Positions 1 through 64,000 of a stretch of 64,000 nucleotides of DNA are shown piece by piece. The position numbers and the translations under genes are program-made. Numbering within the stretch: the stretch's first letter is position 1; each line of letters opens with the position of its first letter. The DNA comes from Gallionellaceae bacterium (lineage in GTDB: Bacteria > Pseudomonadota > Gammaproteobacteria > Burkholderiales > Gallionellaceae): contig JBCKTV010000002.1 in the NCBI GenBank assembly GCA_038925365.1, positions 5,713 through 69,712 of the forward strand, given 5' to 3'. Below the pieces are notes generated by a model. It searched no databases. It was not told the origin of the DNA and saw nothing but the letters and a program-made list of their open reading frames with translations.

Positions 1-16
1 GCATGACTCACGTAGC

Positions 17-1102
17 ATGGAAGCCATGTTGGTCAAGAGCATCAACTCGGTAGGCAGTAACCGTCTGGATGCAGCGCTCGATGAAGTTGACGCTTTACTC
101 AAAATAAATCCGAACTTCAAACTGGCGCAGATGCTAAAAGGCGATTTACTGATGGCGCGTGCCAAACCCCTCAGTGGCTTTGGCAACGATCCTGATGTGC
201 CCAGCGATCGCATGAATGATTTACGCGACGAAGCACGCGCACGTTTGCAGCGAGTACAACAACAACCCGTCACCACCGCCCCAAGATTCATCTGGCAACT
301 CAATCCTCAGCAGCGCTACGCGATTGTGGTGGACACCAGCAAATCCACGCTCTATCTGTATGAGAACGTCAATGGTTCACCGCGCTACGTAGAAAACTTT
401 TACATCAGCGTGGGCAAAAAGGGATCAGATAAGATTCTGGAAGGCGACCAGAAAACACCGTTGGGCGTGTATTTCGTCAACGCCCATTTGAACAAGAAAC
501 AACTCACCGATTTTTACGGCAGTGGCGCCTACCCGATCAACTATCCAAATGAATGGGATACACGGCAAGGACGCACGGGCCACGGCATCTGGCTGCACGG
601 TACGCCCAGCGACACTTACAGCCGTGCGCCTCTGTCCAGCAACGGCTGTGTAGTACTCTCCAACGACGACCTCCTTCATCTGGGCAAATCGGTGCAAGTA
701 GGCACCACCCCTGTCATCATTACCAATCAAATGGACTGGAGCACCGATGCCGACAAAGCCGAGCATGAGGCATTGCTCAAGGCAATAGAACAATGGCGCA
801 ACGACTGGGCCAGCATCAACACCGACGATTACCTCAATCACTATGCGTCCGATTTTGCGACCGGCAAAATCAAATTGGATAACTGGTCTGCACATAAGCG
901 TCTGGTCAACTCCGGCAAGTCCTGGATCAAAGTGGGGCTGTCCGATGTCAGCATCTTTCCCTACCCCAACCAGCCCAATCTGGTGGTGGTCAATTTTGAA
1001 CAGGACTACACCAGCAACAATCTGTCCAATCGCATGAAGAAGCGCCAGTACTGGATCAAACGCGACAACCGTTGGCTAATCGTTTATGAAGGAGCAGCTT
1101 GA
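17..1102 (+). CDS. L,D-transpeptidase family protein (YkuD domain), possibly 5'-truncated by the window edge
   Basis: 361-aa ORF. Catalytic-type motif HGIWLHGTP...SSNGCVVL. The frame stays open back to nt 2, so the true start may lie upstream of the window. Confidence 0.8.
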
Positions 1103-1701
1103 TGAAAAGAATTTTTACCCCGTTTTTAGCTTTACTACTCGTTGGCCTGTACGCATTACCCGCGCATGCAGCCACTCAATCCACCAAAAAAAAAGGAACG
1201 TCCCACATGATTAAATTACACACCAATCACGGCATCATCACCCTGCAACTAGATGCCGAAAAAGCCCCAATCACCGTCAAAAACTTCGAAGACTACGTCA
1301 CCAGCGGACACTTCAGCAACACCATCTTCCATCGCGTCATTGCTAACTTCATGATCCAAGGCGGCGGTTTTGAGCCAGGCATGACTCAGAAACCAGTTAA
1401 CGCAGCGATCAAAAATGAAGCCGCAAATGGCCTGACCAACGACAAATACACTATTGCGATGGCTCGCACCAACGACCCACAGTCCGCCACTGCACAATTT
1501 TTCATCAACACTAAAGACAACGACTTCCTAAACTACACCGCAGCTAATTCACAAGGTTACGGCTACTGCGTATTTGGCAAAGTAGTCGAAGGTATGGACG
1601 TGATAGATAAAATCAACAAAGTCAAAACCGGCAATACTGGTGGACATGGCGACGTACCCAAAGAAGACGTCATCATCATCAAAGCTGAAATCGTTCAGTA
1701 A
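1099..1701 (+). CDS. ppiA: periplasmic peptidyl-prolyl cis-trans isomerase (cyclophilin type)
   Basis: Signal peptide ending ALPAHA. Cyclophilin motifs [15 protein letters not shown] and [22 protein letters not shown] overlap with the upstream gene. Confidence 0.9.
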
Positions 1702-1705
1702 ATAA

Positions 1706-1732
1706 AAAACGGCGCTGAATGCGCCGTTTTTA
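1706..1732 (+). terminator. rho-independent terminator downstream of ppiA
   Basis: aaaaacGGCGCtgaatGCGCCgttttt: GC stem followed by a T run, 5 nt after the stop codon. Confidence 0.8.
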
Positions 1733-1749
1733 GTATCTACTTAGATGGT

Positions 1750-1895
1750 CGACTTTCATCATCATTCCCCACTTTGAAAAAGGGGGGCTAGGGGGGATTT
1801 ATGTTGGTAAAAAAACCCGCTGTATACACGATCAAATCCCCCTCAGTCCCCCTTTTTCAAAGTGGGAAGCAGAAGCGAGCACCTGAGTAGCTACC
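1750..1895. repeat. C/G-tract palindromic REP/MITE-like element, copy 1 (units arranged tail-to-tail)
   Basis: ttccccactttgaaaaaggggggctaggggggattt (1766-1800) and aaatccccctcagtccccctttttcaaagtgggaa (1834-1868). Flanks match the flanks of copy 4. Confidence 0.85.
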
Positions 1896-1939
1896 GTTTT
1901 TATTTGTTAAGCAAGAAAAAATAAACGCATCCCCCCTCT

Positions 1940-2665
1940 ATGCCCCACACCCTGTTTATCTCAGACCTGCACCTGAGTGAAAATGAGCCGCACATCACCC
2001 AACTGCTGCTGAATTTCACCCGTGACACTGCGCCCAAAGCCGACGCGCTCTATATCCTTGGCGACCTATTTGAATACTGGGCTGGCGATGATGATCGCTC
2101 CACACCTTTCCACCAGAAAATCATAGTCGCGATAGCCCAACTAAGCCAACAAGGTACGCCTATTTACATCATGCACGGCAACCGCGATTTTCTGATGGAC
2201 GAACAACTGGCAACAGAGTGTCACGCCATTTTGCTGCCAGACCCCACACTAATCGACTTATACGGCACCCCCACCCTGCTAACTCACGGCGATGCGCTGT
2301 GCACCCACGACGTGCAGTACCAGGCGTTTAGACTACAGGTACGGCAATCTGCATGGCGCAACAACTTCCTTGCGCAACCTTTAACGAAACGCAAAGCGGA
2401 AATCGAACAGCTACGCAAAATGAGTGAAGAGCAAAAGCAGACAAAGGCAATGGAGATGATGGATGTGAACCTAACTGCCGTTGCTGACCTATTCCGCAAC
2501 CATCAATACCCACGCATGATCCACGGCCATACCCACCGACAAAAACATCATCTGCACGACGTCGATGGCAAAACTTGTGATCGCTGGGTGTTGGGAGATT
2601 GGCACACAACAGGGAATGCTTTGCACTGTGATGCTGCGGGCTGCCGCTTTATAACGATAAAGTAA
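1940..2665 (+). CDS. lpxH: UDP-2,3-diacylglucosamine hydrolase
   Basis: Calcineurin-like phosphoesterase motifs ISDLHL, GDLFEYW and HGNRDFL. The 241-aa length is typical of LpxH. Confidence 0.9.
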   Translation: MPHTLFISDLHLSENEPHITQLLLNFTRDTAPKADALYILGDLFEYWAGDDDRSTPFHQKIIVAIAQLSQQGTPIYIMHGNRDFLMDEQLATECHAILLPDPTLIDLYGTPTLLTHGDALCTHDVQYQAFRLQVRQSAWRNNFLAQPLTKRKAEIEQLRKMSEEQKQTKAMEMMDVNLTAVADLFRNHQYPRMIHGHTHRQKHHLHDVDGKTCDRWVLGDWHTTGNALHCDAAGCRFITIK

Positions 2666-2699
2666 TAAAGGAAGTCTGGTTTCTATTGGTGTTTCGAGT

Positions 2700-2747
2700 A
2701 AATATTCAATATAATCAATATGTTGCGCTTAAACGCCTATCTAAATC
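2700..2747 (+). repeat. AT-rich intergenic element with IHF-consensus core, copy A
   Basis: aaatattcaatatAATCAAtatgTTG followed by ...cctatctaaatc. Lies between the convergent genes lpxH and the nuclease gene. Confidence 0.8.
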
Positions 2748-2858
2748 TGACAGCTTGCTAGTGAAGTGTTAAAGACTATTAAGCATTTATGAGTTTGCAG
2801 TTTATAGTTGATTCTGCATCAATCAAAAAACAAGCAAAAACTTCTAATGCAGCTTGAC

Positions 2859-3491
2859 CTAATCAGTCACACACAAGCTCTCGCACGGCACACCGTCACC
2901 ATCCCCATCCAGTGATTTAACACCACAGTGCAGAAAATAAATTTTCGCTTCCTCGCAAGTTTTCATCTTACTGCACAAATATTTTTTGCCGCAAGCTGGG
3001 TTTACTGCCTTGCTTGGGTTTGTTATTGAAGGATGTGACTTGCGCCACTGTTGCGGCGAAATTGGCTGCGCGGATTGTGCCCACAAACCCCGCCGTGATT
3101 GTTTCGCCTGCTTGTTCAATTCAACGTAATGTTTGTTGGGATAAAAATTTGAATCTCCCCAAGCCATGCCCTCGCGCACCTGCTCCTCATTCACACTCTG
3201 CCCATCAATGCTGATCTCGGCGATCATGCGGCCATAGCTATCCACGGCCTTACTGTTGATCCGCACCTGCTTTTTCAACACCCTATCCACCAGCGCCTGG
3301 CGTGACTCCTTGCCGAACACCTGCGCCGATTCAGGTGCATCGATATAGGCCAGACGCACCTTGATCTTCTTGCCATCGCGCAACACCATCACGGTATCGC
3401 CATCCATCACAGCAATGACCTTGGCGTAAAATTCATCAGCATAAGCAAGATTGAAAGAAGCACTGACTAGCAACAGTAAAATCAGACGCAT
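2859..3491 (-). CDS. secreted thermonuclease (SNase-like) with C-terminal excalibur calcium-binding domain
   Basis: Signal peptide, SNase-like core (VIAVMDGDTV...RLAYIDAPE) and C-terminal DGDGDGVPCE excalibur motif. Confidence 0.8.
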   Translation of the reverse strand: MRLILLLLVSASFNLAYADEFYAKVIAVMDGDTVMVLRDGKKIKVRLAYIDAPESAQVFGKESRQALVDRVLKKQVRINSKAVDSYGRMIAEISIDGQSVNEEQVREGMAWGDSNFYPNKHYVELNKQAKQSRRGLWAQSAQPISPQQWRKSHPSITNPSKAVNPACGKKYLCSKMKTCEEAKIYFLHCGVKSLDGDGDGVPCESLCVTD

Positions 3492-3615
3492 TCAATCCTC
3501 CTTGCTTGTCAACAAACGTAGTTTATTTTCGGTCACCAAGTAGGTTCCCTTGCTATTGATTACATCAGTCAAATAACTGGATAACGACAAGCCCCTGCTC
3601 GTCTATGGCAATGAT

Positions 3616-4128
3616 TTACATCATGCTTTTGATAAAAGCCAAACACAGCAGTGCATACCCTGCCGCCAGCAGGTCATCAAACATGACACCAAATCCACCA
3701 TGCATATTTTGATCGAAATATTTGATAGGTTGTGGTTTGACGATGTCGAAGAAACGGAATAGTACGAAGGCCAGCAGTTGCCAATAGAGCCAGTTGGGAC
3801 CATCCGGTGTAAAGAACAGTACCAGCATGAAGGCCACTATCTCATCCCACACGATGCCGCCGTGATCATCCACCCCCAATGCATGGCTGGTTTTGTCGCA
3901 TATCCACACGCCTATGATGAATGCCAGAATCAGGAACAACAGAAACAAGTAGTCATTCATCAGGGGGGCGAGTAGCCAATACAGGGGGAAGGCAACTAAG
4001 GTGCCTGCGGTGCCTGGCGCTTTTGGAACGAGGCCGCTACCAAAGCCCAAAGCAAAGAAATGTGCCGGGTGGCTGAACAGCAATTTTAAATCGGGTTTCA
4101 GATAAAATTTTTCATTTGAAATGGTCAT
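3616..4128 (-). CDS. pgpA: phosphatidylglycerophosphatase A
   Basis: FFALGFGSGLVPKAPGTAGTL motif, polytopic membrane protein, overlaps the end of thiL as in many proteobacteria. Confidence 0.85.
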   Translation of the reverse strand: MTISNEKFYLKPDLKLLFSHPAHFFALGFGSGLVPKAPGTAGTLVAFPLYWLLAPLMNDYLFLLFLILAFIIGVWICDKTSHALGVDDHGGIVWDEIVAFMLVLFFTPDGPNWLYWQLLAFVLFRFFDIVKPQPIKYFDQNMHGGFGVMFDDLLAAGYALLCLAFIKSMM

Positions 4129-5065
4129 AGCCGGTTTCCTCTAGCGTCATTACACTGCCATCTGCTGCAACTATTTTACAAGCTGAACCTGCGACTATGT
4201 TGCCGATACAAGTTAGCGGCAAAGCAAGTTGCGCGGATAATTTTTTGATCTCCGCATGGCGGAGGGCTGATGCGGTGAAACATAATTCATAATCATCACC
4301 GCCTGCCAACACACATTGTTTTCCCAATGTTTGCCCAAGATACGGTTTGAGGTGTGTTGAAACGGGTAAGGCAGAAAACTGTATCTCGGCAGCGACTTTA
4401 GAGCGATCCAGTATATGTCCAAGATCGGCGAGCAAGCCATCGGAAATATCTATCGCACTATGCGCAATGCCGCACAAGGCGAGACCCAGGACAACACGAG
4501 GTACAGGACGGTGCAAGGCGGTTGCAGTGGCATGGAAACTAGCATCATCCAGTTTTAGTTTTCCCTGAAGGTGCGCCAGCGCCAACGCGGCATCGCCAAG
4601 CTTGCCCGACACCCATATTTCATCACCCACCTGTGCACCGTCTCGCCGCAATGCTTTTCCCTGCGGTACTTCGCCCATGATGGTGACACACAAATTGAGC
4701 GGGCCGCGTGTGGTATCGCCGCCGATCAACTCGACTTGATGCTCATTCGCCAGCGCAAAAAACCCGGCACTGAAGCGCTCCAGCCATGCCTCATCTACAC
4801 TGGGTAATGACAGTGCCAAAGTTGCCCAGCGTGGCTGCGCACCCATTGCTGCCATATCGGAAAGATTGACTGCCAGCACCTTGTGGCCAAGTAGATAGGG
4901 ATCGGCATCAGCAAAGAAATGCGTGCCGCTGACCAGCATGTCGGTGGAGATTGCCAGCTCCATGCCGCTGGCGACACGCACCAGCGCTGCATCATCACCC
5001 ACGCCTAAAACTGCACTGGGCGTGGCACGGGTAAAGTAACGCTGGATTAGGCTGAATTCGGACAA
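4112..5065 (-). CDS. thiL: thiamine-monophosphate kinase
   Basis: N-terminus MSEFSLIQRYF, GDDAALV and STDMLVSGTHF motifs of the AIR-synthase-like ThiL family. Confidence 0.9.
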   Translation of the reverse strand: MSEFSLIQRYFTRATPSAVLGVGDDAALVRVASGMELAISTDMLVSGTHFFADADPYLLGHKVLAVNLSDMAAMGAQPRWATLALSLPSVDEAWLERFSAGFFALANEHQVELIGGDTTRGPLNLCVTIMGEVPQGKALRRDGAQVGDEIWVSGKLGDAALALAHLQGKLKLDDASFHATATALHRPVPRVVLGLALCGIAHSAIDISDGLLADLGHILDRSKVAAEIQFSALPVSTHLKPYLGQTLGKQCVLAGGDDYELCFTASALRHAEIKKLSAQLALPLTCIGNIVAGSACKIVAADGSVMTLEETGYDHFK

Positions 5066-5102
5066 ATTTTTGGATTCCTGGGGAAAAGCACTTATACGCA
5101 GA

Positions 5103-5246
5103 TTAGAGAGTTACTGTGTCACGACACTTTTAAATCCCCCCTAGCCCCCCTTTTACAAAGTGGGGAACACTCTAACTGCTAAGAGTCTAACTGGTTCCCC
5201 ACTTTCCCAAAGGGGGGCTAGGGGGGAGAGCTAGCGAGGGGGCGTG
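5103..5246. repeat. C/G-tract palindromic REP/MITE-like element, copy 2
   Basis: Left flank tagagagttactgtgtcacgacactttt, then aaatcccccctagccccccttttacaaagtggggaa, a loop, then ttccccactttcccaaaggggggctaggggggag. Lies between nusB and thiL. Confidence 0.85.
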
Positions 5247-5248
5247 CT

Positions 5249-5719
5249 TTACTTTGCGCTCACTTCAATCGCACGCACCTGAACTGCCAGTTTATCCAGT
5301 ACGCCATTCACGAATTTATGCCCATCGGTAGAACCAAAGGTTTTTGTGAGTTCAACGGCTTCATTGATCACCACACGATAGGGAACTTCGGGGTGCCGCG
5401 ATAATTCGAACGCGCCCAGCATCAACACCGAAAACTCGATAGGGCTGAGTGTGTTCATATCGCGATCAAGATGCGGCGTGAGCACTGCAACCAGCGCCTG
5501 GTTATGTTCAACCACGCCTCTCAGCAATTGACTAAACAGCTCTGCATCGTAACGACCCAGACTTTTTTCCGCACGCGTTGTTTTTTCAATTTCCAGATGA
5601 TCGCCACCACTCATGCGCCACTGGTAAATGGCTTGCAATGCCAATTCTCGCGCACGGTGCCGCGCACTTTTGGCAGGGGACTTTACTGCTTGAACTTTTA
5701 TTCCAGCGCTCTCGGTCAT
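5249..5719 (-). CDS. nusB: transcription antitermination factor NusB
   Basis: [16 protein letters not shown]-terminal motif. Conserved ribH-nusB-thiL order. Confidence 0.9.
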
Positions 5720-6168
5720 TCCAGCGCTTTCAGCAGATTGGCCATTTCTATGGCGACCAATGCGGCTTCTGCACCTTTGACTATCATGCGTTCTTCCGCT
5801 TGTTCGTCTGTTTCGGTGGTAAGAATAGCGTTGGCGATAGGCACGCCGTTATCCAGTTGTACATCACTTATGCAGCGAGCCGATTCGTTAGACACCACTT
5901 CAAAATGAAAAGTGTCGCCGCGTATCACCGCACCCAGTGCGATCAGCGCATCAAATTTGCCGCTACCCGCCATCTGTTGCAACACCAGCGGAATTTCCAG
6001 CGCACCCGGCACTGTTACCAGCATGATGTCGTCGTCCGCAACGCCTTGTTGCGTGAGCTTTGAGCGGCACGCACCCAGCAAACCTTCGCAAATATCAGGA
6101 TTAAAACGGCTTTGCACAATGCCGATACGCAAGCCTTTACCGTTCAGATTTTTTTCCAGTTCTTTCAT
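5716..6168 (-). CDS. ribH: 6,7-dimethyl-8-ribityllumazine synthase
   Basis: [18 protein letters not shown] and HFEVV motifs. 150 aa. Confidence 0.92.
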
Positions 6169-6191
6169 ATTTTAACCATCTCTTTCATTTT

Positions 6192-7289
6192 TTATCCTTC
6201 GCTATGTACATATCCTACGACTTCCAAACCAAAACCGGCCATGCTGGGCAACTTGCGCGGGGTGCCTATCAGTCGCATTTTACCGACATTCAGATCACGC
6301 AGTATTTGGGCGCCGATGCCGTAACTGCGAGGATCCCAGCGTGCTGCATGGTGGGTCTCCGGCGTAGCCGCTGCACGTGCAAGCAAATCCTGCGATGTTT
6401 CATTGTGATGCAACATCACCATCACGCCGACAGCTGACTGTTTTATTTTGAGTAGCGCATCGTGCACGCTGGTTGAATTTGGATAGCTCGCTTGCTCGAG
6501 GAAATCTAGCACCGACAGTGGCTCATGCACGCGCACCAGTGTTTCGACATTAGCTTGGATCTTGCCTTTAACCAGCGCCAGATGGGTGCATTGCGTAGTC
6601 TTGTCCACATAGGTACGTAGCTCCAGCTCGCCATAAGCGGTCTGCACATTACGCGTGGCAACACACTCCACCAGCTTTTCTGTTTGACTGCGATGCTCAA
6701 TCAGGTCGGCTATGGTACCGATTTTTAGATTGTGTGTTTTTGCATAAATAATCAGATCAGGCAGACGCGCCATCTCGCCGTCTTCTTTCAATATTTCGCA
6801 AATAACCGAAGCCGGTGTCAACCCGGCAAGTGCTGCCAAATCACAACCCGCTTCGGTGTGACCGGCACGCACCAGCACGCCGCCGTTTTTTGCACGTAAA
6901 GGGAAGATGTGGCCGGGCATCACAATATCGGAAGGTTTTGCATTTTTATCCGCCGCCACCAGCACGGTGCGTGCACGGTCGGCAGCCGAAATGCCGGTGG
7001 TCACTCCGGTTGATGCTTCTATCGACAGGGTAAAGTTGGTTGCCAGTGCTAAACCGTTTTCACGCACCATCAGCGGCAGGTCAATCTGCTTGCAATGCGC
7101 TTCGGTCAAGGTTAGGCAAATCAGGCCACGGCCATGTTTGGCCATGAAATTTATTTTTTCGGCAGTGACAAATTCGGCGGCAAACACCAGATCGCCTTCG
7201 TTCTCGCGATCTTCCTCGTCTATCAGCACCACCATGCGCCCCTGGCGCATTTCTTCAATTATTTCCAATACTGGTGCTATGTCTGTCAT
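6192..7289 (-). CDS. ribBA: bifunctional 3,4-dihydroxy-2-butanone-4-phosphate synthase / GTP cyclohydrolase II-like protein
   Basis: DHBP synthase motifs DEEDRENEGDL and GHTEA, followed by a C-terminal GCHII-like domain. 365 aa. Confidence 0.9.
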   Translation of the reverse strand: MTDIAPVLEIIEEMRQGRMVVLIDEEDRENEGDLVFAAEFVTAEKINFMAKHGRGLICLTLTEAHCKQIDLPLMVRENGLALATNFTLSIEASTGVTTGISAADRARTVLVAADKNAKPSDIVMPGHIFPLRAKNGGVLVRAGHTEAGCDLAALAGLTPASVICEILKEDGEMARLPDLIIYAKTHNLKIGTIADLIEHRSQTEKLVECVATRNVQTAYGELELRTYVDKTTQCTHLALVKGKIQANVETLVRVHEPLSVLDFLEQASYPNSTSVHDALLKIKQSAVGVMVMLHHNETSQDLLARAAATPETHHAARWDPRSYGIGAQILRDLNVGKMRLIGTPRKLPSMAGFGLEVVGYVHSEG

Positions 7290-7442
7290 TTCTTGCTTAC
7301 CTTTTATCTTTCAACTATTTTTATTAATACTGCAATTTTACCATTAGCAATTCAAGTGACATCATGCCCGATTAACTATTCGCTCTAAACCCTCTCTCTG
7401 ACAGAGGTGGAACATAGCGAGGGGACCTAGCAGCCTATCAAT

Positions 7443-7490
7443 CTTAGACGGCATGCTTATCATAACATATTGATTATATTGAATATAATT
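7443..7490 (-). repeat. AT-rich intergenic element with IHF-consensus core, copy B
   Basis: The reverse complement reads attatattcaatatAATCAAtatgTTAtgataagcatgccgtctaag. Lies between the histidine kinase gene and ribBA. Confidence 0.8.
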
Positions 7491-7537
7491 ACAGGTGGCT
7501 GGTGCATTAAGGTGAGTAGACCATGAGATAACTGCCT

Positions 7538-10033
<2,496 letters not shown>

Positions 10034-10248
10034 ATACAGCAGCGCAAATACCGTGGTGATCAGGCAAATATAGACCAGCAGGCGATGCGCGGCGTGTTGG
10101 CGCTGGTCTGGCTCCGCAACGCTGGGCGTGAACCAGTTGACCCACTGGTCGAGCCGGTTGAGAGTGATTTGCAGGGGTCGGTTAATTGCAGTTCTCCGAA
10201 TCAGTTTATTTGAATTGAAAGTGTGACATAAACAGCCAAGGCAAAGAT

Positions 10249-10310
10249 AAATTATTCAATATAATCAATATGTTACTGTTTTATTTAATCATATGACTAT
10301 ACCTATCTAG
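10249..10310 (+). repeat. AT-rich intergenic element with IHF-consensus core, copy C
   Basis: aaattattcaatatAATCAAtatgTTA ... acctatctag. Confidence 0.8.
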
Positions 10311-10333
10311 GAGTGCATCTAAAAACATTAAGC

Positions 10334-12127
10334 TTAATTCCGCTCCAACAGATTGCGCACCCATTTTATAACCCAGGAAACCATGCCCAAAATAAACAGC
10401 AAAGTCCATTGCACCGTATTCGTCCACATTGGCATTTCTTTACGCCAAGGCAAGCCTTTGCGGTAACGACTATCATCCACCCAGCGCCAGATTTTGAACA
10501 GATAGGGTTCGTTTAGGGGCCAGATGCGGCAATAGTTTGTATGTACGCCGCTGGCGTCGAGGATGCTATTCACGGCGCGGCGCGCGGCTTCGTTGGCGCC
10601 TTCCATAGTGGCTAAGTCGGTGTTGGTTTTGACGTAGTCACCTGCCAAAAACAAGTTGTGGATGTGGGTATAGGCGTTGGGACGTAGGGTCCAGGAGTTG
10701 ACCAGATTGACCATTAACGGTTGGGTGTTGATTTTTTTGGTGGTGGCCGGATCATGTGGCGGTTGAAATTGAATGTCGGGGTCGAGAAACCAGGAGTGTA
10801 AATTTTCGTCCGTGAGAGGTTCTTGACCATCAACATTCAGGCTGCGTTTTAATTGCGCCCAAATTTCTTCACCAATTTCCTGTAGCGTACATTCCTTAGC
10901 GGATTTATTGTAGAGGATGCCGGGTTTGTCCCAATCGGAAATGTCGACGGATATGATGCCTTGTACAGTGCCGTCACCATAGCCGTTGAGATTGATGTGT
11001 TGCCAGAATTGTGTTTGCGAGATGGAAGTGAGCGCCCAAGGTGCGTCGACATAGATAATGTGCCCATGCACCAAGGGTACGTCTTTTTTCAAATAGAACT
11101 GCGCTCCATTCATCCAATCGACGTAGATAGGTGTTTGCTGTGGACAGGCTTTAGTTTCCGGGTATAAATCCGGGTAGCGACCTAGTAGCTGTATGTTGGC
11201 TAAGCACGGATCGGCTAGTAACATGTCTGCATTGATAAGTGCAGCCATGCGTTCAACAGGGACGGCCATCAGATAATAGTCGGCAGTGATTTGTTCTATT
11301 TTTCCATTGCGAACGATGCTGACGCCGGTGATATTTTCACCCACACAATGGATGGCGCTGACAGAGGCATTTAAGTGGTAGCGCACGCCTTTGGATTCGA
11401 GATAATGGAGCCAAGGGTCGATCCACACATCGTTGGTCGGGCCATTGAGTACAAGGTCGCTGCTTTTACCGGGCTCCAACATGCTGAACAACAGCAGCAC
11501 TAGGATGTGGCCACCGGTGCGGGTACTGGCGTGCTGTGCTTGAGCCGCTACCAAGGTGCGCGTTAAGCCATTGCCGAGCAATTTTTGATAAGCCTCCGAG
11601 CGCGTTGCAGCGCCGATGAATTCCCACCAACCGACTTGCTCGTATTCGGCTAAGCGACGGGTGCTGCAACTGGTAATAATTTGCCACACGCGCTCCGCAA
11701 AATATTCGAACTCGTCGTCGGGAATACCGGTGTCGGTGTCAAACAAGCCTTTCAAGATGAGCAGCAATTCCGCCAGGTTTTTGGGAAAACCAGCGAGGAT
11801 GACAATGGGTTTTTTGTCGAAACGCGCCATGGCAATGCGCGTGGTACCCACCAGATTGTCGAAGACCGTTTTGCCGCCCGCCACCGGGATTTCTTTCATG
11901 GTAGCGGTGATGTGTCGGTAAAAAGCCGGGAAGAAGCGGAACCCATGTTCGCCGGGGAGCGGGAGACGACCATCGGTCGCAGAGTCGGGAACCGGCATGC
12001 TGCGTGCCTTGCCACCGGGGATGCTTAAACCCTCAAACACTTCAACTTGAAAGCCGCGCCGGATTAATTCGTGCGCGGCGCTCATGCCGGAAATCCCACC
12101 ACCTAGAATAACGACTTTTTTGCTCAT
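10334..12127 (-). CDS. FAD-dependent oxidoreductase (amine oxidase / phytoene desaturase superfamily) with C-terminal TM helix
   Basis: Dinucleotide-binding motif KKVVILGGGISGMSAAHEL. I moved the start to the ATG at 12127, which is preceded by AAGAGGAG; the ORF-track start at 12223 has no such support. Confidence 0.7.
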   Translation of the reverse strand: MSKKVVILGGGISGMSAAHELIRRGFQVEVFEGLSIPGGKARSMPVPDSATDGRLPLPGEHGFRFFPAFYRHITATMKEIPVAGGKTVFDNLVGTTRIAMARFDKKPIVILAGFPKNLAELLLILKGLFDTDTGIPDDEFEYFAERVWQIITSCSTRRLAEYEQVGWWEFIGAATRSEAYQKLLGNGLTRTLVAAQAQHASTRTGGHILVLLLFSMLEPGKSSDLVLNGPTNDVWIDPWLHYLESKGVRYHLNASVSAIHCVGENITGVSIVRNGKIEQITADYYLMAVPVERMAALINADMLLADPCLANIQLLGRYPDLYPETKACPQQTPIYVDWMNGAQFYLKKDVPLVHGHIIYVDAPWALTSISQTQFWQHINLNGYGDGTVQGIISVDISDWDKPGILYNKSAKECTLQEIGEEIWAQLKRSLNVDGQEPLTDENLHSWFLDPDIQFQPPHDPATTKKINTQPLMVNLVNSWTLRPNAYTHIHNLFLAGDYVKTNTDLATMEGANEAARRAVNSILDASGVHTNYCRIWPLNEPYLFKIWRWVDDSRYRKGLPWRKEMPMWTNTVQWTLLFILGMVSWVIKWVRNLLERN

Positions 12128-12332
12128 GCTCGCTCCTCTTAAATAATGAATCCAGCGCTGAAAGTCCTTTTGTTGTGCGACTAGACTTTGCCAGTAAGCT
12201 CTTATTCTGCCAACTGAGCGCATGCTACTCGCAACTCATTGATGAGTAAATAAATTGCTGCTTGAGATTTCGGGAGATCTACTCACATCTTTGATACAGC
12301 ATCACAAGCTTGCGCTTGTGTTCGTGACACAC

Positions 12333-12380
12333 GTCCGACACCTCGGTTCTTGTCCTATGCGAAGCAGAGCGTAGTGTAGG
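12333..12380 (-). repeat. third repeat family (CCTACACTACGC...CATAGGACAAGAACC unit), copy 1
   Basis: The reverse complement reads cctacactacgctctgcttcgcataggacaagaaccgaggtgtcggac, near-identical to 47857-47909. Confidence 0.75.
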
Positions 12381-12408
12381 AGACTGCTAGTGTTTATCTG
12401 TAATTATG

Positions 12409-13002
12409 CTAGCTGTCCGCAGCCATCATCCGCTCAACATAGCGCGCAATCATATCGATTTCCAGGTTCACTCTGGAATCAACGTGCAAATCCTTTAGCG
12501 TTGTTTCCTTAAGCGTGTGCGGAATCAGGTTCACTTCAAAAATCGAGCCTTCAACCTTGTTCACCGTCAGGCTCACACCATTGATGGTGATTGAGCCCTT
12601 GGCTGCAATATATTTCGCCAATTCTTTCGGCGCACGCACGCTGAGCTTCCAGCTTTCGCCCAGATTGATAAAATCCAGCACTACACCCACCCCATCCACA
12701 TGCCCGCTCACCAGATGGCCGCCCAGCCTGTCAGCCAGACGCAGCGCCTTTTCCAGATTGACATGCGCTCCCTGTTGTTCAAGACCTACGGTACAGTGCA
12801 ATGTTTCTTTCGATACCTCAACTGTGAAGCTGTTGCCTTCAAGCTTGATCGCCGTGAGGCAGACACCATTCACCGCAATACTGTCGCCCAGTTGCACGTC
12901 TGACATATCGAGTGCGTTGGTCGCGATGCGCAGGCGTAGGCCGCCGGCTCGATCCTGCTTGTCGGCAATAGTCCCCACATCCGCAATGATTCCAGTAAAC
13001 AT
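12409..13002 (-). CDS. ribE: riboflavin synthase (alpha chain)
   Basis: MFTGII N-terminus and the internal duplication typical of riboflavin synthase (GDSIAVNGVCLT / GSITINGVSLT). Confidence 0.9.
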   Translation of the reverse strand: MFTGIIADVGTIADKQDRAGGLRLRIATNALDMSDVQLGDSIAVNGVCLTAIKLEGNSFTVEVSKETLHCTVGLEQQGAHVNLEKALRLADRLGGHLVSGHVDGVGVVLDFINLGESWKLSVRAPKELAKYIAAKGSITINGVSLTVNKVEGSIFEVNLIPHTLKETTLKDLHVDSRVNLEIDMIARYVERMMAADS

Positions 13003-13004
13003 AT

Positions 13005-14111
13005 TTAGCCTTTTCTTACCCTAGCAATAATCCGCAAATCCTTGCCTACCTGACGCACATCCTGCCAATCCAGCTCTACACGCTGATCCAGCTGCGTCAG
13101 CTCACCCAGCTGCGCCATACCACGCGCCATATCGCCCAACAGTTGCGGTGCCAGATAAATAATCAGCTCATCAATCAAACCTGCTTGCAGTAACGCGCCA
13201 TTTAAAGTGCGGCCTGCTTCCACCAGAACTTCATTGCAACCGCGTGTTGCCAGGTCTTGCAAGCATGCTGTCAGATCCACCTGACCATTCCCTGCTGGCA
13301 ATACTACAACCTTGGCGCCTGTTTTTTCTAGTGCGGCAATCTTTTCTGCATCGTGAGTGTTGGTGTATACCAGCACGCCAAGGGCATTTTCGGCCCCCAA
13401 TATGCGTGCAGTGGTTGGCAGTTGCAACGCACTGTCTAGCACCACACGCAGTGGTTGGCGCGTAGTAGCCACTTCACGTACCGTGAGCAGCGCATCGTCC
13501 GCCAGCACCGTGCCGATGCCAGTGAGCACAGCACAGGAACGCGCACGCCAGTGATGCCCGTCACGCCGCGCCGCCGCACCGGTTATCCACTGGCTCACGC
13601 CATTGTTCAGCGCAGTGCGACCATCCAGGCTCATCGCAATTTTGCTGCGCACCCATGGCATGCCATGAGTCATACGCGTTACAAATCCGATATTCAATTC
13701 GCGGGCTGAAGCTTCCATCAGCCCGCAATCAACTTCAATACCGGCGGCACGCAAACGGGCTAAGCCCTGACCGGCTACTTGCGGATTAGGATCTTGCATC
13801 GCGATAAGCACACGGGCAACACCTGCGGCGATCAGCGCATCGGCACAGGGCGGGGTGCGGCCATGGTGGCTGCATGGTTCTAGTGTGACATAGGCCGTCG
13901 ACCCTTTAGCCGCTGCACCGGCGACTTGCAGTGCATGTATTTCGGCGTGAGGCTCACCTGCTCGCTGATGCCAACCTTCGGCCAGCAACTTTCCATCTTT
14001 GACTAACACACAGCCAACTCGCGGATTTGGGCTGGTGGTGTACAAACCGCGCTCTGCCAGATGCAGAGCCTGTGCCATCCAAACGCTGTCATCGGCTGAC
14101 AATATGATCAC
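13005..14111 (-). CDS. ribD: bifunctional diaminohydroxyphosphoribosylaminopyrimidine deaminase / 5-amino-6-(5-phosphoribosylamino)uracil reductase
   Basis: CMP/dCMP deaminase zinc motif HAEI...[11 protein letters not shown] plus a C-terminal reductase domain. Confidence 0.92.
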
Positions 14112-14587
14112 TCCGCTTTCTTTCTGCGTTCGTTCGGGAAATGGCGCACTGCATTCACCGCATCGGCAAAGTCACCCACATCCTGAAAACTTTTGTACAC
14201 CGAAGCAAAGCGGATGTAGGCCACCTTGTCCAACTTGAGCAGCTCCTTCATCACCATTTCACCGATCTCTCGTGAGCCAACTTCACGTTCGCCCATTGTA
14301 AAAATTTTTTGCGTGACATGGTGCACTGCGGCATCCACCAGCTCGGTCGAGACCGGGCGCTTGTGCAGCGCACGCGAAAAACTGGTGCGCAATTTTTGTT
14401 CATCAAACTCGCTGCGCATGCCGTTCTGCTTCACCACCTGCGGCATACGCAACTCCACCGTTTCAAAGGTGTTGAAACGCTTATCACAATTCAGACAACG
14501 GCGACGACGACGAATACTGTCGCCTTCGTCGCTTTCTCGCGAATCGACGACTTGCGTATCTGGATGTTTACAGAAGGGGCATTTCAT
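14108..14587 (-). CDS. nrdR: transcriptional repressor NrdR
   Basis: [17 protein letters not shown] zinc ribbon plus ATP-cone. 159 aa. Confidence 0.95.
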
Positions 14588-14626
14588 GATTTATAGTCGG
14601 TAGCGGCTAGTCGGTAGTCGGTAGTT

Positions 14627-14655
14627 AAAAACCGCCGCATTGCGGCGACAAAACA
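14627..14655 (-). terminator. putative terminator hairpin downstream of glyA, embedded in a larger heptad inverted repeat
   Basis: The minus strand reads ttttgtCGCCGCaatGCGGCGgttttt. Confidence 0.5.
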
Positions 14656-14685
14656 AACTAACGACTAACGTCTAATAGCTAAAGT

Positions 14686-15933
14686 CTACTCTCCGTACAC
14701 TGGGAATTTTGCAGTGAGCTTCTTAACGTCGGCAATAACGCGGGCAATCATTTTTTCATCATTCGGCGCATCCAGCACGTCGGCTATCAGATTGGCTACT
14801 TTTTCCGCTTCCAATTCAGTAAAGCCGCGTGTGGTCATAGCAGGCGAGCCAATACGGATGCCGCTGGTGACGAAGGGTTTTTCTGGGTCATTCGGGATGG
14901 CGTTTTTGTTCACGGTGATGTGAACACGACCCAAGGCGGCTTCGGCATCTTTGCCGGTCAAGCCCTTGGCGCGCAGATCGACTAGGAACATATGGCTGTC
15001 GGTACGTCCTGAAACTATGCGTAGTCCGCGCTCGGTCAGCACCTTGGACATTACACGGGCGTTATCGATCACTTGCTTCTGGTATTCTTTGAATTCCTTG
15101 CTTGCTGCTTCCTTGAATGCCACTGCCTTGGCAGCAATCACATGCATCAGCGGTCCGCCTTGCAGTGACGGGAAAATAGCGGAGTTAAGCGCCTTCTCAT
15201 GCTCGGCCTTGGCCAGGATCAATCCACCGCGCGGACCACGCAATGTTTTGTGGGTAGTGGTGGTCACGAAATCTGCAATGCCAACCGGTGAAGGATAATA
15301 ACCGGCTGCAATAAGCCCAGCATAGTGCGCCATGTCCACAAACAGATAGGCGCCAACACTGTCGGCGATCACACGGAAACGTTTCCAGTCGATCACCAGT
15401 GAATAAGCCGAAGCACCTGCCACGATCATCTTGGGCTTGTGTTCAGTTGCCAGTTTTTGTACTGCGTCGTAGTCGATCTCTTCTTTGTCATTCAGTCCGT
15501 AGAAAATCGCGTTGTACAGTTTGCCGCTAATATTGACCGAAGCACCATGAGTCAAATGGCCACCGTGTGCAAGTGACATGCCAAGAATGGTGTCGCCGGG
15601 CTTGAGTACCGAGGCGTACACCGCCTGATTCGCCTGCGAGCCGGAATGAGGCTGTACGTTGGCATACTCCGCCCCAAACAAGGCCTTGGCACGATCAATC
15701 GCCAACTGTTCCGCAATATCAACAAACTCGCAGCCGCCGTAGTAACGTTTACCGGGATAGCCCTCGGCATACTTATTGGTTAGCTGGCTACCTTGCGCTT
15801 CCATCACCGCAGTGCTGGTGTAGTTTTCCGAGGCTATCAGTTCGATGTGATCTTCCTGACGGCGGGTTTCTTTCTGGACTGCATCCCACACTTCGGGATC
15901 AACAATAGCGAGAGTATTTTTGCGTGAGAACAT
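14686..15933 (-). CDS. glyA: serine hydroxymethyltransferase
   Basis: Start set at [16 protein letters not shown] (ATG at 15933). PLP motif [14 protein letters not shown]. The ORF-track extension to 16119 overlaps the neighbouring gene and looks spurious. Confidence 0.95.
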
Positions 15934-16045
15934 GGCGTGCCTTCCGAGATAAATATGGGCGGGATAAATAAGGGGTAATCGGGAAAGCGCGCATTTTATC
16001 ACGGGATAGGCTGGCAGAATGCGTAGTGGGAGGCTCTCAGGATTT

Positions 16046-16525
16046 TTATTGCTCAAATTCTGCCGCACGTTTAAATGCCTGATCAGCACCAGAGGTGTTG
16101 CCCTGCGCAACACGCGCATTGCCGATCACGCGCCAGTTTGCAGCTTGTACACGACGATCGCTGGCCGCAAAGCTGTTAGCTTTTTGCGCGAGAGAAATGG
16201 CCTGCGCATACTGGCCTTGTGCCTGACGCACTTGAGCCAGTTCATTCCACAGCCATGCGTTACGCGGTTCGATGCGCAGTGCGCGTTCCAGCGAAGAGCT
16301 TGCCGCCTCCTGCTTCCCCATTCCGGTATCAATACGTGCCCTATCAAGCAATGCGATGACGGCTGGATTGCCCGACACTATAGGTTTGGCTGCTTGATCT
16401 GCGATGATGCCCGCAGAGGAAACCGCATCTAGTGGTTGTTTAGGCGCACCAGCGCATCCTGCAAGCAACAGCAGCAAGGCAGATGTAAATAATAAACAGT
16501 AACGATTTATCAATTTAGCAACCAC
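16046..16525 (-). CDS. TPR-repeat lipoprotein
   Basis: Lipobox [11 protein letters not shown]-like repeats ([27 protein letters not shown]). Confidence 0.6.
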
Positions 16526-18873
16526 TGAAACCAGCTTTTATTTTCTGGCTGCGGCTTGGCATCCGCTTTCTGTGCGACAGCAGGCTGACCCGCACAACTT
16601 GTTGACGTTTTAGTCGGTGCTGTACCTTTATAAAATGGCAGCAGCATCGCTGTTTTACATTCTTCGCTAACACGCTGCCCGCTTAGCGGGTCGATATTCA
16701 CCAGCTCGATATCTTCCGGCACCGCTGGCTGCAACGGTTCAGAATGATTGTTTTTCATCATCTCGCCCCACACGGTCATAGCGCCGGAAGATCCGGTTAA
16801 ACCTGTAGATTTATTATCATCTCGACCCACCCACACCACCGCAACCTGATCGCCGGTATATCCGGCAAACCAGCTGTCGCGCAGATCATCCGTGGTACCG
16901 GTTTTGCCTGCCGCATGTATGCCTGCAGGCAGCCAATTGCTCAGCGAGAGCCCCGTGCCCACACTTACCACACCCTGCAAAGCAGCCGTGAGCAAATAGA
17001 CAGGGGCAGGTTCGGCAACTTGCTCTACGTTGAGTGGATAACGTTGCAGCGGCTTGCCCTCTGCGGTGACGATCTCGCGGATGCTGCGTAAGGGTGTGCG
17101 GAAACCGCCATCCGCAAAGGTCTGGTAAAGCTGCGCTATTTCGTAAGGTGAAAGTTCAAAAGCACCTAGCAGCGATGACGCAAATGGCGGCGGGCGGCGT
17201 TCGATACCAAATCTGTGCAACTTGTCTAAGATACGCTCGATGCCGAGTTCGATACCCAGGCGAGCGGTGGCCACATTGTAGGAATATGCCAGTGCGGTGT
17301 GCAACGGCACCTGTCCATGGAATTTGCGATCATAGTTCTGCGGCTCCCAGTCGCTCGTACCACGCTGACGCAACAGCAGCGGACTGTCATCCAAAGGAGT
17401 GAGCAGCGTATAGCGTTGGTGATCTTCAAGGGCAGTGAGGTACACGATGGGTTTGACCAGCGAGCCAATTTGCCGTTGTGCATCAATAGCACGGTTGAAC
17501 CCGGCATAGCGTGCTTCGCGTCCACCCACCAGTGCCAGCACCTCGCCGTTCTGCGTGCTGCTTACAACTACCGCCCCTTCCAGGGTATTGCTTGGAATAT
17601 TTCGCGTCAGCTCAATTTGGCGCAGACGCTGCGACAATGCCTGCTCTGCATTTTTCTGGATGCGCGGATCGAGCGTGGTAAATATCCTCAGTCCCTCGCT
17701 GCGCAAATCTTGTTCGCGATAGTCGCGCTGCAACTGGCGATGCACAAGTTGCATAAAAGCTGGATACGGCGAAGTGCCCGCAGGTGCACGCTGTATCACC
17801 CCCAGCGGAAGTTGCCGCGCCTCAATAAATTGAGTTTGAGTAATGGAAGCAAGACGCACCATTTCCTGCAACACAATGTTGCGACGCAGCAAAGCCTGTT
17901 CCGGTTTTCTGCGCGGATCATACACACCCGGCCCTTTAACCATGCCTACCAGCGTGGCAATCTCGTGCAACTCCAGTTTGTCCAGCGGCTTATTAAAATA
18001 AAAATGGCTAGCCAAGCCAACGCCATGTATCGCGCGGTTAGAATCTTGCCCAAGGTAAATTTCATTGAGGTAGGTCTCAAGAATTTCGTCTTTGCTGTAG
18101 TGCAATTCGAGCAACAGCGACATCAGCACTTCGTTTGCCTTGCGCGTCAAGGTGCGCTCCGGTGTCAGAAAAAAATTCTTCACCAGTTGCTGCGTAAGCG
18201 TGCTGCCACCCTCAATGCGCTGCAAGGTAAAAGTCTTGAACAAGGCACGGGCAATACCACGCGGATCAACACCACTATGGGTATAAAACTTTCTATCCTC
18301 AATACCGATCAGCGCGGCGATCAGCAACTTGGGCACCTGCTCCAATCTGACCAGTGCGCGATCCTCATTGTGACCTGGATAAATGCCGCCTATGACAGGA
18401 GGTTCTAAGCGCAACAAAGACACATCGTGTTCACTGCTGCCACGTTCCCGCAGCACTGACACTTTACCGTCGTCGAATTCAATGCGCAGATGTTGTGCTG
18501 CTTGCGCGCCATCCCAAAACACAAAATCCCGGGTCGTGAATTCCACACCCTTCAAGGTATATTTATAGGTCGCCGCATCGTTAGGCTCAGGCCGCTCGTG
18601 ATAGCCAAGCGCTTGCAGCTCTGCCACTAATTGCGCGGGTGTCAGCTTTACACCCGGATAAACTTCCAGCGCACGAGCGTAAACACGCGCCGGCAACGCA
18701 AATTTACGCCCATCAAACGCTACACGGATGGTGATGTCGAGATAGAAAATATAGCCCGACAAGCCCAGCAATAGGAACAGCACGCTCAGGCGAAACGCCT
18801 TGCCACGCGGATTTAACTTGAACGTCTTGAGGATAAGGAGAAAATTGTTCCAGGGCACAGAGGGAAGCTTCAT
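16510..18873 (-). CDS. mrcB: penicillin-binding protein 1B (bifunctional glycosyltransferase/transpeptidase)
   Basis: GT51 motif EDRKFYTHSGVD, transpeptidase motifs SLVKP and KTGTT, N-terminal TM anchor. 787 aa. Confidence 0.85.
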   Translation of the reverse strand: MKLPSVPWNNFLLILKTFKLNPRGKAFRLSVLFLLLGLSGYIFYLDITIRVAFDGRKFALPARVYARALEVYPGVKLTPAQLVAELQALGYHERPEPNDAATYKYTLKGVEFTTRDFVFWDGAQAAQHLRIEFDDGKVSVLRERGSSEHDVSLLRLEPPVIGGIYPGHNEDRALVRLEQVPKLLIAALIGIEDRKFYTHSGVDPRGIARALFKTFTLQRIEGGSTLTQQLVKNFFLTPERTLTRKANEVLMSLLLELHYSKDEILETYLNEIYLGQDSNRAIHGVGLASHFYFNKPLDKLELHEIATLVGMVKGPGVYDPRRKPEQALLRRNIVLQEMVRLASITQTQFIEARQLPLGVIQRAPAGTSPYPAFMQLVHRQLQRDYREQDLRSEGLRIFTTLDPRIQKNAEQALSQRLRQIELTRNIPSNTLEGAVVVSSTQNGEVLALVGGREARYAGFNRAIDAQRQIGSLVKPIVYLTALEDHQRYTLLTPLDDSPLLLRQRGTSDWEPQNYDRKFHGQVPLHTALAYSYNVATARLGIELGIERILDKLHRFGIERRPPPFASSLLGAFELSPYEIAQLYQTFADGGFRTPLRSIREIVTAEGKPLQRYPLNVEQVAEPAPVYLLTAALQGVVSVGTGLSLSNWLPAGIHAAGKTGTTDDLRDSWFAGYTGDQVAVVWVGRDDNKSTGLTGSSGAMTVWGEMMKNNHSEPLQPAVPEDIELVNIDPLSGQRVSEECKTAMLLPFYKGTAPTKTSTSCAGQPAVAQKADAKPQPENKSWFQWLLN

Positions 18874-18962
18874 TCGATATTTTTACCTGCGGAATAAATA
18901 TTTATTGTGCAATTGTATATTGGCTGATGCAAAGCTATCCATTCAGCACTGCACTTGCGCTT

Positions 18963-18981
18963 GATAATTATTCTCATCTAG
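18963..18981 (+). promoter_or_regulatory. candidate Fur box upstream of the iron ABC transporter operon
   Basis: gataattattctcatctag matches GATAATGATAATCATTATC at about 12 of 19 positions. It lies 54 nt upstream of the fbpA-like start. Confidence 0.35.
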
Positions 18982-19034
18982 GATAGGATGCAGCAAGTCA
19001 ATATATGCCATCAACAAACTCAAAGGAGATAATT

Positions 19035-20048
19035 ATGCGCCTAGCCAAAATATTTAAACTATTCATTGTTGCCGCTATACCCGTGCTACTGTACAGCGGC
19101 ATTGCGTCGGCAGGCGTTGAACTGGTGGTTTACTCCGCCCGCAACGAGCAGTTGATTAAACCGATGTTCGATGCCTACACCAAGGAAACTGGGGTCAACA
19201 TCAAGTTCATCACCGACAAGGAAGGCGCGTTACTGCAACGCCTCAAGGCCGAGGGCGAAAATACCCCGGCTGACATGCTGATCACCGTGGATGCGGGAAA
19301 TCTTTGGGAAGCCGCGCGCGAAGGTTTACTCAAGCCGGTGCAGTCAAAAGTTCTGAGCGCCAACATCCCCTCTCATCTGCGTGACCCTGACAACCAGTGG
19401 TTCGGCTTGTCAGTGCGTGCCCGCACAATTTTCTTCAATAATCAAAAAGTGAAGCCCGCCGAATTATCCACCTACGAGGATCTTGGCAGCCCGCAATGGA
19501 AAGGTAGGCTATGTCTGCGCTCTTCGAAAAAGGTGTACAACCAGTCGCTAGTTGCGATGATGATGGTTGAGCATGGCGAAACCAAGACAGAGCAGATGGT
19601 TAAATCCTGGGTCGCCAATCTCGCCACCGATCCTTACGCGGATGACACCAAGATGCTGGAAGCCATCGCCGCCGGTCAGTGTGATGTCGGCATCGCCAAT
19701 ACCTACTACTTTGGCCGCCTGATGGAAAAGAAACCCGCTCTGACGCTGGGCATTTTCTGGCCCAATCAGAAGGCAAGCGGCGTGCATGTGAATGTCTCCG
19801 GCGCCGGTATCACCAAACACAGCAAGCACGAGAAGGAAGCGATCAAGCTGCTAGAGTGGCTATCGTCAGACAAAGCGCAGAACTTGTTCGCCGACGCCAA
19901 CTTTGAGTACCCAGTCAACCCGACGATCAAGTCCGACCCTGTTGTTACTGCTTGGGGACAGTTCAAGCAGAACCCGCTCAACGTTGTCAAGGCTGGCGAA
20001 TTGCAGTCAGCAGCAGTTAAGTTGATGGATCGTGCCGGATACAAGTAA
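19035..20048 (+). CDS. fbpA: Fe(3+) ABC transporter substrate-binding protein
   Basis: Start set at MRLAKIF, preceded by AAGGAG. Signal peptide present. [18 protein letters not shown] is typical of the FbpA/AfuA family. Confidence 0.85.
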
Positions 20049-20057
20049 AGGACCCCT

Positions 20058-20182
20058 CTAAAAATCCAAACTCCGTCGCGATACTGCGTTACTCATGCAA
20101 TTTTATCGCTTACATATAATACATATGCTGCGCGTTAAAATTACATTCGCGCCTTGTCTCGCTTAGGATTTTGGATTTTTAG
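20058..20182. repeat. nested imperfect palindrome filling the fbpA-fbpB intergenic region
   Basis: Outer arms ctaaaaatccaaa (20058-20070) and tttggatttttag (20170-20182). Inner arms around catataatacatatg. Confidence 0.7.
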
Positions 20183-21937
20183 ATGCGCCCTAATTTAAAC
20201 CCTTCTTCCATAAAGACCGCAAAAGTGTCGTTTGGCACTTTTGCGTTTTTTCGTTCCTCTTTGCTGAACGTCTGGCGTTTATTGGGCGGCTGGAATTTAC
20301 TAGACGGCTGGCGACTAGCTGCCTTTGCTATCGCCCTGCTTGTCGTCGTTCCGCTTATGGTGGTGCTGAGTTCCTTGCTTTCCCCAGAACAGGAAATCTG
20401 GCGTCACCTCGTCGAACACGTACTACCAGGGCTGCTGTCCAACACCCTCAAAATGACGCTAGGCGTAGCCGTCGGTGTAATTTTGCTGGGTGTGAGTCTC
20501 GCCTGGTTGACGGCAGTATGCGAATTCCCCGGCAGGAAATTTTTCTCCTGGGCGCTGCTACTGCCACTGGCCGTGCCCGCCTATGTCACTGCTTTCGTCT
20601 TCATCTCCTGGCTGGATTTCACCGGGCCAGTGCAGACCCTGCTACGAGCAAGCTTCGGTAGCAGCGCGTGGTTTCCCAGCATCCGTTCCGGTGGCGGCGT
20701 GGTGCTGGTGATGACGCTAGCACTCTACCCCTATGTCTATCTGCTCGCCCGCAACGCCTTTCTCACCCAGGGACGCAGCGTCATGGAAGCCGCTCAATCT
20801 CTCGGCTACAGCCGCAGCAAGGGATTTTTTCGGGTGGCGTTGCCGATGGCTAGGCCATGGATTATGGGTGGCTTGCTGCTGGCCTTGATGGAAACCCTTT
20901 CAGATTTTGGCACCGTTGCAGTATTCAACTATGACACCTTCACCACCGCCATCTACAAGACCTGGTTCGGCATGTTTTCCCTGAGTGGCGCTTCACAGCT
21001 TGCTTCGATTCTGGTTTTACTGGTATTCGTCTTGATTTTGTTGGAACAGGCTTCCCGTTCGCGGCTGCGTTACACCCAGTCGGGTAAACACTCCCAGTCT
21101 GAACGCATTAAGCTGGGCGGATGGCGCGGCTTGCTTGCCGCCGGTTTCGCCACAACGGTACTGCTGACCGCATTTGCGCTACCCGTCGGCCAGCTAGTAG
21201 TGTGGGCGGCCAGCGTATTCACTCAGGATTTTGACCAACGCTATCTGAGTTTTCTGTGGCATTCCCTGTCTCTGGGCGCTATCGCTGCCGTCCTTACCGT
21301 GATGTGCGCCTTGATCCTGGCCTATGCCCAGCGCCGCCACACCGATGCATGGACGCGATTCGCAGTACGTATCGCCTGCCTTGGCTACGCCGTGCCAGGA
21401 CCGGTGCTGGCGGTGGGCATTATCATTCCACTGGCGTGGCTGGATAACCAACTCATACACCTCAGCAAAACTCTGTTCGACCACAACCCCGGCCTGTTGC
21501 TGCAAGGAACACTGCTAGTGATGATCCCCGCCTACCTTACCCGTTTCCTCGCAGTCGGCTATAGTCCCGTGGAAACCGCCATGCAGCGCATTACGCGTAA
21601 TCTCGACGAGGCCTCCCGCACTTTCGGCGTTACTGGCCTGCAAATGTTGCGCCGTGTGCATCTGCCCATATTGCGCGGCGGTTTGTTTACGGCTGCGGCA
21701 CTGGTGTTCGTTGATGTAATGAAAGAAATGCCTATCACCCTGATGACCCGTCCCTTCGGTTGGGACACCCTGGCGGTGCGTATTTTCGAAATGACCTCAG
21801 AAGGGGAATGGGAGCGTGCAGCCCTGCCCGCCGTGGCGTTGGTACTCGCCGGATTGCTACCGATCGCACTACTGGTCAGATATACGGAAGCTGTCAGTAA
21901 AAAAACTGTCGCTGATCAAACCCATCTGACAGTTTGA
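20183..21937 (+). CDS. fbpB: iron(III) ABC transporter permease (two fused permease domains)
   Basis: About 12 TM segments and a duplicated BPD-transporter core. The start codon is uncertain, because the ATG at 20183 sits at the edge of the palindrome. Confidence 0.85.
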   Translation: MRPNLNPSSIKTAKVSFGTFAFFRSSLLNVWRLLGGWNLLDGWRLAAFAIALLVVVPLMVVLSSLLSPEQEIWRHLVEHVLPGLLSNTLKMTLGVAVGVILLGVSLAWLTAVCEFPGRKFFSWALLLPLAVPAYVTAFVFISWLDFTGPVQTLLRASFGSSAWFPSIRSGGGVVLVMTLALYPYVYLLARNAFLTQGRSVMEAAQSLGYSRSKGFFRVALPMARPWIMGGLLLALMETLSDFGTVAVFNYDTFTTAIYKTWFGMFSLSGASQLASILVLLVFVLILLEQASRSRLRYTQSGKHSQSERIKLGGWRGLLAAGFATTVLLTAFALPVGQLVVWAASVFTQDFDQRYLSFLWHSLSLGAIAAVLTVMCALILAYAQRRHTDAWTRFAVRIACLGYAVPGPVLAVGIIIPLAWLDNQLIHLSKTLFDHNPGLLLQGTLLVMIPAYLTRFLAVGYSPVETAMQRITRNLDEASRTFGVTGLQMLRRVHLPILRGGLFTAAALVFVDVMKEMPITLMTRPFGWDTLAVRIFEMTSEGEWERAALPAVALVLAGLLPIALLVRYTEAVSKKTVADQTHLTV

Positions 21938-21984
21938 CTTAGATGTTATTTTACGTAAGTACTTGATTATATTTAATATTTTAT
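21937..21984 (-). repeat. AT-rich intergenic element with IHF-consensus core, copy D
   Basis: The reverse complement reads aaaatattaaatatAATCAAgtacTTAcgtaaaataacatctaagtc. It starts at the fbpB stop codon. Confidence 0.8.
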
Positions 21985-22030
21985 AAGTGAGGATTATGCC
22001 TCATACTGACAACTGACAATCGGAAACCGA

Positions 22031-23173
22031 ATGATGCCACTCCTGCAATGCCCTCTTCCCGTTCATGGTGCAATCCAGCTTGAACTGAAAGACATTTCCT
22101 ACTCCTACAATGCTCAACCAATCGTGCGCAAACTGTCGCTGCGTCTGAATCAGGGCGACATAGGCTGTTTGCTCGGCCCCTCCGGCTGCGGCAAAACCAC
22201 GGTATTGCGAACCATTGCGGGTTTCGAAAACATCGCGGAGGGCAGCATCATGCTTGCAGGCGAAACGGTAAGCCGCGTAGGCTACACCCTGCCTCCGGAA
22301 AAGCGCCGAGTCGGCATGGTGTTCCAGGACCAAGCACTATTTCCCCACCTGAGCGTGACGCAGAACATTGCATTTGGGCTCAAAGACTGGGACAAAGCCG
22401 AGCGTCAGGACAGAGTTGAAAGTCTGTTGAAAATGGTGGGCTTGCCCAATACCGGTAACAAATTTCCGCACCAACTTTCCGGCGGCCAGCAGCAACGGGT
22501 AGCACTGGCCAGAGCCTTAGCCCCCCGCCCGTCGCTACTCCTGCTGGACGAACCATTTTCTAGCTTGGACGTAAATCTGCGCGAGCGTATCGGTCAGGAA
22601 ATGCGTGAAATTCTTAAGACACAGGGCACCACAGCGCTGTTGGTGACTCACGACCAGTTCGAGGCCTTCGCCATTGCCGACAAAATCGGGGTAATGAACG
22701 AGGGTGAAATTCAGCAATGGGATAGCGCCTACAATCTCTACCACCGCCCCGCCAACCGCTTCGTCGCCGACTTTGTCGGCGAAGGAGTATTGATACCAGC
22801 TATGGTACTCAACGAAAGCCAAGTAAAAACAGAACTGGGCACAATCTCCGGTGAGGTTCCCCTCGAATGCAAAGCCGGTTGCGAGGAATGCAAGGCGGGT
22901 TGCCTGTTAGATGTTTTGCTACGCCCCGACGACATTCTTCACGAAGATGCCAGCACATTACAGGCGGAAGTTGCCAAGAAGGCTTTCCGGGGTGCAGATA
23001 TCTTGTACACCCTGCTACTCCCCAGCGGGCGTAAAGTGCTGTCGCTGGTGCCAAGTCACCACAACCACGCGATAGGCGAAAAAATCGGCATCCGGCTGGA
23101 GGTAGATCATCTAGTCACGTTCAGCAAAAGCCAGCACTCAGGACTTGATAAGCAGAATTATTGCGACAAATAA
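22031..23173 (+). CDS. fbpC: iron(III) ABC transporter ATP-binding protein
   Basis: Walker [10 protein letters not shown], signature [14 protein letters not shown], Walker B LLLLDEP, C-terminal TOBE-like domain. Confidence 0.9.
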
Positions 23174-23217
23174 AATATTAAATATAATCAGTATGTTACG
23201 TAATATTTCATCTAAGC
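23172..23217 (+). repeat. AT-rich intergenic element with IHF-consensus core, copy E
   Basis: aaaatattaaatatAATCAGtatgTTAcgtaatatttcatctaagc. It begins inside the fbpC stop codon. Confidence 0.8.
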
Positions 23218-23293
23218 AAGTCAGCCTCTTATGTTCGATTAAGTTAGATTCAATTGTTGCTTCGCGGACATCCTGTCCGCCAAATCAGCAAGC

Positions 23294-23974
23294 TCAATCA
23301 AATTTCTTGCGCATCTCATCCTTGTCAAACCACCACTTACCATCAACGATGACATCGACAACCTGCCCCAATCGCGGCATAAAAACCTGCGGGTCGCGCA
23401 GCTCTAACCTGTCCAGCCATTTATCCAGTGCGGCCTGATCGCTCACATTGCTGTGGCGTTTGGCCACCATGGCGATCAGATTATTGGCGAGGAAGCCCTG
23501 GCTTTCGTGAGTCTCGTCATCGGCACGTAAGTCGATCACATAGCGAGCGGCGACTGCCGCGAGGGCTGCACCGTCGGAATTGTTCGGCGTTTCATCGACG
23601 ATATGCAGTAGCATCGCCAATGTGAGCTCGGGATCGACCGGGAAGCTGACCGCCAACCACACACCCATACCCAGCACGGCGATGGAGTCTTCTTGTTCGG
23701 TTTGATACAGCACATTGCAGGCTTCCACTGCATCCTGCCAGGCATCATTATTTAAAGCAGTATCGAAGGCCTGTTTCGCCATCGTCCAAGCTTCCGGCTT
23801 GCGCTCAAGGTTATTCAGTATTTCTGCAATATCCAACTGCATACGTGCCTGTGCCAGGGGAGTAGCATTCTTCAAACCGATCAAATCACGCATTTTTTCT
23901 GCCAGATATTTTTCCAATCCAACGCGTTCGCTTTCGCTCAAGCCGTCTTTAATTTCTGTATTCATGTCATTCAT
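23294..23974 (-). CDS. hypothetical acidic protein, start abuts the pmbA stop
   Basis: 226-aa ORF with no motif I recognise. Its start codon lies 1 nt after the pmbA stop. Confidence 0.5.
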   Translation of the reverse strand: MNDMNTEIKDGLSESERVGLEKYLAEKMRDLIGLKNATPLAQARMQLDIAEILNNLERKPEAWTMAKQAFDTALNNDAWQDAVEACNVLYQTEQEDSIAVLGMGVWLAVSFPVDPELTLAMLLHIVDETPNNSDGAALAAVAARYVIDLRADDETHESQGFLANNLIAMVAKRHSNVSDQAALDKWLDRLELRDPQVFMPRLGQVVDVIVDGKWWFDKDEMRKKFD

Positions 23975-23975
23975 A

Positions 23976-25352
23976 CTATTGACCCGCCACCATCATGCTT
24001 TCTATCAATATCGAGCCGCACTGCCGTCCGCCTGATACCAGCACATCGTTGCCCACCGCGACAATATTTTTGTACATATCCTTGAGGTTGCCGGCGATGG
24101 TAAATTCTTCTACTGCATATTGGATTTCGCCATGCTCCACCCAAAAGCCTGCCGCGCCTCTGGAGTAATCCCCCGTCACTGCATTGACGCCTGAACCGAG
24201 TAGCTCGGTAACCAGCAAACCACGGCCCATTTTTTTTAGCAGGCCAGGCAAATCCAGCTCGCCAGGTTTGACGATCAGGTTATGCGTGCCGCCAGCATTG
24301 CCGGTGGTGCGCATGCCCAGTTTGCAAGCCGAGTAGGTGCCGAGGAAATAGCCTTGCAAGACGCCATTCTCAACGATGGTACGGCGCTGGGTTTTAACGC
24401 CCTCGCCATCGAAGTTGCCGCTGGCCAGGCCTTTGCGGATATCGGGCACATCATCAATGGTGATATTGGAAGAAAAAATTGGCTGTCCTAACTGGTTGAG
24501 CAAGAAGGATGATTTCCGATACTGACTACCGCCGCTCACCGCGCCCACAAAACTCCCTAGCAAGCTGGCCGCAACCGGTGCTTCAAACACCACTGGCACC
24601 TGCATGGTGGCCATTTTGCGTGCATTCAATCGGCGCACGGTGCGCTCGGCGCAAATGCGCCCTATTTCTTGCGGGGTGAGTATATCGACAGGGTCGCGTG
24701 CTTCGCTGTACCAGTAGTCGCGCTGCATGGCGTTGTTTTTCCCGGCAATCATCGAGCAGCTAAGGCTGTGGCGCGAGGTGGGGTAGCCGCCGACAAAACC
24801 CAGACTGTTGGCGAACACAAATTGCGATTCATGCACGCTGACGCTGGCGCCTTCGGAATTTTTGATGCGTTTGTCGGTTGCAAATGCGGCTTGTTCACAT
24901 TCATTGGCTAGCGCAATCGCACTTTCAACATCCAACTGCCACGGGTAATACAAGTCCAGATCGGGGAACTCTGTCGCCAGTAATTCGACCTCGGGCAATC
25001 TAGCGCATTCATCCTTGGCGGTGAATTTGGCGATATTCAACGCGGCATCCACTGTGTCGCGCACGGCTTGCGCTGAAAAGTCCGAGGTGCTGGCATTGCC
25101 GCGTTGTTGCCCAACAAACACGGTAATGCCCAGGCCTTTATCGCGGTTATATTCTATGGTTTCTATTTCGCCCTGGCGCACGCTAACAGACTGGCCGAAA
25201 CCGTCAGATACTTCGGCTATGCAGGCGGAAGCACCCTGCTTTTTGGCATATTGAATGAGGTCTTGCGCGATCTGGCGCAGGGTGTCCGGTGAATTTGAAA
25301 ATCGATTTGGAGAGCTTGAAAAACGGTTTTCAGTGCTTAATTTTGTGCTCAT
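23976..25352 (-). CDS. pmbA: metalloprotease PmbA (TldE)
   Basis: PmbA/TldD family length and C-terminal GGRQCGSILIE-type region. Divergent from yjgA as in E. coli. Confidence 0.88.
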   Translation of the reverse strand: MSTKLSTENRFSSSPNRFSNSPDTLRQIAQDLIQYAKKQGASACIAEVSDGFGQSVSVRQGEIETIEYNRDKGLGITVFVGQQRGNASTSDFSAQAVRDTVDAALNIAKFTAKDECARLPEVELLATEFPDLDLYYPWQLDVESAIALANECEQAAFATDKRIKNSEGASVSVHESQFVFANSLGFVGGYPTSRHSLSCSMIAGKNNAMQRDYWYSEARDPVDILTPQEIGRICAERTVRRLNARKMATMQVPVVFEAPVAASLLGSFVGAVSGGSQYRKSSFLLNQLGQPIFSSNITIDDVPDIRKGLASGNFDGEGVKTQRRTIVENGVLQGYFLGTYSACKLGMRTTGNAGGTHNLIVKPGELDLPGLLKKMGRGLLVTELLGSGVNAVTGDYSRGAAGFWVEHGEIQYAVEEFTIAGNLKDMYKNIVAVGNDVLVSGGRQCGSILIESMMVAGQ

Positions 25353-25384
25353 AGGAATAAATTCAGTAAAACGTTTAGGCGTAA

Positions 25385-25416
25385 GGCGTTATCATAACAA
25401 CATATTCTAATATTTA
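25385..25416 (-). repeat. partial copy (F) of the AT-rich element, core deleted
   Basis: The reverse complement reads taaatattagaatatgttgttatgataacgcc. It keeps both flanks but lacks CAATATAATC. Confidence 0.5.
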
Positions 25417-25426
25417 CCGACACACC

Positions 25427-25999
25427 ATGAAACAACAGCAATACGACGACAGTGACGATATTAACCGTCCACCCAGCAAAACCAAGATCAAACAGCAGAT
25501 GCACGATCTACAGGACTTGGGCCAAGAACTGGTGAAGCTCAGCAAGGAGCATCTCGCTGAAGTGGATTTACCCGACAATTTGCGCGTGGCTGTACGCGAC
25601 GCTAAAAAAATGAAAAGCTTTGGTGCGATCAAACGCCATATGCAATACATCGGAAAATTGATGCGTGATGTTGATTCCGCCCCTATCCAGGCCAAACTTG
25701 CCGAATGGAACGGCACCTCACGTCAGCACATTACCTGGTTACATCAGCTGGAACGCTGGCGCGAAAGGCTGCTGGCAGAGCCGGATGCACTCACTGAATT
25801 GCTTGCAACTTATCCGGGGGCCGATGTGCAACATTTGCGTACCTTGATACGCAATGCAGTCAAGGAAAAAGAGCTCGGCAAAACTACCAATAATTTTCGT
25901 GATATTTTTCAGATTCTGCGCGAGTTGATTCCTGAAGAAACGCTAGTGCCCACATCACGTGTCGCTACAGCAGCACCTGAAGATGAGTCTAAAGATTGA
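25427..25999 (+). CDS. yjgA: ribosome-associated protein YjgA (DUF615)
   Basis: Highly charged 190-aa protein with SKTKIKQQMHDLQDLG. Conserved divergent pairing with pmbA. Confidence 0.8.
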   Translation: MKQQQYDDSDDINRPPSKTKIKQQMHDLQDLGQELVKLSKEHLAEVDLPDNLRVAVRDAKKMKSFGAIKRHMQYIGKLMRDVDSAPIQAKLAEWNGTSRQHITWLHQLERWRERLLAEPDALTELLATYPGADVQHLRTLIRNAVKEKELGKTTNNFRDIFQILRELIPEETLVPTSRVATAAPEDESKD

Positions 26000-26006
26000 G
26001 AGCGAT

Positions 26007-26669
26007 ATGAGCAGCATACTTCCTCACATCGTTCTGGATCGCGGCACTGCGCCTAAACACAGCATTATCTGGCTGCATGGCTTGGGGGCTGATGGCGAAG
26101 ATTTTGTAAGTGTCGCTGAACAGATCAATTTACCGCTGGCCATGCGCTATATTTTTCCCCATGCGCCCAAGAACCCCGTCACCATTAACGGTGGCTTTGT
26201 GATGCGCTCGTGGTACGACATTGCGGATGTTGATATCGCGGCCAAACAGGATGCAGTTGGCATACACGCTTCACAAGCTGAAATTGAAAAATTCATCGCA
26301 CAGGAGATTGCACGCGGCATTGCTGCCGAAAATATTTTCCTTGCCGGATTTTCACAGGGAGGTGCCATTGCGCTGCATACTGGACTACGCCATCCGGCCA
26401 AACTGGGTGGAATAATTGCGCTATCCACCTATTTGCCGCTAGCCGAATCCTTGTCGCAGGAAATAAGCCTGAGTGCAACGAAAACTCCCATATTTTTCGG
26501 ACATGGTCGTCACGATCCTGTTGTTCCTTATTCATTGGGAAAGCAGTCTGCAGACAAATTAAAACAACATGGTTTTCAGACAGATTGGCACGAATACTCG
26601 ATGCAGCATTCTGTAAATGCAGATGAGATCAGCGATATTGAAAAGTGGCTGACACAGCGTATGCTTTAA
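26007..26669 (+). CDS. carboxylesterase / phospholipase family alpha/beta hydrolase
   Basis: Nucleophile elbow GFSQGG and HG(R)HD motif. Start set at MSSILPH. Confidence 0.8.
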   Translation: MSSILPHIVLDRGTAPKHSIIWLHGLGADGEDFVSVAEQINLPLAMRYIFPHAPKNPVTINGGFVMRSWYDIADVDIAAKQDAVGIHASQAEIEKFIAQEIARGIAAENIFLAGFSQGGAIALHTGLRHPAKLGGIIALSTYLPLAESLSQEISLSATKTPIFFGHGRHDPVVPYSLGKQSADKLKQHGFQTDWHEYSMQHSVNADEISDIEKWLTQRML

Positions 26670-26723
26670 AGCTGTATTGATTAAGCCACCCCGCCCGTTA
26701 GGGTTATATTGTGTAGGGATACG

Positions 26724-28259
26724 CTAATACGCCAATTCGACTACGTCACTGGCCCTCATTCGATAGGAAACCCAGTCAAAATCTGCACACTTTTCAACCA
26801 TGCCTACTGCTTCCATCAAATATTCCTGCTCACCCAAAGTAAATGTCGGGCTGCTGTTCTCTGCAAAGGTATCGGATTTCATCAGCATCCAGCTTTCTCC
26901 GCTTTGATCATCCGGGCGATCAACTAACAAAGCAAATTGTCTCAGCTTATCCAAGCAATTCTCGTGGTCATGCAATGCAATGCCAACAATTCTATTAGCC
27001 AAAACTTTTACCCCAACATGGAGATTGTTATTTTTGTCGAGCCTCAATTGACGCACAATACCAGCCCCCCAGTGAGAGGTTTTCTCGGGTTGAAATGCTA
27101 GCAACGAGCCTATTTTGACTGTGCTTGGTTTTCCCGCATTGATAACGCAACTCAAGCCTGTTGCACTCACGTCTTCCACTTTCCAATCCTCCTTTATAAG
27201 AGAATCGGTATTCAAGCCCACTTTGGTTTGCTCAACCACATTGTCGAATCCGTTCAATACCTTTAGCTGCATATTAATCTTGCGACGCTGATGGCGACGT
27301 AAAGGCAAGGGCATTTTGCAATAGGCTGCCACACGTTTCACGACTTTACTGACTGACTCCATGCTATAGCCAACGCCAACAGACAGATCTTCAGGCAGAT
27401 GACCTTTCTCCATTGTTTTAAGCAGATTTTCAAAATAAGCAAGAGGGGTTCCCATACTGACGAAACGGGTGCTGAGAGGATACATAATACCCACTTCTTG
27501 CACACGCACGGGTACTCCGGGATTGTCCAGGTCAATCGCAAATATACTACCTGCTACAGGCTCATTGTTTACTTCAAATAGCTTACTCATATGGATTATC
27601 AGACATTTGCTCGTATGCGAATCCACAGGACTTAATGAACCAATACTGGCGGTATACCAAATCAACACACTTGCATATATTCGCATTACACTCGTTTCAG
27701 TTTCCTTTCCTGCATACAGAGAGATGGGCTCATCCACAAGCTGCTGCTGTTCGGCATAGGCAAAATAATGTACCAAATGCATCCAGCGTTGAGGGTTCAT
27801 CGGCCTGTATCGCACCGCAGCGCATTCCATTCGTCCAAACACGGCATAGATACCACGAGCACAGATCAGGGACAAATTTGACTTGATGGCAGAGCTGCCC
27901 TTTTCGCCCTTTTGCAGACCTATCAGCAAGTCCAGATAGCCAAGATCACAAAATGTGTAATACGCATTCATCGCGCCCCACAAGCGATTTTCATGCAACA
28001 CGGAAAGCGGCACTAGCGCGAAATAACTTTGGACAATTTTACGCAAGTGGGGATAGGCTGCTTCGTCCAATATGCGTAATACGGCAAACTTGTGATCCAG
28101 ACGAAATTGATTACCAGGATCAAACAGTGTTTCAATCCAATGACCAATTTCATTTAGCACTTTAACCGAGTCTGTTTTTGGCAGACCATCAAGCAATTGC
28201 TGGGCAGATTTTAGATTTGCCAAGGGATGATCCGATTTATTGCTAAACAAACCCAACAT
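26724..28259 (-). CDS. PilZ-domain protein with a roughly 320-aa N-terminal domain of unknown function
   Basis: RRHQRR (RxxxR) followed about 37 aa later by DVSATG (DxSxxG). This is the canonical PilZ c-di-GMP binding signature. Confidence 0.6.
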   Translation of the reverse strand: MLGLFSNKSDHPLANLKSAQQLLDGLPKTDSVKVLNEIGHWIETLFDPGNQFRLDHKFAVLRILDEAAYPHLRKIVQSYFALVPLSVLHENRLWGAMNAYYTFCDLGYLDLLIGLQKGEKGSSAIKSNLSLICARGIYAVFGRMECAAVRYRPMNPQRWMHLVHYFAYAEQQQLVDEPISLYAGKETETSVMRIYASVLIWYTASIGSLSPVDSHTSKCLIIHMSKLFEVNNEPVAGSIFAIDLDNPGVPVRVQEVGIMYPLSTRFVSMGTPLAYFENLLKTMEKGHLPEDLSVGVGYSMESVSKVVKRVAAYCKMPLPLRRHQRRKINMQLKVLNGFDNVVEQTKVGLNTDSLIKEDWKVEDVSATGLSCVINAGKPSTVKIGSLLAFQPEKTSHWGAGIVRQLRLDKNNNLHVGVKVLANRIVGIALHDHENCLDKLRQFALLVDRPDDQSGESWMLMKSDTFAENSSPTFTLGEQEYLMEAVGMVEKCADFDWVSYRMRASDVVELAY

Positions 28260-28529
28260 AATTAATCTCCAAGTACGTGATGCAAGTTAATATTCATGGT
28301 GTCCATTAAAGGAGTTTTTAGCAATAAGAGCTATGGACTGACCCTGCAGCTATCAATTTTTTCCTTATTGGCATTAAACAGATAGGCAGCCCTTATCCAT
28401 GCGACAAATAGAGCATGAAAACAATGTCTTTTTAGCTAGTCGCGCTCTATATATAAAAGCACATATATTTCAATATTGCCCTATGCTGAACGTCATACGC
28501 CCTGAAAAAAATATCATCGAATCTTTAAA

Positions 28530-29228
28530 ATGATTAAATTGCTCCACCAAAATACGCCATTTCCACCGCTTGAGAAAGCCTTGTTTCAACCCAATGGCCT
28601 GCTTGCTGCTGGTGGCGATCTAATGCCTGAACGCCTGCTGGACGCATACCGCCACGGTATTTTTCCCTGGTACAGCGCGGGCGATCCAATCTTGTGGTGG
28701 AGTCCTGACCCCCGCATGGTGCTATTCCCGGACGAATTCAAAATATCCAACTCATTACGCAAGACGCTAACCCGGGGTAACTACGAAGTGCGCACAGATA
28801 GCGCTTTCGAACAAGTTATGCGTGCCTGTGCACAGCCGCGTGCAGGGCAAGACGGCACTTGGATACAGGAAGAGATTATCGAGGCCTATAGCCGCTTGCA
28901 TAACATGGGGCTGGCTCATTCGATCGAGACTTGGATGGAAGGTGAACTGGTGGGTGGGCTTTACGGCATCAGCCTAGGCCGCATGTATTATGGCGAATCT
29001 ATGTTTAGCCGCAAAACGGATGCCTCCAAAATCGCGCTCGCCCATCTCACTACACAACTTAAACGCTGGAAATTTGGCATGATAGACTGCCAGATGAACA
29101 CCCCGCATTTGGCTACGCTGGGCGCACGCGAAATACCGCGCAGTGAATTTCTCATGCGCCTGCAAGAATTGATACACTACCCAAATATTGCATCACCCTG
29201 GCGTTTCGATCATGACCTATTTGCGTGA
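28530..29228 (+). CDS. aat: leucyl/phenylalanyl-tRNA--protein transferase
   Basis: GIFPWYS, WWSPDPR and ESMFS motifs. Confidence 0.92.
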
Positions 29229-29991
29229 CATCCCATTAACATCTTTACAATTTTATTTGACTGCACCCTACCAGTGCAGCTATCTGTCCGAGCATGAAGC
29301 ACGCTCGCAAGTGGCAGCCCCGAGTTTTTTAATTTCTCCATCTGTCTACTCTGAACTGCTGCGACAGGGTTTTCGTCGCAGCGGTACTTACACCTACAGG
29401 CCGCGCTGTGATGCTTGTAAAGCCTGCGTGCCGGTACGCGTTGATGTCAACTGTTTCGCCGCCAACCGCAGCCAGCGCCGCGTGTGGAAAAAATATATGC
29501 TGCTTGCAGGTTCTCGTCCTCTGCGTAGCGACAGCGTAGTGGGGGATATGGATGTTTCACTGCATCCCCTGGAAGATAAGCCTGAATATTTCGAACTCTA
29601 TCGGCGTTATCAAAATGCACGCCACCCTGATGGCGGTATGAGCAATGACAACCATGATCAATACCAAAAATTCCTGCTGCAAAGCCATGTAGACTCGATG
29701 CTAGTCGAGTTCCGCGAGGATGGCGTATTACGCATGGTCAGCATCATCGATGTACTGGATGATGGCCTATCCTCGGTTTACACCTTCTTTGATCCCGATA
29801 TCAAGCAAGCCAGCTTTGGCACTTACAATGTGCTGTGGCAAATTGAGCTATGTCGGCAGTTGCAGCTGCCCTATCTGTATCTGGGCTACTGGATCAAGCA
29901 AAGCCGCAAGATGGCCTACAAGGCCAATTTTCGCCCGCTGCAAGGGCTGGTACAAGGCGAATGGGAGATGCTTAATGCTGGGCACTTTTAA
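29212..29991 (+). CDS. bpt: arginyltransferase-like aspartate/glutamate leucyltransferase Bpt
   Basis: ATE N- and C-domain motifs (CSYL...GFRRSG...YRP.C..C..C and LGYWI). Its stop codon lies inside REP copy 3. Confidence 0.88.
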
Positions 29992-30088
29992 ATCCCCCCT
30001 AGCCCCCCTTTTTTAAAGTGGGGAACAAACCAAGCTTTGAGAGGTGAGAGTTCCCCACTTTGGAAAAGGGGGGCTAGGGGGGATTTTC
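29990..30088. repeat. C/G-tract palindromic REP/MITE-like element, copy 3
   Basis: aaatcccccctagccccccttttttaaagtggggaa, a loop, then ttccccactttggaaaaggggggctaggggggattttc. Confidence 0.9.
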
Positions 30089-30148
30089 TTTTGTTTCATC
30101 TACTTGTTGCACAGCATCAGATTTTAATATTTTCTTGAAAGACACAAC

Positions 30149-31168
30149 ATGTATTCACTGCTACGCCCGCTATTATTTAAACTCGATGCCGAAACCGCGC
30201 ACCATCTCACGCTGAGCGCATTGCAGGCAGCCAACAAACTGCATCTACTATCCCTGTTCGCAAAAAAAATTCCCGCAGACCCGCGCAGCGTGATGGGACT
30301 AAACTTCCCCAATCCTGTCGGTCTACCCGCAGGGCTGGATAAAAACGGCAGCTATATCGATGCCTTAGCGAAACTGGGGTTTGGTTTTATCGAGATCGGC
30401 ACTGTTACGCCACGTCCACAACCCGGCAATCCCAAGCCTCGATTGTTTCGCTTGCCAGAAGCACAGGCCATTATCAACCGCATGGGTTTCAATAATCTCG
30501 GCATGGATGCGCTAGTGGAAAATGTAAAGCGCACACACTACACAGGCATACTCGGCATTAATATCGGCAAGAATTTCGACACCCCCATAACACTTGCCGC
30601 TGACGATTATTTAATTGGATTACGCAAGGTTTACAATCATGCCAGCTATGTCGCCATCAATATTTCTTCACCCAACACCAAGAACCTGCGCCAGTTACAG
30701 GGCGGCGATGAGCTTGATGCATTACTCTCCCAGTTAAAAACCGAGCAGGGAAAACTGGCTGAACAGCACGGAAAATATGTGCCGCTCGCGCTGAAAATTG
30801 CACCCGATCTAGATAGCGGGCAGATACAACAAATCGCCACCCTGCTAATGCATCACCGCATCGACGCCGTAATCGCCACCAACACCACACTATCGCGCAC
30901 AGGTGTCGAACACCTGCTGCGTCACAACGAGGCAGGCGGACTTTCCGGCGCGCCGCTAAAGGACAAATCAACCGAAGTCATACACCAACTCGCCTCAGCA
31001 CTTCAAGGTGCGCTACCCATTATTGGCGTAGGTGGCATATTGAGCGGATCAGATGCGGTGGGGAAAATACAGGCGGGCGCAGCGCTGGTGCAGGTTTATA
31101 GCGGCCTGATATATCGCGGTACTGATTTGATTGCTGAGTGCGCTGAAAAAATAAAAAGCAGCTGTTGA
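30149..31168 (+). CDS. pyrD: quinone-dependent dihydroorotate dehydrogenase
   Basis: [11 protein letters not shown]-terminus, [12 protein letters not shown] and NISSPNT motifs. Confidence 0.95.
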
Positions 31169-31207
31169 AAGCTGCATGATCCTAAAAAAATTAATTAAGT
31201 AAACTGT

Positions 31208-31250
31208 AAATATTCAATATAATCAATTAGTTGAATATATTGAATATTTA
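31208..31250 (+). repeat. AT-rich intergenic element, copy G (inverted double copy)
   Basis: aaatattcaatatAATCAAttagTTGaatatattgaatattta. The AT-rich half is present as a 17-bp inverted pair. Confidence 0.8.
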
Positions 31251-31303
31251 TGCCCGACAGGCTTCAAGTTGCAACATACGCAGCAATACTCAAGCGCCTA
31301 AAC

Positions 31304-31336
31304 AAAAAAAGGCCGGGAATAATCCCGGCCTTTTTT
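31304..31336. terminator. bidirectional rho-independent terminator between pyrD and soxA
   Basis: aaaaaaaGGCCGGGAataaTCCCGGCCtttttt. Confidence 0.85.
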
Positions 31337-31371
31337 AAGTAACGATTACTCGTTACATTTGCAGCTGAAGC

Positions 31372-32292
31372 TTACTTCCTGAATATACCTGAGCTAAACG
31401 GCAAGCCGGTGCTGAGGTAGGTATGGAAATATTCCAGGTCGTTTGATGCATCCGAACCAGGCTTAATAGGTTTCGCTACCTGAACGCTGTTCTGGCAACC
31501 TTCATAACGCTTTTGCAGTGTGATCACTGCCACGCCATCCGTAGCTCTGTCCATGCGGAATACCGGCCAGTGCGCTGCTTGACCGATTACAGGTGAAAGT
31601 TCTTCAGTGCGTGCTAAGTTACCCGCCTTCTGAATATGGCAGTGGGCACAGGTCTGCTCAAATTTACCCAGACGTCCGTAGAAAATTTCTTTTCCGCGGT
31701 TAAATGCAGCTTTCTCAGCATCGGTATTGACTACAATATTGATGCGTTCGCCATCGGACAGCTTGCGTGGAGCGAGGGTCAAGGCACCCATGGCTTTCAT
31801 ATCGCCAAAATCCAGCGCCTTCTCACCGTTAGCCACCAAGCACTTGTTCAGTGCACCTTCAAAGGTTTCAACCTTGCCGCTAGTTTGGTTAACTCTTGGA
31901 TACTGGTTTGCAGCACCCTTACCGCCATTTGCAAAACAGTCAGAAAACTTCTTGCCATTGGCAAAGGGAGCTTCCCACAGCTTTTTGCTGACAGCAATAG
32001 CCTCATTATAACCAACAGGCGCATCGAATCCCTCAGCCATGCGATCCGACATAAATTTGCTGTACTGTACCGAACCTTTGTTGAAATTCAGCGAGCCATT
32101 TACATAAGCATCGCCTTGGATTTCAGCATAGCCTTTCGCAGGAAAGTCTTTCTTGAAATGATCCTGAATCGCTTTTAGTGTCGCTTCAGGCGTCTTTTCA
32201 GCATAACCAACTGTGTTCACTGGTCCCGTTTTCTCAGCAGCAAAAGCTGACGCGCTGAACGCGAACAATAGTATAACTAAGATATTTTTCAT
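31372..32292 (-). CDS. soxA: sulfur-oxidation c-type cytochrome SoxA (single-heme type)
   Basis: Signal peptide. A single CAHCH heme site, followed by WPVFR...LQKRYEGC...GSDASNDLEYF...GIFRK, which parallels the SoxA C-terminal domain including the Cys ligand. Confidence 0.8.
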   Translation of the reverse strand: MKNILVILLFAFSASAFAAEKTGPVNTVGYAEKTPEATLKAIQDHFKKDFPAKGYAEIQGDAYVNGSLNFNKGSVQYSKFMSDRMAEGFDAPVGYNEAIAVSKKLWEAPFANGKKFSDCFANGGKGAANQYPRVNQTSGKVETFEGALNKCLVANGEKALDFGDMKAMGALTLAPRKLSDGERINIVVNTDAEKAAFNRGKEIFYGRLGKFEQTCAHCHIQKAGNLARTEELSPVIGQAAHWPVFRMDRATDGVAVITLQKRYEGCQNSVQVAKPIKPGSDASNDLEYFHTYLSTGLPFSSGIFRK

Positions 32293-32302
32293 TTATAACC
32301 CC

Positions 32303-32776
32303 TTAAAGTGTATACAAATATGTCGTTAAAGCATCAATCTGCGCAGGTGTCAGAAGTTCCATGCGACCGAACGGAGGCATGATCGTATCGGGTGCAAAAA
32401 CTCTCTGATCAGCGATAGCTGCTCTCAACTTTTTGATATCAGGGAAACGCTCTTTCATGCCTATCATGGGCGGACCCATATCGCCAGCAACTAGCGCAGG
32501 GTTAGCAGGGATCGAGTGGCATGCAGAACAATTACCATTGCCTCTCGCGGAACTAGAAAAGATTATTTTCGGATCCATTTGTATCGCAGGGAGGTTATAG
32601 TTTGTCTTCACTGCTTGGCGTGCTGATGCCGCTGACGCTGCTGCCGCTGCTTCCGATGCTGCTGCTGCTTTTCCCACTTCGGAGCCTGTCGATGCTGCTA
32701 CTTTCGACTGACCAGCTGTATTGCAACCCTGCAACAACAGGGCGCCAAGAATTGCTAAAAATATTATTTTTTTCAT
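32303..32776 (-). CDS. soxX: monoheme c-type cytochrome SoxX (lipoprotein-type signal)
   Basis: Start set at MKKIIFLAILGALLLQGC, preceded by GGAGAGGGG. CSACH heme motif and MPPFG. Confidence 0.7.
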   Translation of the reverse strand: MKKIIFLAILGALLLQGCNTAGQSKVAASTGSEVGKAAAASEAAAAASAASARQAVKTNYNLPAIQMDPKIIFSSSARGNGNCSACHSIPANPALVAGDMGPPMIGMKERFPDIKKLRAAIADQRVFAPDTIMPPFGRMELLTPAQIDALTTYLYTL

Positions 32777-33102
32777 AAAATCCCCTCTCCTTAATTCCAA
32801 CAGTAAAAACGTAATCAATCAAAAATTACAAAAATATAATTGCGACACTGAATTATACCGCCGCCAAGTATCGCAGAACTTATGCTATTAATCAACTCGA
32901 TTGACTCCCGCTCTACAACACCCGCTCGCCCAATAAAATATAGCCCAGCGGGAAATTGGCTAATTTACAACGCTATCAAGGGTCAATGGTGGTGAATGTC
33001 TTAAAGCAGCATTAGAATGTAATAATATAGTTAATTAAATTCGCATTAGGCTTGTGGTTTTTTTGCTACAAACACGACAATGCAATGGGCGCAGCGCTGT
33101 TT

Positions 33103-34056
33103 TTATTTATTCAGCGATTCTCGCTCCATTAACAAATAAGTGTTGTATGCATTGGCGCGGTTGGCATCCAGAAATGCAGGCAGTGTAGAAAATTGTGTCC
33201 AGTCAGTTTGCGCATAGGCCTCGTCAAAAGGTACAAAATCTTGCACCGCACGGCCCATGACTAGCCTTACATAGCTTAGATAATCACGAGTCATCTGGAG
33301 GTCGGCCACCGGGGTGTCGGAGGCAGCGCCATGACCCGGTATCATGAATTTAGGCTTAAATGCTATCAGCTTGTCCAGCGCTAGTAGCCACAAACGGCTG
33401 TCTGCATTGCCCACATACGGCACGCGACCCTTAAACACCAGATCACCGGAATACAGCACCCCATCTTCTTTCACAAACATGGCGATGTCTTCTGTTGAAT
33501 GACCGGGGCCTACATGGCGCAACTCGAAATGCAAGCCGCCCATTTCAAAGTTCGAATCACCGGTGAGCCATTTGTCGGCAGCAATTACTTTTGTGCGCTC
33601 ATTAATCCATGGCTTCAACATTTCACGTCGCTGCTGCAAACGCTGTTGCGCTTCATCAGAACCGACATATTCCTGCCCGGCTGTATGCGCCCATATTTCA
33701 ACGCCCATCTCTTTGAATACCTGCATTCCGTAGATATGGTCGGCATGATAATGGCTGATGATGACGCGTTTGATCGGCTGCTTGGTGATAGACGCTATCG
33801 CTTTAACCAAATTTTTTGCGAGGACAGGACTGCCAAGTGTGTCAAATACCACGACTCCCGCTTTCGTCACCACAAATCCTGCATTGGACATAAAGCCCTG
33901 ATTCTCCGCAGAAACTGCACCGGAATATCCTTTCACATAATAACTATGCGGGCCAATTTTAATAGGCTGGAATGTGATGGCAATATTATTGTCCGCGCTT
34001 GCATACGAGAAAAAACTTAAACTGAACAGGCAAGCTACTGTGCATAATTTAAACAT
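33103..34056 (-). CDS. periplasmic MBL-fold metallo-hydrolase (SoxH-like)
   Basis: Signal peptide and intact HYHADH (HxHxDH) motif. Start set at MFKL, preceded by GAGGGAG. Confidence 0.75.
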   Translation of the reverse strand: MFKLCTVACLFSLSFFSYASADNNIAITFQPIKIGPHSYYVKGYSGAVSAENQGFMSNAGFVVTKAGVVVFDTLGSPVLAKNLVKAIASITKQPIKRVIISHYHADHIYGMQVFKEMGVEIWAHTAGQEYVGSDEAQQRLQQRREMLKPWINERTKVIAADKWLTGDSNFEMGGLHFELRHVGPGHSTEDIAMFVKEDGVLYSGDLVFKGRVPYVGNADSRLWLLALDKLIAFKPKFMIPGHGAASDTPVADLQMTRDYLSYVRLVMGRAVQDFVPFDEAYAQTDWTQFSTLPAFLDANRANAYNTYLLMERESLNK

Positions 34057-34173
34057 GAAACACTCCCTCAAAGGTTAAACCGAGATTACCCATCCAAACA
34101 GAATTTGTAGGAACACGCTCTTTGATTTCATCACTGCACTCACGAAGATCAGAAGAAAATGACTACAGTATTT

Positions 34174-35667
34174 TTAATCTTTTTTTGTCTTGCCCTGACT
34201 GAGTGGCAACTTCTTCAGCACCTTAACTGCATCATGTGCCAGCAAGCTGACGTTCATCGCCAGGTTGGTCTCCGCATACTGAGTTTCTTCCAACTGTTTA
34301 ACGACAGTCACCAATTGCTCATTGCGACCATAATAAAGCTGAATGTGCATCAACCATTGCTGCAAGGTGAAATTTTTTACCGAATTCTCGCCTTCAAATT
34401 GCAGCAAGGCACGATGCAAATCACCCGCATTTTCTGCACCGCTGATCTGCAACAAAGATTTTCGCCTTTGCAAAGCTAGTCGGATTTTATTAAATAGAAC
34501 ATATCCTAAACCGGCCATCGCTAGCAATATCACCAATCCAATAGTAATTTTTTTTACCATAATCCAGAGAGGATTAAACACCTCTACACTTAGCGGAGGA
34601 ATCAACACAGATTCAACGCGCGCTGTGACCGGATCGTAGTAAGGCAAGTTTATTTCCGGCATTGTTAAAATTCCCGTTTGCAAAGGCACAAAGGGCAGAG
34701 TTACTAGCCAAGTCTGCATCGCAGAAGTAGCGCGTTGTGTATCGCCATTGATGATTTTTATTGGATAAAAACGCAGCGACTCATTGCCGCGAATTGAAGA
34801 CAGTAGTTTGACTATCCCCTCTTCACTGATGCCATTTCCCCGCACCGTAAACATCCAGTTGATGGGCCTATCCAGCGCGATTTCAGACGGCAAAGCTTCC
34901 ACTGTTACCCGTGGTTTACCGATTGGAACATGCACAGGAAGATAGCCCGGCACTGGGGCTGCGACCAGACGCAAAGGGGGGACGGGATAACGCAAGCGTG
35001 TGCCGAATTTAAACGCATCCAGTAAAGGAAACTCTATCTTCACGCTGCCTTCTAGCAAGGGCATCAGCGCCCATGCATAGCGGTGGATGGTGTAGCGTTT
35101 TCCTTCTATCAATTCCTCGTACTGACTTTCGGCCAGTCGGCGCTGGTGCGCACCTATTGCGACTAGCTCCTGTGGTGCTGCCCATTGCAGCGTGCCATCG
35201 TCATAGATGTCCAGCGTCAACGTGCTTGCCTGACGTACTTGTGGATGCGCACTATCTATGGCCGTCTTAAATATCACGCGTGGCATTTGCTTGCTGGATT
35301 CAAGCACCGACACCACCACTGCGTTGCTGTTTTTTCCCCTGTAACTCAACGCGGGAATCTGCAACTTTCCTGTACTCAATGGGTATAGCGTTAGCGTCAT
35401 CGTTTCGTTAATGACACTGCGACCTTTTATGCGCTGCTGTTGAGTAGAACCGGAGATACCGTAAACATTAAAATGTTTCTTGAGTTTGTCTAGATTGATG
35501 CCGCTTATCGGCTCCTTCACATCCTCCACCCGAAGCTCCGCTGTGAGCGGCTCTCCCAGCACAACTGTTTTCTTGTCCAGCTTCAGCGTCATGCGTACTT
35601 CTGCTATAGCTTGGCCTACCCCTGACGCGCCTAGCAACAAGAACAGTAGCCAACAATTTTTTACCAT
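34174..35667 (-). CDS. batD: BatD-like (oxygen tolerance) protein
   Basis: Signal peptide, long beta-rich ectodomain, C-terminal TM helix. Position is at the end of the MoxR/Bat operon. Confidence 0.7.
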   Translation of the reverse strand: MVKNCWLLFLLLGASGVGQAIAEVRMTLKLDKKTVVLGEPLTAELRVEDVKEPISGINLDKLKKHFNVYGISGSTQQQRIKGRSVINETMTLTLYPLSTGKLQIPALSYRGKNSNAVVVSVLESSKQMPRVIFKTAIDSAHPQVRQASTLTLDIYDDGTLQWAAPQELVAIGAHQRRLAESQYEELIEGKRYTIHRYAWALMPLLEGSVKIEFPLLDAFKFGTRLRYPVPPLRLVAAPVPGYLPVHVPIGKPRVTVEALPSEIALDRPINWMFTVRGNGISEEGIVKLLSSIRGNESLRFYPIKIINGDTQRATSAMQTWLVTLPFVPLQTGILTMPEINLPYYDPVTARVESVLIPPLSVEVFNPLWIMVKKITIGLVILLAMAGLGYVLFNKIRLALQRRKSLLQISGAENAGDLHRALLQFEGENSVKNFTLQQWLMHIQLYYGRNEQLVTVVKQLEETQYAETNLAMNVSLLAHDAVKVLKKLPLSQGKTKKD

Positions 35668-37475
35668 GGCGGCATCTCCAGTTGTGGCACATAGTCGCGT
35701 GCAGCTTCAATCTTGATCAGCGCTTTGTGCAATACGACTGGATTATCCGCTGCCAATTCCAACTTTTTCAGCGCGGCGCGGTAGGCAATATCGCCATCGC
35801 CTGTAAGCGATGAATTGTTAGCTACCGCCTTTTCTCCCGAGTGTAATCTGGCATTTTCGCTGCCTGCCAATTCACTACTCAAACCAAATCTCTTATCTTT
35901 TTTATCATCGGACGAATCTATGGAGAGCGGCTTATCTGTGGCATCCTCACCCAGCGCACCGCCCGTCTGCTGCCCGCGACGCCCTACTATTCCATCGGCT
36001 TTTTTACCCGGTTTTTTCATCGCGGCAAGTTTGCCAGCAGATAGCGCTAGATTTGTTCTCGCATTCTGAAGTAATAAATCATTCTGGCTCTCTTGCGCAT
36101 ACTTAAGCACGCCGAGAAACGCATCGGCTGCCGCACGATAGTTTCCGGCCATGAAAAAACCATTGCCGAGATTGAACAAGGCTTGCTCCCGTTGCCTTGC
36201 ATCATGCGCTTCCAATAGTGCGTTGCTGAATTGCTTTACTGCATATTGATAATCACGACGGCGATAGGCCGCAGCCCCTTCTCCCAACCGTGCGGTGTAA
36301 CCTTGCAGATCGCCATACAGCGTCTGTGCCCGTGCGTGGTTTTTGCTTTGGTAAGCGGCATAGGCATCGGCTTCTGTTGCAAAACCTTCAGGCATATCTG
36401 CCAACGCAAGCACCATTCCGATTAACAATGAATATTGTATGTGCTTGATTATATTGAATATTTTATTTGCATACAACAGCACAAACAGCAACAATGCAGG
36501 CAGCAAAAAGCTTGCATACAGCTCTCGCCATGCCTGCACATTTTCTACGGCCTGCTTGCCGCCCGGAACAGCAAGCAGGCCATTTTCATATAGTGACTTC
36601 CAATCTGCATCGCCATCGGCAACCTGCACAAACTTGCCATTGGTGTTGTTGGCGAGATCCGTAAACCCGGATGTATCCATCATGCTGATCACATCCGCGC
36701 CTTCATGCACCAATAAGTTTCCGTCCGATTGTGTGATGGTGGCACCTTGCTCCGTGCCCACGCCGAGGATAAACAAGGCAACTCCCGCCTGCTTGAGTTT
36801 ATCGACAGCTTCCCACACTGCCGCACCGGCAGGGCCAGACAAAGCACTGGATTCGGCATCCGTCAGCAACAGAATGGCGCGAGCTTGGCCTGGTGGCATG
36901 TTACGCAGCGCCAGCTCAAGGGCATTGGCCAGCGCCGTGCCCGGTGTATCGAACAAAGTCGGCTCTGCGATATTCAGGTAGTAAGGCAGTGCCGCATAGT
37001 CACGGCTTAGCGGCATGATCAACCCGGCACTGCCGGAAAAGGCGATTAAACCAAGTCGCTCACCGTGTAAGCGCGGCAACAAATCCAGCAACTCCAGCTT
37101 CGCACGCTGCAAGCGTTGAGGCGAAATATCCTGCGCCAACATCGACGGCGACACATCCAGCAGCACCATGATATCCAGTTCATGACCCTGTTTTGCCTGC
37201 TGCTGCTGATTATTATCCAACAACGGTAGACGTGGCCCAGCCAACGCACAAGCCAGCAACAACCACGCAATGACATTGAACACTCCGCGCCATCTTGGCT
37301 GCTGCACATCCAGATTGCCGCGCACCGCCCAAGCCAACAAATGCGGGTCTGCATAGTGCAACACCTGATTACGGCGCAACTTTAGCAACAGTGCCATCAA
37401 CATCGGCTGCAAGGCCAACAGCGCCCACCACGGATGTGTCCATTCGAGTTGCGACAACGCGCTCAAACTGATCAT
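35661..37475 (-). CDS. VWA-domain protein BatB fused in frame to a TPR (BatC-like) module
   Basis: Start at MISLSALSQ (ATGA overlap with batA). VWA MIDAS motif VLLDVSPSM, TM helices, then TPR repeats (YRRRDYQYAVKQF, GNGFFMAGNYRAAADAF). The junction is occupied by repeat copy H. Confidence 0.75.
   Translation of the reverse strand: MISLSALSQLEWTHPWWALLALQPMLMALLLKLRRNQVLHYADPHLLAWAVRGNLDVQQPRWRGVFNVIAWLLLACALAGPRLPLLDNNQQQQAKQGHELDIMVLLDVSPSMLAQDISPQRLQRAKLELLDLLPRLHGERLGLIAFSGSAGLIMPLSRDYAALPYYLNIAEPTLFDTPGTALANALELALRNMPPGQARAILLLTDAESSALSGPAGAAVWEAVDKLKQAGVALFILGVGTEQGATITQSDGNLLVHEGADVISMMDTSGFTDLANNTNGKFVQVADGDADWKSLYENGLLAVPGGKQAVENVQAWRELYASFLLPALLLFVLLYANKIFNIIKHIQYSLLIGMVLALADMPEGFATEADAYAAYQSKNHARAQTLYGDLQGYTARLGEGAAAYRRRDYQYAVKQFSNALLEAHDARQREQALFNLGNGFFMAGNYRAAADAFLGVLKYAQESQNDLLLQNARTNLALSAGKLAAMKKPGKKADGIVGRRGQQTGGALGEDATDKPLSIDSSDDKKDKRFGLSSELAGSENARLHSGEKAVANNSSLTGDGDIAYRAALKKLELAADNPVVLHKALIKIEAARDYVPQLEMPPW
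36425..36466 (-). repeat. AT-rich element copy H, located inside the batB/batC ORF
   Basis: The reverse complement reads aaaatattcaatatAATCAAgcacatacaatattcattg. It translates in frame as ANKIFNIIKHIQYSLL. Confidence 0.8.
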
Positions 37476-38479
37476 GTCGCTACCCGACGTATTTGCATGA
37501 CACGCGCAACACTGAGCAGACCCGCTGCCAGCAAGATCAACGCGCCATACCACTCTTCAACCCTGCGACGGGTGGATGGTCGTGTGATGGTTTGTTCCAG
37601 CTTGCCAATATCCGCCACCACCTGCTGCAATGCGCCGCTGTTATCGGCGCGGTAATAACGCCCACCAGTGAGCGCAGCAATTTTCTGCATATCCGGCACA
37701 ATAATTGCATTTGACTGAACTGTTGTACTGGACTGAGTGGGCGCTCGACCTTCCGCAAACAAGTCGCTGCCCACCTGCACGGTGTAAATCGCCACGCCCA
37801 TACGCCTAGCCAACTCCACCGCCTCTGTCGGGGTCAGGTCTCCCGCATTGCTATCGGTGTTGTCACTGAACAAAATCAAGGCGGGACGCAAAGCCTGACG
37901 CTCGCGTAATTGCTTCAATGCTAGTCCGATCGCATCGCCCAGCGCAGTGTTGTCACCGGCAATGCCGACCTGTACCTGCTGAATCATGCCAGTCACCAAA
38001 TCTCGATCGAAGCTGGGTATCACCATAGTTGCTGCGGTACTGCCAAATACAATGACGCCAAAACGATCGCCCTCCCGCGCTGCCACAAAACGGCTCACCA
38101 CCCCTTTCAACACGGCCAGCCTATCCACTCGCTGGCCGTTCAATTCAAAATCTTCAATGCTCATAGTTTTTGAGGTGTCTATCAGCATCACAATCTCACG
38201 GCCTTCGGGTTTTTCCGGGATCAACTCGCCTATGCGTTGCGGCTGTGCCAGCGCCAGCACCAACAATAAAAGCGCGCTGCCGTTCAATACCAACTGCCAA
38301 CGCGACGAAACAGGCGAAGAATTTTTTTCTTCTGGCAAGGGGCTAAGATCGGGATGCACCAGCAGCATCTGCGTGCTGCCTAGATCAACGCCGTCCGTAC
38401 TTTTACGCGCAGCCAGCCACAGTACCGCGAGCATTGGCAGGATTAACAGAAGCCAGTAAGGTTGGGCGAGGATGATCAT
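37472..38479 (-). CDS. batA: VWA-domain protein BatA
   Basis: N-terminal TM helices and VWA MIDAS motif MLIDTSKTM. Confidence 0.8.
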   Translation of the reverse strand: MIILAQPYWLLLILPMLAVLWLAARKSTDGVDLGSTQMLLVHPDLSPLPEEKNSSPVSSRWQLVLNGSALLLLVLALAQPQRIGELIPEKPEGREIVMLIDTSKTMSIEDFELNGQRVDRLAVLKGVVSRFVAAREGDRFGVIVFGSTAATMVIPSFDRDLVTGMIQQVQVGIAGDNTALGDAIGLALKQLRERQALRPALILFSDNTDSNAGDLTPTEAVELARRMGVAIYTVQVGSDLFAEGRAPTQSSTTVQSNAIIVPDMQKIAALTGGRYYRADNSGALQQVVADIGKLEQTITRPSTRRRVEEWYGALILLAAGLLSVARVMQIRRVAT

Positions 38480-38493
38480 ATTGGTCGCTTCTG

Positions 38494-38650
38494 CTTCACA
38501 CTTTGAAAAGGTGGACGAAGGGGGAGAGCGAAGCGAGAGGGCGTAATTTTCGTACTACAGCTATTTTCTGTCACCGCCATAAATCCCCCCTAGCCCCCCT
38601 TTTTTAAAGTGGGGAATAATGATGAAAGCCAAGTACCTGAGTAGTTACGG
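38494..38650. repeat. C/G-tract palindromic REP/MITE-like element, copy 4 (one degenerate unit plus one intact unit)
   Basis: Degenerate unit cttcacactttgaaaaggtggacgaagggggagagcgaagcgag, then aaatcccccctagccccccttttttaaagtggggaataatgatgaaag. Confidence 0.8.
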
Positions 38651-38655
38651 CGATC

Positions 38656-39405
38656 TTAAAACAACGTAAACAACTGGTTAGATAAGCCCAGTACGCTGAC
38701 TATCGCTATGCCGCCGCCCATCCAGCGCTTGAATATTTTGTCGTTTTTAACAATGCTGTGATGCGCCTTGAGTCCGATAAAATGTCCGATTGCGGCAATC
38801 GGCAACAGGCTGAGCGCGGTCAGAAAATGCAGCTCAACTTTGAGCATCATAAAGGTGGACATTTTGATCGCCACCAATACAAACCACAACACGAACAGCG
38901 TGTCGCGCAATTGCTCTCTGCGTACTTTGCGCATGAATACTGCCACCATCAATGGCGCGCCAGTCAATGAAGTGCCGGCAATATATCCGCCTAGCACCAG
39001 CAACACTTTATCCACCCAGTTGTTATGACTCTGGATCACAAAGTTCATAAACCACATCACGCCGTAAAACAAGGTGATCGTATAAATAAAAATATTCAGC
39101 CAAAGGGTGGGCATATTAATCAGACCCAATACGCCCACTATCGCCGGTGGCACGATATAAATTGATGCCCGACGTAAATAAGTCCAATCTACATTATTCA
39201 ATTGCGTAAAAAGGGTCAGACTAGAAAAAAACAATAAATGCACGCTGATGATGGGCAACCAGTAGAGCGGCTGGTTGCTGATAAACAGCAGAAGCGGCAA
39301 GCCTAAAGCAGCACCGCCAAAGCCCAAGCCTGTGCGCACAAAGCCGGTCCATACAAACAACAATGCAATGGCGATACTTTGATAGAGACTGAATTCGGCC
39401 AGCAT
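38656..39405 (-). CDS. TauE/SafE (TSUP) family anion permease
   Basis: Seven or eight TM helices with GFGGAALGLPLL and GGYIAGTSLTGAP motifs. Start set at MLAEF, 1 nt after the DUF4381 stop. Confidence 0.8.
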   Translation of the reverse strand: MLAEFSLYQSIAIALLFVWTGFVRTGLGFGGAALGLPLLLFISNQPLYWLPIISVHLLFFSSLTLFTQLNNVDWTYLRRASIYIVPPAIVGVLGLINMPTLWLNIFIYTITLFYGVMWFMNFVIQSHNNWVDKVLLVLGGYIAGTSLTGAPLMVAVFMRKVRREQLRDTLFVLWFVLVAIKMSTFMMLKVELHFLTALSLLPIAAIGHFIGLKAHHSIVKNDKIFKRWMGGGIAIVSVLGLSNQLFTLF

Positions 39406-39406
39406 T

Positions 39407-39889
39407 TTATATTCCAATTTTTTTAAATGCAGACTTGCGACTGTAGCGCCGCAACCAATACTCAGTCTGGGCAAATAAGTCAGCCAGTTTTTCTGCACTT
39501 ATCTCGGCATTGTGTTGATACAAAAATGTATCGAGCGTCTGCAAAAAATCGTGCCAGCGCGTATGATCCTGCGGCTTAAGTTGCTCAGGAATTTTATTTG
39601 CACTCAGTCTTTTTACACCCAGCCCATGACGCAATTCTAACGCAAGCAGCAGCACCGTTTCCTGCGGCGTGTTTTCCTTGTCATGCAGTTGTTTGTGCAA
39701 TGTACGCATTCGACGGATTGCACGATAGGCTGGTAATTTGTATTTCCACAACACAAACAAAACCACAGCAGCTATCACCAAACCAGTGATCAGCAGAGCT
39801 ATCCATAGCCATCCATCTGAAGCAGCCAGTACCGGTGCTGCGGGTTCAATAATATCGGCGAGGCCGCTATTCGTGTCACTCATAATCAT
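39407..39889 (-). CDS. DUF4381 domain protein (MoxR/Bat operon component)
   Basis: Single TM helix (WLWIALLITGLVIAAVVLFVLW) followed by KYKLPAYRAIRRM, typical of DUF4381. Confidence 0.7.
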   Translation of the reverse strand: MIMSDTNSGLADIIEPAAPVLAASDGWLWIALLITGLVIAAVVLFVLWKYKLPAYRAIRRMRTLHKQLHDKENTPQETVLLLALELRHGLGVKRLSANKIPEQLKPQDHTRWHDFLQTLDTFLYQHNAEISAEKLADLFAQTEYWLRRYSRKSAFKKIGI

Positions 39890-39913
39890 TTACCCTCAAG
39901 AAAAATTTATATT
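39867..39913. repeat. 47-bp direct repeat, left copy, flanking the Fic cassette
   Basis: ctattcgtgtcactcataatcatttaccctcaagaaaaatttatatt, identical to 41089-41135 except for one base. Confidence 0.9.
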
Positions 39914-39932
39914 AATCATCTTCAGTAGCCTG

Positions 39933-40517
39933 CTAGCTTCTTACGAAAGCAAGCAATGGCTGACAATCGCCGTGGTCGGCGGCGCTCAAAACAGTGATGT
40001 AGCGATCTCGGGTTTTGCTAGCATCGCTAAGGCTTTTACTACCCCACGTAAAACGAGCCTGCCCTAACTTTTTCACCAACAAGTCTGCGATCATCCGCGC
40101 ATGCCGACCATTACCGTTAGGGAATGGATGAATGAGCACTAGGCGATGATGAAAGCGCGTGGCAATTTCGTCAGGTGGGTAAGTTGCATGATCTATTTGA
40201 TAGCGCACATCATTCAGTAAGTCGCGTAGACGCACGCCGATGTGATGACTATCTACACCGATATTTTTGTCCGTCTGGCGGAAGGTGCCTGCCCAACTCC
40301 AAGTCTCACCAAACATTTTTTCATGCAGTCGTCGCACAAAAGTTTCGTCGAGAATGTCTTTTCGTTGCTTACTCGCCCAAGCTTCACCTTGCAAAATATT
40401 GAGCTGCTCCCATTCGTTGAGTTCGCCCTGTGTGGTGATATGCTTAGCAATCAAACAGCCAAGTTCGTCCGCATCTAGTGGAGTTGCACCTGGCGGGTAA
40501 TTGAAATTTATCGCCAT
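39933..40517 (-). CDS. Fic family protein (mobile mystery protein B type)
   Basis: Fic motif HPFPNGNGRHARM. 194 aa. Overlaps the upstream HTH gene. Confidence 0.85.
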   Translation of the reverse strand: MAINFNYPPGATPLDADELGCLIAKHITTQGELNEWEQLNILQGEAWASKQRKDILDETFVRRLHEKMFGETWSWAGTFRQTDKNIGVDSHHIGVRLRDLLNDVRYQIDHATYPPDEIATRFHHRLVLIHPFPNGNGRHARMIADLLVKKLGQARFTWGSKSLSDASKTRDRYITVLSAADHGDCQPLLAFVRS

Positions 40518-40969
40518 AAATTTCGTCGCGATCCATTAAGCAAGCTTGCAGACAGCTCCTGTGCTTGAGCATCCGTAGCCTCAGTTGAGGTTGCTTGCGC
40601 TTCCAGCGCCATGGTGTGCGCCACATTTTTCATGCGCTCACTGGCAACTTTATCGGCTTGCTTTGCTAAAGTGTTTGCTAGCGTCTGCTTTGGTAGCAAA
40701 GCATATTGCAATTCACAGCCCAGCGCTTCTGCCGCGCGGCGCAGGCTTCCTAAGGTGATAGTGTCCTCAGCCTCTGAGGTTTCGAGACGGCTTAGGGATG
40801 AAGGTACAATGCCGAGCCGCTTTGCGAGATAAGCAGCAGGCATTCCAAGAGCTTCACGTATCGCTTTAATCCAGCCGGAAGATGGACGGGCGGGCAACTC
40901 AGCCGAACGCCAGCGAGCGAGAGCGTTGTCCAGCTGGCGTTGCTTAAGGTTATTGAAGCGCGATTTCAT
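40508..40969 (-). CDS. XRE-type HTH protein (mobile mystery protein A type)
   Basis: HTH segment AAYLAKRLGIVPSSLSRLE. Pairing with the downstream Fic gene is as described for the TIGRFAM mobile mystery A/B pair. Confidence 0.75.
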   Translation of the reverse strand: MKSRFNNLKQRQLDNALARWRSAELPARPSSGWIKAIREALGMPAAYLAKRLGIVPSSLSRLETSEAEDTITLGSLRRAAEALGCELQYALLPKQTLANTLAKQADKVASERMKNVAHTMALEAQATSTEATDAQAQELSASLLNGSRRNLWR

Positions 40970-40978
40970 AATTAATTA

Positions 40979-41053
40979 TGCGTTATAGCTCATTATTTTA
41001 ATATCATATATTGCACTGTAATGCATTATATAAATAATAACAATTGCATTATA
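40979..41053 (-). promoter_or_regulatory. candidate promoter/operator of the Fic cassette (repeated TGCATTATA)
   Basis: tgcgttata (40979), tgcattata (41022) and tgcattata (41045). On the coding strand these read TATAATGCA, so each contains a TATAAT. Confidence 0.35.
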
Positions 41054-41088
41054 GTGCCATATGCAATATCTAAATCTGCACGCGAACC

Positions 41089-41135
41089 CTATTCGTGTCA
41101 CTCATAACCATTTACCCTCAAGAAAAATTTATATT
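41089..41135. repeat. 47-bp direct repeat, right copy, flanking the Fic cassette
   Basis: ctattcgtgtcactcataaccatttaccctcaagaaaaatttatatt. It contains the DUF58 stop codon. Confidence 0.9.
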
Positions 41136-42084
41136 CGTCGGCTTCCGTGCTGCAACGATGCAAGCGCACCCCGATGCGCTCAAACAACACTTTCTGTTTT
41201 GCATGCAGTGCCTCTGCTTGCCGATTGAACAAGCTGCGCACACTCTGGCTGCCAGTGTCCAGCCAGCGCAGTTTGCCGCTCGCCACATCAAAAAAACGCA
41301 TCATGCCAACATTGGGCAGTGTCTCTTCCGCACTATCCATTACCTGCAAGGCGAGCACATCATGGTGCGATGCCAAACGCATCAACACAGGTAAATCCTG
41401 CTCATGTAATTGTGCAAAATCGCTGATCAGCACCAGTCTGGAGCCGCGCGGCAACTGTGCATCCAGCTCGCGCAGCATCTCGGCAAACGTGCACGCTTGT
41501 GCTGCGGGTTCATTCTGCAATGGCGGGCAAGGAGCGATAGCGGCGCGCACCAGCCGCGTTGCACCCTCCTCGCCGTTCAAACACGGCAAGCTAAAGCCGC
41601 CTGATTGCCACAGGGTGCCGCCGATGCAGGTATTGCTCGGCATTGCGGCAAAAGCAAAAATTGCAGCAATGCGTGCAGCGAGGGTGACTTTGAGTTGCTT
41701 GCGCGTACCGAAACGCATGCTAGCACCGCGATCCACCACGATATGCAAGGGCGGCTGATGTTCTTCACGGTACACCTTTAGATAGGGTTTTCCTGTACGA
41801 GCAGTGGTGCGCCAGTCCATGTCGCGCATTTCGTCACCCGCTTGATAGGGTCGAACCTCTTCAAAATCCAATCCGCGTCCTAGATAAATAGAGCGAAAAT
41901 TTCCCGCTTGCCGGTAGTGCACATCTCTGGGCTGCAACTGCGCAAGATTCATCGCCTGCACCTGTTGAATGATGCCGTCGAGATCGGCGTCGCTTAATAG
42001 CGGCGCATGCAGTTGCGCTTGCTGTATGGCAGCTTGCGCGGTAAACAGGCGCGATAGCCAAGTACGAAGATTGCTTAACATCAT
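41098..42084 (-). CDS. DUF58 domain protein (MoxR operon partner)
   Basis: VRPYQAGDEMRDMDWRTTARTGKPYLKVY motif typical of DUF58. Confidence 0.85.
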   Translation of the reverse strand: MMLSNLRTWLSRLFTAQAAIQQAQLHAPLLSDADLDGIIQQVQAMNLAQLQPRDVHYRQAGNFRSIYLGRGLDFEEVRPYQAGDEMRDMDWRTTARTGKPYLKVYREEHQPPLHIVVDRGASMRFGTRKQLKVTLAARIAAIFAFAAMPSNTCIGGTLWQSGGFSLPCLNGEEGATRLVRAAIAPCPPLQNEPAAQACTFAEMLRELDAQLPRGSRLVLISDFAQLHEQDLPVLMRLASHHDVLALQVMDSAEETLPNVGMMRFFDVASGKLRWLDTGSQSVRSLFNRQAEALHAKQKVLFERIGVRLHRCSTEADEYKFFLRVNGYE

Positions 42085-42097
42085 AATATTTTGAAAA

Positions 42098-42225
42098 TTG
42101 AGAGTTACTTAATTCACGACAGTTTTAAATCCCCCCTAGCCCCCCTTTTTCAAAGTGGGGAATATTCAGGCTGTAAGGGTCTAGTTGGTTCCCCACTTTG
42201 TAAAAGGGGGTAGGGGGATTTTCTT
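42098..42225. repeat. C/G-tract palindromic REP/MITE-like element, copy 5
   Basis: ttgagagttacttaattcacgacagtttt, then aaatcccccctagccccctttttcaaagtggggaa, a loop, then ttccccactttgtaaaagggggtagggggattttc. Confidence 0.9.
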
Positions 42226-42230
42226 TTGAT

Positions 42231-43193
42231 TTAAGGTATCGGCACGACTTCAAGCAAGGCCCTCACCATATCGTCACGCGAAACTTTTTCCATGCGTGCG
42301 GTGAAACTTGGAATAATGCGATGACGCAAACAATCCGGTGCCACCGCCAGAATATCATCCGGCAAAACATGATCACGTCCCTGCATATAGGCAGTTGCAG
42401 CGGCAGCATGCACGATCGCCAAAGAGCCGCGTGGACTCGCCCCTACCTCGATAAAACCGGCAAACTGCGGCAGCCATTTATCGATCTGCCGCGTCGCGCC
42501 GACCAGTGCCACCACATATTGTTCCAGTGCCGGTACAAGATGAATACGCTTCACTTCCTCGCGTGCTGCCAGCACCGTCGCGACATCCAGCACCGCACCT
42601 TGCGGCTTGGGCGCGGTGTTAGTCAACCGCTCACGGTCGCGTTGCAAAATCAGCAACTCTTCCTCGGGGCTGGGATAATCCAGCATCACGTGCAGCAAGA
42701 ATCTGTCCATCTGCGCTTCCGGCAAGGGATAGGTTCCCGCCTGATCCAGCGGGTTTTGCGTCGCCATCACCATAAACAATTCCGGCAAAGGTCGCGTCAC
42801 ACCACCCACCGTAATCTGCTTCTCCTGCATCGCCTCCAGCAAGGCGGCCTGCACTTTAGCAGGGGCGCGGTTGATTTCGTCCGCCAGAATAATTTCATGA
42901 AACAGCGGCCCCTCGGCAAAGCTGAAACTCGCCGCCTGCGGATTGTAGATTTCCGTGCCGGTCAAATCACCGGGCAGCAAATCTGGCGTAAATTGGATGC
43001 GGCTGAAACTGCAATGCACGGCGGATGCCAGTGCCTTAACTGCGGTGGTTTTGGCCAGTCCCGGCAAACCTTCCACCAAAATATGCCCGCCGGTTAACAG
43101 GCTCACCACCAACTTGTCGAGCAAGTCTGCCTGGCCTACGATGGTGTTTTCCAGATATTTTCGTAAGGCAATGATACTGGGTTGATTGTTCAT
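42231..43193 (-). CDS. moxR: MoxR-family AAA+ ATPase
   Basis: Walker A GLPGLAKT, Walker B ILADEINRA, 320 aa. Confidence 0.92.
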   Translation of the reverse strand: MNNQPSIIALRKYLENTIVGQADLLDKLVVSLLTGGHILVEGLPGLAKTTAVKALASAVHCSFSRIQFTPDLLPGDLTGTEIYNPQAASFSFAEGPLFHEIILADEINRAPAKVQAALLEAMQEKQITVGGVTRPLPELFMVMATQNPLDQAGTYPLPEAQMDRFLLHVMLDYPSPEEELLILQRDRERLTNTAPKPQGAVLDVATVLAAREEVKRIHLVPALEQYVVALVGATRQIDKWLPQFAGFIEVGASPRGSLAIVHAAAATAYMQGRDHVLPDDILAVAPDCLRHRIIPSFTARMEKVSRDDMVRALLEVVPIP

Positions 43194-43223
43194 ATGGATA
43201 AGTTGGAATCTAGCTAAAATAAT

Positions 43224-43271
43224 AAAAATTCAATATAATCAAACAGTTGTGTTTAAATCCATGTCTAAGCC
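43224..43271 (+). repeat. AT-rich intergenic element with IHF-consensus core, copy I
   Basis: aaaaattcaatatAATCAAacagTTGtgtttaaatccatgtctaagcc. Confidence 0.8.
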
Positions 43272-43315
43272 TACGCATCCAGCTAAATGTTCTGGATAGA
43301 TTCAGCGAGCGCCGT

Positions 43316-45439
43316 TCACCCGCGCTTCAGCAGCGCCTCAAACTCTTGCTCTGGAATCGCTTTGGAGAACAGATAGCCTTGACCGTAATCGCATCCGGCT
43401 GCGGTCAGTAGGTCGCGTTGTTGTGCCGTCTCCACCCCTTCTGCGATCACTTTAAGTCCAAGTTTGTGCGCCATGACGATGATGGCCTCGCACAGCACCA
43501 GATCGTCGGAACCCTGCGTCATATTGCTCACGAAGGACTGGTCTATCTTGAGGTAGTCAATGTCAAATTTCTTGAGGTAGGACAAGGACGAATAGCCGGT
43601 GCCGAAATCATCGAGCGAAACCTGGATGCCTGCGTCGTGGAATGCGAGCAGTTGGTCGGTAACGGCAGTGCCGGCATCCAGCAACAGTCCTTCGGTAATT
43701 TCTACTGCGATGCATTGCCCGGGCAGGCCAAGTTTTTTTAGAGATGCCAGCCATGCCTTGTAGTCTATGCCCTGGTTGCGAAATTGCAGCGGGGAAGTAT
43801 TGATGCTGATCTGGAATTCCGAATGGTGCGTTACGCGCCAGCGTGCGACCGCAAGTGCCGCCTGCTGGAATACCCAATCGCAGATGTCGGTGATGATGCC
43901 GGTGTGTTCGGCGACGGGGATGAATTCAGCGGGACTTACCAGGCCGCGCTGCGGATGTTGCCAGCGGATCAGCGCTTCTGCCTTGTGGATGGCGCCGGTT
44001 GCCAACTCCACAATGGGCTGGTAGTACACGCGGAACTGGTTGCCGCCAAGCGCGCCGCGCAAATCGCTGGACAGCCGCTTGCGGTTTTGTGCGGCTTCCT
44101 GCATGGCTGGGGTGAAGTAGCTAAAACAGTTGCGGCCCTGATGTTTGGCGGCGTACATGGCCTGGTCAGCATTTTTGAGTAATTCGTCTATGCCTCTGGC
44201 ATCCTCTGGATAGAGCGTGATGCCGATGCTGCCCGACACATAGACCACTTCGTCCCCCAGATGGAACGGTAGGGCCAGTTTATGCAAGATGTCCTGCGCC
44301 ACGCGTTTGATGCTATCGGGGTCATCCAAATCGCCCAGGATAACAGTGAATTCATCCCCGCCCATGCGCGCCACGGTGTCGACCCCGCGCACGCAACTGG
44401 AGAGTCGTTGCGCCGCGTCCTTAAGTAAAATATCGCCCACGTCGTGGCCGAGGGTGTCGTTGACGTCCTTAAAGTTGTCCAGATCAATACACATTAACGC
44501 AAGTGGCAGGCCGCTGCGATTGGCTATCTTGATTTTCTGCTCCAGCCGGTCACGCAGCAGGCGACGATTGGGCAACTCAGTAAGCGGATCAAAATTAGCC
44601 TGGTGCAAGATAGTTGCTTCTGCCACTTTGTGCGCACTAATATCGGCATGGGTACCGATAACGCGCTGCGGCTTGCCAGCGGCATCGCGGCTCACCACCA
44701 TGCCACGGGTCAGTATCCATTTCCAGCTGCCGTCTTTGCACAGCATGCGCATCTCTGCCATTAAGGTGGGCGTGTTGCCGTCGAAATACGATTGCATCTC
44801 CGCCATCATCTGTGGCAGATCCTGTGGGTGGCAGAGCTTTTCAAATTGGGCTAAACCTGTGCTGATCTCGTCTTCAGCAAATCCCAGCATTTCCTTCCAG
44901 CGTTTGGAAAACAGCATTTCATTGGCCGGCACGTCCCAGTCCCACACCCCATCTCCTGCGCCTTCCAAAGCGAAGCGCCAACGCTCTTCGCTTGCGCGTA
45001 ACGTCGCTGCTGCCTGTTGCTGTTCATCGCGCCCCCGTTTGCAGCTCAGCGCATTGGATACAGCTGAGCCTAAACGCTTCAATCTATCCTTGGACAGATA
45101 ATCATCCGCCCCGTACTTAATGATTGCGCTCACCGCTTCCTGTTCGGGCAGTGTGCCCGAGATCAGAATGAACGGAATATCCAAGCCGCGTTCACGTAGC
45201 AGCTTCACCGCGTGTATGCCATCGAACTGCGGCAGACTGTAATCAGCTAGGATCAAATCAGGTGCGCTATCCAGCTCGGCGAGAAAAGCAGACTCGGTTT
45301 GTACCTGTTGCCACTCCACCTCAAACTGCGCATGACGCAATTCACGGATCATCAGTTCAGCATCCACCGAACTATCTTCCAGTATCAGTACACGGATTTT
45401 TTGCGGCTGGGCTTGGGTGTCGGTTGGCATCGAAGTCAT
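43316..45439 (-). CDS. response regulator with PAS, GGDEF and EAL domains
   Basis: Start set at MTSMPTD. REC (VLILEDSSVDAEL...LILADYSLPQFDG), GGDEF (ARMGGDEFTV), EAL (EALIRW...DDFGTGYSSL). Confidence 0.88.
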   Translation of the reverse strand: MTSMPTDTQAQPQKIRVLILEDSSVDAELMIRELRHAQFEVEWQQVQTESAFLAELDSAPDLILADYSLPQFDGIHAVKLLRERGLDIPFILISGTLPEQEAVSAIIKYGADDYLSKDRLKRLGSAVSNALSCKRGRDEQQQAAATLRASEERWRFALEGAGDGVWDWDVPANEMLFSKRWKEMLGFAEDEISTGLAQFEKLCHPQDLPQMMAEMQSYFDGNTPTLMAEMRMLCKDGSWKWILTRGMVVSRDAAGKPQRVIGTHADISAHKVAEATILHQANFDPLTELPNRRLLRDRLEQKIKIANRSGLPLALMCIDLDNFKDVNDTLGHDVGDILLKDAAQRLSSCVRGVDTVARMGGDEFTVILGDLDDPDSIKRVAQDILHKLALPFHLGDEVVYVSGSIGITLYPEDARGIDELLKNADQAMYAAKHQGRNCFSYFTPAMQEAAQNRKRLSSDLRGALGGNQFRVYYQPIVELATGAIHKAEALIRWQHPQRGLVSPAEFIPVAEHTGIITDICDWVFQQAALAVARWRVTHHSEFQISINTSPLQFRNQGIDYKAWLASLKKLGLPGQCIAVEITEGLLLDAGTAVTDQLLAFHDAGIQVSLDDFGTGYSSLSYLKKFDIDYLKIDQSFVSNMTQGSDDLVLCEAIIVMAHKLGLKVIAEGVETAQQRDLLTAAGCDYGQGYLFSKAIPEQEFEALLKRG

Positions 45440-45443
45440 GAAA

Positions 45444-45896
45444 TTAGCCCTTAGGCTTGCACTCCTGATTAACCAGCAGCCAGTAGTGGCCTGCCTCGGC
45501 CACGGCGACAGAAAACTTTTCAAAGTCCACCGGCTTGACGATGTAGCTGTTGACACCCAAGGCGTAGCTATTCACGACATCCTGCTCTTCCTTGGACGAA
45601 GTTAACACGACCACCGGCGTGAAACGGGTACGCTCGTCTGCCCGTATCGCACGCAGCACTTCCATACCATCCACCTTGGGCAGCTTCAAGTCCAGCAGTA
45701 TCATTTTGGGTCTTTGGTTAATATCTCGATCCGCATATACACCTGTGCAAAAAAGCCAGTCCAGCGCTTCCTGCCCGTCTTTTACATGCACCAAATGATT
45801 AGCAAGATTACGCTTACGCAGTGCACGTATGGTTAGTTCCGCATCACGCGGATTGTCCTCGACCAGCAGAATTTCGATGTCATCGGGCGTTTCCAT
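45444..45896 (-). CDS. single-domain response regulator (CheY-like)
   Basis: Start set at [18 protein letters not shown]. Also [10 protein letters not shown]. Confidence 0.85.
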
Positions 45897-45898
45897 GC

Positions 45899-47746
45899 TT
45901 AGCTCTCCTTTAGGATGGGTAGGGTAAAGTAAAAAGTTGCGCCTGCGTTGAGCTTGCCTTCCGCCCACACTTTGCCACCGTTGCGATGGATAATGCGCTG
46001 CACCAGAGCCAGCCCTATGCCGGTGCCTTCAAATTCATCTTCGGAATGTAGTCGTTGAAACACGCCGAAGAGCTTGTGTACATAACGTTGATCGAAGCCT
46101 ACGCCGTTGTCTTTTACATAGTAGGTATTCATTCCGTCTGCGCTCGATGCGCCGACCTCAATCTCGGGTGATTGCTGATGACCCGTGAACTTGAGCGCAT
46201 TGGCCAATAGATTGACTAGCACTTGGCGCAGCATGGCCGGGTCACCGTAAGCAGGGGGCAAGGGCTGTAGCTTGAAATGCTGGATGCGGCTGCGCAGCGA
46301 TTCATCTAAGCTGTTATAGGCGCTTTGCACCAACTGCGTCATGTCGCACTGTGTGGCTTTCATCTCCTGGCGATTCATGCGCGAAAAATCGAGCAGGTCA
46401 TCAATCAAGCGACCCATGCGCTGCGCCTCTCCGCACACTATATTCAACAGGCGCTTGCCTTCGCTATCTAGTTGCGGACCGTAATCCTCCAGGATGATGC
46501 GGGTAAAGCTATCCACACTGCGCAGCGGCGCACGCAAGTCGTGCGACACCGAATAGCTAAAGGCTTCTAGCTCCTTATTGGCGGCCTCGGAGGTGGCTAT
46601 GGCCTGCAACAATTCGGCTTCTGTTTTCTTGCGCTTGGTGATGTCTATCCTGACCGAAATATAGCGCAAGATCTTTCCTTGTGCATTCTTGAACGGAACG
46701 ATAGCGGCATCCACCCAGTAAGGATCACCGTTTTTGCTACGGTTACAAATTTCGCCGCTCCAGATGTCACCACGGGAAATGGTAGCCCACAATTCGTCAA
46801 AGAAAACTGCCGGCTGCACCCCGGATTTGACTATGCGGTGGGTCTGGCCTATCAATTCTTCTAGGCTGTAGCCACTGACCGCGCAAAATCTGTCGTTGGC
46901 CGTGATGATGCGCCCGGCAGTGTCGGCGACCGAAACCAAGGCGTACTGGCCGATCGCACTAAGGTAGCTGGAAATCTCGGCATTGATCATCTCCAACTCT
47001 GCCAGTGCCAGCGAGTTTTCTCGCACCATGCGCTGATCAAACAAAGTGGCGAGAATGCCGCCACCAAACCAAAACAGCGAAGTCAGCGACACCAGCATGG
47101 CCAGAATATTTGGCTCGATGCGCAAATCACTGGCAAGACATACGCTGCCGGGTGGAATGGTTATTCCCAGCATGGAGGTGTAGTGCATCCCAGAAATTGC
47201 CAGGCCCATAATCACTGCACCCAACACAAAACGCAGCAATGGGGGTAACTTGATGCGCTCACCCTGATACATCATCAGCAATGCGCCCCATGAAGCGATG
47301 ATTGCGATACCTATGGACAGGACAAAAGACACTGGGTTGTAACTGATGTCCGGCGACATCCTGAGTGCTGCCATGCCGGTGTAGTGCATTAGGCTGATAC
47401 CCGCACCCATCACCAGACCGCTGACTAATATGTAACGGGTACTGATGTTGATTTCGCGCAGCACCCTGAAACCCAAAAGGGTCGCGAGAATGACAGGCAG
47501 TATGGAAAGGAGGGTCAGCGTCAGGTCATAGCCAATGGGGATGGGCAGATGAAACGCCAACATGCCAATAAAGTGCATGGACCAAACTGCCAGACCCAAA
47601 GTAATACTACCCGCCACCATCCACAGCGTTGCCGCACGACCACTGCTCTCACGCATGCGTTGCGCATGGGTAAGGGCTGTGAATGACCCGATTATGGCCA
47701 CCAGGATGGATAAAAAAATTAGGGGGTAATGCCAAGTTATAAGCAT
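45899..47746 (-). CDS. MHYT-domain PAS sensor histidine kinase
   Basis: Three MHYT-type repeats ([26 protein letters not shown]), a PAS domain, H-box [10 protein letters not shown] and G2 box GTGIGLAL. Confidence 0.85.
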
Positions 47747-47780
47747 TCATTCATCCCTACGAATTGCGGATTAAACGGCT

Positions 47781-47909
47781 AGGAATTTCTATGCTACTTT
47801 TTGGAGTATCCCGAGTTTTTTAGTTATAGTCAATACAACTGCTTTATCTAAAGCCTCCTACACTACGCTCTGCTTCGCATAGGACAAGAACCCTTGCAGG
47901 GTGCCGGAC
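47781..47909 (-). repeat. conserved leader/repeat upstream of the MHYT kinase operon (includes a third-family unit at 47857-47909)
   Basis: Shares aggaatttc, agtatcccgagtttt, agtcaa and cctac(ac)tacgc...cataggaNaagaaccc.tg.agg.tgccgg with 51592-51697. Confidence 0.75.
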
Positions 47910-47960
47910 TTCACTCACAAAGCATTAATTTAAAAATGAATTGAAATTTACACTTACAGT

Positions 47961-48016
47961 AAAACATTCAATATAATCAAGCAGATACAAATTAAATCAA
48001 ATTCGGATAGGCTGCT
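47961..48016 (+). repeat. AT-rich intergenic element, copy J
   Basis: aaaacattcaatatAATCAAgcagata...ggataggctgct. It ends at the stop codon of the MBL gene. Confidence 0.75.
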
Positions 48017-48951
48017 TAAAACGATTCCTGCTCCATCTCGGTATACACCTGATTCATATTTCGTTTGGCCAGCGTGTCGAAATTCAGTAGATACTTGAAT
48101 TTCGACTGATCGGTTTTTTCCACCGCATCTTGCAAAGATCCATTTGCCTTAAGCGTACGTTGAGCGCCGTTTCTTAAATTCTCAATGTAGTCACGCGTGT
48201 CGCGTCTTGCTGCGTGAATATCAGTCGGCTTACCATGGCCCGGTACGATAATGCGTGGCTTTAACGCCACCGCTTGATCAAATGCCTTGATCCAGCCGCC
48301 ACTATTGCCGAGCGGTAGAATGGCGAGTAGGCGCTCGGTATACACAATATCTCCTGAAAATAATATTTTTTGCTCAGGCAGCCAAACCACCAAATCACCT
48401 GCTGTGTGCGCAGCGCCAAAATGTAGGAGTTGAATTTTGGTTTTTCCTAATTGCAAAGTACGTGAGTCACTAAATGTTTCATTGGGAAAAGCCAGCACGG
48501 TGCTCTGGGCTTTTTCTTTAAGCGAAGTATGAGTGGATTGCAATTGCACATCACCCATTTCAGTCATTAAGCGCTTTGCTTCGGCATGGGCAATGATAGT
48601 AATGCCAAGCTGCTTGAAATAATCATTGCCTAGCCAGTAGTGAGATTGTGAATTCACATTTATGACAAATTTGATTGCTTGTGGCGTAATTTTCTTAATC
48701 GCCCGGTGTAAAGCAGCCGCGACCTGAGTAGTCGGGCCGCTGTTAATGATTAGCACGCCATCCGCGCTGACTACAAATCCTAGATTGGCGTTCAGGCCAT
48801 CATTTTTGTAACTCTGGCCTCCGAGATCGCCCACGATGGCATAAACATTTTGCGCAACTTGAACAGGGTGTAGAACGAGTTCCTCGGCCTGGACGGATAA
48901 TCCAGTCAGAATCAAATATGCGAACAAGCCGAAGTGGATAAGTATTTTCAT
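48016..48951 (-). CDS. periplasmic MBL-fold protein with a degenerate metal-binding motif
   Basis: Signal peptide and an overall alignment to 33103-34056, but HYHADH is replaced by NSQSHY. Confidence 0.7.
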   Translation of the reverse strand: MKILIHFGLFAYLILTGLSVQAEELVLHPVQVAQNVYAIVGDLGGQSYKNDGLNANLGFVVSADGVLIINSGPTTQVAAALHRAIKKITPQAIKFVINVNSQSHYWLGNDYFKQLGITIIAHAEAKRLMTEMGDVQLQSTHTSLKEKAQSTVLAFPNETFSDSRTLQLGKTKIQLLHFGAAHTAGDLVVWLPEQKILFSGDIVYTERLLAILPLGNSGGWIKAFDQAVALKPRIIVPGHGKPTDIHAARRDTRDYIENLRNGAQRTLKANGSLQDAVEKTDQSKFKYLLNFDTLAKRNMNQVYTEMEQESF

Positions 48952-49032
48952 GTTTCAGGTTTCCTTAAATCAAATTAAATGAGGGATTAAATGGCGCGGA
49001 GGATGCTTGGTGATAGTCAGCTACATATCAGC

Positions 49033-49413
49033 TTATTTACCTTGTATGCTGACAAGATAACTGGCGACAGTATGTTTGATCTTGTCTAGGGAGTAAGGTT
49101 TGACCACGAAAGCTTTCACACCCAGAGCAATGGCTGCCTTGATATTGTTGATGTCACTATGTCCGCTGACGATAACCGGGTAGGTCGTAATGGAACGAGT
49201 ACGGATTTCTTCTAAAACTTCCAGGCCGGTTCTGCCTGGCATATCGATGTCCAAAAAACATATATCCGGCTTTAGATCGATGATGGCTTGCAAAGCAAGC
49301 TCCCCGTTCGCCACTTCCGCGATAACTTTGACACCAATAGACTCAAGGATTTTTTTCAACAGTTGCTGCATTGTTTCTACATCATCGGCAATTAAGGCGG
49401 TTGGTTTGCTCAT
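49033..49413 (-). CDS. single-domain response regulator
   Basis: Start set at MSKPTALIADDVE. Also CFLDIDMPGRTG. Confidence 0.8.
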   Translation of the reverse strand: MSKPTALIADDVETMQQLLKKILESIGVKVIAEVANGELALQAIIDLKPDICFLDIDMPGRTGLEVLEEIRTRSITTYPVIVSGHSDINNIKAAIALGVKAFVVKPYSLDKIKHTVASYLVSIQGK

Positions 49414-49423
49414 GGTGTGTCGG

Positions 49424-51571
49424 TCAGACCTTCTTGAGTTGTTGTAAAATTTGTTGTTGGAGAGTTGCCAGTTTGCCACTCAATACTATCACCTTCTCCA
49501 ACTCTGCCGTCTTCGTCAGGGCATTAATCTGTAGCGCAAGTTCGGTGATTTGTGGGTAAGCAAAGCTCCCGGCTATGCCCTTTATTTTGTGCGAGATGGA
49601 CTGTATCACGCCCCACTTTTGCTGCTGCACCGCCTCCACCAACTCCGCCACCATGCCTGGCAAGTTCTTATGAAATTGATCGAGCATGGCCTGATACTCA
49701 GGATCATTGTCAAAACCAAACTGACTGACTAGTCCAGCACCGTCACTTCCAGCTGCCGCCAGGTGAGTGTTCAGCACTTCGTAGAAACGCTGTAGGTTAA
49801 TGGGCTTGACCAGATAGTCGTCGACACCCGCTGCCAGGCAGCTGTCTCTATCCGCCACCGTGGCATTGGCCGTCAGTGACACCACAGGGCCAGCATAGCC
49901 AGCTGCACGCAATAGTGTAATTGCCTCCACGCCACCCATCACTGGCATTTGCATGTCCATAAAAATAAGATCGTAATTGCCTGCCAATCCTTCTTCCACT
50001 GCCTGCTGGCCATTTTCAACAATCGTGAGCGTAGCACCGGTCCTGCGGATATACATGGCAATAAGCTGCTGGTTATCCGGGCTGTCTTCCGCCAACAAAA
50101 TATTGCCACGCAGGGGTTTAATCAGCACCTCATGAGTTTGCTCATCACGATGCTCACCGACCCGCTCAAGGGTGGTGATAAATACTGCTTCCTTGGGAAT
50201 TTTTGCAGCAACACTGAGCGTAAAAACACTCCCTTTACCCTTCTCACTCTCACAGGTGATCGTACCGCCCATTACATGGGCCAACTTGAGTGAAATAGAC
50301 AGACCCAAACCGGTGCCGCCGTATTTGCGCGTGATGCTAGCATCCGCTTGGGAAAATGGTTGAAACAGACGTGACAATTCTTCTGCTGTCATGCCTATGC
50401 CTGTATCTCTCACCTTGAACAGCATTTTCTCATTCATCTCATCAAAACTCATATCCACTTCCACCCGACCTTCATGGGTGAATTTAATGGCATTGCCACA
50501 CAGATTGAAGAGAATCTGTTTCAGACGGGTGGGATCGCTAATAATCTTGTTCGGCAGTGGAAATCTATAATTGAGCTTAAAATACAAGCCTCTGTCTCGT
50601 GCCTTCTTACCTAACAAGGAATCAGTTTCTTCCATAATCGTCAACGGAGAAGTGATAATTGACTCTATCTGCAATTGCTCTGCCTCGATTTTAGACAAGT
50701 CCAGAATATCGTTAATCAACCGTTGTAAATGCTGTCCGTTACGGATGATGGTCTGGGTTACTTTGTTGCGCTCTTGCTGCTCAAAGTTCTCGTCGAGCAA
50801 GGATTGTGAAAAACCGATGATGGCCGTCAGCGGTGTTCGAATCTCATGGCTCATATTGGCGAGAAAATTACTCTTGGCTTGGTTTGCCGTATCGGCCAAG
50901 CGTTGCTGCTCTATCAGTTTATTCTCTGTCTGCGAGGTATAATTAGTGACGTAAACAGCAACTGCAATGCTCACCGCCAAAGCAAATAGACCCAAGATAA
51001 TAATGATAATCAGGTAACGTCGATTGTTACTTTGCGCAGTCTGCAGTTGCGTAGAGATAACATTATTCTGTACATCCAGCAGACGCGTCATCCTTAACGA
51101 TACCTCATCCTGAATAGGCGCAACCTCCTTGCCCAGCATCTCATAGGCCTGCTTGAATTGATTATCTTGTATCAGATCGGCGACTTTGTTTTGTACACTG
51201 GAGCCTTTTGTCACGATAGGCTCGACCTCTTTCCAACGATTTATCTCGTCAACGTGACGCTGCTTGGATAACAGTTGCTCTCGCGCTAAAAGGAAATAAC
51301 CAGCCTGCATCTTGAATTGCAAGTACACCTCTTCCCTATCAAAGGGATCATCCAATGCCGCCATTCGGTAGAGCAACAGCGCCCGCTTCTGTGAGAAATC
51401 GCGCATGCTAAAAATATCTACTACTTTACTCTGCTCAGATACAACATCTAGCAGCCTGCGATTGTTCTCGTTGACAGAAAATATAGCCAAAAACGAAACC
51501 ACACTCAGCAATAGCATCACCAAGGAAAAGCCAGAGATAATAACGATTTTTGAGTTGCGATTGCCTGCCAT
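49424..51571 (-). CDS. hybrid sensor histidine kinase (periplasmic helical sensor, HisKA, HATPase, REC, Hpt)
   Basis: Two TM helices, H-box [14 protein letters not shown]2 box GGTGLGLSIS, receiver DLIFMDMQMPVMGG, Hpt SHKIKGIAGSF. Confidence 0.85.
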   Translation of the reverse strand: MAGNRNSKIVIISGFSLVMLLLSVVSFLAIFSVNENNRRLLDVVSEQSKVVDIFSMRDFSQKRALLLYRMAALDDPFDREEVYLQFKMQAGYFLLAREQLLSKQRHVDEINRWKEVEPIVTKGSSVQNKVADLIQDNQFKQAYEMLGKEVAPIQDEVSLRMTRLLDVQNNVISTQLQTAQSNNRRYLIIIIILGLFALAVSIAVAVYVTNYTSQTENKLIEQQRLADTANQAKSNFLANMSHEIRTPLTAIIGFSQSLLDENFEQQERNKVTQTIIRNGQHLQRLINDILDLSKIEAEQLQIESIITSPLTIMEETDSLLGKKARDRGLYFKLNYRFPLPNKIISDPTRLKQILFNLCGNAIKFTHEGRVEVDMSFDEMNEKMLFKVRDTGIGMTAEELSRLFQPFSQADASITRKYGGTGLGLSISLKLAHVMGGTITCESEKGKGSVFTLSVAAKIPKEAVFITTLERVGEHRDEQTHEVLIKPLRGNILLAEDSPDNQQLIAMYIRRTGATLTIVENGQQAVEEGLAGNYDLIFMDMQMPVMGGVEAITLLRAAGYAGPVVSLTANATVADRDSCLAAGVDDYLVKPINLQRFYEVLNTHLAAAGSDGAGLVSQFGFDNDPEYQAMLDQFHKNLPGMVAELVEAVQQQKWGVIQSISHKIKGIAGSFAYPQITELALQINALTKTAELEKVIVLSGKLATLQQQILQQLKKV

Positions 51572-51591
51572 AACGTCTCCCTTTGAAGGAT

Positions 51592-51697
51592 AGGAATTTC
51601 AAAGCCAACTTTAAAAGTATCCCGAGTTTTCCCGTCAAAGTCAAACCTAGCAAGCCCCTACGCTACGCATAGGAAAAGAACCCATGAAGGATGCCGG
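51592..51697 (-). repeat. conserved leader/repeat upstream of the hybrid kinase operon (includes a third-family unit at 51657-51697)
   Basis: See 47781-47909. A partial inverted unit, gagttcttgcgccatctagggtgtagg, lies at 51779-51806. Confidence 0.75.
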
Positions 51698-51827
51698 GTT
51701 TAACGCGTAAGATATTGATTTACCTCGAATACCTGCTTGCAGGTTCTCGCACTAATGCCTGCGTAAGCAGGTGAGTAGTGAGTTCTTGCGCCATCTAGGG
51801 TGTAGGTAAATTCAGACCGCCTCTTTG

Positions 51828-51877
51828 ATATAATATTCAATATAATCAAATAGTTACGTTAACAGCCATGCCTAAGT
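51828..51877 (+). repeat. AT-rich intergenic element with IHF-consensus core, copy K
   Basis: ataatattcaatatAATCAAatagTTAcgttaacagccatgcctaagtc. Confidence 0.8.
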
Positions 51878-51898
51878 CCGCTACGCTGCCAGAAGAAG

Positions 51899-51952
51899 TT
51901 AACCTTGTTTTTTCATTAACAGATCGCGTTTCCGCTGCATACCCAACATGAT
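51899..51952. repeat. 54-bp imperfect direct repeat (relic copy of the MFS gene 3' end) flanking the BrnTA cassette
   Basis: ttaaccttgttttttcattaacagatcgcgtttccgctgcatacccaacatgat. 47 of 54 positions are identical to 52648-52701. Confidence 0.85.
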
Positions 51953-51975
51953 AAAGTCCAAATTACCGAACAGTG

Positions 51976-52317
51976 TCAGCTCAATGCCAGTAATGCAGCT
52001 TCCGGTGCTTTGTCAAGTACCTTCAACAGAGCCTTGGCCGCTCCGGTCGGTCGACGCTTGCCCTGTTCCCAGTTGCGGATGGTGTCGAGTGAGACATCAA
52101 TGCAATGCGAGAACTCAAGTTGTGTTAATCCCAGACGTTTGCGTACACCTCGTGCAAACTTGGCTGCGTCCTGCATTGCTTCTGCATCATCTGTAACGAT
52201 CTGCATCTTAATGTCGTCTTCACTGGTCGCGTCCAAGAAGACCTTGTTCACACGGCCTTGCGGAAAATTTTTCAGCGATACCAGGTCAATTTTCACGTGT
52301 ACTGTTTTCATAATCAT
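51976..52317 (-). CDS. XRE-type HTH antitoxin (BrnA-like partner of a DUF497 toxin)
   Basis: C-terminal HTH RKRLGLTQLEFSHCIDVSLDTIRNWEQGKR. Overlaps the toxin gene by 32 nt. Confidence 0.7.
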   Translation of the reverse strand: MIMKTVHVKIDLVSLKNFPQGRVNKVFLDATSEDDIKMQIVTDDAEAMQDAAKFARGVRKRLGLTQLEFSHCIDVSLDTIRNWEQGKRRPTGAAKALLKVLDKAPEAALLALS

Positions 52318-52585
52318 GCACCTCTCTTTGATTGGCTTTACGCGCCGAAATGATTCGTATCACCGATCCACGGATCGTATATGCGACAAAAAATATTCTC
52401 CCTGCTATCGTTCCAAGCACCTGATACCGATCTTCGCCGTAATCCCAGCGATGGTCTTTGCGGATTAATCGATCGGGATCAAGGAACGCCCGCAGTACGT
52501 AGGCGAAATCAAATCCGCGCTGTGTAAAACACGCATCACTTTTAGTTTCATCCCATTCGAATTCCATGCGATTATGGTAGTTCAT
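52286..52585 (-). CDS. brnT: BrnT-family (DUF497) toxin
   Basis: FEWDETK...RIISARKANQRE pattern typical of DUF497/BrnT. An alternative start is at MEFEWD (52567). Confidence 0.8.
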   Translation of the reverse strand: MNYHNRMEFEWDETKSDACFTQRGFDFAYVLRAFLDPDRLIRKDHRWDYGEDRYQVLGTIAGRIFFVAYTIRGSVIRIISARKANQREVHDYENSTREN

Positions 52586-52647
52586 TGGCCTACCTGAGTC
52601 AATACTACAGACCGAAAGATTTCTGCGTATTTGTTAAGCCGAAAAAA

Positions 52648-52701
52648 TTAACCCTGCTTTAGTATTATCAGATCGCGTTTCCGCTGCATTCCCAACATGA
52701 T
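52648..52701. repeat. 54-bp direct repeat, functional copy (3' end of the MFS gene)
   Basis: ttaaccctgctttagtattatcagatcgcgtttccgctgcattcccaacatgat. Confidence 0.85.
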
Positions 52702-53844
52702 GATCATCAGCAAGGCGATGGCTAGCATTGGCAGCACGGCCAAATTGACCGACTGCCAGCCATAAGCATTGAGCAGGCTGCCCGATGAAAATGTTGCAAT
52801 ACTGACAGCGACGAACATCAAAAAATCATGCGCGGCCTGTACCTTTGCGCGCTCGCTAGTTCTATATGCCTCGGTCAACAGGGTGGTGCCACCGATAAAT
52901 AGGAAGTTCCAGCCTACACCCAGCAAAATTAATCCAGACAAAAAATGAAGATATTCTATGCCCGATAAAGCAATGACCACATGCCCGAGCAGCAACGCAA
53001 CGCCAGACCCCATAATCGTCAATACACCGAAGCGGCGGATTAGATTACCGGTAAAAAATGAAGGTGCAAACATTCCCAGTACGTGCCACTGGATGACGGT
53101 AGCCGCCGAGCTTAGCGGTAAACCACACGTCTGCATGGCTAAGGGGGTAGCGGTCATCACCAGCAACATCACCGCAGAGCCAATAGCCGAGCCAGCCAAT
53201 GCCGTGAGAAAAATGGGCTGCCGCATAATGGCCGGCAATGCGCGTGGCGTATCGGAAGCTTCTGTTGTAGACACTGGCGGCAGGGACAGCCGCGACAGCA
53301 ACAAGAGGGCAAGTATGCTCAACACTACCATGCTGAGGTAGGTCAGTGCGGACGGAACGGATCCGATGTTCTGGGTATATATCACCAGATTCGGCCCTGC
53401 TACTGCGGCGATCACCCCGCCTGCAATCACCCATGAAATTGCGCGACTTTTAAAATCGTCACTGGCCACATCCGCCGCCGCAAAGCGGTAATACTGAGCA
53501 AAAGCCTGATAGCTGCCAATCAACATATTGGCAGCTACAAACAAGGAAAAATTATCCAGCCAGATCGCGATAGCGGCCAGCAGGCCTGCGATACAGCCCA
53601 ACATAGCCCCGAGTACAAATCCCGCCTTACGGCCATAACGCTGCATAAAAAGCGAAGCTGGAATCATGGTGAGTGCAACCGCCACCATCATCATGGCTAT
53701 CGGCAGCGTTGCCAGACTTTTATCCTCCGCCATCATCCACCCCACAATACCGGAAAGGGTAATCACCATGACTGATACGGTTTGGAATAATGCCTGCGCA
53801 GCCGAGAGAATCAGCACGTTGCGCTTTTCAACATCAAGCTTCAT
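52648..53844 (-). CDS. MFS transporter
   Basis: 12 predicted TM helices. MQRYGRKAG loop motif between TM2 and TM3. Confidence 0.85.
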   Translation of the reverse strand: MKLDVEKRNVLILSAAQALFQTVSVMVITLSGIVGWMMAEDKSLATLPIAMMMVAVALTMIPASLFMQRYGRKAGFVLGAMLGCIAGLLAAIAIWLDNFSLFVAANMLIGSYQAFAQYYRFAAADVASDDFKSRAISWVIAGGVIAAVAGPNLVIYTQNIGSVPSALTYLSMVVLSILALLLLSRLSLPPVSTTEASDTPRALPAIMRQPIFLTALAGSAIGSAVMLLVMTATPLAMQTCGLPLSSAATVIQWHVLGMFAPSFFTGNLIRRFGVLTIMGSGVALLLGHVVIALSGIEYLHFLSGLILLGVGWNFLFIGGTTLLTEAYRTSERAKVQAAHDFLMFVAVSIATFSSGSLLNAYGWQSVNLAVLPMLAIALLMIIMLGMQRKRDLIILKQG

Positions 53845-53903
53845 TTATAGTTTCTTTCAATTTCAAACATCTCAGGACATTACAAATCAGGCAGAAAAAC
53901 AGG

Positions 53904-54221
53904 CTACAACCCTTCCAGAAATTTTTCCTGAATAGCTTCCAACCGTGTCGCCAAATCCGGCACGGCACTCAGATCAACTCCTGCACTCAGCAAACCTGCG
54001 TAAATATCTTTAGACGACAACATCACACCATCCTCTGGTTTTAATACCACATCGAGCAAGACCATGCTGGGGAAGCCTTCGCCATGTGCATCTCGGAAAT
54101 CAGTATGAATGATGCGCTTGGTTAAGCCCAGGCTATTTTCCAGCTCTGCGGCATACAGCGCATAAAGTGTACAGCGCCCACCGGGCGGATTTTGGGAAAT
54201 TACTTTTATTGGTTCTGGCAT
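53904..54221 (-). CDS. hypothetical protein
   Basis: 105-aa ORF with plausible spacing. I recognise no motif. Confidence 0.45.
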   Translation of the reverse strand: MPEPIKVISQNPPGGRCTLYALYAAELENSLGLTKRIIHTDFRDAHGEGFPSMVLLDVVLKPEDGVMLSSKDIYAGLLSAGVDLSAVPDLATRLEAIQEKFLEGL

Positions 54222-54276
54222 GATTTTCTCTTAATAAATGTTGATGCAATATTCGATCTATCCGGATTGTCAGTGT

Positions 54277-54400
54277 TTTGAGTTTTACTTAATTCGCGAC
54301 ACTTTTAAATCCCCCCTAGCCCCCCTTTTTCAAAGTAGGGAACTAACCAAACCTTTGAAGGCGGCGTGTTCCCCACTTTGCAAAAGGGGGGAGGGGGATT
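54277..54400. repeat. C/G-tract palindromic REP/MITE-like element, copy 6
   Basis: tttgagttttacttaattcgcgacactttt, then aaatcccccctagccccctttttcaaagtagggaa, a loop, then ttccccactttgcaaaaggggggagggggatt. Confidence 0.9.
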
Positions 54401-54424
54401 CGCGTACTTTATCTGCCGCTTCTG

Positions 54425-55657
54425 TTATTTGACAGGTGTTGCAGGGTTCAGTCGCGGATGTGTTTCTTCTCCCCATATCTGCACCACCAGACCGGAGAGC
54501 AACATCGAAACAGCAACAAACCAGAATGCCTGCTCGATAGCACCGGCCATTGTCGCCACGATACCCATTGCCAACGCGCCGATACCATAGCCGAGGTCGC
54601 GCCAAAATCGGTAGATGCCAATGGCCGAACCGCGCCAGTTGGGATGGGCGATATCCGCCACCGCCGCCGACAGGTTGGGATACAGCAGAGCCATGCCGAA
54701 ACCGGACACGGCTGCCGACAATGACCACCACGCCACACCCGTACCCAACATCATCATCGCAACCCCTGCACCGCAGATCCACATGCCCCACACTATTGGC
54801 TTCTGCCTGCCGATGTGGTCAGAAAGTTTACCGGTGAAGAATTGCGCGCCTCCCCACACAAAGCCGTACACGCCGATAACCCAGCCTATGCTGGCCAGAG
54901 ACAAGCCATGGCTATACAGGAAAACTGGGTAGAACACCCACACCAGCGCATCGACAAATTTTTCCACCAGTCCTGCCTGGCTGATCGAAGCCATGCGCTT
55001 GTCGCGCCACGACATCAGTGAGAATACTTCCCAGGTTGTAGGTTTGTCGGAGATATTCGTTGGGTAGCGCGGCGTGGGGCCGGTAGACTTTCCTGCGGCA
55101 TGTTTAGCACCTTCCGCCTTGGCCCAGGGTAACGTGTCCTTTATCCACAGTATCGTGAGCAAGGTGGCCAGCGAGATTACGACGATGCCAAATATCAGCA
55201 AGCCCTGGCGTGGCCCGTAGGCAGCCGCCATGTAACCGGTGATGATGCCTGCAATCGCCAAGCCCACATATCCTGCGAATTCATTCAGGCCAATCACAAA
55301 ACCGCGTTGATCGGGGCGCGTGATGTCCAGTTTGGACGTTTGCGTCATCGACCAAGTCAGCCCCTGATTCACGCCCAGCAGCACGGTCGCGGCGATAATC
55401 CAGTTCCAGCTGGGCGCATACATAATCATGAACGGAATCGGCACAGCCGCTGCCCAACCTATCAGCAATACTTTTTGTCGTCCTATGCTCTCCGACAAAC
55501 GCCCAGCTACAAAATTAAGCGTACCCTTGACGAAGCCGAATGCCACCACAAAGGTGGTCAGCAGCATGAAGGAACCCTTGGGTACGCCAAACTCGGTTTC
55601 ACCCAGCGCAGGCACGACAGTCCGCATCATGCCTATGGTCATGCCCACCAGTAACAC
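54425..55657 (-). CDS. MFS transporter (start codon uncertain)
   Basis: Polytopic, with the MFS loop motif GRLSESIGRQK. The first canonical start is the GTG at 55657, inside what looks like TM1 (see findings). Confidence 0.8.
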   Translation of the reverse strand: MLLVGMTIGMMRTVVPALGETEFGVPKGSFMLLTTFVVAFGFVKGTLNFVAGRLSESIGRQKVLLIGWAAAVPIPFMIMYAPSWNWIIAATVLLGVNQGLTWSMTQTSKLDITRPDQRGFVIGLNEFAGYVGLAIAGIITGYMAAAYGPRQGLLIFGIVVISLATLLTILWIKDTLPWAKAEGAKHAAGKSTGPTPRYPTNISDKPTTWEVFSLMSWRDKRMASISQAGLVEKFVDALVWVFYPVFLYSHGLSLASIGWVIGVYGFVWGGAQFFTGKLSDHIGRQKPIVWGMWICGAGVAMMMLGTGVAWWSLSAAVSGFGMALLYPNLSAAVADIAHPNWRGSAIGIYRFWRDLGYGIGALAMGIVATMAGAIEQAFWFVAVSMLLSGLVVQIWGEETHPRLNPATPVK

Positions 55658-55732
55658 CTGAAACAGCAGATGAGAAAAAATGCGCGAAGTTATCGCGGAT
55701 ACCTTGACGGTATTCGTCGCGTAAAGTATGGC

Positions 55733-56470
55733 TCATTCTGCCCCCAGATTGACTTGCACCATGCGATCCATTTCAGCAGGGCGCGGCGGAATATCAGACA
55801 GAATATGACTGACAAACTCGCTCTTATTTGTGATTTTGAGGCCGGTATTGGCGCGTTTTTCAAACCCGATCGTCGTCGACGGTTTACCGGAAATACCCGC
55901 GCCGCAAACGCTGCCTGATGTATGGCCAGGGAAGACTTCCACATCATTCGGCAGAGACATCAGCTTGGTATGTAAGCTGTCGAACAACTGCTCTGCCCAC
56001 TCCTTGCTCTTGCCCGCCAGATCAGGGCGACCGATGCTACCCACAAACAGGGTGTCGCCAGTGAGCACAAACCAAGGTTCCGCACTGCGACGTTTATCGG
56101 TCACCGTCAAACAGATACTGTCCGGGGTATGGCCGGGGGTGTGGATCACCTTTACCTCAACGTTGCCCAGTTCGATGACTTCACCGTCGGAAAGCGCATG
56201 AAAGGGAAATTTCACCCTGCCCTGATTGGACTCATGCAAGCAATAGAGCGCACCGGTTTTTTCGGCGAGCGCACGACCACCCGAGTAGTGATCGGCATGC
56301 ACATGAGTATCGAATACATGGGTGATTTTGACGTTCTGCTTCGCCGCCTCTTCAATGAACCAGTCCTCATCTCCCGCTACCGGGTCCACCACCACCGCAA
56401 CTGCGCATGTGCCGCATCCGAGCAAATAAGACAGGGTGGCTTCCTTGGCAAAACGTTGTCTGAAAAACAT
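55733..56470 (-). CDS. MBL-fold hydrolase, persulfide dioxygenase / Blh-like
   Basis: THVHADH (HxHxDH), HTPGHT and GDTLF motifs. Adjacent to an ArsR-rhodanese regulator gene. Confidence 0.75.
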   Translation of the reverse strand: MFFRQRFAKEATLSYLLGCGTCAVAVVVDPVAGDEDWFIEEAAKQNVKITHVFDTHVHADHYSGGRALAEKTGALYCLHESNQGRVKFPFHALSDGEVIELGNVEVKVIHTPGHTPDSICLTVTDKRRSAEPWFVLTGDTLFVGSIGRPDLAGKSKEWAEQLFDSLHTKLMSLPNDVEVFPGHTSGSVCGAGISGKPSTTIGFEKRANTGLKITNKSEFVSHILSDIPPRPAEMDRMVQVNLGAE

Positions 56471-56501
56471 GTCATCTCTCCTAAATAGCTTAACAATTCA
56501 A

Positions 56502-56523
56502 TATTCAAACGAATACTTGAATA
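56502..56523. promoter_or_regulatory. candidate operator palindrome upstream of the MBL gene
   Basis: TATTCAA-N8-TTGAATA, 32 nt upstream of the start codon at 56470. Confidence 0.4.
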
Positions 56524-56569
56524 CATCTTAAAGCAGCACTCAATAGTCTGTCAATATTATTATTTAATG

Positions 56570-56612
56570 ATATTGTAAATCATTGATTATATTGAAGTTT
56601 ATTGAAGTTTAT
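56570..56612 (-). repeat. AT-rich intergenic element with IHF-consensus core, copy L (with a 10-bp tandem duplication)
   Basis: The reverse complement reads aaacttcaataaacttcaatatAATCAAtgatTTAcaata. Confidence 0.7.
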
Positions 56613-56615
56613 TGG

Positions 56616-57296
56616 TCATTTATCAAGTGGTAGCTGATAGCTTTTCCATTCAGGAAAACCATCTTCCAGTCGCCGCGCCCGATAGCCGTGCTGTCGCAAT
56701 TGATCGACCGCATCGAAAGACATCATGCAATAAGGCCCACGACAATAAGCAACAATTTCCTGGTCTTTGGGTAATTTGCTTAAGCGCTGGATTAATGAAT
56801 CCAACGGGATATTGACTGCCCCTTCGATATGGCCTGCGTCGTACTCGGAAGACGGGCGCACATCTATCACCATCGCCTCGCCGGATTTCACCAAGCCCAA
56901 AAGCTCATCACGGCGCACCGGGGTGAGCTTGTCCCTGCTATTAAAGTTTTCACGCACAATGCGCTCCACTTCGGCCAGATGCCGTTCAGCGACATATCGG
57001 ATACTGGATAACAACACCGGCACTTTCTCATCGCTCAGGCTGTAAATCACCTGAGTCCCTTCCTTGCGAGATTGCACCAGCCCCCCTTCGCGCATGATAC
57101 GCAAATGATTGGAGGTATTCGCCACCGACATGCCACTTGCCTGCGCCAGGCCATCCACACTGCGCTCGCCCTGAGCAAGGGCTTCCAGCAACTCCAGCCG
57201 ATTGGCGCTTGCCAGTGCTTTGGCGACACGTGCGAAGTTTTCGAATAATTTCTTTTTGGGGGTAATGGCAGTCATCAGGGTAGTCTCATATTGCAA
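56616..57296 (-). CDS. ArsR/SmtB-family transcriptional regulator fused to a rhodanese domain
   Basis: HTH region LANRLELLEALAQGERSVDGLA...NTSNHLRIM. C-terminal rhodanese domain with active-site loop YCRGPYC. Confidence 0.85.
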   Translation of the reverse strand: MQYETTLMTAITPKKKLFENFARVAKALASANRLELLEALAQGERSVDGLAQASGMSVANTSNHLRIMREGGLVQSRKEGTQVIYSLSDEKVPVLLSSIRYVAERHLAEVERIVRENFNSRDKLTPVRRDELLGLVKSGEAMVIDVRPSSEYDAGHIEGAVNIPLDSLIQRLSKLPKDQEIVAYCRGPYCMMSFDAVDQLRQHGYRARRLEDGFPEWKSYQLPLDK

Positions 57297-57305
57297 TTTA
57301 TCATT

Positions 57306-57354
57306 ATTGAGAATTACTTAATTTGTGACACGTTTAAATCCCCCTGGGGGGATT
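57306..57354. repeat. C/G-tract REP/MITE-like element, copy 7 (internally deleted)
   Basis: ttgagaattacttaatttgtgacacgttt, then aaatccccctggggggattt. Confidence 0.75.
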
Positions 57355-57452
57355 TGCATTTAACAATGACCATGCTACCAGTTTTCTCATATTTACAAGT
57401 AATAAGTCCTAGGTATATTGTAATTTATATAACATGATGTAGAATATCCTAC

Positions 57453-58418
57453 ATGAACATAATCAAGCCTTGGCTCGCCCTCATCATCAGCCTGCCCACC
57501 TCAAACGCGACAGCACGAATGCGCGTCTGGCGTGCCTTGAAAAGCGCGGGTTGCGGGGTTTTGCGCGACGGAGTGTATTTGCTGCCGGACAGCCCGGCGG
57601 CAGCACTCAGTCTTCAGCAGCAGGCTGCGGAGGTTATTGCGGCAGATGGCACTGCACACATCGTTAAGCTGAGCAGCACCCACGCTGCGCAAGACCTATC
57701 CTTCCGTAAATTGTTTGAGCGCACGGATGATTATGTATCGCTCAAGCATGATGTCGATGCTTTTACCTCCACCATGGGCACACAAAATTCGCTTGTAAAT
57801 AAACGCTCGCTTAAACGGCTAACACGCGACTTTGCCGCGATCTCAGCCATCGATTTTTTTCCCGGCGCGGCACGCGAGCAGATAGCGTTGTTGCTAGCCC
57901 AGGCAACTGCCGAGCAGGCCGCTATCTCCAATCCAGATGAGCCACGCCCCATACAGGGCAAGATTAAAAAACTTAAACGTGAGGATTATCAGAAACGCAC
58001 TTGGGCAACGCGCAAACGGATGTGGGTAGACCGCATGGCAAGTGCGTGGCTGATCAAACGCTTTATTGATCCCGCTGCCAGCTTCAAATGGCTGAATAAG
58101 CCACAGGATTGCCCGAAGAGCGCGCTGGGCTTTGATTTTGACGGCGCAAGTTTTACCCATGTTGGCTCACTGGTGAGTTTTGAGGTGTTGATGACCAGCT
58201 TTATTCATCAACCTGACCGCGCGCTTGAACGACTGGCAGCGGTAGTGCATTATCTCGATGCAGGCGGTATTCCGGTAGCGGAAGCACACGGGCTGGCATT
58301 GATACTCAAAGGCATGCGGGTACGCTGCAAGGATGATGACCAGCTACTAATTGAAGCAAGCACTATTTTTGATGATTTGTACGTTAGCTATACACAAGAG
58401 GAGAATAAAGATGAGTAA
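57453..58418 (+). CDS. chrB: chromate resistance protein ChrB
   Basis: N-terminus LPTSNATARMRVWRALKSAGCGVLRDGVYLLP is typical of ChrB. It overlaps the chrA start. Confidence 0.8.
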   Translation: MNIIKPWLALIISLPTSNATARMRVWRALKSAGCGVLRDGVYLLPDSPAAALSLQQQAAEVIAADGTAHIVKLSSTHAAQDLSFRKLFERTDDYVSLKHDVDAFTSTMGTQNSLVNKRSLKRLTRDFAAISAIDFFPGAAREQIALLLAQATAEQAAISNPDEPRPIQGKIKKLKREDYQKRTWATRKRMWVDRMASAWLIKRFIDPAASFKWLNKPQDCPKSALGFDFDGASFTHVGSLVSFEVLMTSFIHQPDRALERLAAVVHYLDAGGIPVAEAHGLALILKGMRVRCKDDDQLLIEASTIFDDLYVSYTQEENKDE

Positions 58419-59797
58419 TAATGAAATTCCAACTACGCCGCCGCCCCCCGTGTCATATTGGGAGTCGTTCCGTTACTGGCTGCAGCTGGGCTTTATCAGT
58501 TTCGGCGGACCTGCCGGGCAAATTTCAATGATGCATCAAGAGTTGGTGGAACGACGCCGCTGGATTTCCGAGCATCGTTTTATGCACGGCCTTAATTACT
58601 GCATGATGCTGCCAGGACCGGAAGCGCAGCAGCTCGCCACTTACATCGGCTGGCTGATGCACGGGGTAAAGGGTGGTATCACTGCTGGTGTGTTGTTTGT
58701 GTTACCCTCGCTGTTTATTTTGATCGCGCTGACCTGGATTTACCTAGCCTTTGGCGACCTGCCAGTGGTGATCGGCATACTGTATGGCATCAAGCCTGCG
58801 GTGACCGCCATTGTGTTATTTGCGGCTTATCGCATCGGCTCGCGTGCGCTGAAAAATAATGTGTTGTGGGCGATAGCAGCGGCGGCATTTATAGCGATTT
58901 TTGTATTTAATCTGCCCTTCCCTGTCATTGTGCTAGCGGCGGCCATCACTGGATATTTGGGTAGCCTTATTGCACCGAACAAATTCAAGGCGGGCGGCGG
59001 TCATGGTGCATCGGATAAAACTTATGGCCCGGCCATTATCGATGACGATACACCCACACCTGCTCATGCTAAATTCCATTGGCCGCGTGTCATACGCTAC
59101 ACGACTATCGGCATTTCGATCTGGGCTGCAATCATGGCTGGCCTGTTTGCAACTTACGGCTGGGACGGCGTACTGACGCAGATGGGCTGGTTCTTTACCA
59201 AGGCAGCGCTGGTGACCTTTGGCGGCGCCTATGCGGTGTTGCCCTATGTGTTTCAGGGTGGCGTGATCGATTTCCAATGGCTGACCGCAACACAGATGAT
59301 AGACGGCTTAGCCCTGGGTGAAACTACCCCCGGCCCGTTGATCATGGTGGTGGCGTTTGTTGGTTTTGTAGGTGGCTGGACCAAGGAATTGTTCGGCCCC
59401 GATGCTTTGTTCATGGCAGGGGGCGGCAGCCGCTACCGTGGCAACCATTTTCACTTTCTTGCCTTCTTTCCTGTTTATCCTGGTGGGGGGACCTGCGGTG
59501 GAAGCAACCCGTGGCGATCTGAAATTTACCGCGCCACTTACCGGCATCACCGCAGCTGTGGTGGGGGTGATCCTCAACCTTGCGCTGTTTTTTGCCTACC
59601 ATGTGCTGTGGCCGAAAGGCATCAGCGATCCACTGAGCGTACAAAGTTTGTTCACAGGTTTTGAATGGTTTAGCCTAGCGGTGGGTATTGCAGCGTTTAT
59701 CGCGCTATTTCGCTACAAGGTTGGTATTATGCAAGTTATCGCCGCGAGTGCAGTGCTAGGACTGAGCTATTCATTTATCAAACCGTTGTTGTCATAA
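58411..59797 (+). pseudogene. chrA: chromate transporter ChrA interrupted by a +1 frameshift in a G5 run
   Basis: The N-terminal part (58411 to about 59420) and the C-terminal part (frame of ORF 59372..59797, GAAAATVATIFTFLPSFLFILVGGP) are both CHR-family sequence. The frames join if one G of 59419-59423 is removed. Confidence 0.8.
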
Positions 59798-59809
59798 GGA
59801 GTAATTCAA

Positions 59810-60130
59810 ATGAGCAGAACGATTAATCCGCAGGAACTGAAAACCCTGCTTGAAACTACAGATGTGAAAATTATCGATGTGCGGCGCAAGGATGATTACG
59901 CTGCGGACAACAGCGCAATTCCAGGTGCAACTTGGTTCGACCCGGCAAATATTGACGGATGGTGCGACACCATGTCGACAGATAAAGATCTGGTACTTTA
60001 TTGCGTGCGTGGCGGCGCAGTGAGTAACTCGGTGCTGGACACCTTGCAAGCCAAAGGGGTGAAAGCCCGTTATATTGAAGGCGGCATCAGCGCATGGAAA
60101 GACGCGGGTGGCACTGTGGTGCCGAAATAA
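59810..60130 (+). CDS. single-domain rhodanese-like sulfurtransferase
   Basis: 106 aa, IIDVRR and active-site loop YCVRGGAVS. Confidence 0.8.
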   Translation: MSRTINPQELKTLLETTDVKIIDVRRKDDYAADNSAIPGATWFDPANIDGWCDTMSTDKDLVLYCVRGGAVSNSVLDTLQAKGVKARYIEGGISAWKDAGGTVVPK

Positions 60131-60133
60131 TAA

Positions 60134-60168
60134 TTTAAACACAACTGCTTGATTATATTTAATATTTT
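60134..60168 (-). repeat. AT-rich intergenic element with IHF-consensus core, copy M
   Basis: The reverse complement reads aaaatattaaatatAATCAAgcagTTGtgtttaaa. Confidence 0.8.
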
Positions 60169-60218
60169 ATATGTTCAAGCCGAATAATGAAGTCAGAAAA
60201 TTCTTGGAGAACTTAGTA

Positions 60219-60686
60219 ATGATGAATAAACATAATACTTGGATTGCTGCCGTTGCGGCCTTGCTGCTCACTGCACAAGCTTATGCGGCGGATGTAACAA
60301 TCGACGATGCTTGGGCTCGTGCCACAGCACCTGGGCAGGAGAATGGATCCGTTGGCCTGGTGATCACCAGCGCAAAAGATGCCCGCCTGATTGCAGTTAC
60401 AACACCCGCTGCTAAATTTGCCGAGATACATACCATGACCATGGAAAATGGTGTGATGAAGATGCGCCAATTGGAAGACTTGCCTTTACCTGCAAAGCAG
60501 CCTGTCAAGCTTGGGCCGGGTGGTGATCATCTGATGCTTTTTAACCTTAAAAAGCCATTGAAGGCCGGTGAAGAAATTCCACTGACTTTAACCATACAAT
60601 TTTCCGATAAACGTAGCGAGAAAATCAACATCAAAGCACAGATCAAGCCGCTCACAGCAGCACAAGACAATCACCACGCTCATTAG
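60219..60686 (+). CDS. periplasmic copper chaperone PCu(A)C (DUF461)
   Basis: Start set at MMNKHNTW, preceded by GGAGA. Signal peptide. Cu-binding pattern HTMTMENGVMKM...GGDHLML. Confidence 0.8.
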   Translation: MMNKHNTWIAAVAALLLTAQAYAADVTIDDAWARATAPGQENGSVGLVITSAKDARLIAVTTPAAKFAEIHTMTMENGVMKMRQLEDLPLPAKQPVKLGPGGDHLMLFNLKKPLKAGEEIPLTLTIQFSDKRSEKINIKAQIKPLTAAQDNHHAH

Positions 60687-60718
60687 ACTTATAGAGAAAT
60701 TAAAATTACTACTAATGC

Positions 60719-60746
60719 TTTAATATTCAATATAATCAACGTATTG
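60719..60746 (+). repeat. AT-rich intergenic element with IHF-consensus core, copy N
   Basis: ttaatattcaatatAATCAAcgtaTTG. Confidence 0.8.
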
Positions 60747-60794
60747 CACAATACCACCCAAGTCAAACTCGCCCCAGTATCAGGCTGAATTTTG

Positions 60795-61271
60795 CTACTG
60801 CACTGCCTCTTGGATTATTTCAGTGAGTAGCTCATTGACCGCCTTGAGTGCATCTTTTGATTTCTGTGTGCCAACCATCTGAGTCTTGCGATATGCGAGT
60901 CGTACTTCCTTAGGCTTGTTCGGCACCACGTATATATAGATGATATAGGGACAAAACACGATATTATCGGGATCTGCTTCCATCATTCTGCGCGATACTG
61001 TCGCACTGCAAAACTCAAGCGCCTCAGCCTTCAGGTAAATCTGCTTTACGCCACCCAGGTCTTTGCCGGTACGTTCCAGCATATCGCCTATATGCGATAC
61101 GCTATTAATGACAAAGCCTCGCCCGGTAAGCGCCTGCTCAACGGCTTCCCTAGCATCATCAAAGCTACCTTGCCTGGTAAATACAGCCATATGATCGCCA
61201 TCTGCGTAGGCAAATTGAGTCACTCCAACAAACGCGAATATCGCTACTAAACGATTAATTAATTTAAACAT
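60795..61271 (-). CDS. secreted DUF302-domain protein
   Basis: Signal peptide. The size and the segment LEFCSATVSRRMMEADP...FCPY resemble DUF302 proteins. Confidence 0.6.
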   Translation of the reverse strand: MFKLINRLVAIFAFVGVTQFAYADGDHMAVFTRQGSFDDAREAVEQALTGRGFVINSVSHIGDMLERTGKDLGGVKQIYLKAEALEFCSATVSRRMMEADPDNIVFCPYIIYIYVVPNKPKEVRLAYRKTQMVGTQKSKDALKAVNELLTEIIQEAVQ

Positions 61272-61372
61272 TATTTAATTCCTGGTTATTTTAATGATGG
61301 CATGTTAACGCAAAGTATCCTTCAATAGAGCAGCCTGCCTCCTGTTCCATACTAAAAGCCGCACCTGCAAAT

Positions 61373-61403
61373 GCATAACGGCGCCACTAGGGCGCCGTTA
61401 TGC
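61373..61403 (-). terminator. 13-bp GC-rich hairpin downstream of the DsrE-like gene
   Basis: GCATAACGGCGCCactagGGCGCCGTTATGC. The U tract is weak. Confidence 0.5.
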
Positions 61404-61436
61404 AAAGTTACAAAGCTTTGTTACACCCAATACATA

Positions 61437-61856
61437 CTATGGGCGAATATAAGCGTAACCTTCTTTTTGTTTTTGCATCAGTTCAACAACACCTGCTTTC
61501 ACATAGCTGGTATTTGGCAGCATATCGGCAGCGGTCAACTTCTGACCTTTCATGCTATTTTCGCATGCCACAATAGTTACATTGGCCTTTTTAGCATCCT
61601 CAATACGGCCTGCAACCGTTGAATCTAACTTCAACATGGGCATTGCGGGACCAAACACAACGATCTCTACATCAACTTTATCTGCACCAAATTCTTGTTG
61701 TACGTTTTTTGCGACATTGAGTGCAAGGTTCCATTTGGCAGGTTCCGCATCACTAACTTGAATAATAACTTTTTCTTTCGCTGCTGCGGTTGCTACCTGT
61801 GATGCAAAAACCATGGAAAGTGCAAGTGCAGCAACAACTAACTTGATGTATTTCAT
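61437..61856 (-). CDS. secreted DsrE/DsrF-like family protein (COG1416-like)
   Basis: Signal peptide. KVIIQVSD...VEIVVFGP...IVACENS...GYAYIRP pattern of the small DsrE-like family. Confidence 0.65.
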   Translation of the reverse strand: MKYIKLVVAALALSMVFASQVATAAAKEKVIIQVSDAEPAKWNLALNVAKNVQQEFGADKVDVEIVVFGPAMPMLKLDSTVAGRIEDAKKANVTIVACENSMKGQKLTAADMLPNTSYVKAGVVELMQKQKEGYAYIRP

Positions 61857-61910
61857 TTTAACTTCCTCCGTTTATTATTAAGGTGCAACTGACACAGCAG
61901 TCACAAGCTT

Positions 61911-61938
61911 TAGACGTAGCGACTGCTTGAATTATTCC
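61911..61938 (-). promoter_or_regulatory. candidate ECF-type promoter for the DsrE-like gene
   Basis: The minus strand reads GGAAT-aattcaagcagtcgcta(17)-CGTCTAA, about 55 nt upstream of the ATG at 61856. Confidence 0.5.
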
Positions 61939-61985
61939 ATTAATTTTAAAAAATTATTCTTGTTGACATTTTACCTGCTGCAATT

Positions 61986-62013
61986 GGAATATTTCACTAC
62001 ATCCTTACGTCTT
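61986..62013 (+). promoter_or_regulatory. candidate autoregulatory ECF-type promoter for the sigma/anti-sigma operon
   Basis: GGAAT-atttcactacatcctta(17)-CGTCTT, 42 nt upstream of the ATG at 62055. Confidence 0.5.
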
Positions 62014-62054
62014 ATAATGACTATCATTCATCACTATTCGGCGTTCGCATCCAT

Positions 62055-62615
62055 ATGAACATTCTGTCCTTGTTTTGCAGCCCTAATGATTTTCAGAAGC
62101 AGTTGGAGCAAATACGGCCTAGGCTATATCGCCTTGCCTATTCATGGAGCCACAATGCGGCATTGGCGGATGACCTGGTGCAGGAGACGCTGATTAAAGC
62201 GCTTAAAAATTCCAGTCAATTACGTGACCGCGCTCTGTTAAACAGCTGGCTCTTCAGCATTCTGGCAAATTGCTGGCGTGATCATTTTCGTAAACACAGG
62301 GAAATGGACGATATTGAAGAACTCGATGATTTTCGTTATGCGCACGAAAACACTCCTGAAATCGCACACTCAAAATCGCAGATTATTTCACGTGTTCGCA
62401 GTGCGATTGCACAGCTGCCTCTAGGGCAGCGTCAGGTTCTGACCCTCATCGATCTGGAGGAGCTTTCATATATAGAAGTCGCAGCAATTTTAGATATTCC
62501 CATTGGCACCGTAATGAGCCGCCTGTGCCGAGCCCGCGTATCCATGAAAGCACTATTAAAAGAGCTTGCTCCGCTACAGCCGGAACAAGTCATTCAAATA
62601 AGGAGAATCAAATGA
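62055..62615 (+). CDS. ECF-family RNA polymerase sigma factor
   Basis: Sigma-70 region 2 (DLVQETLIKAL...WLFSILANCWRDHFR) and region 4 (LPLGQRQVLTLIDLEELSYIEVAAILDIPIGTVMSRLCRAR). Confidence 0.9.
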   Translation: MNILSLFCSPNDFQKQLEQIRPRLYRLAYSWSHNAALADDLVQETLIKALKNSSQLRDRALLNSWLFSILANCWRDHFRKHREMDDIEELDDFRYAHENTPEIAHSKSQIISRVRSAIAQLPLGQRQVLTLIDLEELSYIEVAAILDIPIGTVMSRLCRARVSMKALLKELAPLQPEQVIQIRRIK

Positions 62616-63343
62616 TGCCTAATCAAAATATTACCGATGAGCATCTGAATTTATTCGTAGATAATCAGCTTGACTCTGCCGAAAAAAATCAGACATACGA
62701 TGCCATCAGTCAAGATAAGCAATTACAAGAGAAGGTGTGCGCATTACGCGGATTGAAAGAGGTGATTCAACATGCATACAGCCATCCTCCAGCAGTCGTG
62801 CGGCCCTCAGCAAGAGAACTTCGCTCATGGGCTCCAAATTATCAAGCCCTAGCTGCATGCCTGTTGCTATTACTTGGCGGTGTTTCCGGCTGGCTAACAC
62901 ATGCATGGGCAAGCAGAGAGAGCAATCGCGAGATAACAAGCATGATACAGGCCGTGCAACGCAGCGATGTCGCCTCAGAGACGCGCAAAGTAATTATTCA
63001 CGTTAGCAATTCAAGCCCAATGAAAATCATAACCGCCTTGGATGAAACAGAAGGCCTGCTGAATAACTACAGGCGCGCCAATCGACAAATTCAAGTTGAA
63101 ATAATTACCAATAAGCGAGGTGTAGATTTGCTACGTTCAGATGTATCAGCCCATAAGAAACGTATCAGTCTGATGCAGGAAAAGTATCCCAATCTGAGCT
63201 TTATGGTATGCGGCAAAACCATCAGCAAATTACGTAACGATGGTGAAAGTGTAGCTCTGCTCCCGCATACGGGAATAGCCACTTCAGCCGCCGACCAAAT
63301 TCAAAAACGAATGCACCAGGGGTGGGGCTACATCAAGATATAA
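62612..63343 (+). CDS. membrane anti-sigma factor with a periplasmic DsrE-like domain
   Basis: ATGA overlap with the sigma gene. Short N-terminal cytoplasmic segment and one TM helix (ALAACLLLLLGGVSGWL). The C-terminal roughly 130 aa (KVIIHVSN...VEIITN...FMVCGKT...GWGYIKI) parallel the 61437-61856 protein. Confidence 0.65.
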   Translation: MMPNQNITDEHLNLFVDNQLDSAEKNQTYDAISQDKQLQEKVCALRGLKEVIQHAYSHPPAVVRPSARELRSWAPNYQALAACLLLLLGGVSGWLTHAWASRESNREITSMIQAVQRSDVASETRKVIIHVSNSSPMKIITALDETEGLLNNYRRANRQIQVEIITNKRGVDLLRSDVSAHKKRISLMQEKYPNLSFMVCGKTISKLRNDGESVALLPHTGIATSAADQIQKRMHQGWGYIKI

Positions 63344-63856
63344 AGGCTTAGGTGAATTTTATCGTCTTATTTTCGCAACAAACAAGGAGCTATATTAGCC
63401 CTCTCTAAAATACTTCAGCATACCTTTGAAATTTATATTTCATCATTTTCCTATAGGCCAGAATCCAGTCTAATCAAACATATTGCTGCTCCATCTTCGC
63501 GTGGACAACGACATTTTTAGAGGTGCCCTTGATCTTGGCAACGGCAGCCATGTCACCTAGACGGGATAAAATAGAAAAAATCGCTTGTCAGATATGGATC
63601 AAATTGCGTAAACTGCTGAAGTCGATTATTTATGAACGTCGGTCTCTCCAGGAAATATGGTTTGATTCGAAATATTTGCCCATCGATAGTAGAAGTGGAT
63701 GTGAAGTTTGCCCGAGGCAAGTGCTCAACAAATTTCAAAACATTAATACTGTTTTTTGGCAAAAATAATCACATAGGTGAGAATAAAAGAAAGTTGATCA
63801 GAATACCGATTACATAGAGAAGTATTTAAGTTTAATTTTATTTGAGGGGTTGTGAA

Positions 63857-64000
63857 ATGGATCAATTACGTAGAACATTTTTTAAGAGCGCCGGAATTGC
63901 CGGTTCCATAGTGGTTGCTATCGGCGCAGGTTTGCTTAAGTCTGGCGAAGTATTGGCAGCAGCTTGGAATACAAGTGCATTCACAGCAAAAAATATGCCT
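63857..64000 (+). CDS. Tat-signal periplasmic protein, SoxY-like N-terminus (3'-truncated by the window end)
   Basis: ATG preceded by GAGGGG. MDQLRRTFFKSAGIAG twin-arginine signal, then AAAWNTSAFTAKNMP, which resembles SoxY N-termini. Only 48 codons are visible. Confidence 0.45.
   Translation, partial: MDQLRRTFFKSAGIAGSIVVAIGAGLLKSGEVLAAAWNTSAFTAKNMP

Follow-up and report, generated by a model that had tools for sequence, protein, structure and literature searches.

A short AT-rich motif recurs throughout a stretch of Gallionellaceae DNA, and the question that it raises is what it does there and how so many nearly identical copies came to be in place. Here, we document its sequence anatomy, copy statistics, genomic context, and evolutionary behavior in a 64-kb window (the whole stretch of DNA that was analyzed) and in related genomes. 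Our preferred reading, held with slightly better than even confidence, is that the motif is a stand-alone unit of ~28 bp (footprint, ~34 bp) and a predicted canonical high-affinity site for IHF or a very IHF-like protein.

Motif unit and copies in the 64-kb window

The window contained 14 matches to ATTCAATATAATCAANNNGTT at up to 3 mismatches (0.07 expected; 0 of 100 shuffles reached 14), so the repeat proposed in a first-pass annotation is real, and the positions listed there were right to within a few bases. Eight matches were on the plus strand (starts at 2704, 10254, 23177, 31212, 43228, 47966, 51835, and 60725) and six on the minus strand (7464, 21957, 31225, 36439, 56577, and 60143); one decayed copy was found in addition to these 14 near-perfect ones. 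Over the 21 specified positions, two copies had no mismatch, eight had one, three had two, and one had three; none had four, after which background began. The mismatch counts form two separate groups, with no tail of weaker motif sites. The unit spans ~28 bp, aAAAw-ATTCAATATAATCAA-nnn(g)TTAc, recurs about once per 4.6 to 6 kb, and occupies about a third of the larger intergenic gaps of the window. Only 1 of the 14 window copies is genic, as are ~8 to 9 of ~110 overall, or about 10%.

Copy A (2699..2726, plus strand, 28 bp) separates the convergent metallophosphoesterase and SNase nuclease genes and carries a lineage-specific extension (…CTATCTAAA) to ~2745. Copy B (7462..7489, minus strand) separates the 3′ end of a hybrid histidine kinase gene from the 5′ end of ribBA and is extended to ~7443 by CATGCCGTCTAAG, then GGCTGCTAGG; copy C (10249..10276, plus strand) lies between the 3′ end of an amine-oxidase gene and the 5′ end of the histidine kinase gene, which is flanked by copies B and C in mutually inverted orientation. 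Copy D (21955..21982, minus strand) lies between ABC permease and ABC ATPase genes, with a CTTAG… extension that begins at 21938, directly after the permease stop codon. In the next, convergent gap, copy E (23172..23199, plus strand, extension to 23216) holds the ATPase stop codon TAA inside its A-tract. The motif often provides a gene's stop codon.

The "core-deleted" copy of the first-pass annotation was recovered on the minus strand (~25371..25417) in the divergent pmbA/darP gap; it reads AAATATT-AGAAT-ATGTTGTTATGATAAC...CCTAAAC, with ~9 nt of the core deleted. An overlapping inverted pair (31207-31234 on the plus strand and 31223-31250 on the minus strand) fills 31207..31250 in the convergent pyrD/soxA gap as a palindrome with 19-bp arms (DNA fold, -13 kcal/mol; z = -8.25). 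All copies but one had been called intergenic, and the exception is the copy at 36437..36464 (minus strand, match start 36439), which is in frame as …NKIFNIIKH… (…ANKIFNIIKHIQ…) in a 630-aa VWA-domain ORF, where the VWA/TM part meets the C-terminal part.

Three further plus-strand copies lie at 43223..43250, between a GGDEF/EAL gene (3′ end) and a MoxR ATPase gene (5′ end), with an extension to 43269 (CATGTCTAAG); at 47961..47988, between genes for an MHYT histidine kinase (5′ end) and an MBL-fold protein (3′ end), preceded by a separate repeat, "M," at 47852-47915; and at 51830..51857, between a hybrid kinase gene (5′ end) and an MqsA-like antitoxin gene (3′ end), with an extension to 51876 (CATGCCTAAG). 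On the minus strand, one copy (56575..56602) lies between an ArsR/rhodanese gene (3′ end) and an MBL-fold gene (5′ end), and another (60141..60168) takes up nearly the whole 43-nt gap between the rhodanese and PCuAC genes. The last copy (60720..60747, plus strand) follows PCuAC in a convergent gap, in the opposite orientation to the copy at 60141. A minus copy and a plus copy bracket each of three single genes in the window, and neighboring copies form 33 inverted versus 16 direct pairs, an excess that counts against the IHF reading. The second block noted earlier (CATnyCTAAG or a near variant) does accompany 7 window copies; it is specific to the lineage of the window and missing from the family-wide logo.

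Fit of the motif to the IHF consensus

The IHF consensus consists of an A-tract (4 to 6 A) in the 5′ half, two base-pair steps 9 bp apart that are usually AA (ApA), WATCAA, and TTR placed four bp 3′ of WATCAA (PMC1874591). All four elements are present in the motif in register, in the published order and spacing. In a per-position profile of 47 less-biased copies, the A-tract positions -5..-2 were A in 40, 39, 42, and 31 copies; the ApA steps A4A5 (47/47 and 39/47) and A13A14 (46/47 and 44/47) were exactly 9 bp apart; the WATCAA core was nearly uniform (A9, 47/47; A10, 46/47; T11, 47/47; C12, 47/47; A13, 46/47; A14, 44/47); and TTR (T19, 43/47; T20, 46/47; R21, 44/47) followed after four poorly conserved bases, among which positions 15, 16, and 18 carried 0.2 to 0.4 bits. 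The least variable positions are thus mostly IHF positions, with A9-A13, T19, and T20 essentially invariant. Beyond -5..+22, information content was ~0 bits (116 copies, family-wide).

The template AAAN6AAN3WATCAAN4TTR fitted 11/14 copies at up to 1 mismatch (0.16 expected) and, at that threshold, no further site anywhere in the window. The exact consensus WATCAANNNNTTR was counted in 10/14 copies, where the first-pass annotation had given 11 of 13 cores; window-wide it has 15 sites (3.0 expected), the 5 nonmotif sites being at background level. The same four elements occur in the same order and spacing in the phage lambda H′-type IHF site. Unlike H′, a lone site used in regulation or recombination, the motif recurs roughly every 5 kb as a 28-mer conserved across species and has an additional invariant T2 and T6 and an embedded TATAAT.

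From this agreement in sequence, we infer binding by IHF. The heterodimer would recognize WATCAA and TTR by direct readout and the A-tract by indirect readout of its narrow minor groove, and its two prolines, inserted at the ApA steps 9 bp apart, would fold the DNA into a U-turn. Since IHF bending works on duplex DNA, the motif would act independently of gene orientation. Its sites could then serve as punctuation between transcription units, through nucleoid folding or through topological or transcriptional insulation, with effects on adjacent promoters or terminators being secondary. We consider the motif most likely to be an architectural "punctuation mark" used across the genome, and not a promoter or jumping element; its putative cellular role is speculative. 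No IHF gene was seen in the ~0.5 Mb of sampled DNA, an uninformative result. The IHF consensus elements account for only ~15 to 17 motif positions; conserved beyond them are the invariant T2 and T6 and, strongly, A0, T1, A7, and T8 (47 copies). Since the left half (A0 T1 T2... T6 A7 T8) is more conserved than IHF requires and copies arise in situ by substitution, an additional constraint or drive must also act.

Gene context and the promoter reading

The motif contains TATAAT, and TATATT on the other strand, and might be a conserved sigma-70 promoter module from which transcripts, short or leaderless, would start toward one side or both. Nearly every copy has a perfect -10 hexamer, and in related genomes several copies lie 5 to 25 nt before an evident start codon, such as those of enolase, fabD, and homoserine dehydrogenase. 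Against this, the -35 region was without information (≤0.2 bits at core positions -17..-12), any -35-like hexamer was paired with only 2 of the 14 window copies, promoter-like matches were no commoner than in shuffles, some copies lie inside genes, and family-wide there is no conservation beyond +22.

Orientation relative to genes in tandem contexts was random (33 versus 32). The convergent gaps listed in the first-pass annotation (metallophosphoesterase/SNase nuclease, dihydroorotate [DHO] dehydrogenase/SoxA, and PCuAC/unassigned ORF) were borne out, and a fourth (ABC ATPase/unassigned ORF) was found, so that the motif occupies 4 of 5 convergent gaps in the window, compared with 0 to 1 of 5 divergent ones. 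Over all loci, 16 contexts were convergent and 11 divergent, so convergent gaps show no depletion. Gene ends flanking the motif were 3′ ends in 18 of 26 cases in the window and in 97 cases versus 87 5′ ends over all loci. A plain sigma-70 promoter was rejected on the missing -35, the lack of orientation bias, and the common occupancy of convergent gaps, in agreement with the earlier remark that the element is not simply a promoter; we consider the promoter module as a whole very unlikely.

Turnover in relatives and the spread of the motif

At least 10 species genomes from a single clade of Gallionellaceae-like betaproteobacteria (iron oxidizers of the Gallionellaceae type) carry the motif in multiple copies. 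In orthologous gaps its bases stay identical where the surrounding spacer can no longer be aligned (for example, 22/22 bases between loci L077 and L092), and between species its sites at orthologous positions are kept, lost, gained, or flipped. The ribE-ribBA synteny breaks exactly at motif copies. Near-perfect copies also lie inside the conserved genes lpd (L010) and rsmB (L043), where they encode conservative replacements (IQYNQIV for INFDNAI; KIQYNQHV for QKAYPEQW). Because these copies align with E. coli Lpd (4jdr) and RsmB (1sqf) with zero gaps at the motif, they arose by substitution.

Longer shared flanks are found in the window and in Gallionellaceae SLM_LV1_0830-N11, where some copies share a CATGyCTAAG…GGCTGCTAGG extension and where the adjacent "M" repeat has inverted CTAGCAGCC ends. 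These flanks, and the supply of stop codons by the motif as with insertions, would suit a miniature mobile element (MITE, Correia-like, REP, or REPIN) spread by transposition, a reading to which we give hardly any credence. Family-wide conservation is limited to 28 bp and lacks terminal inverted repeats, and the best 3-nt target-site duplication, present in 14/117 copies, was not above the permuted-control maximum of 12 to 20. A single copy forms no hairpin (consensus 30-mer minimum free energy, 0 kcal/mol; tested window copies, z of -1.1 to +0.7); among the window copies tested, only the inverted double copy folds. The gapless lpd and rsmB copies are not insertions. MITE or REP identity was rejected on the absence of inverted ends, target duplication, and hairpin, together with these genic copies.

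The RIB/RIP (BIME-1) elements of E. coli, reportedly described in 1993 by Boccard and Prentki and by Oppenheim et al., are dispersed extragenic multicopy sites with an IHF consensus; many of them close a transcription unit at its 3′ end, and they have no known function. The motif resembles them in being dispersed, extragenic, and multicopy with an IHF consensus. Recruitment of IHF by REP/BIME has been noted (PMC3479197). In RIB/RIP, however, the IHF site lies inside BIME-1 REP clusters, whereas here the IHF-like site is itself the repeat unit and, unlike RIB/RIP, also occurs in coding DNA via substitution. Membership in RIB/RIP was rejected, since no inverted REP palindromes bracket the motif (~0-bit flanks; 0-kcal/mol fold). 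The 155-bp form of the Neisseria Correia element (CREE/NEMIS) is likewise a betaproteobacterial dispersed intergenic repeat with promoter-like hexamers, and its central site binds IHF in vitro (PMC2229807). Correia elements are MITEs of 105 to 155 bp that have 26-bp inverted repeats at their termini and duplicate the target; the motif shows neither feature, and only in the lineage of the window do longer repeats sometimes enclose it. The earlier reading of a dispersed IHF site gains strength from the sequence (four elements in register, 11/14 template fits) but does not hold as membership in RIP/RIB or Correia, given the lack of REP palindromes, terminal inverted repeats, and target-site duplication and the genic copies without indels.

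IHF alone does not explain the uniformity of the copies or the genic copies, which leaves room for a drive-like process, e.g., a DNA uptake sequence. Near-identical copies without a tail of weaker sites are more usual among drive-maintained repeats than among ordinary nucleoid-protein sites, and an architectural site inside lpd or rsmB has no obvious purpose. That a nontranspositional molecular drive keeps the motif uniform and seeds it in new places, including conserved genes, we regard as a modest minority chance. Its strongest version would be a third, AT-rich DNA uptake sequence family, in Gallionellaceae, whose bendable, IHF-shaped architecture would be the feature under selection by the machinery of uptake or recombination; a weaker one would be an IHF-site family spread via short-patch gene conversion.

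As an uptake sequence, a specific version that we find rather unlikely, the motif would be favored as a substrate by the competence machinery and would accumulate by molecular drive, through biased uptake and recombination, wherever tolerated; its IHF resemblance would be due to chance or to a requirement that the DNA be bendable. Like DUS (Neisseriaceae) and USS (Pasteurellaceae), it is short, shared by many related species, and nearly balanced in orientation, and its sites turn over between species, being gained, lost, and flipped. Its near-identical copies, in two separate mismatch groups, would also fit, and a search for viral or plasmid relatives found none. USS/DUS copies in coding regions also arise by substitution at tolerant residues (PMC2817400), as do the indel-free, conservative lpd and rsmB copies. 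Known uptake sequences, by contrast, occur at ~1 per kb with 35 to 65% inside ORFs (PMC2817400), and the motif, at ~1 per 4.6 kb and ~10% genic, is ~5-fold less dense, far more intergenic, AT rich, and IHF shaped in its conservation profile. Its least variable positions coincide with IHF contacts and its variable ones with the NNNN of IHF, which an uptake receptor does not predict. Uptake specificity is known only in Neisseriaceae and Pasteurellaceae (PMC1939737), and our literature search turned up nothing on competence in this clade.

The motif could also be the site of a different clade-specific protein, a regulator or a domesticated recombinase/transposase with or without IHF as cofactor, reading the ATATTCAATAT dyad or a 9-bp TCAA direct repeat; we judge this rather unlikely as well. 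Transposon ends and att sites, where a recombinase site is paired with an IHF site, would be comparable arrangements. By eye, the left half, conserved past the needs of IHF (T2 and T6 invariant), contains an ATATT-C-AATAT dyad, and TCAAT/TCAA is repeated at 9 bp; the inverted preference of neighboring copies, the three bracketed genes, and the exact breakage of ribE-ribBA synteny would also fit. The pair-orientation bias is modest, though, no candidate gene is associated with copies in the window, an 11-6-11 dif-like dyad is missing by inspection, and the genic copies made by substitution speak against cut-and-paste. An Xer dif/pdif site (28 bp; two imperfectly inverted 11-bp arms, 6-bp spacer) was rejected by inspection, as the arms AAAATATTCAA and CAAATAGTTAC share 3/11 inverted-repeat positions. 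TTATATTGAAT matches the XerD arm at 9/11 positions, which we take to be a chance match.

Copy number, boundaries, and distribution of the repeat

The AT-rich intergenic repeat of ~28 bp (the motif; core positions 0 to 22, A-tract at −5 to −2) was searched for as ATTCAATATAATCAANNNGTT with ≤3 mismatches, giving 14 matches in the 64-kb window; by chance, 0.07 would be expected, and shuffled sequences came nowhere near the observed number. Over the 21 specified positions (AAATATTCAATATAATCAANNNNTT), 0, 1, 2, and 3 mismatches were present in 2, 8, 3, and 1 copies, respectively, and 4 mismatches in none; from 5 to 6 mismatches upward, all matches in the window were background or the quasi-palindromic core overlapping itself. 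The copies are a discrete family, not the upper end of a continuum of AT-rich sites. Copy positions in the first-pass annotation matched those computed here, and the copy that it described as core deleted (~25385) is a real, decayed one. Its gene names concurred with Pfam annotation of the flanking open reading frames (metallophosphoesterase and SNase nuclease; ABC permease and ATPase; dihydroorotate dehydrogenase and SoxA; MBL-fold genes; PCuAC). The motif fills about one-third of the sizeable intergenic gaps in the window (14 copies per 64 kb), and loci from other genomes carry ~1 extra copy per 6 kb.

Information content (116 copies) was high over −5 to +22, reading aAAAw ATTCAATATAATCAA nnn(g)TTAc, and ~0 bits on either side, while window copies were alike among themselves only from about −10 to +45. 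The second block (CATnyCTAAG) that had been noticed downstream of several copies belongs to an extension encountered only in the window lineage and Gallionellaceae SLM_LV1_0830-N11. On its reverse strand, five copies of this extension read CTTAG-n(0-5)-ATG, 5 to 6 sense codons, and then the TGA of TTGATT (21938-21962, 23192-23216, 43245-43269, 51852-51876, and 7443-7467; peptides MLFYVST, MKYYVTY, MDLNTTV, MAVNVTI, and MLIITY, each followed by a stop). These mini-ORFs of 6 to 7 codons were rejected as genes, as they have no Shine-Dalgarno sequence and are absent in other genomes; they are probably a by-product of constant spacing.

When one genome per species was scanned, the matches listed placed the exact motif in many copies in Gallionellaceae-like or “Betaproteobacteria” MAGs (GFS_5653, GL46_Down_concoct_214, GL52_DN_metabinner_5, WB02no11_48_11, Gallionellales 39-52-133, SLM_LV1_0830-N11, a Caribou Creek bin, and others) and, among the same matches, gave only single, unrelated occurrences in other taxa. 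Coding DNA of the motif-bearing genomes is only ~66 to 72% identical to that of the window, so the shared 28-mer is not neutral sequence inherited from a recent common ancestor. In practice, the motif serves as a marker of a clade of environmentally important iron-cycling bacteria. Rfam at gathering thresholds returned no family in the window, and a tRNA/tmRNA scan of the window found none. Plasmids matched the motif only at E values of ≥0.2 and in unrelated taxa. Viral contigs gave 33 exact matches, which were set aside as chance, each being single, on a contig of 23 to 41% GC, and with unrelated flanks. Literature searches found no description of the motif, nor of uptake sequences in Gallionellaceae.

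IHF-type anatomy and genomic context

A canonical IHF site comprises four elements, namely, WATCAA, TTR four bp further 3′, paired sites, and an A-tract (PMC1874591). The paired sites are two base pairs, as a rule AA, at a spacing of nine bp, where IHF intercalates its prolines; some IHF sites also have a tract of 4 to 6 A in the 5′ half (PMC1874591). The motif holds all four elements in register (AAAA at −5 to −2; A4A5 and A13A14, at a separation of exactly 9 bp; A9-ATCAA; T19T20R21). With ≤1 mismatch allowed, the template AAAN6AAN3WATCAAN4TTR matched 11 of the 14 copies (0.16 expected) and nothing else in the window, where plain WATCAANNNNTTR outside the motif was at background (5 observed, 3 expected). 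In a logo built from 47 copies, excluding those used to retrieve loci, the least variable positions were A9 to A13, T19, and T20, along with T2, A4, and T6; the weakest (N15, N16, and N18) lie inside the NNNN of IHF. Given this textbook four-element site and a conservation profile that tracks IHF contacts, IHF or a very similar bender is the most likely reader of the motif, and the IHF reading of the first-pass annotation is strengthened to that extent. No IHF/HU genes were present in the ~0.5 Mb sampled, a sample uninformative on this point.

As an explanation of the whole, we favor, at somewhat better than even confidence, a stand-alone family of putative IHF-type bending sites. Such sites might act on duplex DNA as architectural elements, speculatively in nucleoid folding or in topological or transcriptional insulation between units, a role that would also account for the orientation independence and the occurrence in all kinds of gaps, convergent ones included. 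Gene context was taken from a simple codon-usage gene caller applied to the window and the family loci. Over both sets, orientation relative to tandem genes was 33 versus 32, and 16 copies lay in convergent and 11 in divergent contexts, in proportions close to those of the intergenic DNA itself. Within the window, copies occupied 4 of 5 convergent gaps, 0 to 1 of 5 divergent gaps, and 8 of 28 tandem gaps of >40 nt.

The motif contains a perfect TATAAT, yet this is probably not a regular promoter, because the −35 region carried no information in the motif logos (≤0.2 bits) and promoter-like matches in the window did not exceed those in shuffles (a −35-like hexamer of any kind stood beside only 2 of 14 copies); promoter prediction calls for corresponding caution. 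The lack of a −35, random orientation, and copies in convergent gaps rule out a promoter as the main role, bearing out the earlier remark that the element is not simply one; as a general explanation, a promoter is largely excluded and very improbable. Looping between sigma-54 and IHF was also rejected, as GG-N10-GC near copies (4 matches) fell under the ~13 expected by chance, with no association.

Of 49 stop codons at gene 3′ ends faced by the A-tract side, 23 are ≤12 nt away, and genes often terminate inside the motif; on the opposite side, the stop is supplied by the TAA of GTAAC or the TGA of TTGATT. A lone copy forms no secondary structure (0 kcal/mol), a strong palindrome arising only in the overlapping inverted pair at 31207-31250, in the convergent gap between pyrD and soxA. 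Of the two hairpins at this pair, the left one terminates on the minus strand and the right one in both directions, so the pyrD transcript probably crosses the pair.

Relation to known repeats and turnover of copies

Dispersed repeats carrying IHF sites have been known for 30 years, as RIB/RIP in enterics and as the Correia IHF site in Neisseria. To our knowledge, they have no agreed function and always lie inside REP clusters or MITEs, a setting that complicates their interpretation. The motif shares its four in-register consensus elements with the H′-type site of lambda, which, however, is a single site and not a dispersed repeat. Like E. coli RIB/RIP, it is dispersed, extragenic, and of IHF consensus, and in common with the Correia IHF site (PMC2229807), it is an IHF-type site in a dispersed intergenic repeat. 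It is not a member of either family: when tested, it lacked the REP palindromes that flank RIB/RIP and the inverted termini and target duplication of Correia elements, and the analogy drawn in the first-pass annotation fails if taken as membership. A MITE or REP was rejected on the absence of inverted ends, of target-site duplication at copies, and of hairpins, and a MITE as general explanation is largely excluded and scarcely credible, although some window-lineage copies were clearly carried along in longer repeats. Here the putative IHF-type site is itself the repeat, offering a clean system for genome-wide high-affinity bending sites in which domain boundaries, insulation of convergent transcription, recombination, and the force keeping ~28 bp near-invariant can be asked about.

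IHF does not by itself account for four things: additional invariant bases in the left half of the motif (AAAATATTCAATAT), near-identity without a weak tail, copies within conserved genes, and an excess of inverted over direct neighboring copies (33 versus 16 over all loci). There is thus scope for a drive-like process or a second reader. That the motif is drive-maintained, or an uptake sequence, is unlikely. A DNA uptake sequence taken by itself would account for several of the four (PMC2817400), but low density, strong intergenic bias, and an IHF-shaped logo speak against it, and we hold it to be rather doubtful; were uptake bias the force, sequence-specific DNA uptake would reach beyond the two families known. 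We give similarly little credence to another protein, specific to the clade, that would read the ATATTCAATAT dyad, perhaps with IHF as cofactor. By inspection, a dif-like Xer site was discarded (no 11-6-11 dyad), as were a Fur box, ARG box, and Ter site, whose likeness is partial and due to chance and for which copy number and contexts do not fit.

About 8 to 9 good copies lie within genes, in the four stop-free frames. Gapless alignment to solved homologues (lpd of GFS_5653, …VKIIQYNQIVIAAGS… versus E. coli …KTVINFDNAIIAAGS…; rsmB of GL46, …KLKIQYNQHVINIL… versus …RLQKAYPEQWQSIV…) indicates that substitution, with conservative amino acid changes, and not insertion produced these two copies. 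Between species, the motif could persist as an identical island within spacer that no longer aligns (L077/L092, 22/22 bases; L060/L080; L040/L090; L022/L069), be missing from one of two orthologous gaps (L045 versus L020; L012 versus L073) and from lpd in L046, or stand in opposite orientations in one orthologous gap or gene end of two species (L040:250 [−] versus L097:3084 [+]). The last case implies that the motif was gained independently, converted, or inverted locally.

In the window, −/+ copies bracket three single genes with A-tract sides inward (hybrid histidine kinase, 7462-10276; ABC ATPase, 21955-23199; PCuAC, 60141-60747). The copy at 36439 lies in-frame within a 630-amino-acid VWA-domain open reading frame (35661-37553, minus strand), exactly at the junction (…LLYANKIFNIIKHIQYSLL…) of a VWA-plus-transmembrane part and a C-terminal part; two Bat-like genes may have been fused via a former intergenic copy. 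In GFS_5653 (L097, ~5620-5770), a long heptamer tandem array, (GGCGTGA/GGCGTTA/GGCGCTA)n, sits immediately beside a motif copy and is absent in the orthologous gap of GL52.

Other repeats in the window

A second, unrelated repeat is GC rich and palindromic (~110 nt; arms TAAATCCCCCCTAGCCCCCCTTTTT.AAAGTGGGGAAC and inverse, 23 to 33 nt apart) and looks REPIN- or MITE-like. It occupies seven other intergenic gaps (1733-1872, 5102-5230, 29960-30086, 38566-38648, 42097-42224, 54277-54404, and 57306-57344) so that about half of the sizeable gaps in the window hold either this repeat or the motif.

The M repeat (CTAGCAGCCTCCTACACTACGCTCTGCTTCGCATAGGACAAGAACCCCTGCAGGGTG…; 47852-47915, plus strand; 12345-12390, minus strand; also L023, L028, and L044) has two window copies that are 98 to 100% identical, is common to Gallionellaceae SLM_LV1_0830-N11, and often adjoins the motif; its end, GGCTGCTAGG, recurs ~45 to 55 nt downstream of several window motif copies. 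In two related genomes (L060 and L080), the motif comes immediately after ribE, and in L060 ribBA comes next. In the window (6192-13002), amine-oxidase and hybrid kinase genes separate ribE from ribBA, with motif copies on both kinase flanks and the M repeat after ribE; rearrangement breakpoints therefore coincide with repeats.

An element of 137 nt with inverted ends (CTAAAAATCCAAA … TTTGGATTTTTAG) lies at 20055-20191, between solute-binding and permease genes, and recurs in L023 (3217-3353 and 6135-6301). It is likely a MITE, being 96% identical to a copy from the genome of a different species. Finally, ~60-nt direct-repeat pairs (39867-39926/41089-41148, 90%; 51892-51952/52641-52701, 85%) stand upstream of neighboring minus-strand genes and may be duplicated regulatory or leader regions.

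Follow-up and report, generated by a model that had tools for sequence, protein, structure and literature searches.

Toxin-antitoxin and other small defence modules that move without mobility genes are a long-standing loose end, as the name 'mobile mystery protein' reflects. In Neisseria, the minimal mobile elements are small cassettes located between conserved genes that spread by transformation and homologous recombination of the flanks, and we know of no target duplication at these elements. Phage 21 and e14 integrate into icd and bring along a substitute gene end. During natural transformation of Acinetobacter, Streptococcus pneumoniae and Pseudomonas stutzeri, foreign DNA is acquired by homology-facilitated or double illegitimate recombination. 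A related short-patch form of this process has been described (bioRxiv 10.1101/2023.11.22.568220). For restriction-modification gene units, insertion with long target duplication has been described (Nobusato et al. 2000, Gene 259:99; Furuta, Abe and Kobayashi 2010, PMC2853133); the authors suggest that double-strand cutting by the restriction enzyme drives the event, and the long target duplications at these genes have been unexplained since 2000. A search of the open-access literature turned up neither a long target duplication at a toxin-antitoxin cassette nor a study of the movement of the mobile mystery pair.

Here we analysed a mobile mystery A/B cassette in a 64-kb stretch of DNA (hereafter, the window), where it separates the DUF58 and DUF4381 genes of a moxR operon. 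The cassette is an insertion with target duplication, its insert is free of any recombinase, and the same footprint recurs at other targets and with other cargo. The features of the locus are collected in the table.

Table. Features of the interrupted DUF58/DUF4381 junction and of the inserted cassette, in window coordinates.
Feature	Position	Strand	Description
Host DUF58 gene, moxR operon	41098..42084	-	Intact; stop TGA at 41098-41100
Upstream 47-nt copy	41089..41135	-	Last 12 codons and stop (41098-41100) of DUF58, then a second, non-functional DUF4381 start
First 19 nt of the insert	41070..41088	-	GGTTCGCGTGCAGATTTAG; aligns with the last brxC codons and stop
AT-rich leader	40970..41069	-	Conserved among cassettes at unrelated sites
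Mobile mystery protein A	40508..40969	-	XRE-type HTH, 153 aa; TIGR02612 mob_myst_A, 158.8 bits (cutoff 122.6)
Mobile mystery protein B	39933..40517	-	Fic domain, 194 aa; TIGR02613 mob_myst_B, 266.7 bits (cutoff 124.4)
Inner, diverged stretch of the downstream copy	39914..39932	-	CAGGCTACTGAAGATGATT
Downstream 47-nt copy	39867..39913	-	RBS (GAGGG), start codon and first 8 codons of DUF4381
Host DUF4381 gene	39407..39889	-	Intact; GAGGG RBS and start retained

An earlier reading made from the letters alone (the sequence-only reading) had reported a 47-bp direct repeat with one mismatch around the cassette, and the repeat is indeed found there, in exactly two copies in the window, with a single A/C difference at 39885/41107. 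No such pair of 47-mers arose by chance in 100 shuffles. The repeat search stretches the 47-mer to 60 nt at 90%, and by eye the homology covers ~64 nt (41089-41152 versus 39867-39932), of which the inner 17-19 nt are far more diverged. This inner part occupies the entire gap from the Fic stop to the 47-mer, contains an in-frame TAA, and holds GAAGATGAT, an allele signature (E-D-D) that is present also in two relatives, L083 and L002. The insert (39914-41088, 1175 nt) carries the XRE-HTH and Fic genes only, as had been claimed, and its base composition is unremarkable (GC 0.48-0.52 versus 0.45-0.58 in the flanks). The claimed position at the DUF58/DUF4381 overlap, with a duplicated junction that spares both genes, also agrees with the annotation: DUF58 is intact because of the upstream repeat copy and DUF4381 because of the downstream one, and the stop, the RBS and the start are all kept. 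The duplication explains how a cassette could enter a tightly overlapping operon without damage. The interrupted operon had been described as a canonical moxR-DUF58-DUF4381-batA operon; the interruption stands but the gene order does not, since a TauE gene lies between DUF4381 and batA in this clade. We rejected TauE as a second insert because it is native to the operon in five relatives (L001, L002, L003, L087 and L088). A 39-nt repeat at 38580 and 42126 was also rejected as part of the event, as it is a member of a REP-like family present 11 times in the window.

The two cassette genes are adjacent in the order A then B, with a 10-nt overlap, and both products score above the curated cutoffs. 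Protein B has the Fic motif HPFPNGNGRHAR at residue 130, which matches the Fic loop HxFx(D/E)GNGRxxR with N at the D/E position; it scores 45.5 bits against Pfam Fic, and its nearest solved structures are the AMPylases FICD and NmFic. A regular-expression search of A and B returned no inhibitory motif (S/T)xxxE(G/N). Protein A is presumed to be both antitoxin and autorepressor. The family also matches the PADLOC defence candidate PDC-S04 (72 bits). mob_myst B is present in 256 plasmid records, and given how widespread the family is on plasmids, the pair is probably an addictive one. The AT-rich leader has two operator-like imperfect palindromes (41044-41058, GGCACTATAATGCAA, and 41011-41025, TGCATTACAGTGCAA) and one sigma-70-like site (41022 to 40995), and the repeated sequence noticed in it earlier is confirmed as TGCATTATA, twice on the + strand. 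No terminator is predicted downstream of Fic. The window's own DUF4381 and Fic proteins are absent from the records by exact look-ups.

The sequence-only reading had proposed a comparison with genomes in which the junction is uninterrupted, and such empty sites exist. L001, L003 and L088 have moxR-DUF58-DUF4381-TauE-batA with a single uninterrupted junction and no cassette, and L086 likewise has a single-copy junction. The L001 DUF58 is 92% identical to that of the window, and both window 47-mers align to the single L001 junction, with 4 and 5 differences. Most relatives have one junction copy. Two 47-mers in a relative lacking the cassette had been named as evidence against the insertion; the cassette-free L002 and L087 go part of the way, in that each contains partial, diverged copies of the junction in direct tandem, but not the 47-mer itself. 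These tandem copies look like loss scars or separate rearrangements. In a metagenome scan run with DUF4381, the only matches were two distant loci (~60% identity), neither of which has the cassette.

L083, an independent metagenome contig from a different sample, has the cassette at the same junction and with the same right joint. This joint, Fic-TAG followed by CAGRCTAYTGAAGATGAT, is common to the window and L083, and beyond it each has the allele of its own lineage. The left joints of the two differ, so later remodelling must be assumed, and the duplication may originally have had a different length. A 100-nt spacer in L083 scored only marginally against shuffles as a decayed upstream junction copy (p ~0.03-0.05) and is given no weight here. 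At third codon positions, the window and L083 differ by 0.20-0.24 in the cassette and by 0.22-0.27 in the flanks; the insertion is old, because the cassette has diverged as much as the flanking host genes. A single site distinguishes the two repeat copies in the window, compared with 4-7 sites between orthologous copies, and because the window copies are more alike than orthologous ones, they were probably homogenised by gene conversion. The suggestion that the site may preserve a clean footprint of the insertion was thus not upheld, as both this disparity and the co-divergence with L083 mean that the footprint is not fresh.

It had also been predicted that other mobile mystery loci would show long flanking duplications, and some do. 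Flanking repeats with a score of at least 25 were found at 6 of 61 other cassettes and at 3 of 208 shifted control positions (Fisher p=0.005), and the control matches are paralogues or REP elements. Host sequence is duplicated around A/B-only inserts over 42 nt in L004, 48 nt in L038 and 48 nt in L057, and over longer stretches in L014 (137 nt, the hipA 3' end), L046 (139 nt) and L058 (134-235 nt); ~85-90% of the cassette loci have no recognisable flanking repeat. In L004, a ParE+RHH pair has its own ~166-nt duplication of the same gene end. The footprint is not specific to the A/B gene pair, and because the ParE+RHH pair has its own duplication, it is not encoded by the cassette. The L046 copies differ at 0, 3 and 13 sites in the first, second and third codon positions, respectively, with the same peptide and stop retained; because the differences are mainly at third positions and the product is unchanged, the two copies behave as two alleles. 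Only L046 shows the third-position bias clearly; L058 and L054 show it more faintly, and L014, L042 and L031 not at all. There may be more than one insertion route. L014 and L049 share hipA at 74% identity, too distant to tell which repeat copy is foreign.

The ends of the cassette point to its source. The brxC end that aligns with the 19-nt start of the insert (last codons and stop) is found ahead of the cassette leader in both BREX-embedded and relocated copies, and in L027, L034 and L047 the cassette lies between brxC and pglX. Many copies elsewhere retain remnants of BREX genes, 24-99 codons of brxC-3' and 30-55 nt of pglX-5'. Homology among cassettes begins 25-30 nt inside the left boundary in the window and ends exactly at the Fic stop codon, and the ends differ between copies by tens to hundreds of nt. 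The cassette is a fragment without defined ends, and the inserted units are arbitrary-ended fragments traceable to BREX islands. Alternatively, the 19-nt "brxC stub" could be a conserved left end of the cassette that overlaps brxC in the BREX loci by happenstance.

Features of the familiar mobile elements were searched for as well. Profile searches of the insert returned neither an integrase nor a transposase, in line with the sequence-only reading; the 80-nt insert ends share no inverted exact match longer than 5 nt, so there are no terminal inverted repeats; the window contains no tRNA; and no common core is visible among the repeats of different loci, which are unrelated to each other. The locus accordingly differs from a DDE transposon or MITE in lacking terminal inverted repeats and in having duplications of variable length (42-235 nt), and from an attL/attR islet in its integrase-free insert, tRNA-free window and coreless repeats. 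It also lacks the attC palindrome 3' of the cargo that defines an integron cassette; there is no room for attC because all 19 nt from the Fic stop to the 47-mer are homologous to the DUF58 end.

On balance we lean towards the view that a 1.16-1.18-kb HTH-Fic fragment entered with a ~64-nt target duplication, that is, by "insertion with long target duplication", with the joints made by host recombination. We infer the enzymology from the junction anatomy alone. The most likely route for the incoming DNA would be homology-assisted illegitimate recombination carried out by the host and not by a cassette protein, in which one joint would be guided by homology to the neighbouring gene end and the second would form at a microhomology; an AT.GGG microhomology is present at the left joint in the window. 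The alternative to this route would be a staggered break that was filled in. The insertion would have survived since the duplication keeps the DUF58 stop and the DUF4381 RBS and start, and since addiction is probable for the pair. After the insertion, gene conversion and functional constraint have probably kept the outer 47 nt of the two copies nearly identical, and direct repeats of this kind could permit RecA-mediated loss of the cassette and its re-entry at the empty sites of relatives. Counting against this model, most cassette loci have no recognisable flanking repeat, and published experiments on homology-facilitated illegitimate recombination, as far as is known, have usually seen recipient DNA deleted and not duplicated. 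The allelic copies in at least one locus point to host homologous and illegitimate recombination.

The rival explanations were judged on the same observations. In Campbell-type cycling, RecA would excise the cassette as a circle that re-integrates by a single crossover at the empty junction of a relative, the repeat being the target copy carried by the element. This would suit the mosaic downstream copy in the window, whose inner 18 nt are of the L083/L002-type allele while the remainder matches the window's own upstream copy, and the allelic look of the L046 copies; 47 nt also exceeds the minimal length usually quoted for RecA pairing, and the substitute gene ends brought by some phages offer an analogy. 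However, cycling cannot make the first duplication or reach new targets, and the ~70 cassette loci occupy ~55 distinct contexts; moreover, the left joints are unlike in the window and L083, the co-divergence of cassette and flanks between these two needs no recent lateral move, and no circle has been observed. We consider it unlikely. Dedicated transposition by a trans-acting transposase or nuclease with a long stagger, with the 47 nt as a true target-site duplication and a clean trace of that enzyme, appears improbable. It would account for independent duplications of like size (42, 47, 48 and 48 nt here), and the cassette and upstream gene are co-oriented in 8/8 loci checked, but the termini are neither conserved nor inverted and vary by tens to hundreds of nt, the duplications range from 42 to >200 nt, the L046 copies are allelic and so were not identical at birth, and the unrelated ParDE cargo has the same footprint. 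Duplications of 46, 46 and 47 bp at restriction-modification units (PMC2853133 Table 2) also count for transposition.

An integrase acting in trans would make the repeat the attL/attR of a tyrosine or serine integrase encoded elsewhere and the cassette a CIME-like non-autonomous element. Integrases often target gene 3' ends, and in L024 and L068 partial tRNA-Arg copies border the small islets that contain the cassettes; nevertheless, with no core common to different loci, variable cassette ends, an insert lacking any integrase and a window lacking any tRNA, we find this most improbable. The duplication could also have come first, if a small tandem duplication un-overlapped DUF58 and DUF4381 and left a neutral spacer in which the cassette landed later, as the tandem copies of the cassette-free L002 and L087 might suggest. 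This order is decidedly improbable: in the window, as in at least six loci with unrelated targets, the two copies meet precisely where the insert sits, most relatives have one copy, and L002, with a MITE end at its joint, looks like a scar left by loss from the L083 state. An artefactual fusion of metagenome contigs has to be considered for an environmental assembly whose relatives are metagenome-assembled genomes or metagenome contigs, but its chance is practically negligible because the independent L083 contig, which comes from another sample and another source, shares the insertion point, the gene order and the right joint; the reading frames and RBS are also preserved.

With insertion by host recombination as the preferred reading, we put forward, tentatively and with more doubt than belief, the wider idea that addictive two-gene modules (toxin-antitoxin and small defence pairs) colonise chromosomes without a recombinase, when a fragment (here of a BREX island) is joined by gene-end homology and microhomology, with a long target duplication that spares compact operons, and fixed by addiction. 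If true, such a route would explain both the "mobile mystery" pair and the long target duplications at restriction-modification genes. A molecular ruler might then underlie an apparent preference for duplications of 46-48 nt. Taken together, the observations render the mechanism testable by transformation assays and large surveys.

Compared with known systems, the pair resembles the Fic/Doc toxin-antitoxin modules (FicTA, VbhTA, Phd-Doc) and the PADLOC defence candidates PDC-S04 and SoFic in its overlapping genes, with a small DNA-binding protein upstream of a Fic protein whose catalytic loop is intact, and in its frequent presence on plasmids; it departs from them in having no canonical (S/T)xxxE(G/N) in A or B and an N where D/E is usual. 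Like the Neisseria minimal mobile elements, the cassette is small, has no mobility genes and lies between conserved genes, whereas here the target is duplicated. As with phage 21 and e14, a diverged 3'-end copy keeps the gene intact and the differences can be mostly synonymous (L046), but those elements have an integrase and a fixed core while the cassette has no integrase, no common core and many targets. With homology-facilitated illegitimate recombination, the proposed route would share a host-mediated and recombinase-free character, one homologous anchor with a microhomology joint, and arbitrary ends; there, however, recipient DNA is mostly deleted or replaced, and here it is duplicated.

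The likeness to the restriction-modification units extends further. In both, there is no mobility gene, the direct duplication is long and variable (46-423 bp for those units and 42-235 nt here), related genomes have one copy of the duplicated sequence, which often lies over a gene 3' end, and the cargo is addictive or defensive. Set against the criteria of PMC2853133, the window locus has an empty site, repeats that align to one single-copy sequence, a duplication >30 bp, no mobility gene, an insert <20 kb and a repeat that is not of tRNA or att type, and it departs from them in that its cargo contains no restriction and modification genes. The differences are that the cargo here is HTH-Fic (ParDE in L004), that some repeat pairs are allelic, and that the inserts carry remnants of an earlier BREX context. 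Cutting by a restriction enzyme cannot explain the HTH-Fic insertion, and since the footprint also accompanies cargo with no DNA-cutting activity, the account proposed for restriction-modification units falls away. The footprint is already known for restriction-modification genes, and the HTH-Fic cargo adds another instance of it.

The 47-nt direct repeat described in the sequence-only reading is real: it occurs exactly twice in the 64-kb window (39867-39913 and 41089-41135, one mismatch), where chance predicts no such occurrence. In a repeat search of the window, the copies match over 60 nt (90% identity) and, when read on the gene strand, homology between the copies covers ~64 nt, of which the inner 17-19 nt are far more diverged. 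The copies bracket an insert that carries the genes for mobile mystery proteins A (HTH) and B (Fic). The upstream copy supplies the DUF58 stop and the downstream copy supplies the ribosome-binding site and start of DUF4381, which bears out the proposal that the insertion was accompanied by a duplication sparing both host genes. Gene and profile annotation detected no integrase or transposase in the insert, also as claimed, while its ends lack terminal inverted repeats and the window lacks a tRNA gene. The longest TauE ORF (38656-39498) shares 92 nt with the end of DUF4381; because TauE of the relatives is 243-250 aa long and starts just past the DUF4381 stop, the true start in the window is probably further downstream.

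Positions of the operon genes, the cassette genes and the associated repeats (L-numbers are comparison loci from other genomes)
Feature	Sequence	Position	Strand	Remark
moxR	window	42231-43193	minus	
DUF58	window	41098-42084	minus	
Mobile mystery protein A	window	40508-40969	minus	TIGR02612, 158.8 bits
Mobile mystery protein B	window	39933-40517	minus	TIGR02613, 266.7 bits; Fic motif HPFPNGNGRHAR
DUF4381	window	39407-39889	minus	
TauE, batA, batB, batD	window		minus	downstream of DUF4381
MITE copy	window	20051-20189		
MITE copy	L016	6538-6672		further end match 4914-4926
MITE copy	L085	about 3361-3500		between DUF58 and DUF4381
MITE copy, truncated	L083	2222-2234		at DUF58 stop; supplies end of DUF58 reading frame
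REP-like element copies	window	1765, 1849, 5147, 5195, 30005, 30051, 38596, 42142, 42189, 54322, 54369		
Flanking repeat	L004			42 nt
Flanking repeat	L014			137 nt; 3' end of hipA
Flanking repeat	L038			48 nt
Flanking repeat	L046			139 nt
Flanking repeat	L057			48 nt
Flanking repeat	L058			134-235 nt
Mobile mystery protein B, plasmid example	NZ_CP115846.1	23893-24474		PLSDB

DUF58 homologues put the organism among Gallionellaceae-like betaproteobacteria, a clade in which TauE is native to the operon. Empty sites, the comparison suggested by the sequence-only reading, were found in L001 (DUF58 92% identical), L003 (80%) and L088, which share the operon but not the cassette and in which DUF58 and DUF4381 overlap at a single junction. 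This junction is a hotspot of rearrangement. Close relatives (homologues P0002-P0060) are hypervariable in the final 10-12 residues of DUF58, where four types occur, one of them a frameshift variant, ..FESVWL. In some relatives, the junction also holds a MITE about 135-140 nt long whose ends are GGCACCTCTAAAAATYCAAA. Cassette-free relatives with two copies of the repeat, named beforehand as evidence against a duplication caused by the insertion, exist in part: L002 (about 2190-2260) and L087 (about 1190-1260) do have tandem junction copies, but these are diverged and partial. L002 appears to keep an end fragment of the MITE and may be a loss scar of a state like that of L083. Separately, a REP-like palindromic element, CCCCTTTTTNAAAGTGGGGAA, has 11 copies in the window, most of them paired in inverted orientation within intergenic spacers, and lies on both sides of the DUF58-to-TauE block.

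L083, a contig from a different sample, carries the cassette at the same junction, and its right joint, the Fic stop TAG followed by CAGRCTAYTGAAGATGAT, is that of the window. Compared gene by gene, the window and L083 had third-codon-position differences of 0.24 for A and 0.20 for Fic, and 0.22, 0.27, 0.26 and 0.25 for moxR, DUF58, DUF4381 and batA, respectively; the cassette and its flanking genes have therefore diverged together. One difference separates the two window copies of the 47-mer, versus 4 between orthologous copies of the window and L001 and 7 between those of the window and L083, and both window copies have in common states absent from every relative. Recency thus does not explain their near-identity, which probably goes back to gene conversion or to a duplication re-formed in this lineage, with both copies also under constraint, and the "clean footprint" of insertion envisaged earlier is not pristine. 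The diverged portion of the downstream copy is the inner part, which has no function.

As an element, the cassette has no defined ends. The homology shared by cassettes starts 25-30 nt inside the left boundary in the window and stops exactly at the Fic stop, and the ~70 cassette loci represent ~55 distinct genomic contexts. In L027, L034 and L047 (about 1900-10600), the pair resides between brxC and the methyltransferase gene pglX of a type 1 BREX locus, and L021, L035 and L043 have partial versions of this context. At many unrelated sites, brxC 3' remnants of 24-99 codons lie directly upstream of the leader and pglX 5' remnants of 30-55 nt lie past the Fic stop. The first 19 nt of the window insert (41070-41088) align with the final brxC codons, and the host-to-insert breakpoint is at a short microhomology. 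The pair inside BREX loci and the remnants of both neighbors elsewhere suggest that the betaproteobacterial subfamily of this HTH-Fic pair spread out of BREX islands.

Judged from its sequence, the pair has the layout of a putative Fic-type addiction module. Among PADLOC defence candidates it matches PDC-S04, the solved structures closest to it are those of the AMPylases FICD and NmFic, and a motif search found no canonical inhibitory motif in A or B. Protein B is present on 256 plasmid records in PLSDB, including those of Agrobacterium, Rhizobium, Coxiella and Vibrio; on the Ti/Ri-type plasmids of Agrobacterium and Rhizobium, the match also overlaps an annotated DUF3991/toprim gene.

Six other loci have direct repeats of host sequence bracketing inserts that hold only A and B. 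Flanking duplications are enriched at other mobile mystery loci, where the sequence-only reading had proposed to look for them: with the same search geometry, 6/61 real positions scored ≥25 compared with 3/208 shifted controls (p=0.005), and the hits among the controls come from paralogues or REP elements. In 8/8 loci checked, the upstream copy consists of the 3' end of a gene that runs in the same direction as the cassette. The footprint is not peculiar to this pair, since L004 (5283-7771) contains three copies of one gene's 3' end that separate a Fic from a ParE/RHH cassette, each cassette having its own long duplication (42-68 nt and about 166 nt, respectively). By length, the duplications form two groups, 42-48 nt (L004, L038, L057 and the window) and 134-139 nt (L014, L046 and L058), with too few cases to test. 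Larger inserts are bracketed by direct repeats of 248 nt in L010 (3366-6882; cassette and NERD-UvrD helicase) and 111 nt in L042 (3867-7781; cassette, HipA-like gene and NmrA-family gene). L024 (5119-8188) and L068 (5191-8289) belong to a different class with an att-type context: their cassettes are in ~3-kb islets bounded by a tRNA-Arg gene and its partial copy, with an HNH gene in one islet and a DDE transposase gene in the other.

These comparative data narrow the likely mechanism. The L046 copies are 85% identical, and the differences in the coding part are distributed over the three codon positions as 0, 3 and 13, leaving the peptide and stop unchanged; by our estimate, the probability of this pattern is about 0.004 if 46% of the differences fell at third positions. 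Such a pattern is unlike that of a decaying fossil copy and implies that one copy arrived as the allele of another genome, joined to the cassette. The third-position bias is weaker in L058 and L054 and absent in L014, L042 and L031. Similarly to the L046 pair, the downstream copy in the window is mosaic. Incoming DNA would be integrated by host recombination through one homologous and one illegitimate joint. The allelic copies of L046, the mosaic copy in the window and the arbitrary fragment ends lead us to favor host recombination, and make a dedicated enzyme the less likely agent. For near-identical copies, a staggered break with fill-in could also be the source of the duplication. 

Compared with the "insertion with long target duplication" known for restriction-modification systems, the window locus agrees with the published criteria in everything except cargo (PMC2853133). 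The repeats in those cases are 46-423 bp (46, 46 and 47 bp among the duplications in Table 2 of that study) and often overlap gene 3' ends; the mechanism was unknown in that work, whose authors tentatively invoked DNA breaks made by the restriction enzyme (PMC2853133). A 2013 review gives this route for restriction-modification systems only (PMC3874152), and our literature search turned up neither a report of long target duplication at toxin-antitoxin cassettes nor a study on the mode of movement of the mobile mystery pair. [quoted passage not shown]

Follow-up and report, generated by a model that had tools for sequence, protein, structure and literature searches.

An ECF26-like sigma/anti-sigma module with a periplasmic DsrE-like domain: a plausible sensor of extracytoplasmic sulfur compounds in sulfur-oxidising Beta- and Gammaproteobacteria

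Introduction

Little is known of how chemolithotrophic sulfur oxidisers detect thiosulfate, polysulfide or sulfite beyond the cytoplasm, the regulators reported to date being cytoplasmic repressors. A locus in a 64-kb stretch of Gallionellaceae DNA (hereinafter the window, that is, the whole stretch analysed) raises the question of whether a DsrE-like domain held at the periplasmic face of the membrane might serve as such a sensor by controlling an ECF sigma factor. The initial annotation had described a sigma gene overlapping by ATGA a 243-codon gene for a membrane protein, a divergent gene for a secreted DsrE-like protein and two promoter motifs between them; all these features, the overlap included, were recovered exactly where it had placed them. 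The locus and its immediate surroundings comprise:

60795..61271, minus strand: secreted DUF302-like gene (Pfam DUF302 19.8 bits, below the cutoff of 23)
61373..61403, minus strand: perfect 13-bp inverted repeat with a 5-nt loop, a candidate terminator lacking a long T run (direct reading)
61437..61856, minus strand: gene for a secreted DsrE-like (COG1416-type) paralogue, 139 aa (Pfam DsrE, PDB sequence matches)
61910..61938, minus strand: predicted ECF-type promoter facing the DsrE-like gene (-35 GGAAT 61938-61934, 17-nt gap, -10 CGTCTAA 61916-61910)
61986..62013, plus strand: predicted ECF-type autoregulatory promoter facing the sigma gene (-35 GGAAT 61986-61990, 17-nt gap, -10 CGTCTT 62008-62013)
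62055..62615, plus strand: ECF sigma factor gene, ECF26-like, 186 aa (open reading frame, Pfam, NCBIfam)
62612..63343, plus strand: single-pass anti-sigma factor gene, 243 aa (ATG at 62612, ATGA overlap with the sigma gene)
63857..64000, plus strand: 5′ end of soxY with a Tat leader (identity to an orthologue)

The sigma and anti-sigma genes are translationally coupled, and the divergent intergenic region upstream of them spans 198 bp (61857-62054). The inverted repeat lies 34 nt 3′ of the stop codon of the DsrE-like gene and was not flagged by a simple terminator scan.

Results and discussion

The sigma factor and its twin promoters

The sigma protein has no domains other than sigma-2 and sigma-4 (Pfam Sigma70_r2 at residues 18-82 and Sigma70_r4_2 at 113-162), which places it among the ECF (group 4) factors, and it scores 85 bits with the NCBIfam sigma70-ECF model against a cutoff of 42.9. 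It is 36-39% identical to chromid-borne ECF sigmas, including that of an RpoE1-type locus (37.6% for the sigma of the RpoE1-type ECF26 layout on the chromid of C. metallidurans CH34). Judged by this identity and by the promoter motif described below, the ECF26 factors that respond to sulfite, thiosulfate or tetrathionate appear to be its nearest characterised relatives.

The intergenic region carries two back-to-back copies of GGAAT-N17-CGTCT (61938→61912 on the minus strand and 61986-62012 on the plus strand), which are the only exact copies on either strand of the window, as against a chance expectation of ~0.1 by our own arithmetic (10 fixed bases, 128 kb). In the copy facing the sigma gene, 43 nt separate the end of the core CGTC from the ATG. 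The twin motif is kept in about 50 related loci of Beta- and Gammaproteobacteria, the minus-strand copy in 44 and the plus-strand copy in 50, while the spacer sequence drifts. Within 611 kb of locus DNA, the region upstream of the sigma gene accounts for 94 copies whose gap is exactly 17 nt; elsewhere in the same DNA, matches with a looser gap number ~13, as opposed to ~14 by chance (our estimate). The consensus of the 94 conserved sites is tGGAATAAA-N14-CGTCTt, with conservation extending to flanking positions that had not been used to pick the copies (A after GGAAT in 92/94 copies, T after CGTC in 73/94).

The motif also tracks a small set of predicted targets. Besides the sigma operon, these are the secreted paralogue, whose gene usually precedes that of an OprO/P-like porin, and soxY, which the second promoter faces in place of the paralogue in two loci. 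Loci devoid of a divergent target gene have the sigma-facing copy only, and in one locus (L023) the porin gene is inverted and carries a copy of its own. The motif equals the consensus mapped for the sulfite-responsive SmRpoE4/SnSigE (-35 GGAAT, -10 CGTC; PMC6527743) and agrees with the ECF26 motif GGAATA/CGT (PMC13492112 Table 4), and the sigma factor of the window presumably uses it. The conservation across loci and the identity with a mapped consensus together bear out the earlier reading of the pair as ECF promoters; the accompanying proposal that the regulon includes the secreted protein is in line with the paralogue being the conserved predicted target of the second promoter.

An anti-sigma factor with a DsrE-like domain outside the cytoplasm

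The 243-aa anti-sigma protein consists of a cytoplasmic anti-sigma domain (residues 1-58), a membrane helix at about residues 77-99 (62840-62908), a linker of low confidence in the AF2 model (residues 100-121) and a periplasmic domain (residues 125-243; 62984-63340). At the sequence level the cytoplasmic end retrieved no match in the PDB and none in Pfam. Its AF2 model has three helices (9-16, 22-34 and 36-57), and all 17 of the 17 Foldseek matches to this model are ECF anti-sigma domains (ChrR, RslA, MucA, RskA, RsiW), with E-values that are individually weak (2.7-8.5) and with rmsd values of 0.9-1.7 Å over 44-47 columns for ChrR and RslA; the model thus shows the class-I anti-sigma domain (ASD) fold. 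The motif LNAFVDxQLD and the membrane helix are both shared with anti-sigma factors of Ensifer, Rhizobium, Cupriavidus and Alcanivorax that adjoin ECF sigma genes. Helix 3 bears a cysteine, Cys43, which is kept in 55/56 members of the family and is specific to it: the corresponding ECF26 proteins of Ensifer, Rhizobium and Cupriavidus have no such residue. Membership of the zinc-binding anti-sigma (ZAS) subfamily was considered and rejected, as the cytoplasmic part has no HxxxCxxC, no conserved His and Cys43 as its one conserved Cys.

The periplasmic domain is modelled with high confidence in the full-length AF2 prediction (pLDDT > 90 at residues 125-242). Foldseek searches of the PDB with this domain recovered MTH1491 (1l1s; TM 0.90, rmsd 1.8 Å, E 3e-8), ST0148 (2pd2; TM 0.88) and DsrE (2hy5_A; E 1e-3). 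The window's own domain gave no match to Pfam DsrE (PF02635), which was matched by 16 of 27 C-terminal domains of the family at E<=1 (best 3e-8) and with which the anti-sigma factor of locus L056 scores 32.3 bits; a profile built from these 27 recovered 1l1s among the PDB sequences with E 2e-18, Cys aligned on Cys. Structure and profile searches therefore agree on the DsrE-like identity that the initial annotation had proposed for the C-terminus, and more narrowly indicate the MTH1491/ST0148 (COG1416) fold. This domain has been fused to the anti-sigma scaffold at least twice.

The secreted 139-aa protein is itself recognised by Pfam DsrE (28.4 bits against a cutoff of 22.7) and by PDB sequences (2pd2, E 7e-13; 1l1s, E 2e-10). 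It has a predicted Sec signal peptide, as do 45/47 homologues, and its Cys98 (codon 61563-61565) is conserved in 46/47. BLASTP aligns residues 110-242 of the anti-sigma factor with it at 24% identity over 133 residues (E 4e-8) and sets Cys200 on Cys98, which substantiates both the kinship and the equivalent cysteine noted earlier from the two sequences. Across loci the two domain types are only ~23% identical and show no sign of co-evolution, because two domains from one locus resemble each other no more than domains from different loci do.

Cys200 (codon 63209-63211) is invariant, being present in 56/56 members of the anti-sigma family, and in the profile alignment it coincides with the conserved Cys of MTH1491 ('CACSNT') and of ST0148 ('GCENS'). 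It opens the helix that follows the central strand, as is characteristic of the DsrE/DsrF-like family, in what we take to be the position of the active-site, sulfur-carrying Cys of DsrE and TusD. Sulfur binding by the Cys of the COG1416 proteins MTH1491 and ST0148 is extrapolated from other DsrE subfamilies.

Distribution and gene neighbourhood

The anti-sigma family is unnamed and comprises 391 clusters at 50% identity. We collected 56 genomic loci in which the anti-sigma gene is full-length; wherever the upstream DNA is present, the sigma gene immediately precedes it. The paralogue gene is found in 43 of these loci and the porin gene in about 30; about 13 have no paralogue within 6 kb, and two (L042 and L052) have DsrE-like genes inside the sigma operon. 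The sigma/anti-sigma/DsrE-like module is thus real and conserved. All hosts named to family or genus belong to sulfur-oxidising lineages, and the family occurs in Gallionellaceae, Sulfuricellaceae, Hydrogenophilales, Thioalkalispiraceae, Halothiobacillaceae, Thiohalobacter and Acidiferrobacterales. Cultured carriers, which make the system tractable, include Sulfuricella denitrificans skB26, Guyparkeria and Thiohalobacter thiocyanaticus. In databases the anti-sigma protein goes by 'hypothetical', 'anti-sigma factor' or 'intracellular sulfur oxidation protein', names none of which covers both halves; the last misplaces the DsrE-like domain, for whose predicted location 'intracellular' is wrong. 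Our literature searches found no paper describing the family, in keeping with the earlier remark that no characterised anti-sigma factor has such a sensor domain.

The earlier description also listed DUF302, PCuAC, rhodanese and SoxY-like genes as neighbours. The rhodanese (55 bits) and PCuAC (123 bits) genes are supported by their Pfam scores, and the gene at 63857 has a twin-arginine leader and is 79% identical to the N-terminus of an orthologue that matches Pfam SoxY with 115 bits; the DUF302 assignment fell short of its cutoff, as listed above. This DUF302-like gene directly follows the DsrE-like gene on that strand and occupies the place that the porin gene has in most other clades, a position kept in L001, L002, L003, L007 and L022. 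In the Gallionellaceae clade soxYZ, soxB, soxAX and a gene for a YeeE-type transporter adjoin the locus, and no ECF motif is found upstream of soxY in the clade of the window.

A candidate switch for periplasmic sulfur

On balance, we consider it probable that this is an ECF26-like sigma/anti-sigma switch, typical of sulfur-oxidising Beta- and Gammaproteobacteria, in which a periplasmic sulfur species acting at Cys200 frees the sigma factor. At rest, the sigma factor would be held at the membrane by the anti-sigma factor. A periplasmic sulfur species, either anionic or sulfane (candidates being thiosulfate, tetrathionate, polysulfide and sulfite), would covalently modify Cys200, giving a persulfide, thiosulfonate or S-sulfonate comparable to the adducts of cytoplasmic DsrE-type proteins; DsrE3A and TusA are reported to carry thiosulfonate on Cys (PMC4175335). 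The modification could then change the state of an oligomeric domain, probably a trimer, by analogy with the stable homotrimer of MTH1491 (PMC5495134), and release the sigma factor either directly or following regulated proteolysis. Once free, the sigma factor would amplify its own expression and induce the periplasmic DsrE-like carrier and the porin, and the secreted paralogue might feed back by taking sulfur from the sensor Cys, by competing for the signal or by forming mixed oligomers with the sensor. Counting against this reading are the missing Pfam DsrE match of the window's own domain, the lack of the motif at soxY in its clade, the near-invariance of Cys43 and the seemingly intracellular action of sulfite in the characterised ECF26 systems. 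Taken as a whole, the more specific claim is tentative: the DsrE fold would be a covalent, Cys-based sensor of periplasmic inorganic sulfur, gating the ECF sigma factor and connected to a secreted DsrE-like carrier and an anion porin. The module is a plausible sensor of sulfur compounds outside the cytoplasm, for which we infer the signal, the mode of sensing and the role of the Cys.

The signal might alternatively be a protein, with the periplasmic domain reading the amount or the sulfur load of the secreted paralogue, through mixed DsrE-type oligomers or Cys-to-Cys sulfur transfer, and the anti-sigma factor forming the end of a periplasmic sulfur relay. DsrE-fold proteins are indeed oligomeric (besides the MTH1491 trimer, DsrEFH is a hetero-oligomer, 2hy5, and ST0148 is a building block of the designed T33 protein cage 8uja). 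In addition, the second promoter is conserved in front of the paralogue gene, the Cys is retained in both proteins, and two loci have DsrE-like genes within the sigma operon. However, the loci lacking a nearby paralogue, and the divergence of the two domain types with no trace of co-evolution, make this unlikely. The cytoplasmic side offers another candidate: Cys43 could be the real sensor because it is almost as conserved as Cys200, and it might react with cytoplasmic sulfite, sulfane sulfur or oxidants in the manner of RsrA-type anti-sigma factors, leaving the periplasmic domain a separate carrier or anchoring role. The family-specificity of Cys43 and the apparent response of the characterised ECF26 systems RpoE1 and RpoE4 to sulfite generated inside the cell (PMC3511301) speak for such a thiol switch. 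Against it stand the solitary Cys and the missing zinc motif, and the anti-sigma factor of locus L056, which lacks Cys43 but keeps the overall architecture. Moreover, Cys200 is more strictly conserved and the DsrE-like domain was fused to the scaffold more than once, which marks the periplasmic end as the feature under selection; we regard sensing by Cys43 as quite improbable.

Least probable of all, in our estimation, is a generic envelope-stress switch gated by proteolysis, in which the DsrE-like domain merely shields the anti-sigma factor from site-1 cleavage and the trigger is not sulfur. Such shielding has parallels in RseB, which protects RseA, and in the C-terminal domain that protects RsiV; regulated proteolysis is the means by which most single-pass anti-sigma factors are inactivated, and the low-confidence linker is a possible cleavage site. 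This sits poorly, however, with the confinement of the hosts to sulfur-oxidising lineages, with a predicted regulon of DsrE-like carrier, anion porin and, in some loci, sox genes, and with the invariant Cys200.

Should sulfur sensing at Cys200 hold, the locus would encode an extracytoplasmic sulfur relay ending in a transcription switch. The sensor would be without described precedent among chemolithotrophic sulfur oxidisers, and the DsrE family would gain its first role in signalling. Structures of COG1416 DsrE-like proteins have been available since 2002, yet no role is known for them; the locus gives them a first functional context, which would lie in the periplasm. The large, overlooked family supplies a candidate sensor for which the Cys, the promoters and a minimal regulon are all defined, which makes the question testable.

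Comparison with known systems

The closest parallels are the ECF26 systems of S. meliloti (RpoE4 with SMc04050, and RpoE1) and Starkeya novella (SigE, RpoE1), which respond to sulfite, thiosulfate or tetrathionate and control sorT/sorAB. The present module shares with them the promoter consensus (PMC6527743), co-transcription of the sigma and anti-sigma genes and a very small local regulon (both predicted here), the N-terminal anti-sigma motif (D/E)xxLNA(F/Y)VDxQLD and the link to inorganic sulfur metabolism. It differs in that a DsrE-like domain with an invariant Cys replaces the periplasmic part of the COG5662-type anti-sigma factor, in that the predicted targets are a secreted DsrE-like protein and a porin (or sox genes) rather than sulfite dehydrogenase, and in its chemolithotrophic beta- and gammaproteobacterial hosts. 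With MTH1491 (1l1s) and ST0148 (2pd2) the domain has the modelled fold (TM 0.88-0.90, rmsd 1.8-1.9 Å) and the Cys position in common. Yet the known members of COG1416 and of the wider DsrE/TusD/DsrE3A family, archaeal and bacterial, are soluble and cytoplasmic, whereas here one copy is predicted to be Sec-secreted and the other, as the C-terminal part of an anti-sigma factor, to be tethered to the membrane on its periplasmic side.

Cys chemistry also links sulfur compounds to sulfur-oxidation genes in the ArsR-type SoxR of Hyphomicrobium and Paracoccus and the CsoR-type TTHA1953 (PMC10451225, PMC10318464). Those proteins are cytoplasmic one-component repressors, in contrast to a transmembrane sigma/anti-sigma switch with a periplasmic domain. 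FecIR-type signalling was considered and rejected, there being no FecR match and the conserved outer-membrane partner being an OprO/P-like porin, not a TonB-dependent receptor. The initial designation as a cell-surface signalling module is loose, because a FecR domain and a TonB-dependent transducer are lacking. In CnrYXH, with its periplasmic metal sensor CnrX, and in sigmaP/RsiP with PbpP, a single-pass anti-sigma factor is likewise under the control of a periplasmic ligand-binding module; the sensors of those systems are proteins of their own with other folds and ligands, whereas here the candidate sensor is fused to the anti-sigma factor itself and accompanied by a secreted paralogue.

Architecture of the anti-sigma factor and its secreted paralogue

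A check of the ORFs in the window upheld the gene coordinates of the initial annotation, in which 198 bp separate the divergent sigma and DsrE-like genes:

61437-61856, minus strand: DsrE-like ORF, 139 aa, divergent from the sigma ORF
62055-62615, plus strand: ECF sigma ORF, 186 aa, from ORF reading
62612-63343, plus strand: anti-sigma ORF, 243 aa, ATGA overlap with the sigma ORF

The likeness claimed between the 243-aa and 139-aa proteins was recovered by BLASTP (24% identity over 133 residues, E 4e-8), with both cysteines aligned. The 139-aa paralogue passes Pfam DsrE, matches the COG1416-type proteins ST0148 (2pd2) and MTH1491 (1l1s) by sequence and, like 45 of 47 homologues, carries a Sec signal peptide.

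The whole 243-aa anti-sigma factor yielded no match in Pfam. Its AlphaFold2 model, built with 19 homologues, begins with helices at residues 9-16, 22-34 and 36-57, followed by a hydrophobic helix (~77-99) with Arg and Lys residues just ahead of it; the predicted topology accordingly places the N-terminus in the cytoplasm. Beyond a low-confidence linker, residues 125-242 form an alpha/beta domain (pLDDT >90), and the DsrE-like character proposed for it from sequence was borne out by Foldseek, with MTH1491 matched at TM 0.90 (rmsd 1.8 A, E 3e-8), ST0148 at TM 0.88, and DsrE of DsrEFH ranking next. A profile built from the C-terminal domains of 27 orthologues also recovered MTH1491 (E 2e-18) and aligns their invariant Cys with the one conserved in MTH1491 and ST0148. 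Singly, 16 of the 27 match Pfam DsrE, the window's copy being among those that do not.

A separate model of the first 75 residues gave only 17 Foldseek matches, every one a cytoplasmic ECF anti-sigma domain (ChrR, RslA, MucA, RskA, RsiW). Although each E-value is weak, the unanimity of the matches and their rmsd of 1-1.7 A make a persuasive case from the model that the N-terminal part is an anti-sigma domain. A sequence search of this domain against the PDB found no match; the window protein shares (D/E)xxLNA(F/Y)VDxQLD with anti-sigma factors adjoining ECF sigma genes in Ensifer, Rhizobium, Cupriavidus and Alcanivorax. A ZAS-type zinc switch was ruled out, the HxxxCxxC motif being absent.

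Conservation of cysteines among the homologues
Cys200, periplasmic DsrE-like domain of the anti-sigma factor: kept in 56 of 56
Cys98, secreted paralogue: kept in 46 of 47
Cys43, cytoplasmic anti-sigma domain: kept in 55 of 56
Cys83, membrane helix of the anti-sigma factor: kept in 24 of 56

Distribution, synteny and origin of the fusion

A genome scan recovered full-length anti-sigma homologues at 56 loci (denoted by L numbers, about 12 kb each). Every host named to family or genus belongs to a sulfur-oxidising lineage: Gallionellaceae, Sulfuricella, Sulfurirhabdus, Sulfurimicrobium, Hydrogenophilales/Parasulfuritortus, Thioalkalispiraceae, Thiohalobacter thiocyanaticus, Guyparkeria, Halothiobacillus and Acidiferrobacterales. 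The family is large, since an exhaustive profile search returned 391 clusters at 50% identity (E<=1e-30); among the clusters listed, nearly all are full length (235-260 aa), and the database names in use are 'hypothetical protein', 'transmembrane anti-sigma factor' and 'intracellular sulfur oxidation DsrE/DsrF family protein'.

Wherever the locus DNA extends that far, the sigma gene immediately precedes the anti-sigma gene. A secreted DsrE-like gene is present at 43 loci, nearly always divergent and upstream; at L042 and L052 it is downstream in the same operon. At about 30 loci the next gene on its strand encodes ~450 aa and resembles the phosphate-selective porins OprO/OprP; in the window clade a secreted DUF302-like gene takes that position. 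In the Gallionellaceae clade the anti-sigma gene is followed by soxY, soxZ, soxB, soxA/X and a YeeE-type 'sulphur transport' gene.

The C-terminal domains of 55 anti-sigma factors form a single clade, and their identity to the secreted paralogues is ~23% both within and between loci. Recent duplication or gene conversion within the locus was rejected on this basis; the sequences point to one old fusion. The exception is the L056 protein (6001-6678, Betaproteobacteria MAG JAYWAM010000205.1), which has the N-terminal scaffold of the family joined to a C-terminal domain of the secreted-type clade (42-51% identity) that clears the Pfam DsrE cutoff with 32 bits. Cys43 is missing from this protein, and a search of roughly 400 nt ahead of its sigma gene turned up no GGAAT-N17-CGTC. 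It looks to be the product of an independent fusion or of a domain swap, in which case the scaffold and the DsrE-like domain were combined, or rebuilt, at least twice.

Kinship of the sigma factor

The sigma factor comprises the sigma-2 and sigma-4 domains only. Its best chromid-borne relative (37.6% identity) is from C. metallidurans, in a DUF305/beta-propeller/sigma/anti-sigma locus whose layout matches that of the tetrathionate-responsive RpoE1 locus in Starkeya novella. The ECF26 group includes the sulfite-responsive SmRpoE4 and SnSigE (PMC6527743), and an ECF26 motif, GGAATA/CGTTTT, has been applied to RpoL and RpoM of C. metallidurans (PMC13492112). SnSigE and SmRpoE4 have been assayed by expression in E. 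coli with lacZ promoter fusions. From these comparisons, we conclude that the window sigma factor is ECF26-like. Separately, L048, L051 and L053 (~6731-7864), which form one gammaproteobacterial clade without the divergent paralogue, have a further gene directly 3' of the anti-sigma gene; the L048 product, the one of the three run against Pfam, is a 7-bladed beta-propeller of the lactonase type, recalling the beta-propeller genes of RpoE1-type ECF26 loci.

Probable back-to-back promoters and the putative local regulon

The two GGAAT-N17-CGTCT motifs noticed in the divergent intergenic region are indeed present, at 61938->61912 (minus strand) and 61986-62012 (plus strand). There is no other exact copy on either strand of the 64-kb window, where by our own arithmetic ~0.1 copies are expected by chance (ten fixed bases, 128 kb). 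Across the loci, GGAAT-N17-CGTC occurs upstream of sigma genes in 50 sigma-facing and 44 oppositely oriented copies; outside these regions, ~13 matches with a gap of 16-18 nt are scattered over ~600 kb of locus DNA, which we estimate to be chance level. The flanks of the 94 copies, on which no selection was made, are conserved: T precedes GGAAT in 66; A follows it in 92, and after that come two positions occupied by A or T; CGTC is followed by T in 73. The spacer sequence is unconserved. Conserved flanks around an unconserved spacer are what one expects of -35 and -10 elements. As the consensus also equals the mapped ECF26 promoter of SmRpoE4/SnSigE (PMC6527743), the twin motifs are very probably promoters of the window sigma factor.

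We considered whether the twin motif might instead be a palindromic operator for a dimeric regulator. Against this stand the fixed inner gap of 17 nt beside a variable 25-91 nt between the back-to-back copies, the identity with the mapped ECF26 promoter, and the lone copies where one gene is served: loci without a divergent target (L040-42, L044, L048, L051-53) retain the sigma-facing copy alone. A third copy at L023 argues likewise; there the porin gene (3337-4674) is inverted relative to other loci and has its own GGAATAAT-N-CGTC copy (3023-3048) ~290 nt upstream, a natural rearrangement that supports, at the sequence level, the inclusion of the porin gene in the regulon. At L024 and L029 the second copy faces a soxY-soxA-soxB...porin array. 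Orphan minus-strand copies with no plausible ORF behind them occur at L043 (~5190-5215) and L050 (~5199-5224), from Thiohalobacter thiocyanaticus and a relative, and at L034 (5330); those of L043 and L050 aim at the 3' end of a convergent ~392-aa gene. They may be relic promoters or promoters of small RNAs.

Neighbouring genes and the soxY spacer

The SoxY-like neighbour proposed downstream was verified: the ORF from 63857 encodes the N-terminal portion, with the Tat leader, of a SoxY orthologue. The sequence does not support soxY as a direct target in the window clade, for the motif is absent upstream, and a putative sigma-70-like promoter and leader are separately conserved there. The 513-nt spacer before it (63344-63856) has near-invariant blocks in the window, L001, L002, L003 and L022 (~63575-63650, 63766-63776, 63790-63820 and 63826-63859), although protein identity among these loci is just ~60%. 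A sigma-70-like TTGTCA-N18-TAAACT lies within the blocks; the spacer has neither the ECF motif nor an Rfam match, and looks like a separate promoter with a conserved ~240-nt leader or operator for the sox operon.

Of the upstream neighbours named initially, rhodanese and PCuAC are clear in Pfam, but DUF302 falls under the Pfam cutoff. Just past the stop codon of the DsrE-like gene there is a perfect 13-bp inverted repeat (61373-61403; GCATAACGGCGCC-CTAGT-GGCGCCGTTATGC on the minus strand), preceded by a second, imperfect hairpin; the repeat could serve as a terminator or as a binding site for a protein. The sole Rfam match in 60600-64000 is far under threshold, and sigma-70 promoter and terminator scans gave results at chance level. 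Elsewhere, a gene for an ArsR-type HTH/rhodanese fusion protein (56616-57296, minus strand) adjoins a gene for a metallo-beta-lactamase-fold protein (55733-56470, minus strand); together they look like another sulfur-responsive regulatory unit of the neighbourhood, this one cytoplasmic. The gene after chrB (58351-59797), called chromate-transporter-like from context alone, is split over two frames: its L001 orthologue aligns to residue ~335 with ORF 58351-59664 and over residues 336-456 with ORF 59372-59797, which indicates a frameshift or sequencing error near 59400.

Proposed mechanism and comparison with known systems

The window and the loci of about 12 kb establish the architecture, the invariant Cys and the conserved promoter motifs, together with the predicted topology and a small, putative local regulon. 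We take the position of Cys200 to be equivalent to that of the sulfur-carrying Cys in DsrE and TusD. On the model of cytoplasmic DsrE, TusD and DsrE3A, in which the equivalent Cys bears persulfide or thiosulfonate (PMC4175335), the periplasmic DsrE-like domain would report an inorganic sulfur species by being covalently modified at Cys200, and this modification would release the sigma factor. The predicted co-induction of an OprO/P-like porin suggests that the substrate is anionic. As the structural relatives of the C-terminal domain are trimers (PMC5495134), the secreted paralogue could exchange sulfur or form mixed oligomers with the tethered domain, thereby providing feedback.

Sensing might alternatively proceed through the secreted paralogue only; we regard this as unlikely. 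It is less probable still that the switch is cytoplasmic and resides in Cys43, a residue nearly as well conserved but missing from L056, and a generic switch gated by proteolysis seems the most improbable of the three. We favor reporting through Cys200, and the module is open to direct testing in cultured strains.

The combination of an ECF sigma factor and a single-pass anti-sigma factor is already well known as a type of system, and ECF26, the nearest characterized branch, has already been linked to sulfite and thiosulfate. A DsrE-type anti-sigma family is undescribed in the full-text literature searched, and the 2021 ECF reclassification mentions neither DsrE nor sulfur in its main text. 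What is new relative to these systems is the periplasmic DsrE fold as a putative sensor domain fused to an anti-sigma scaffold, the pairing of this putative sensor with a secreted paralogue and a porin, and the breadth of the anti-sigma family.
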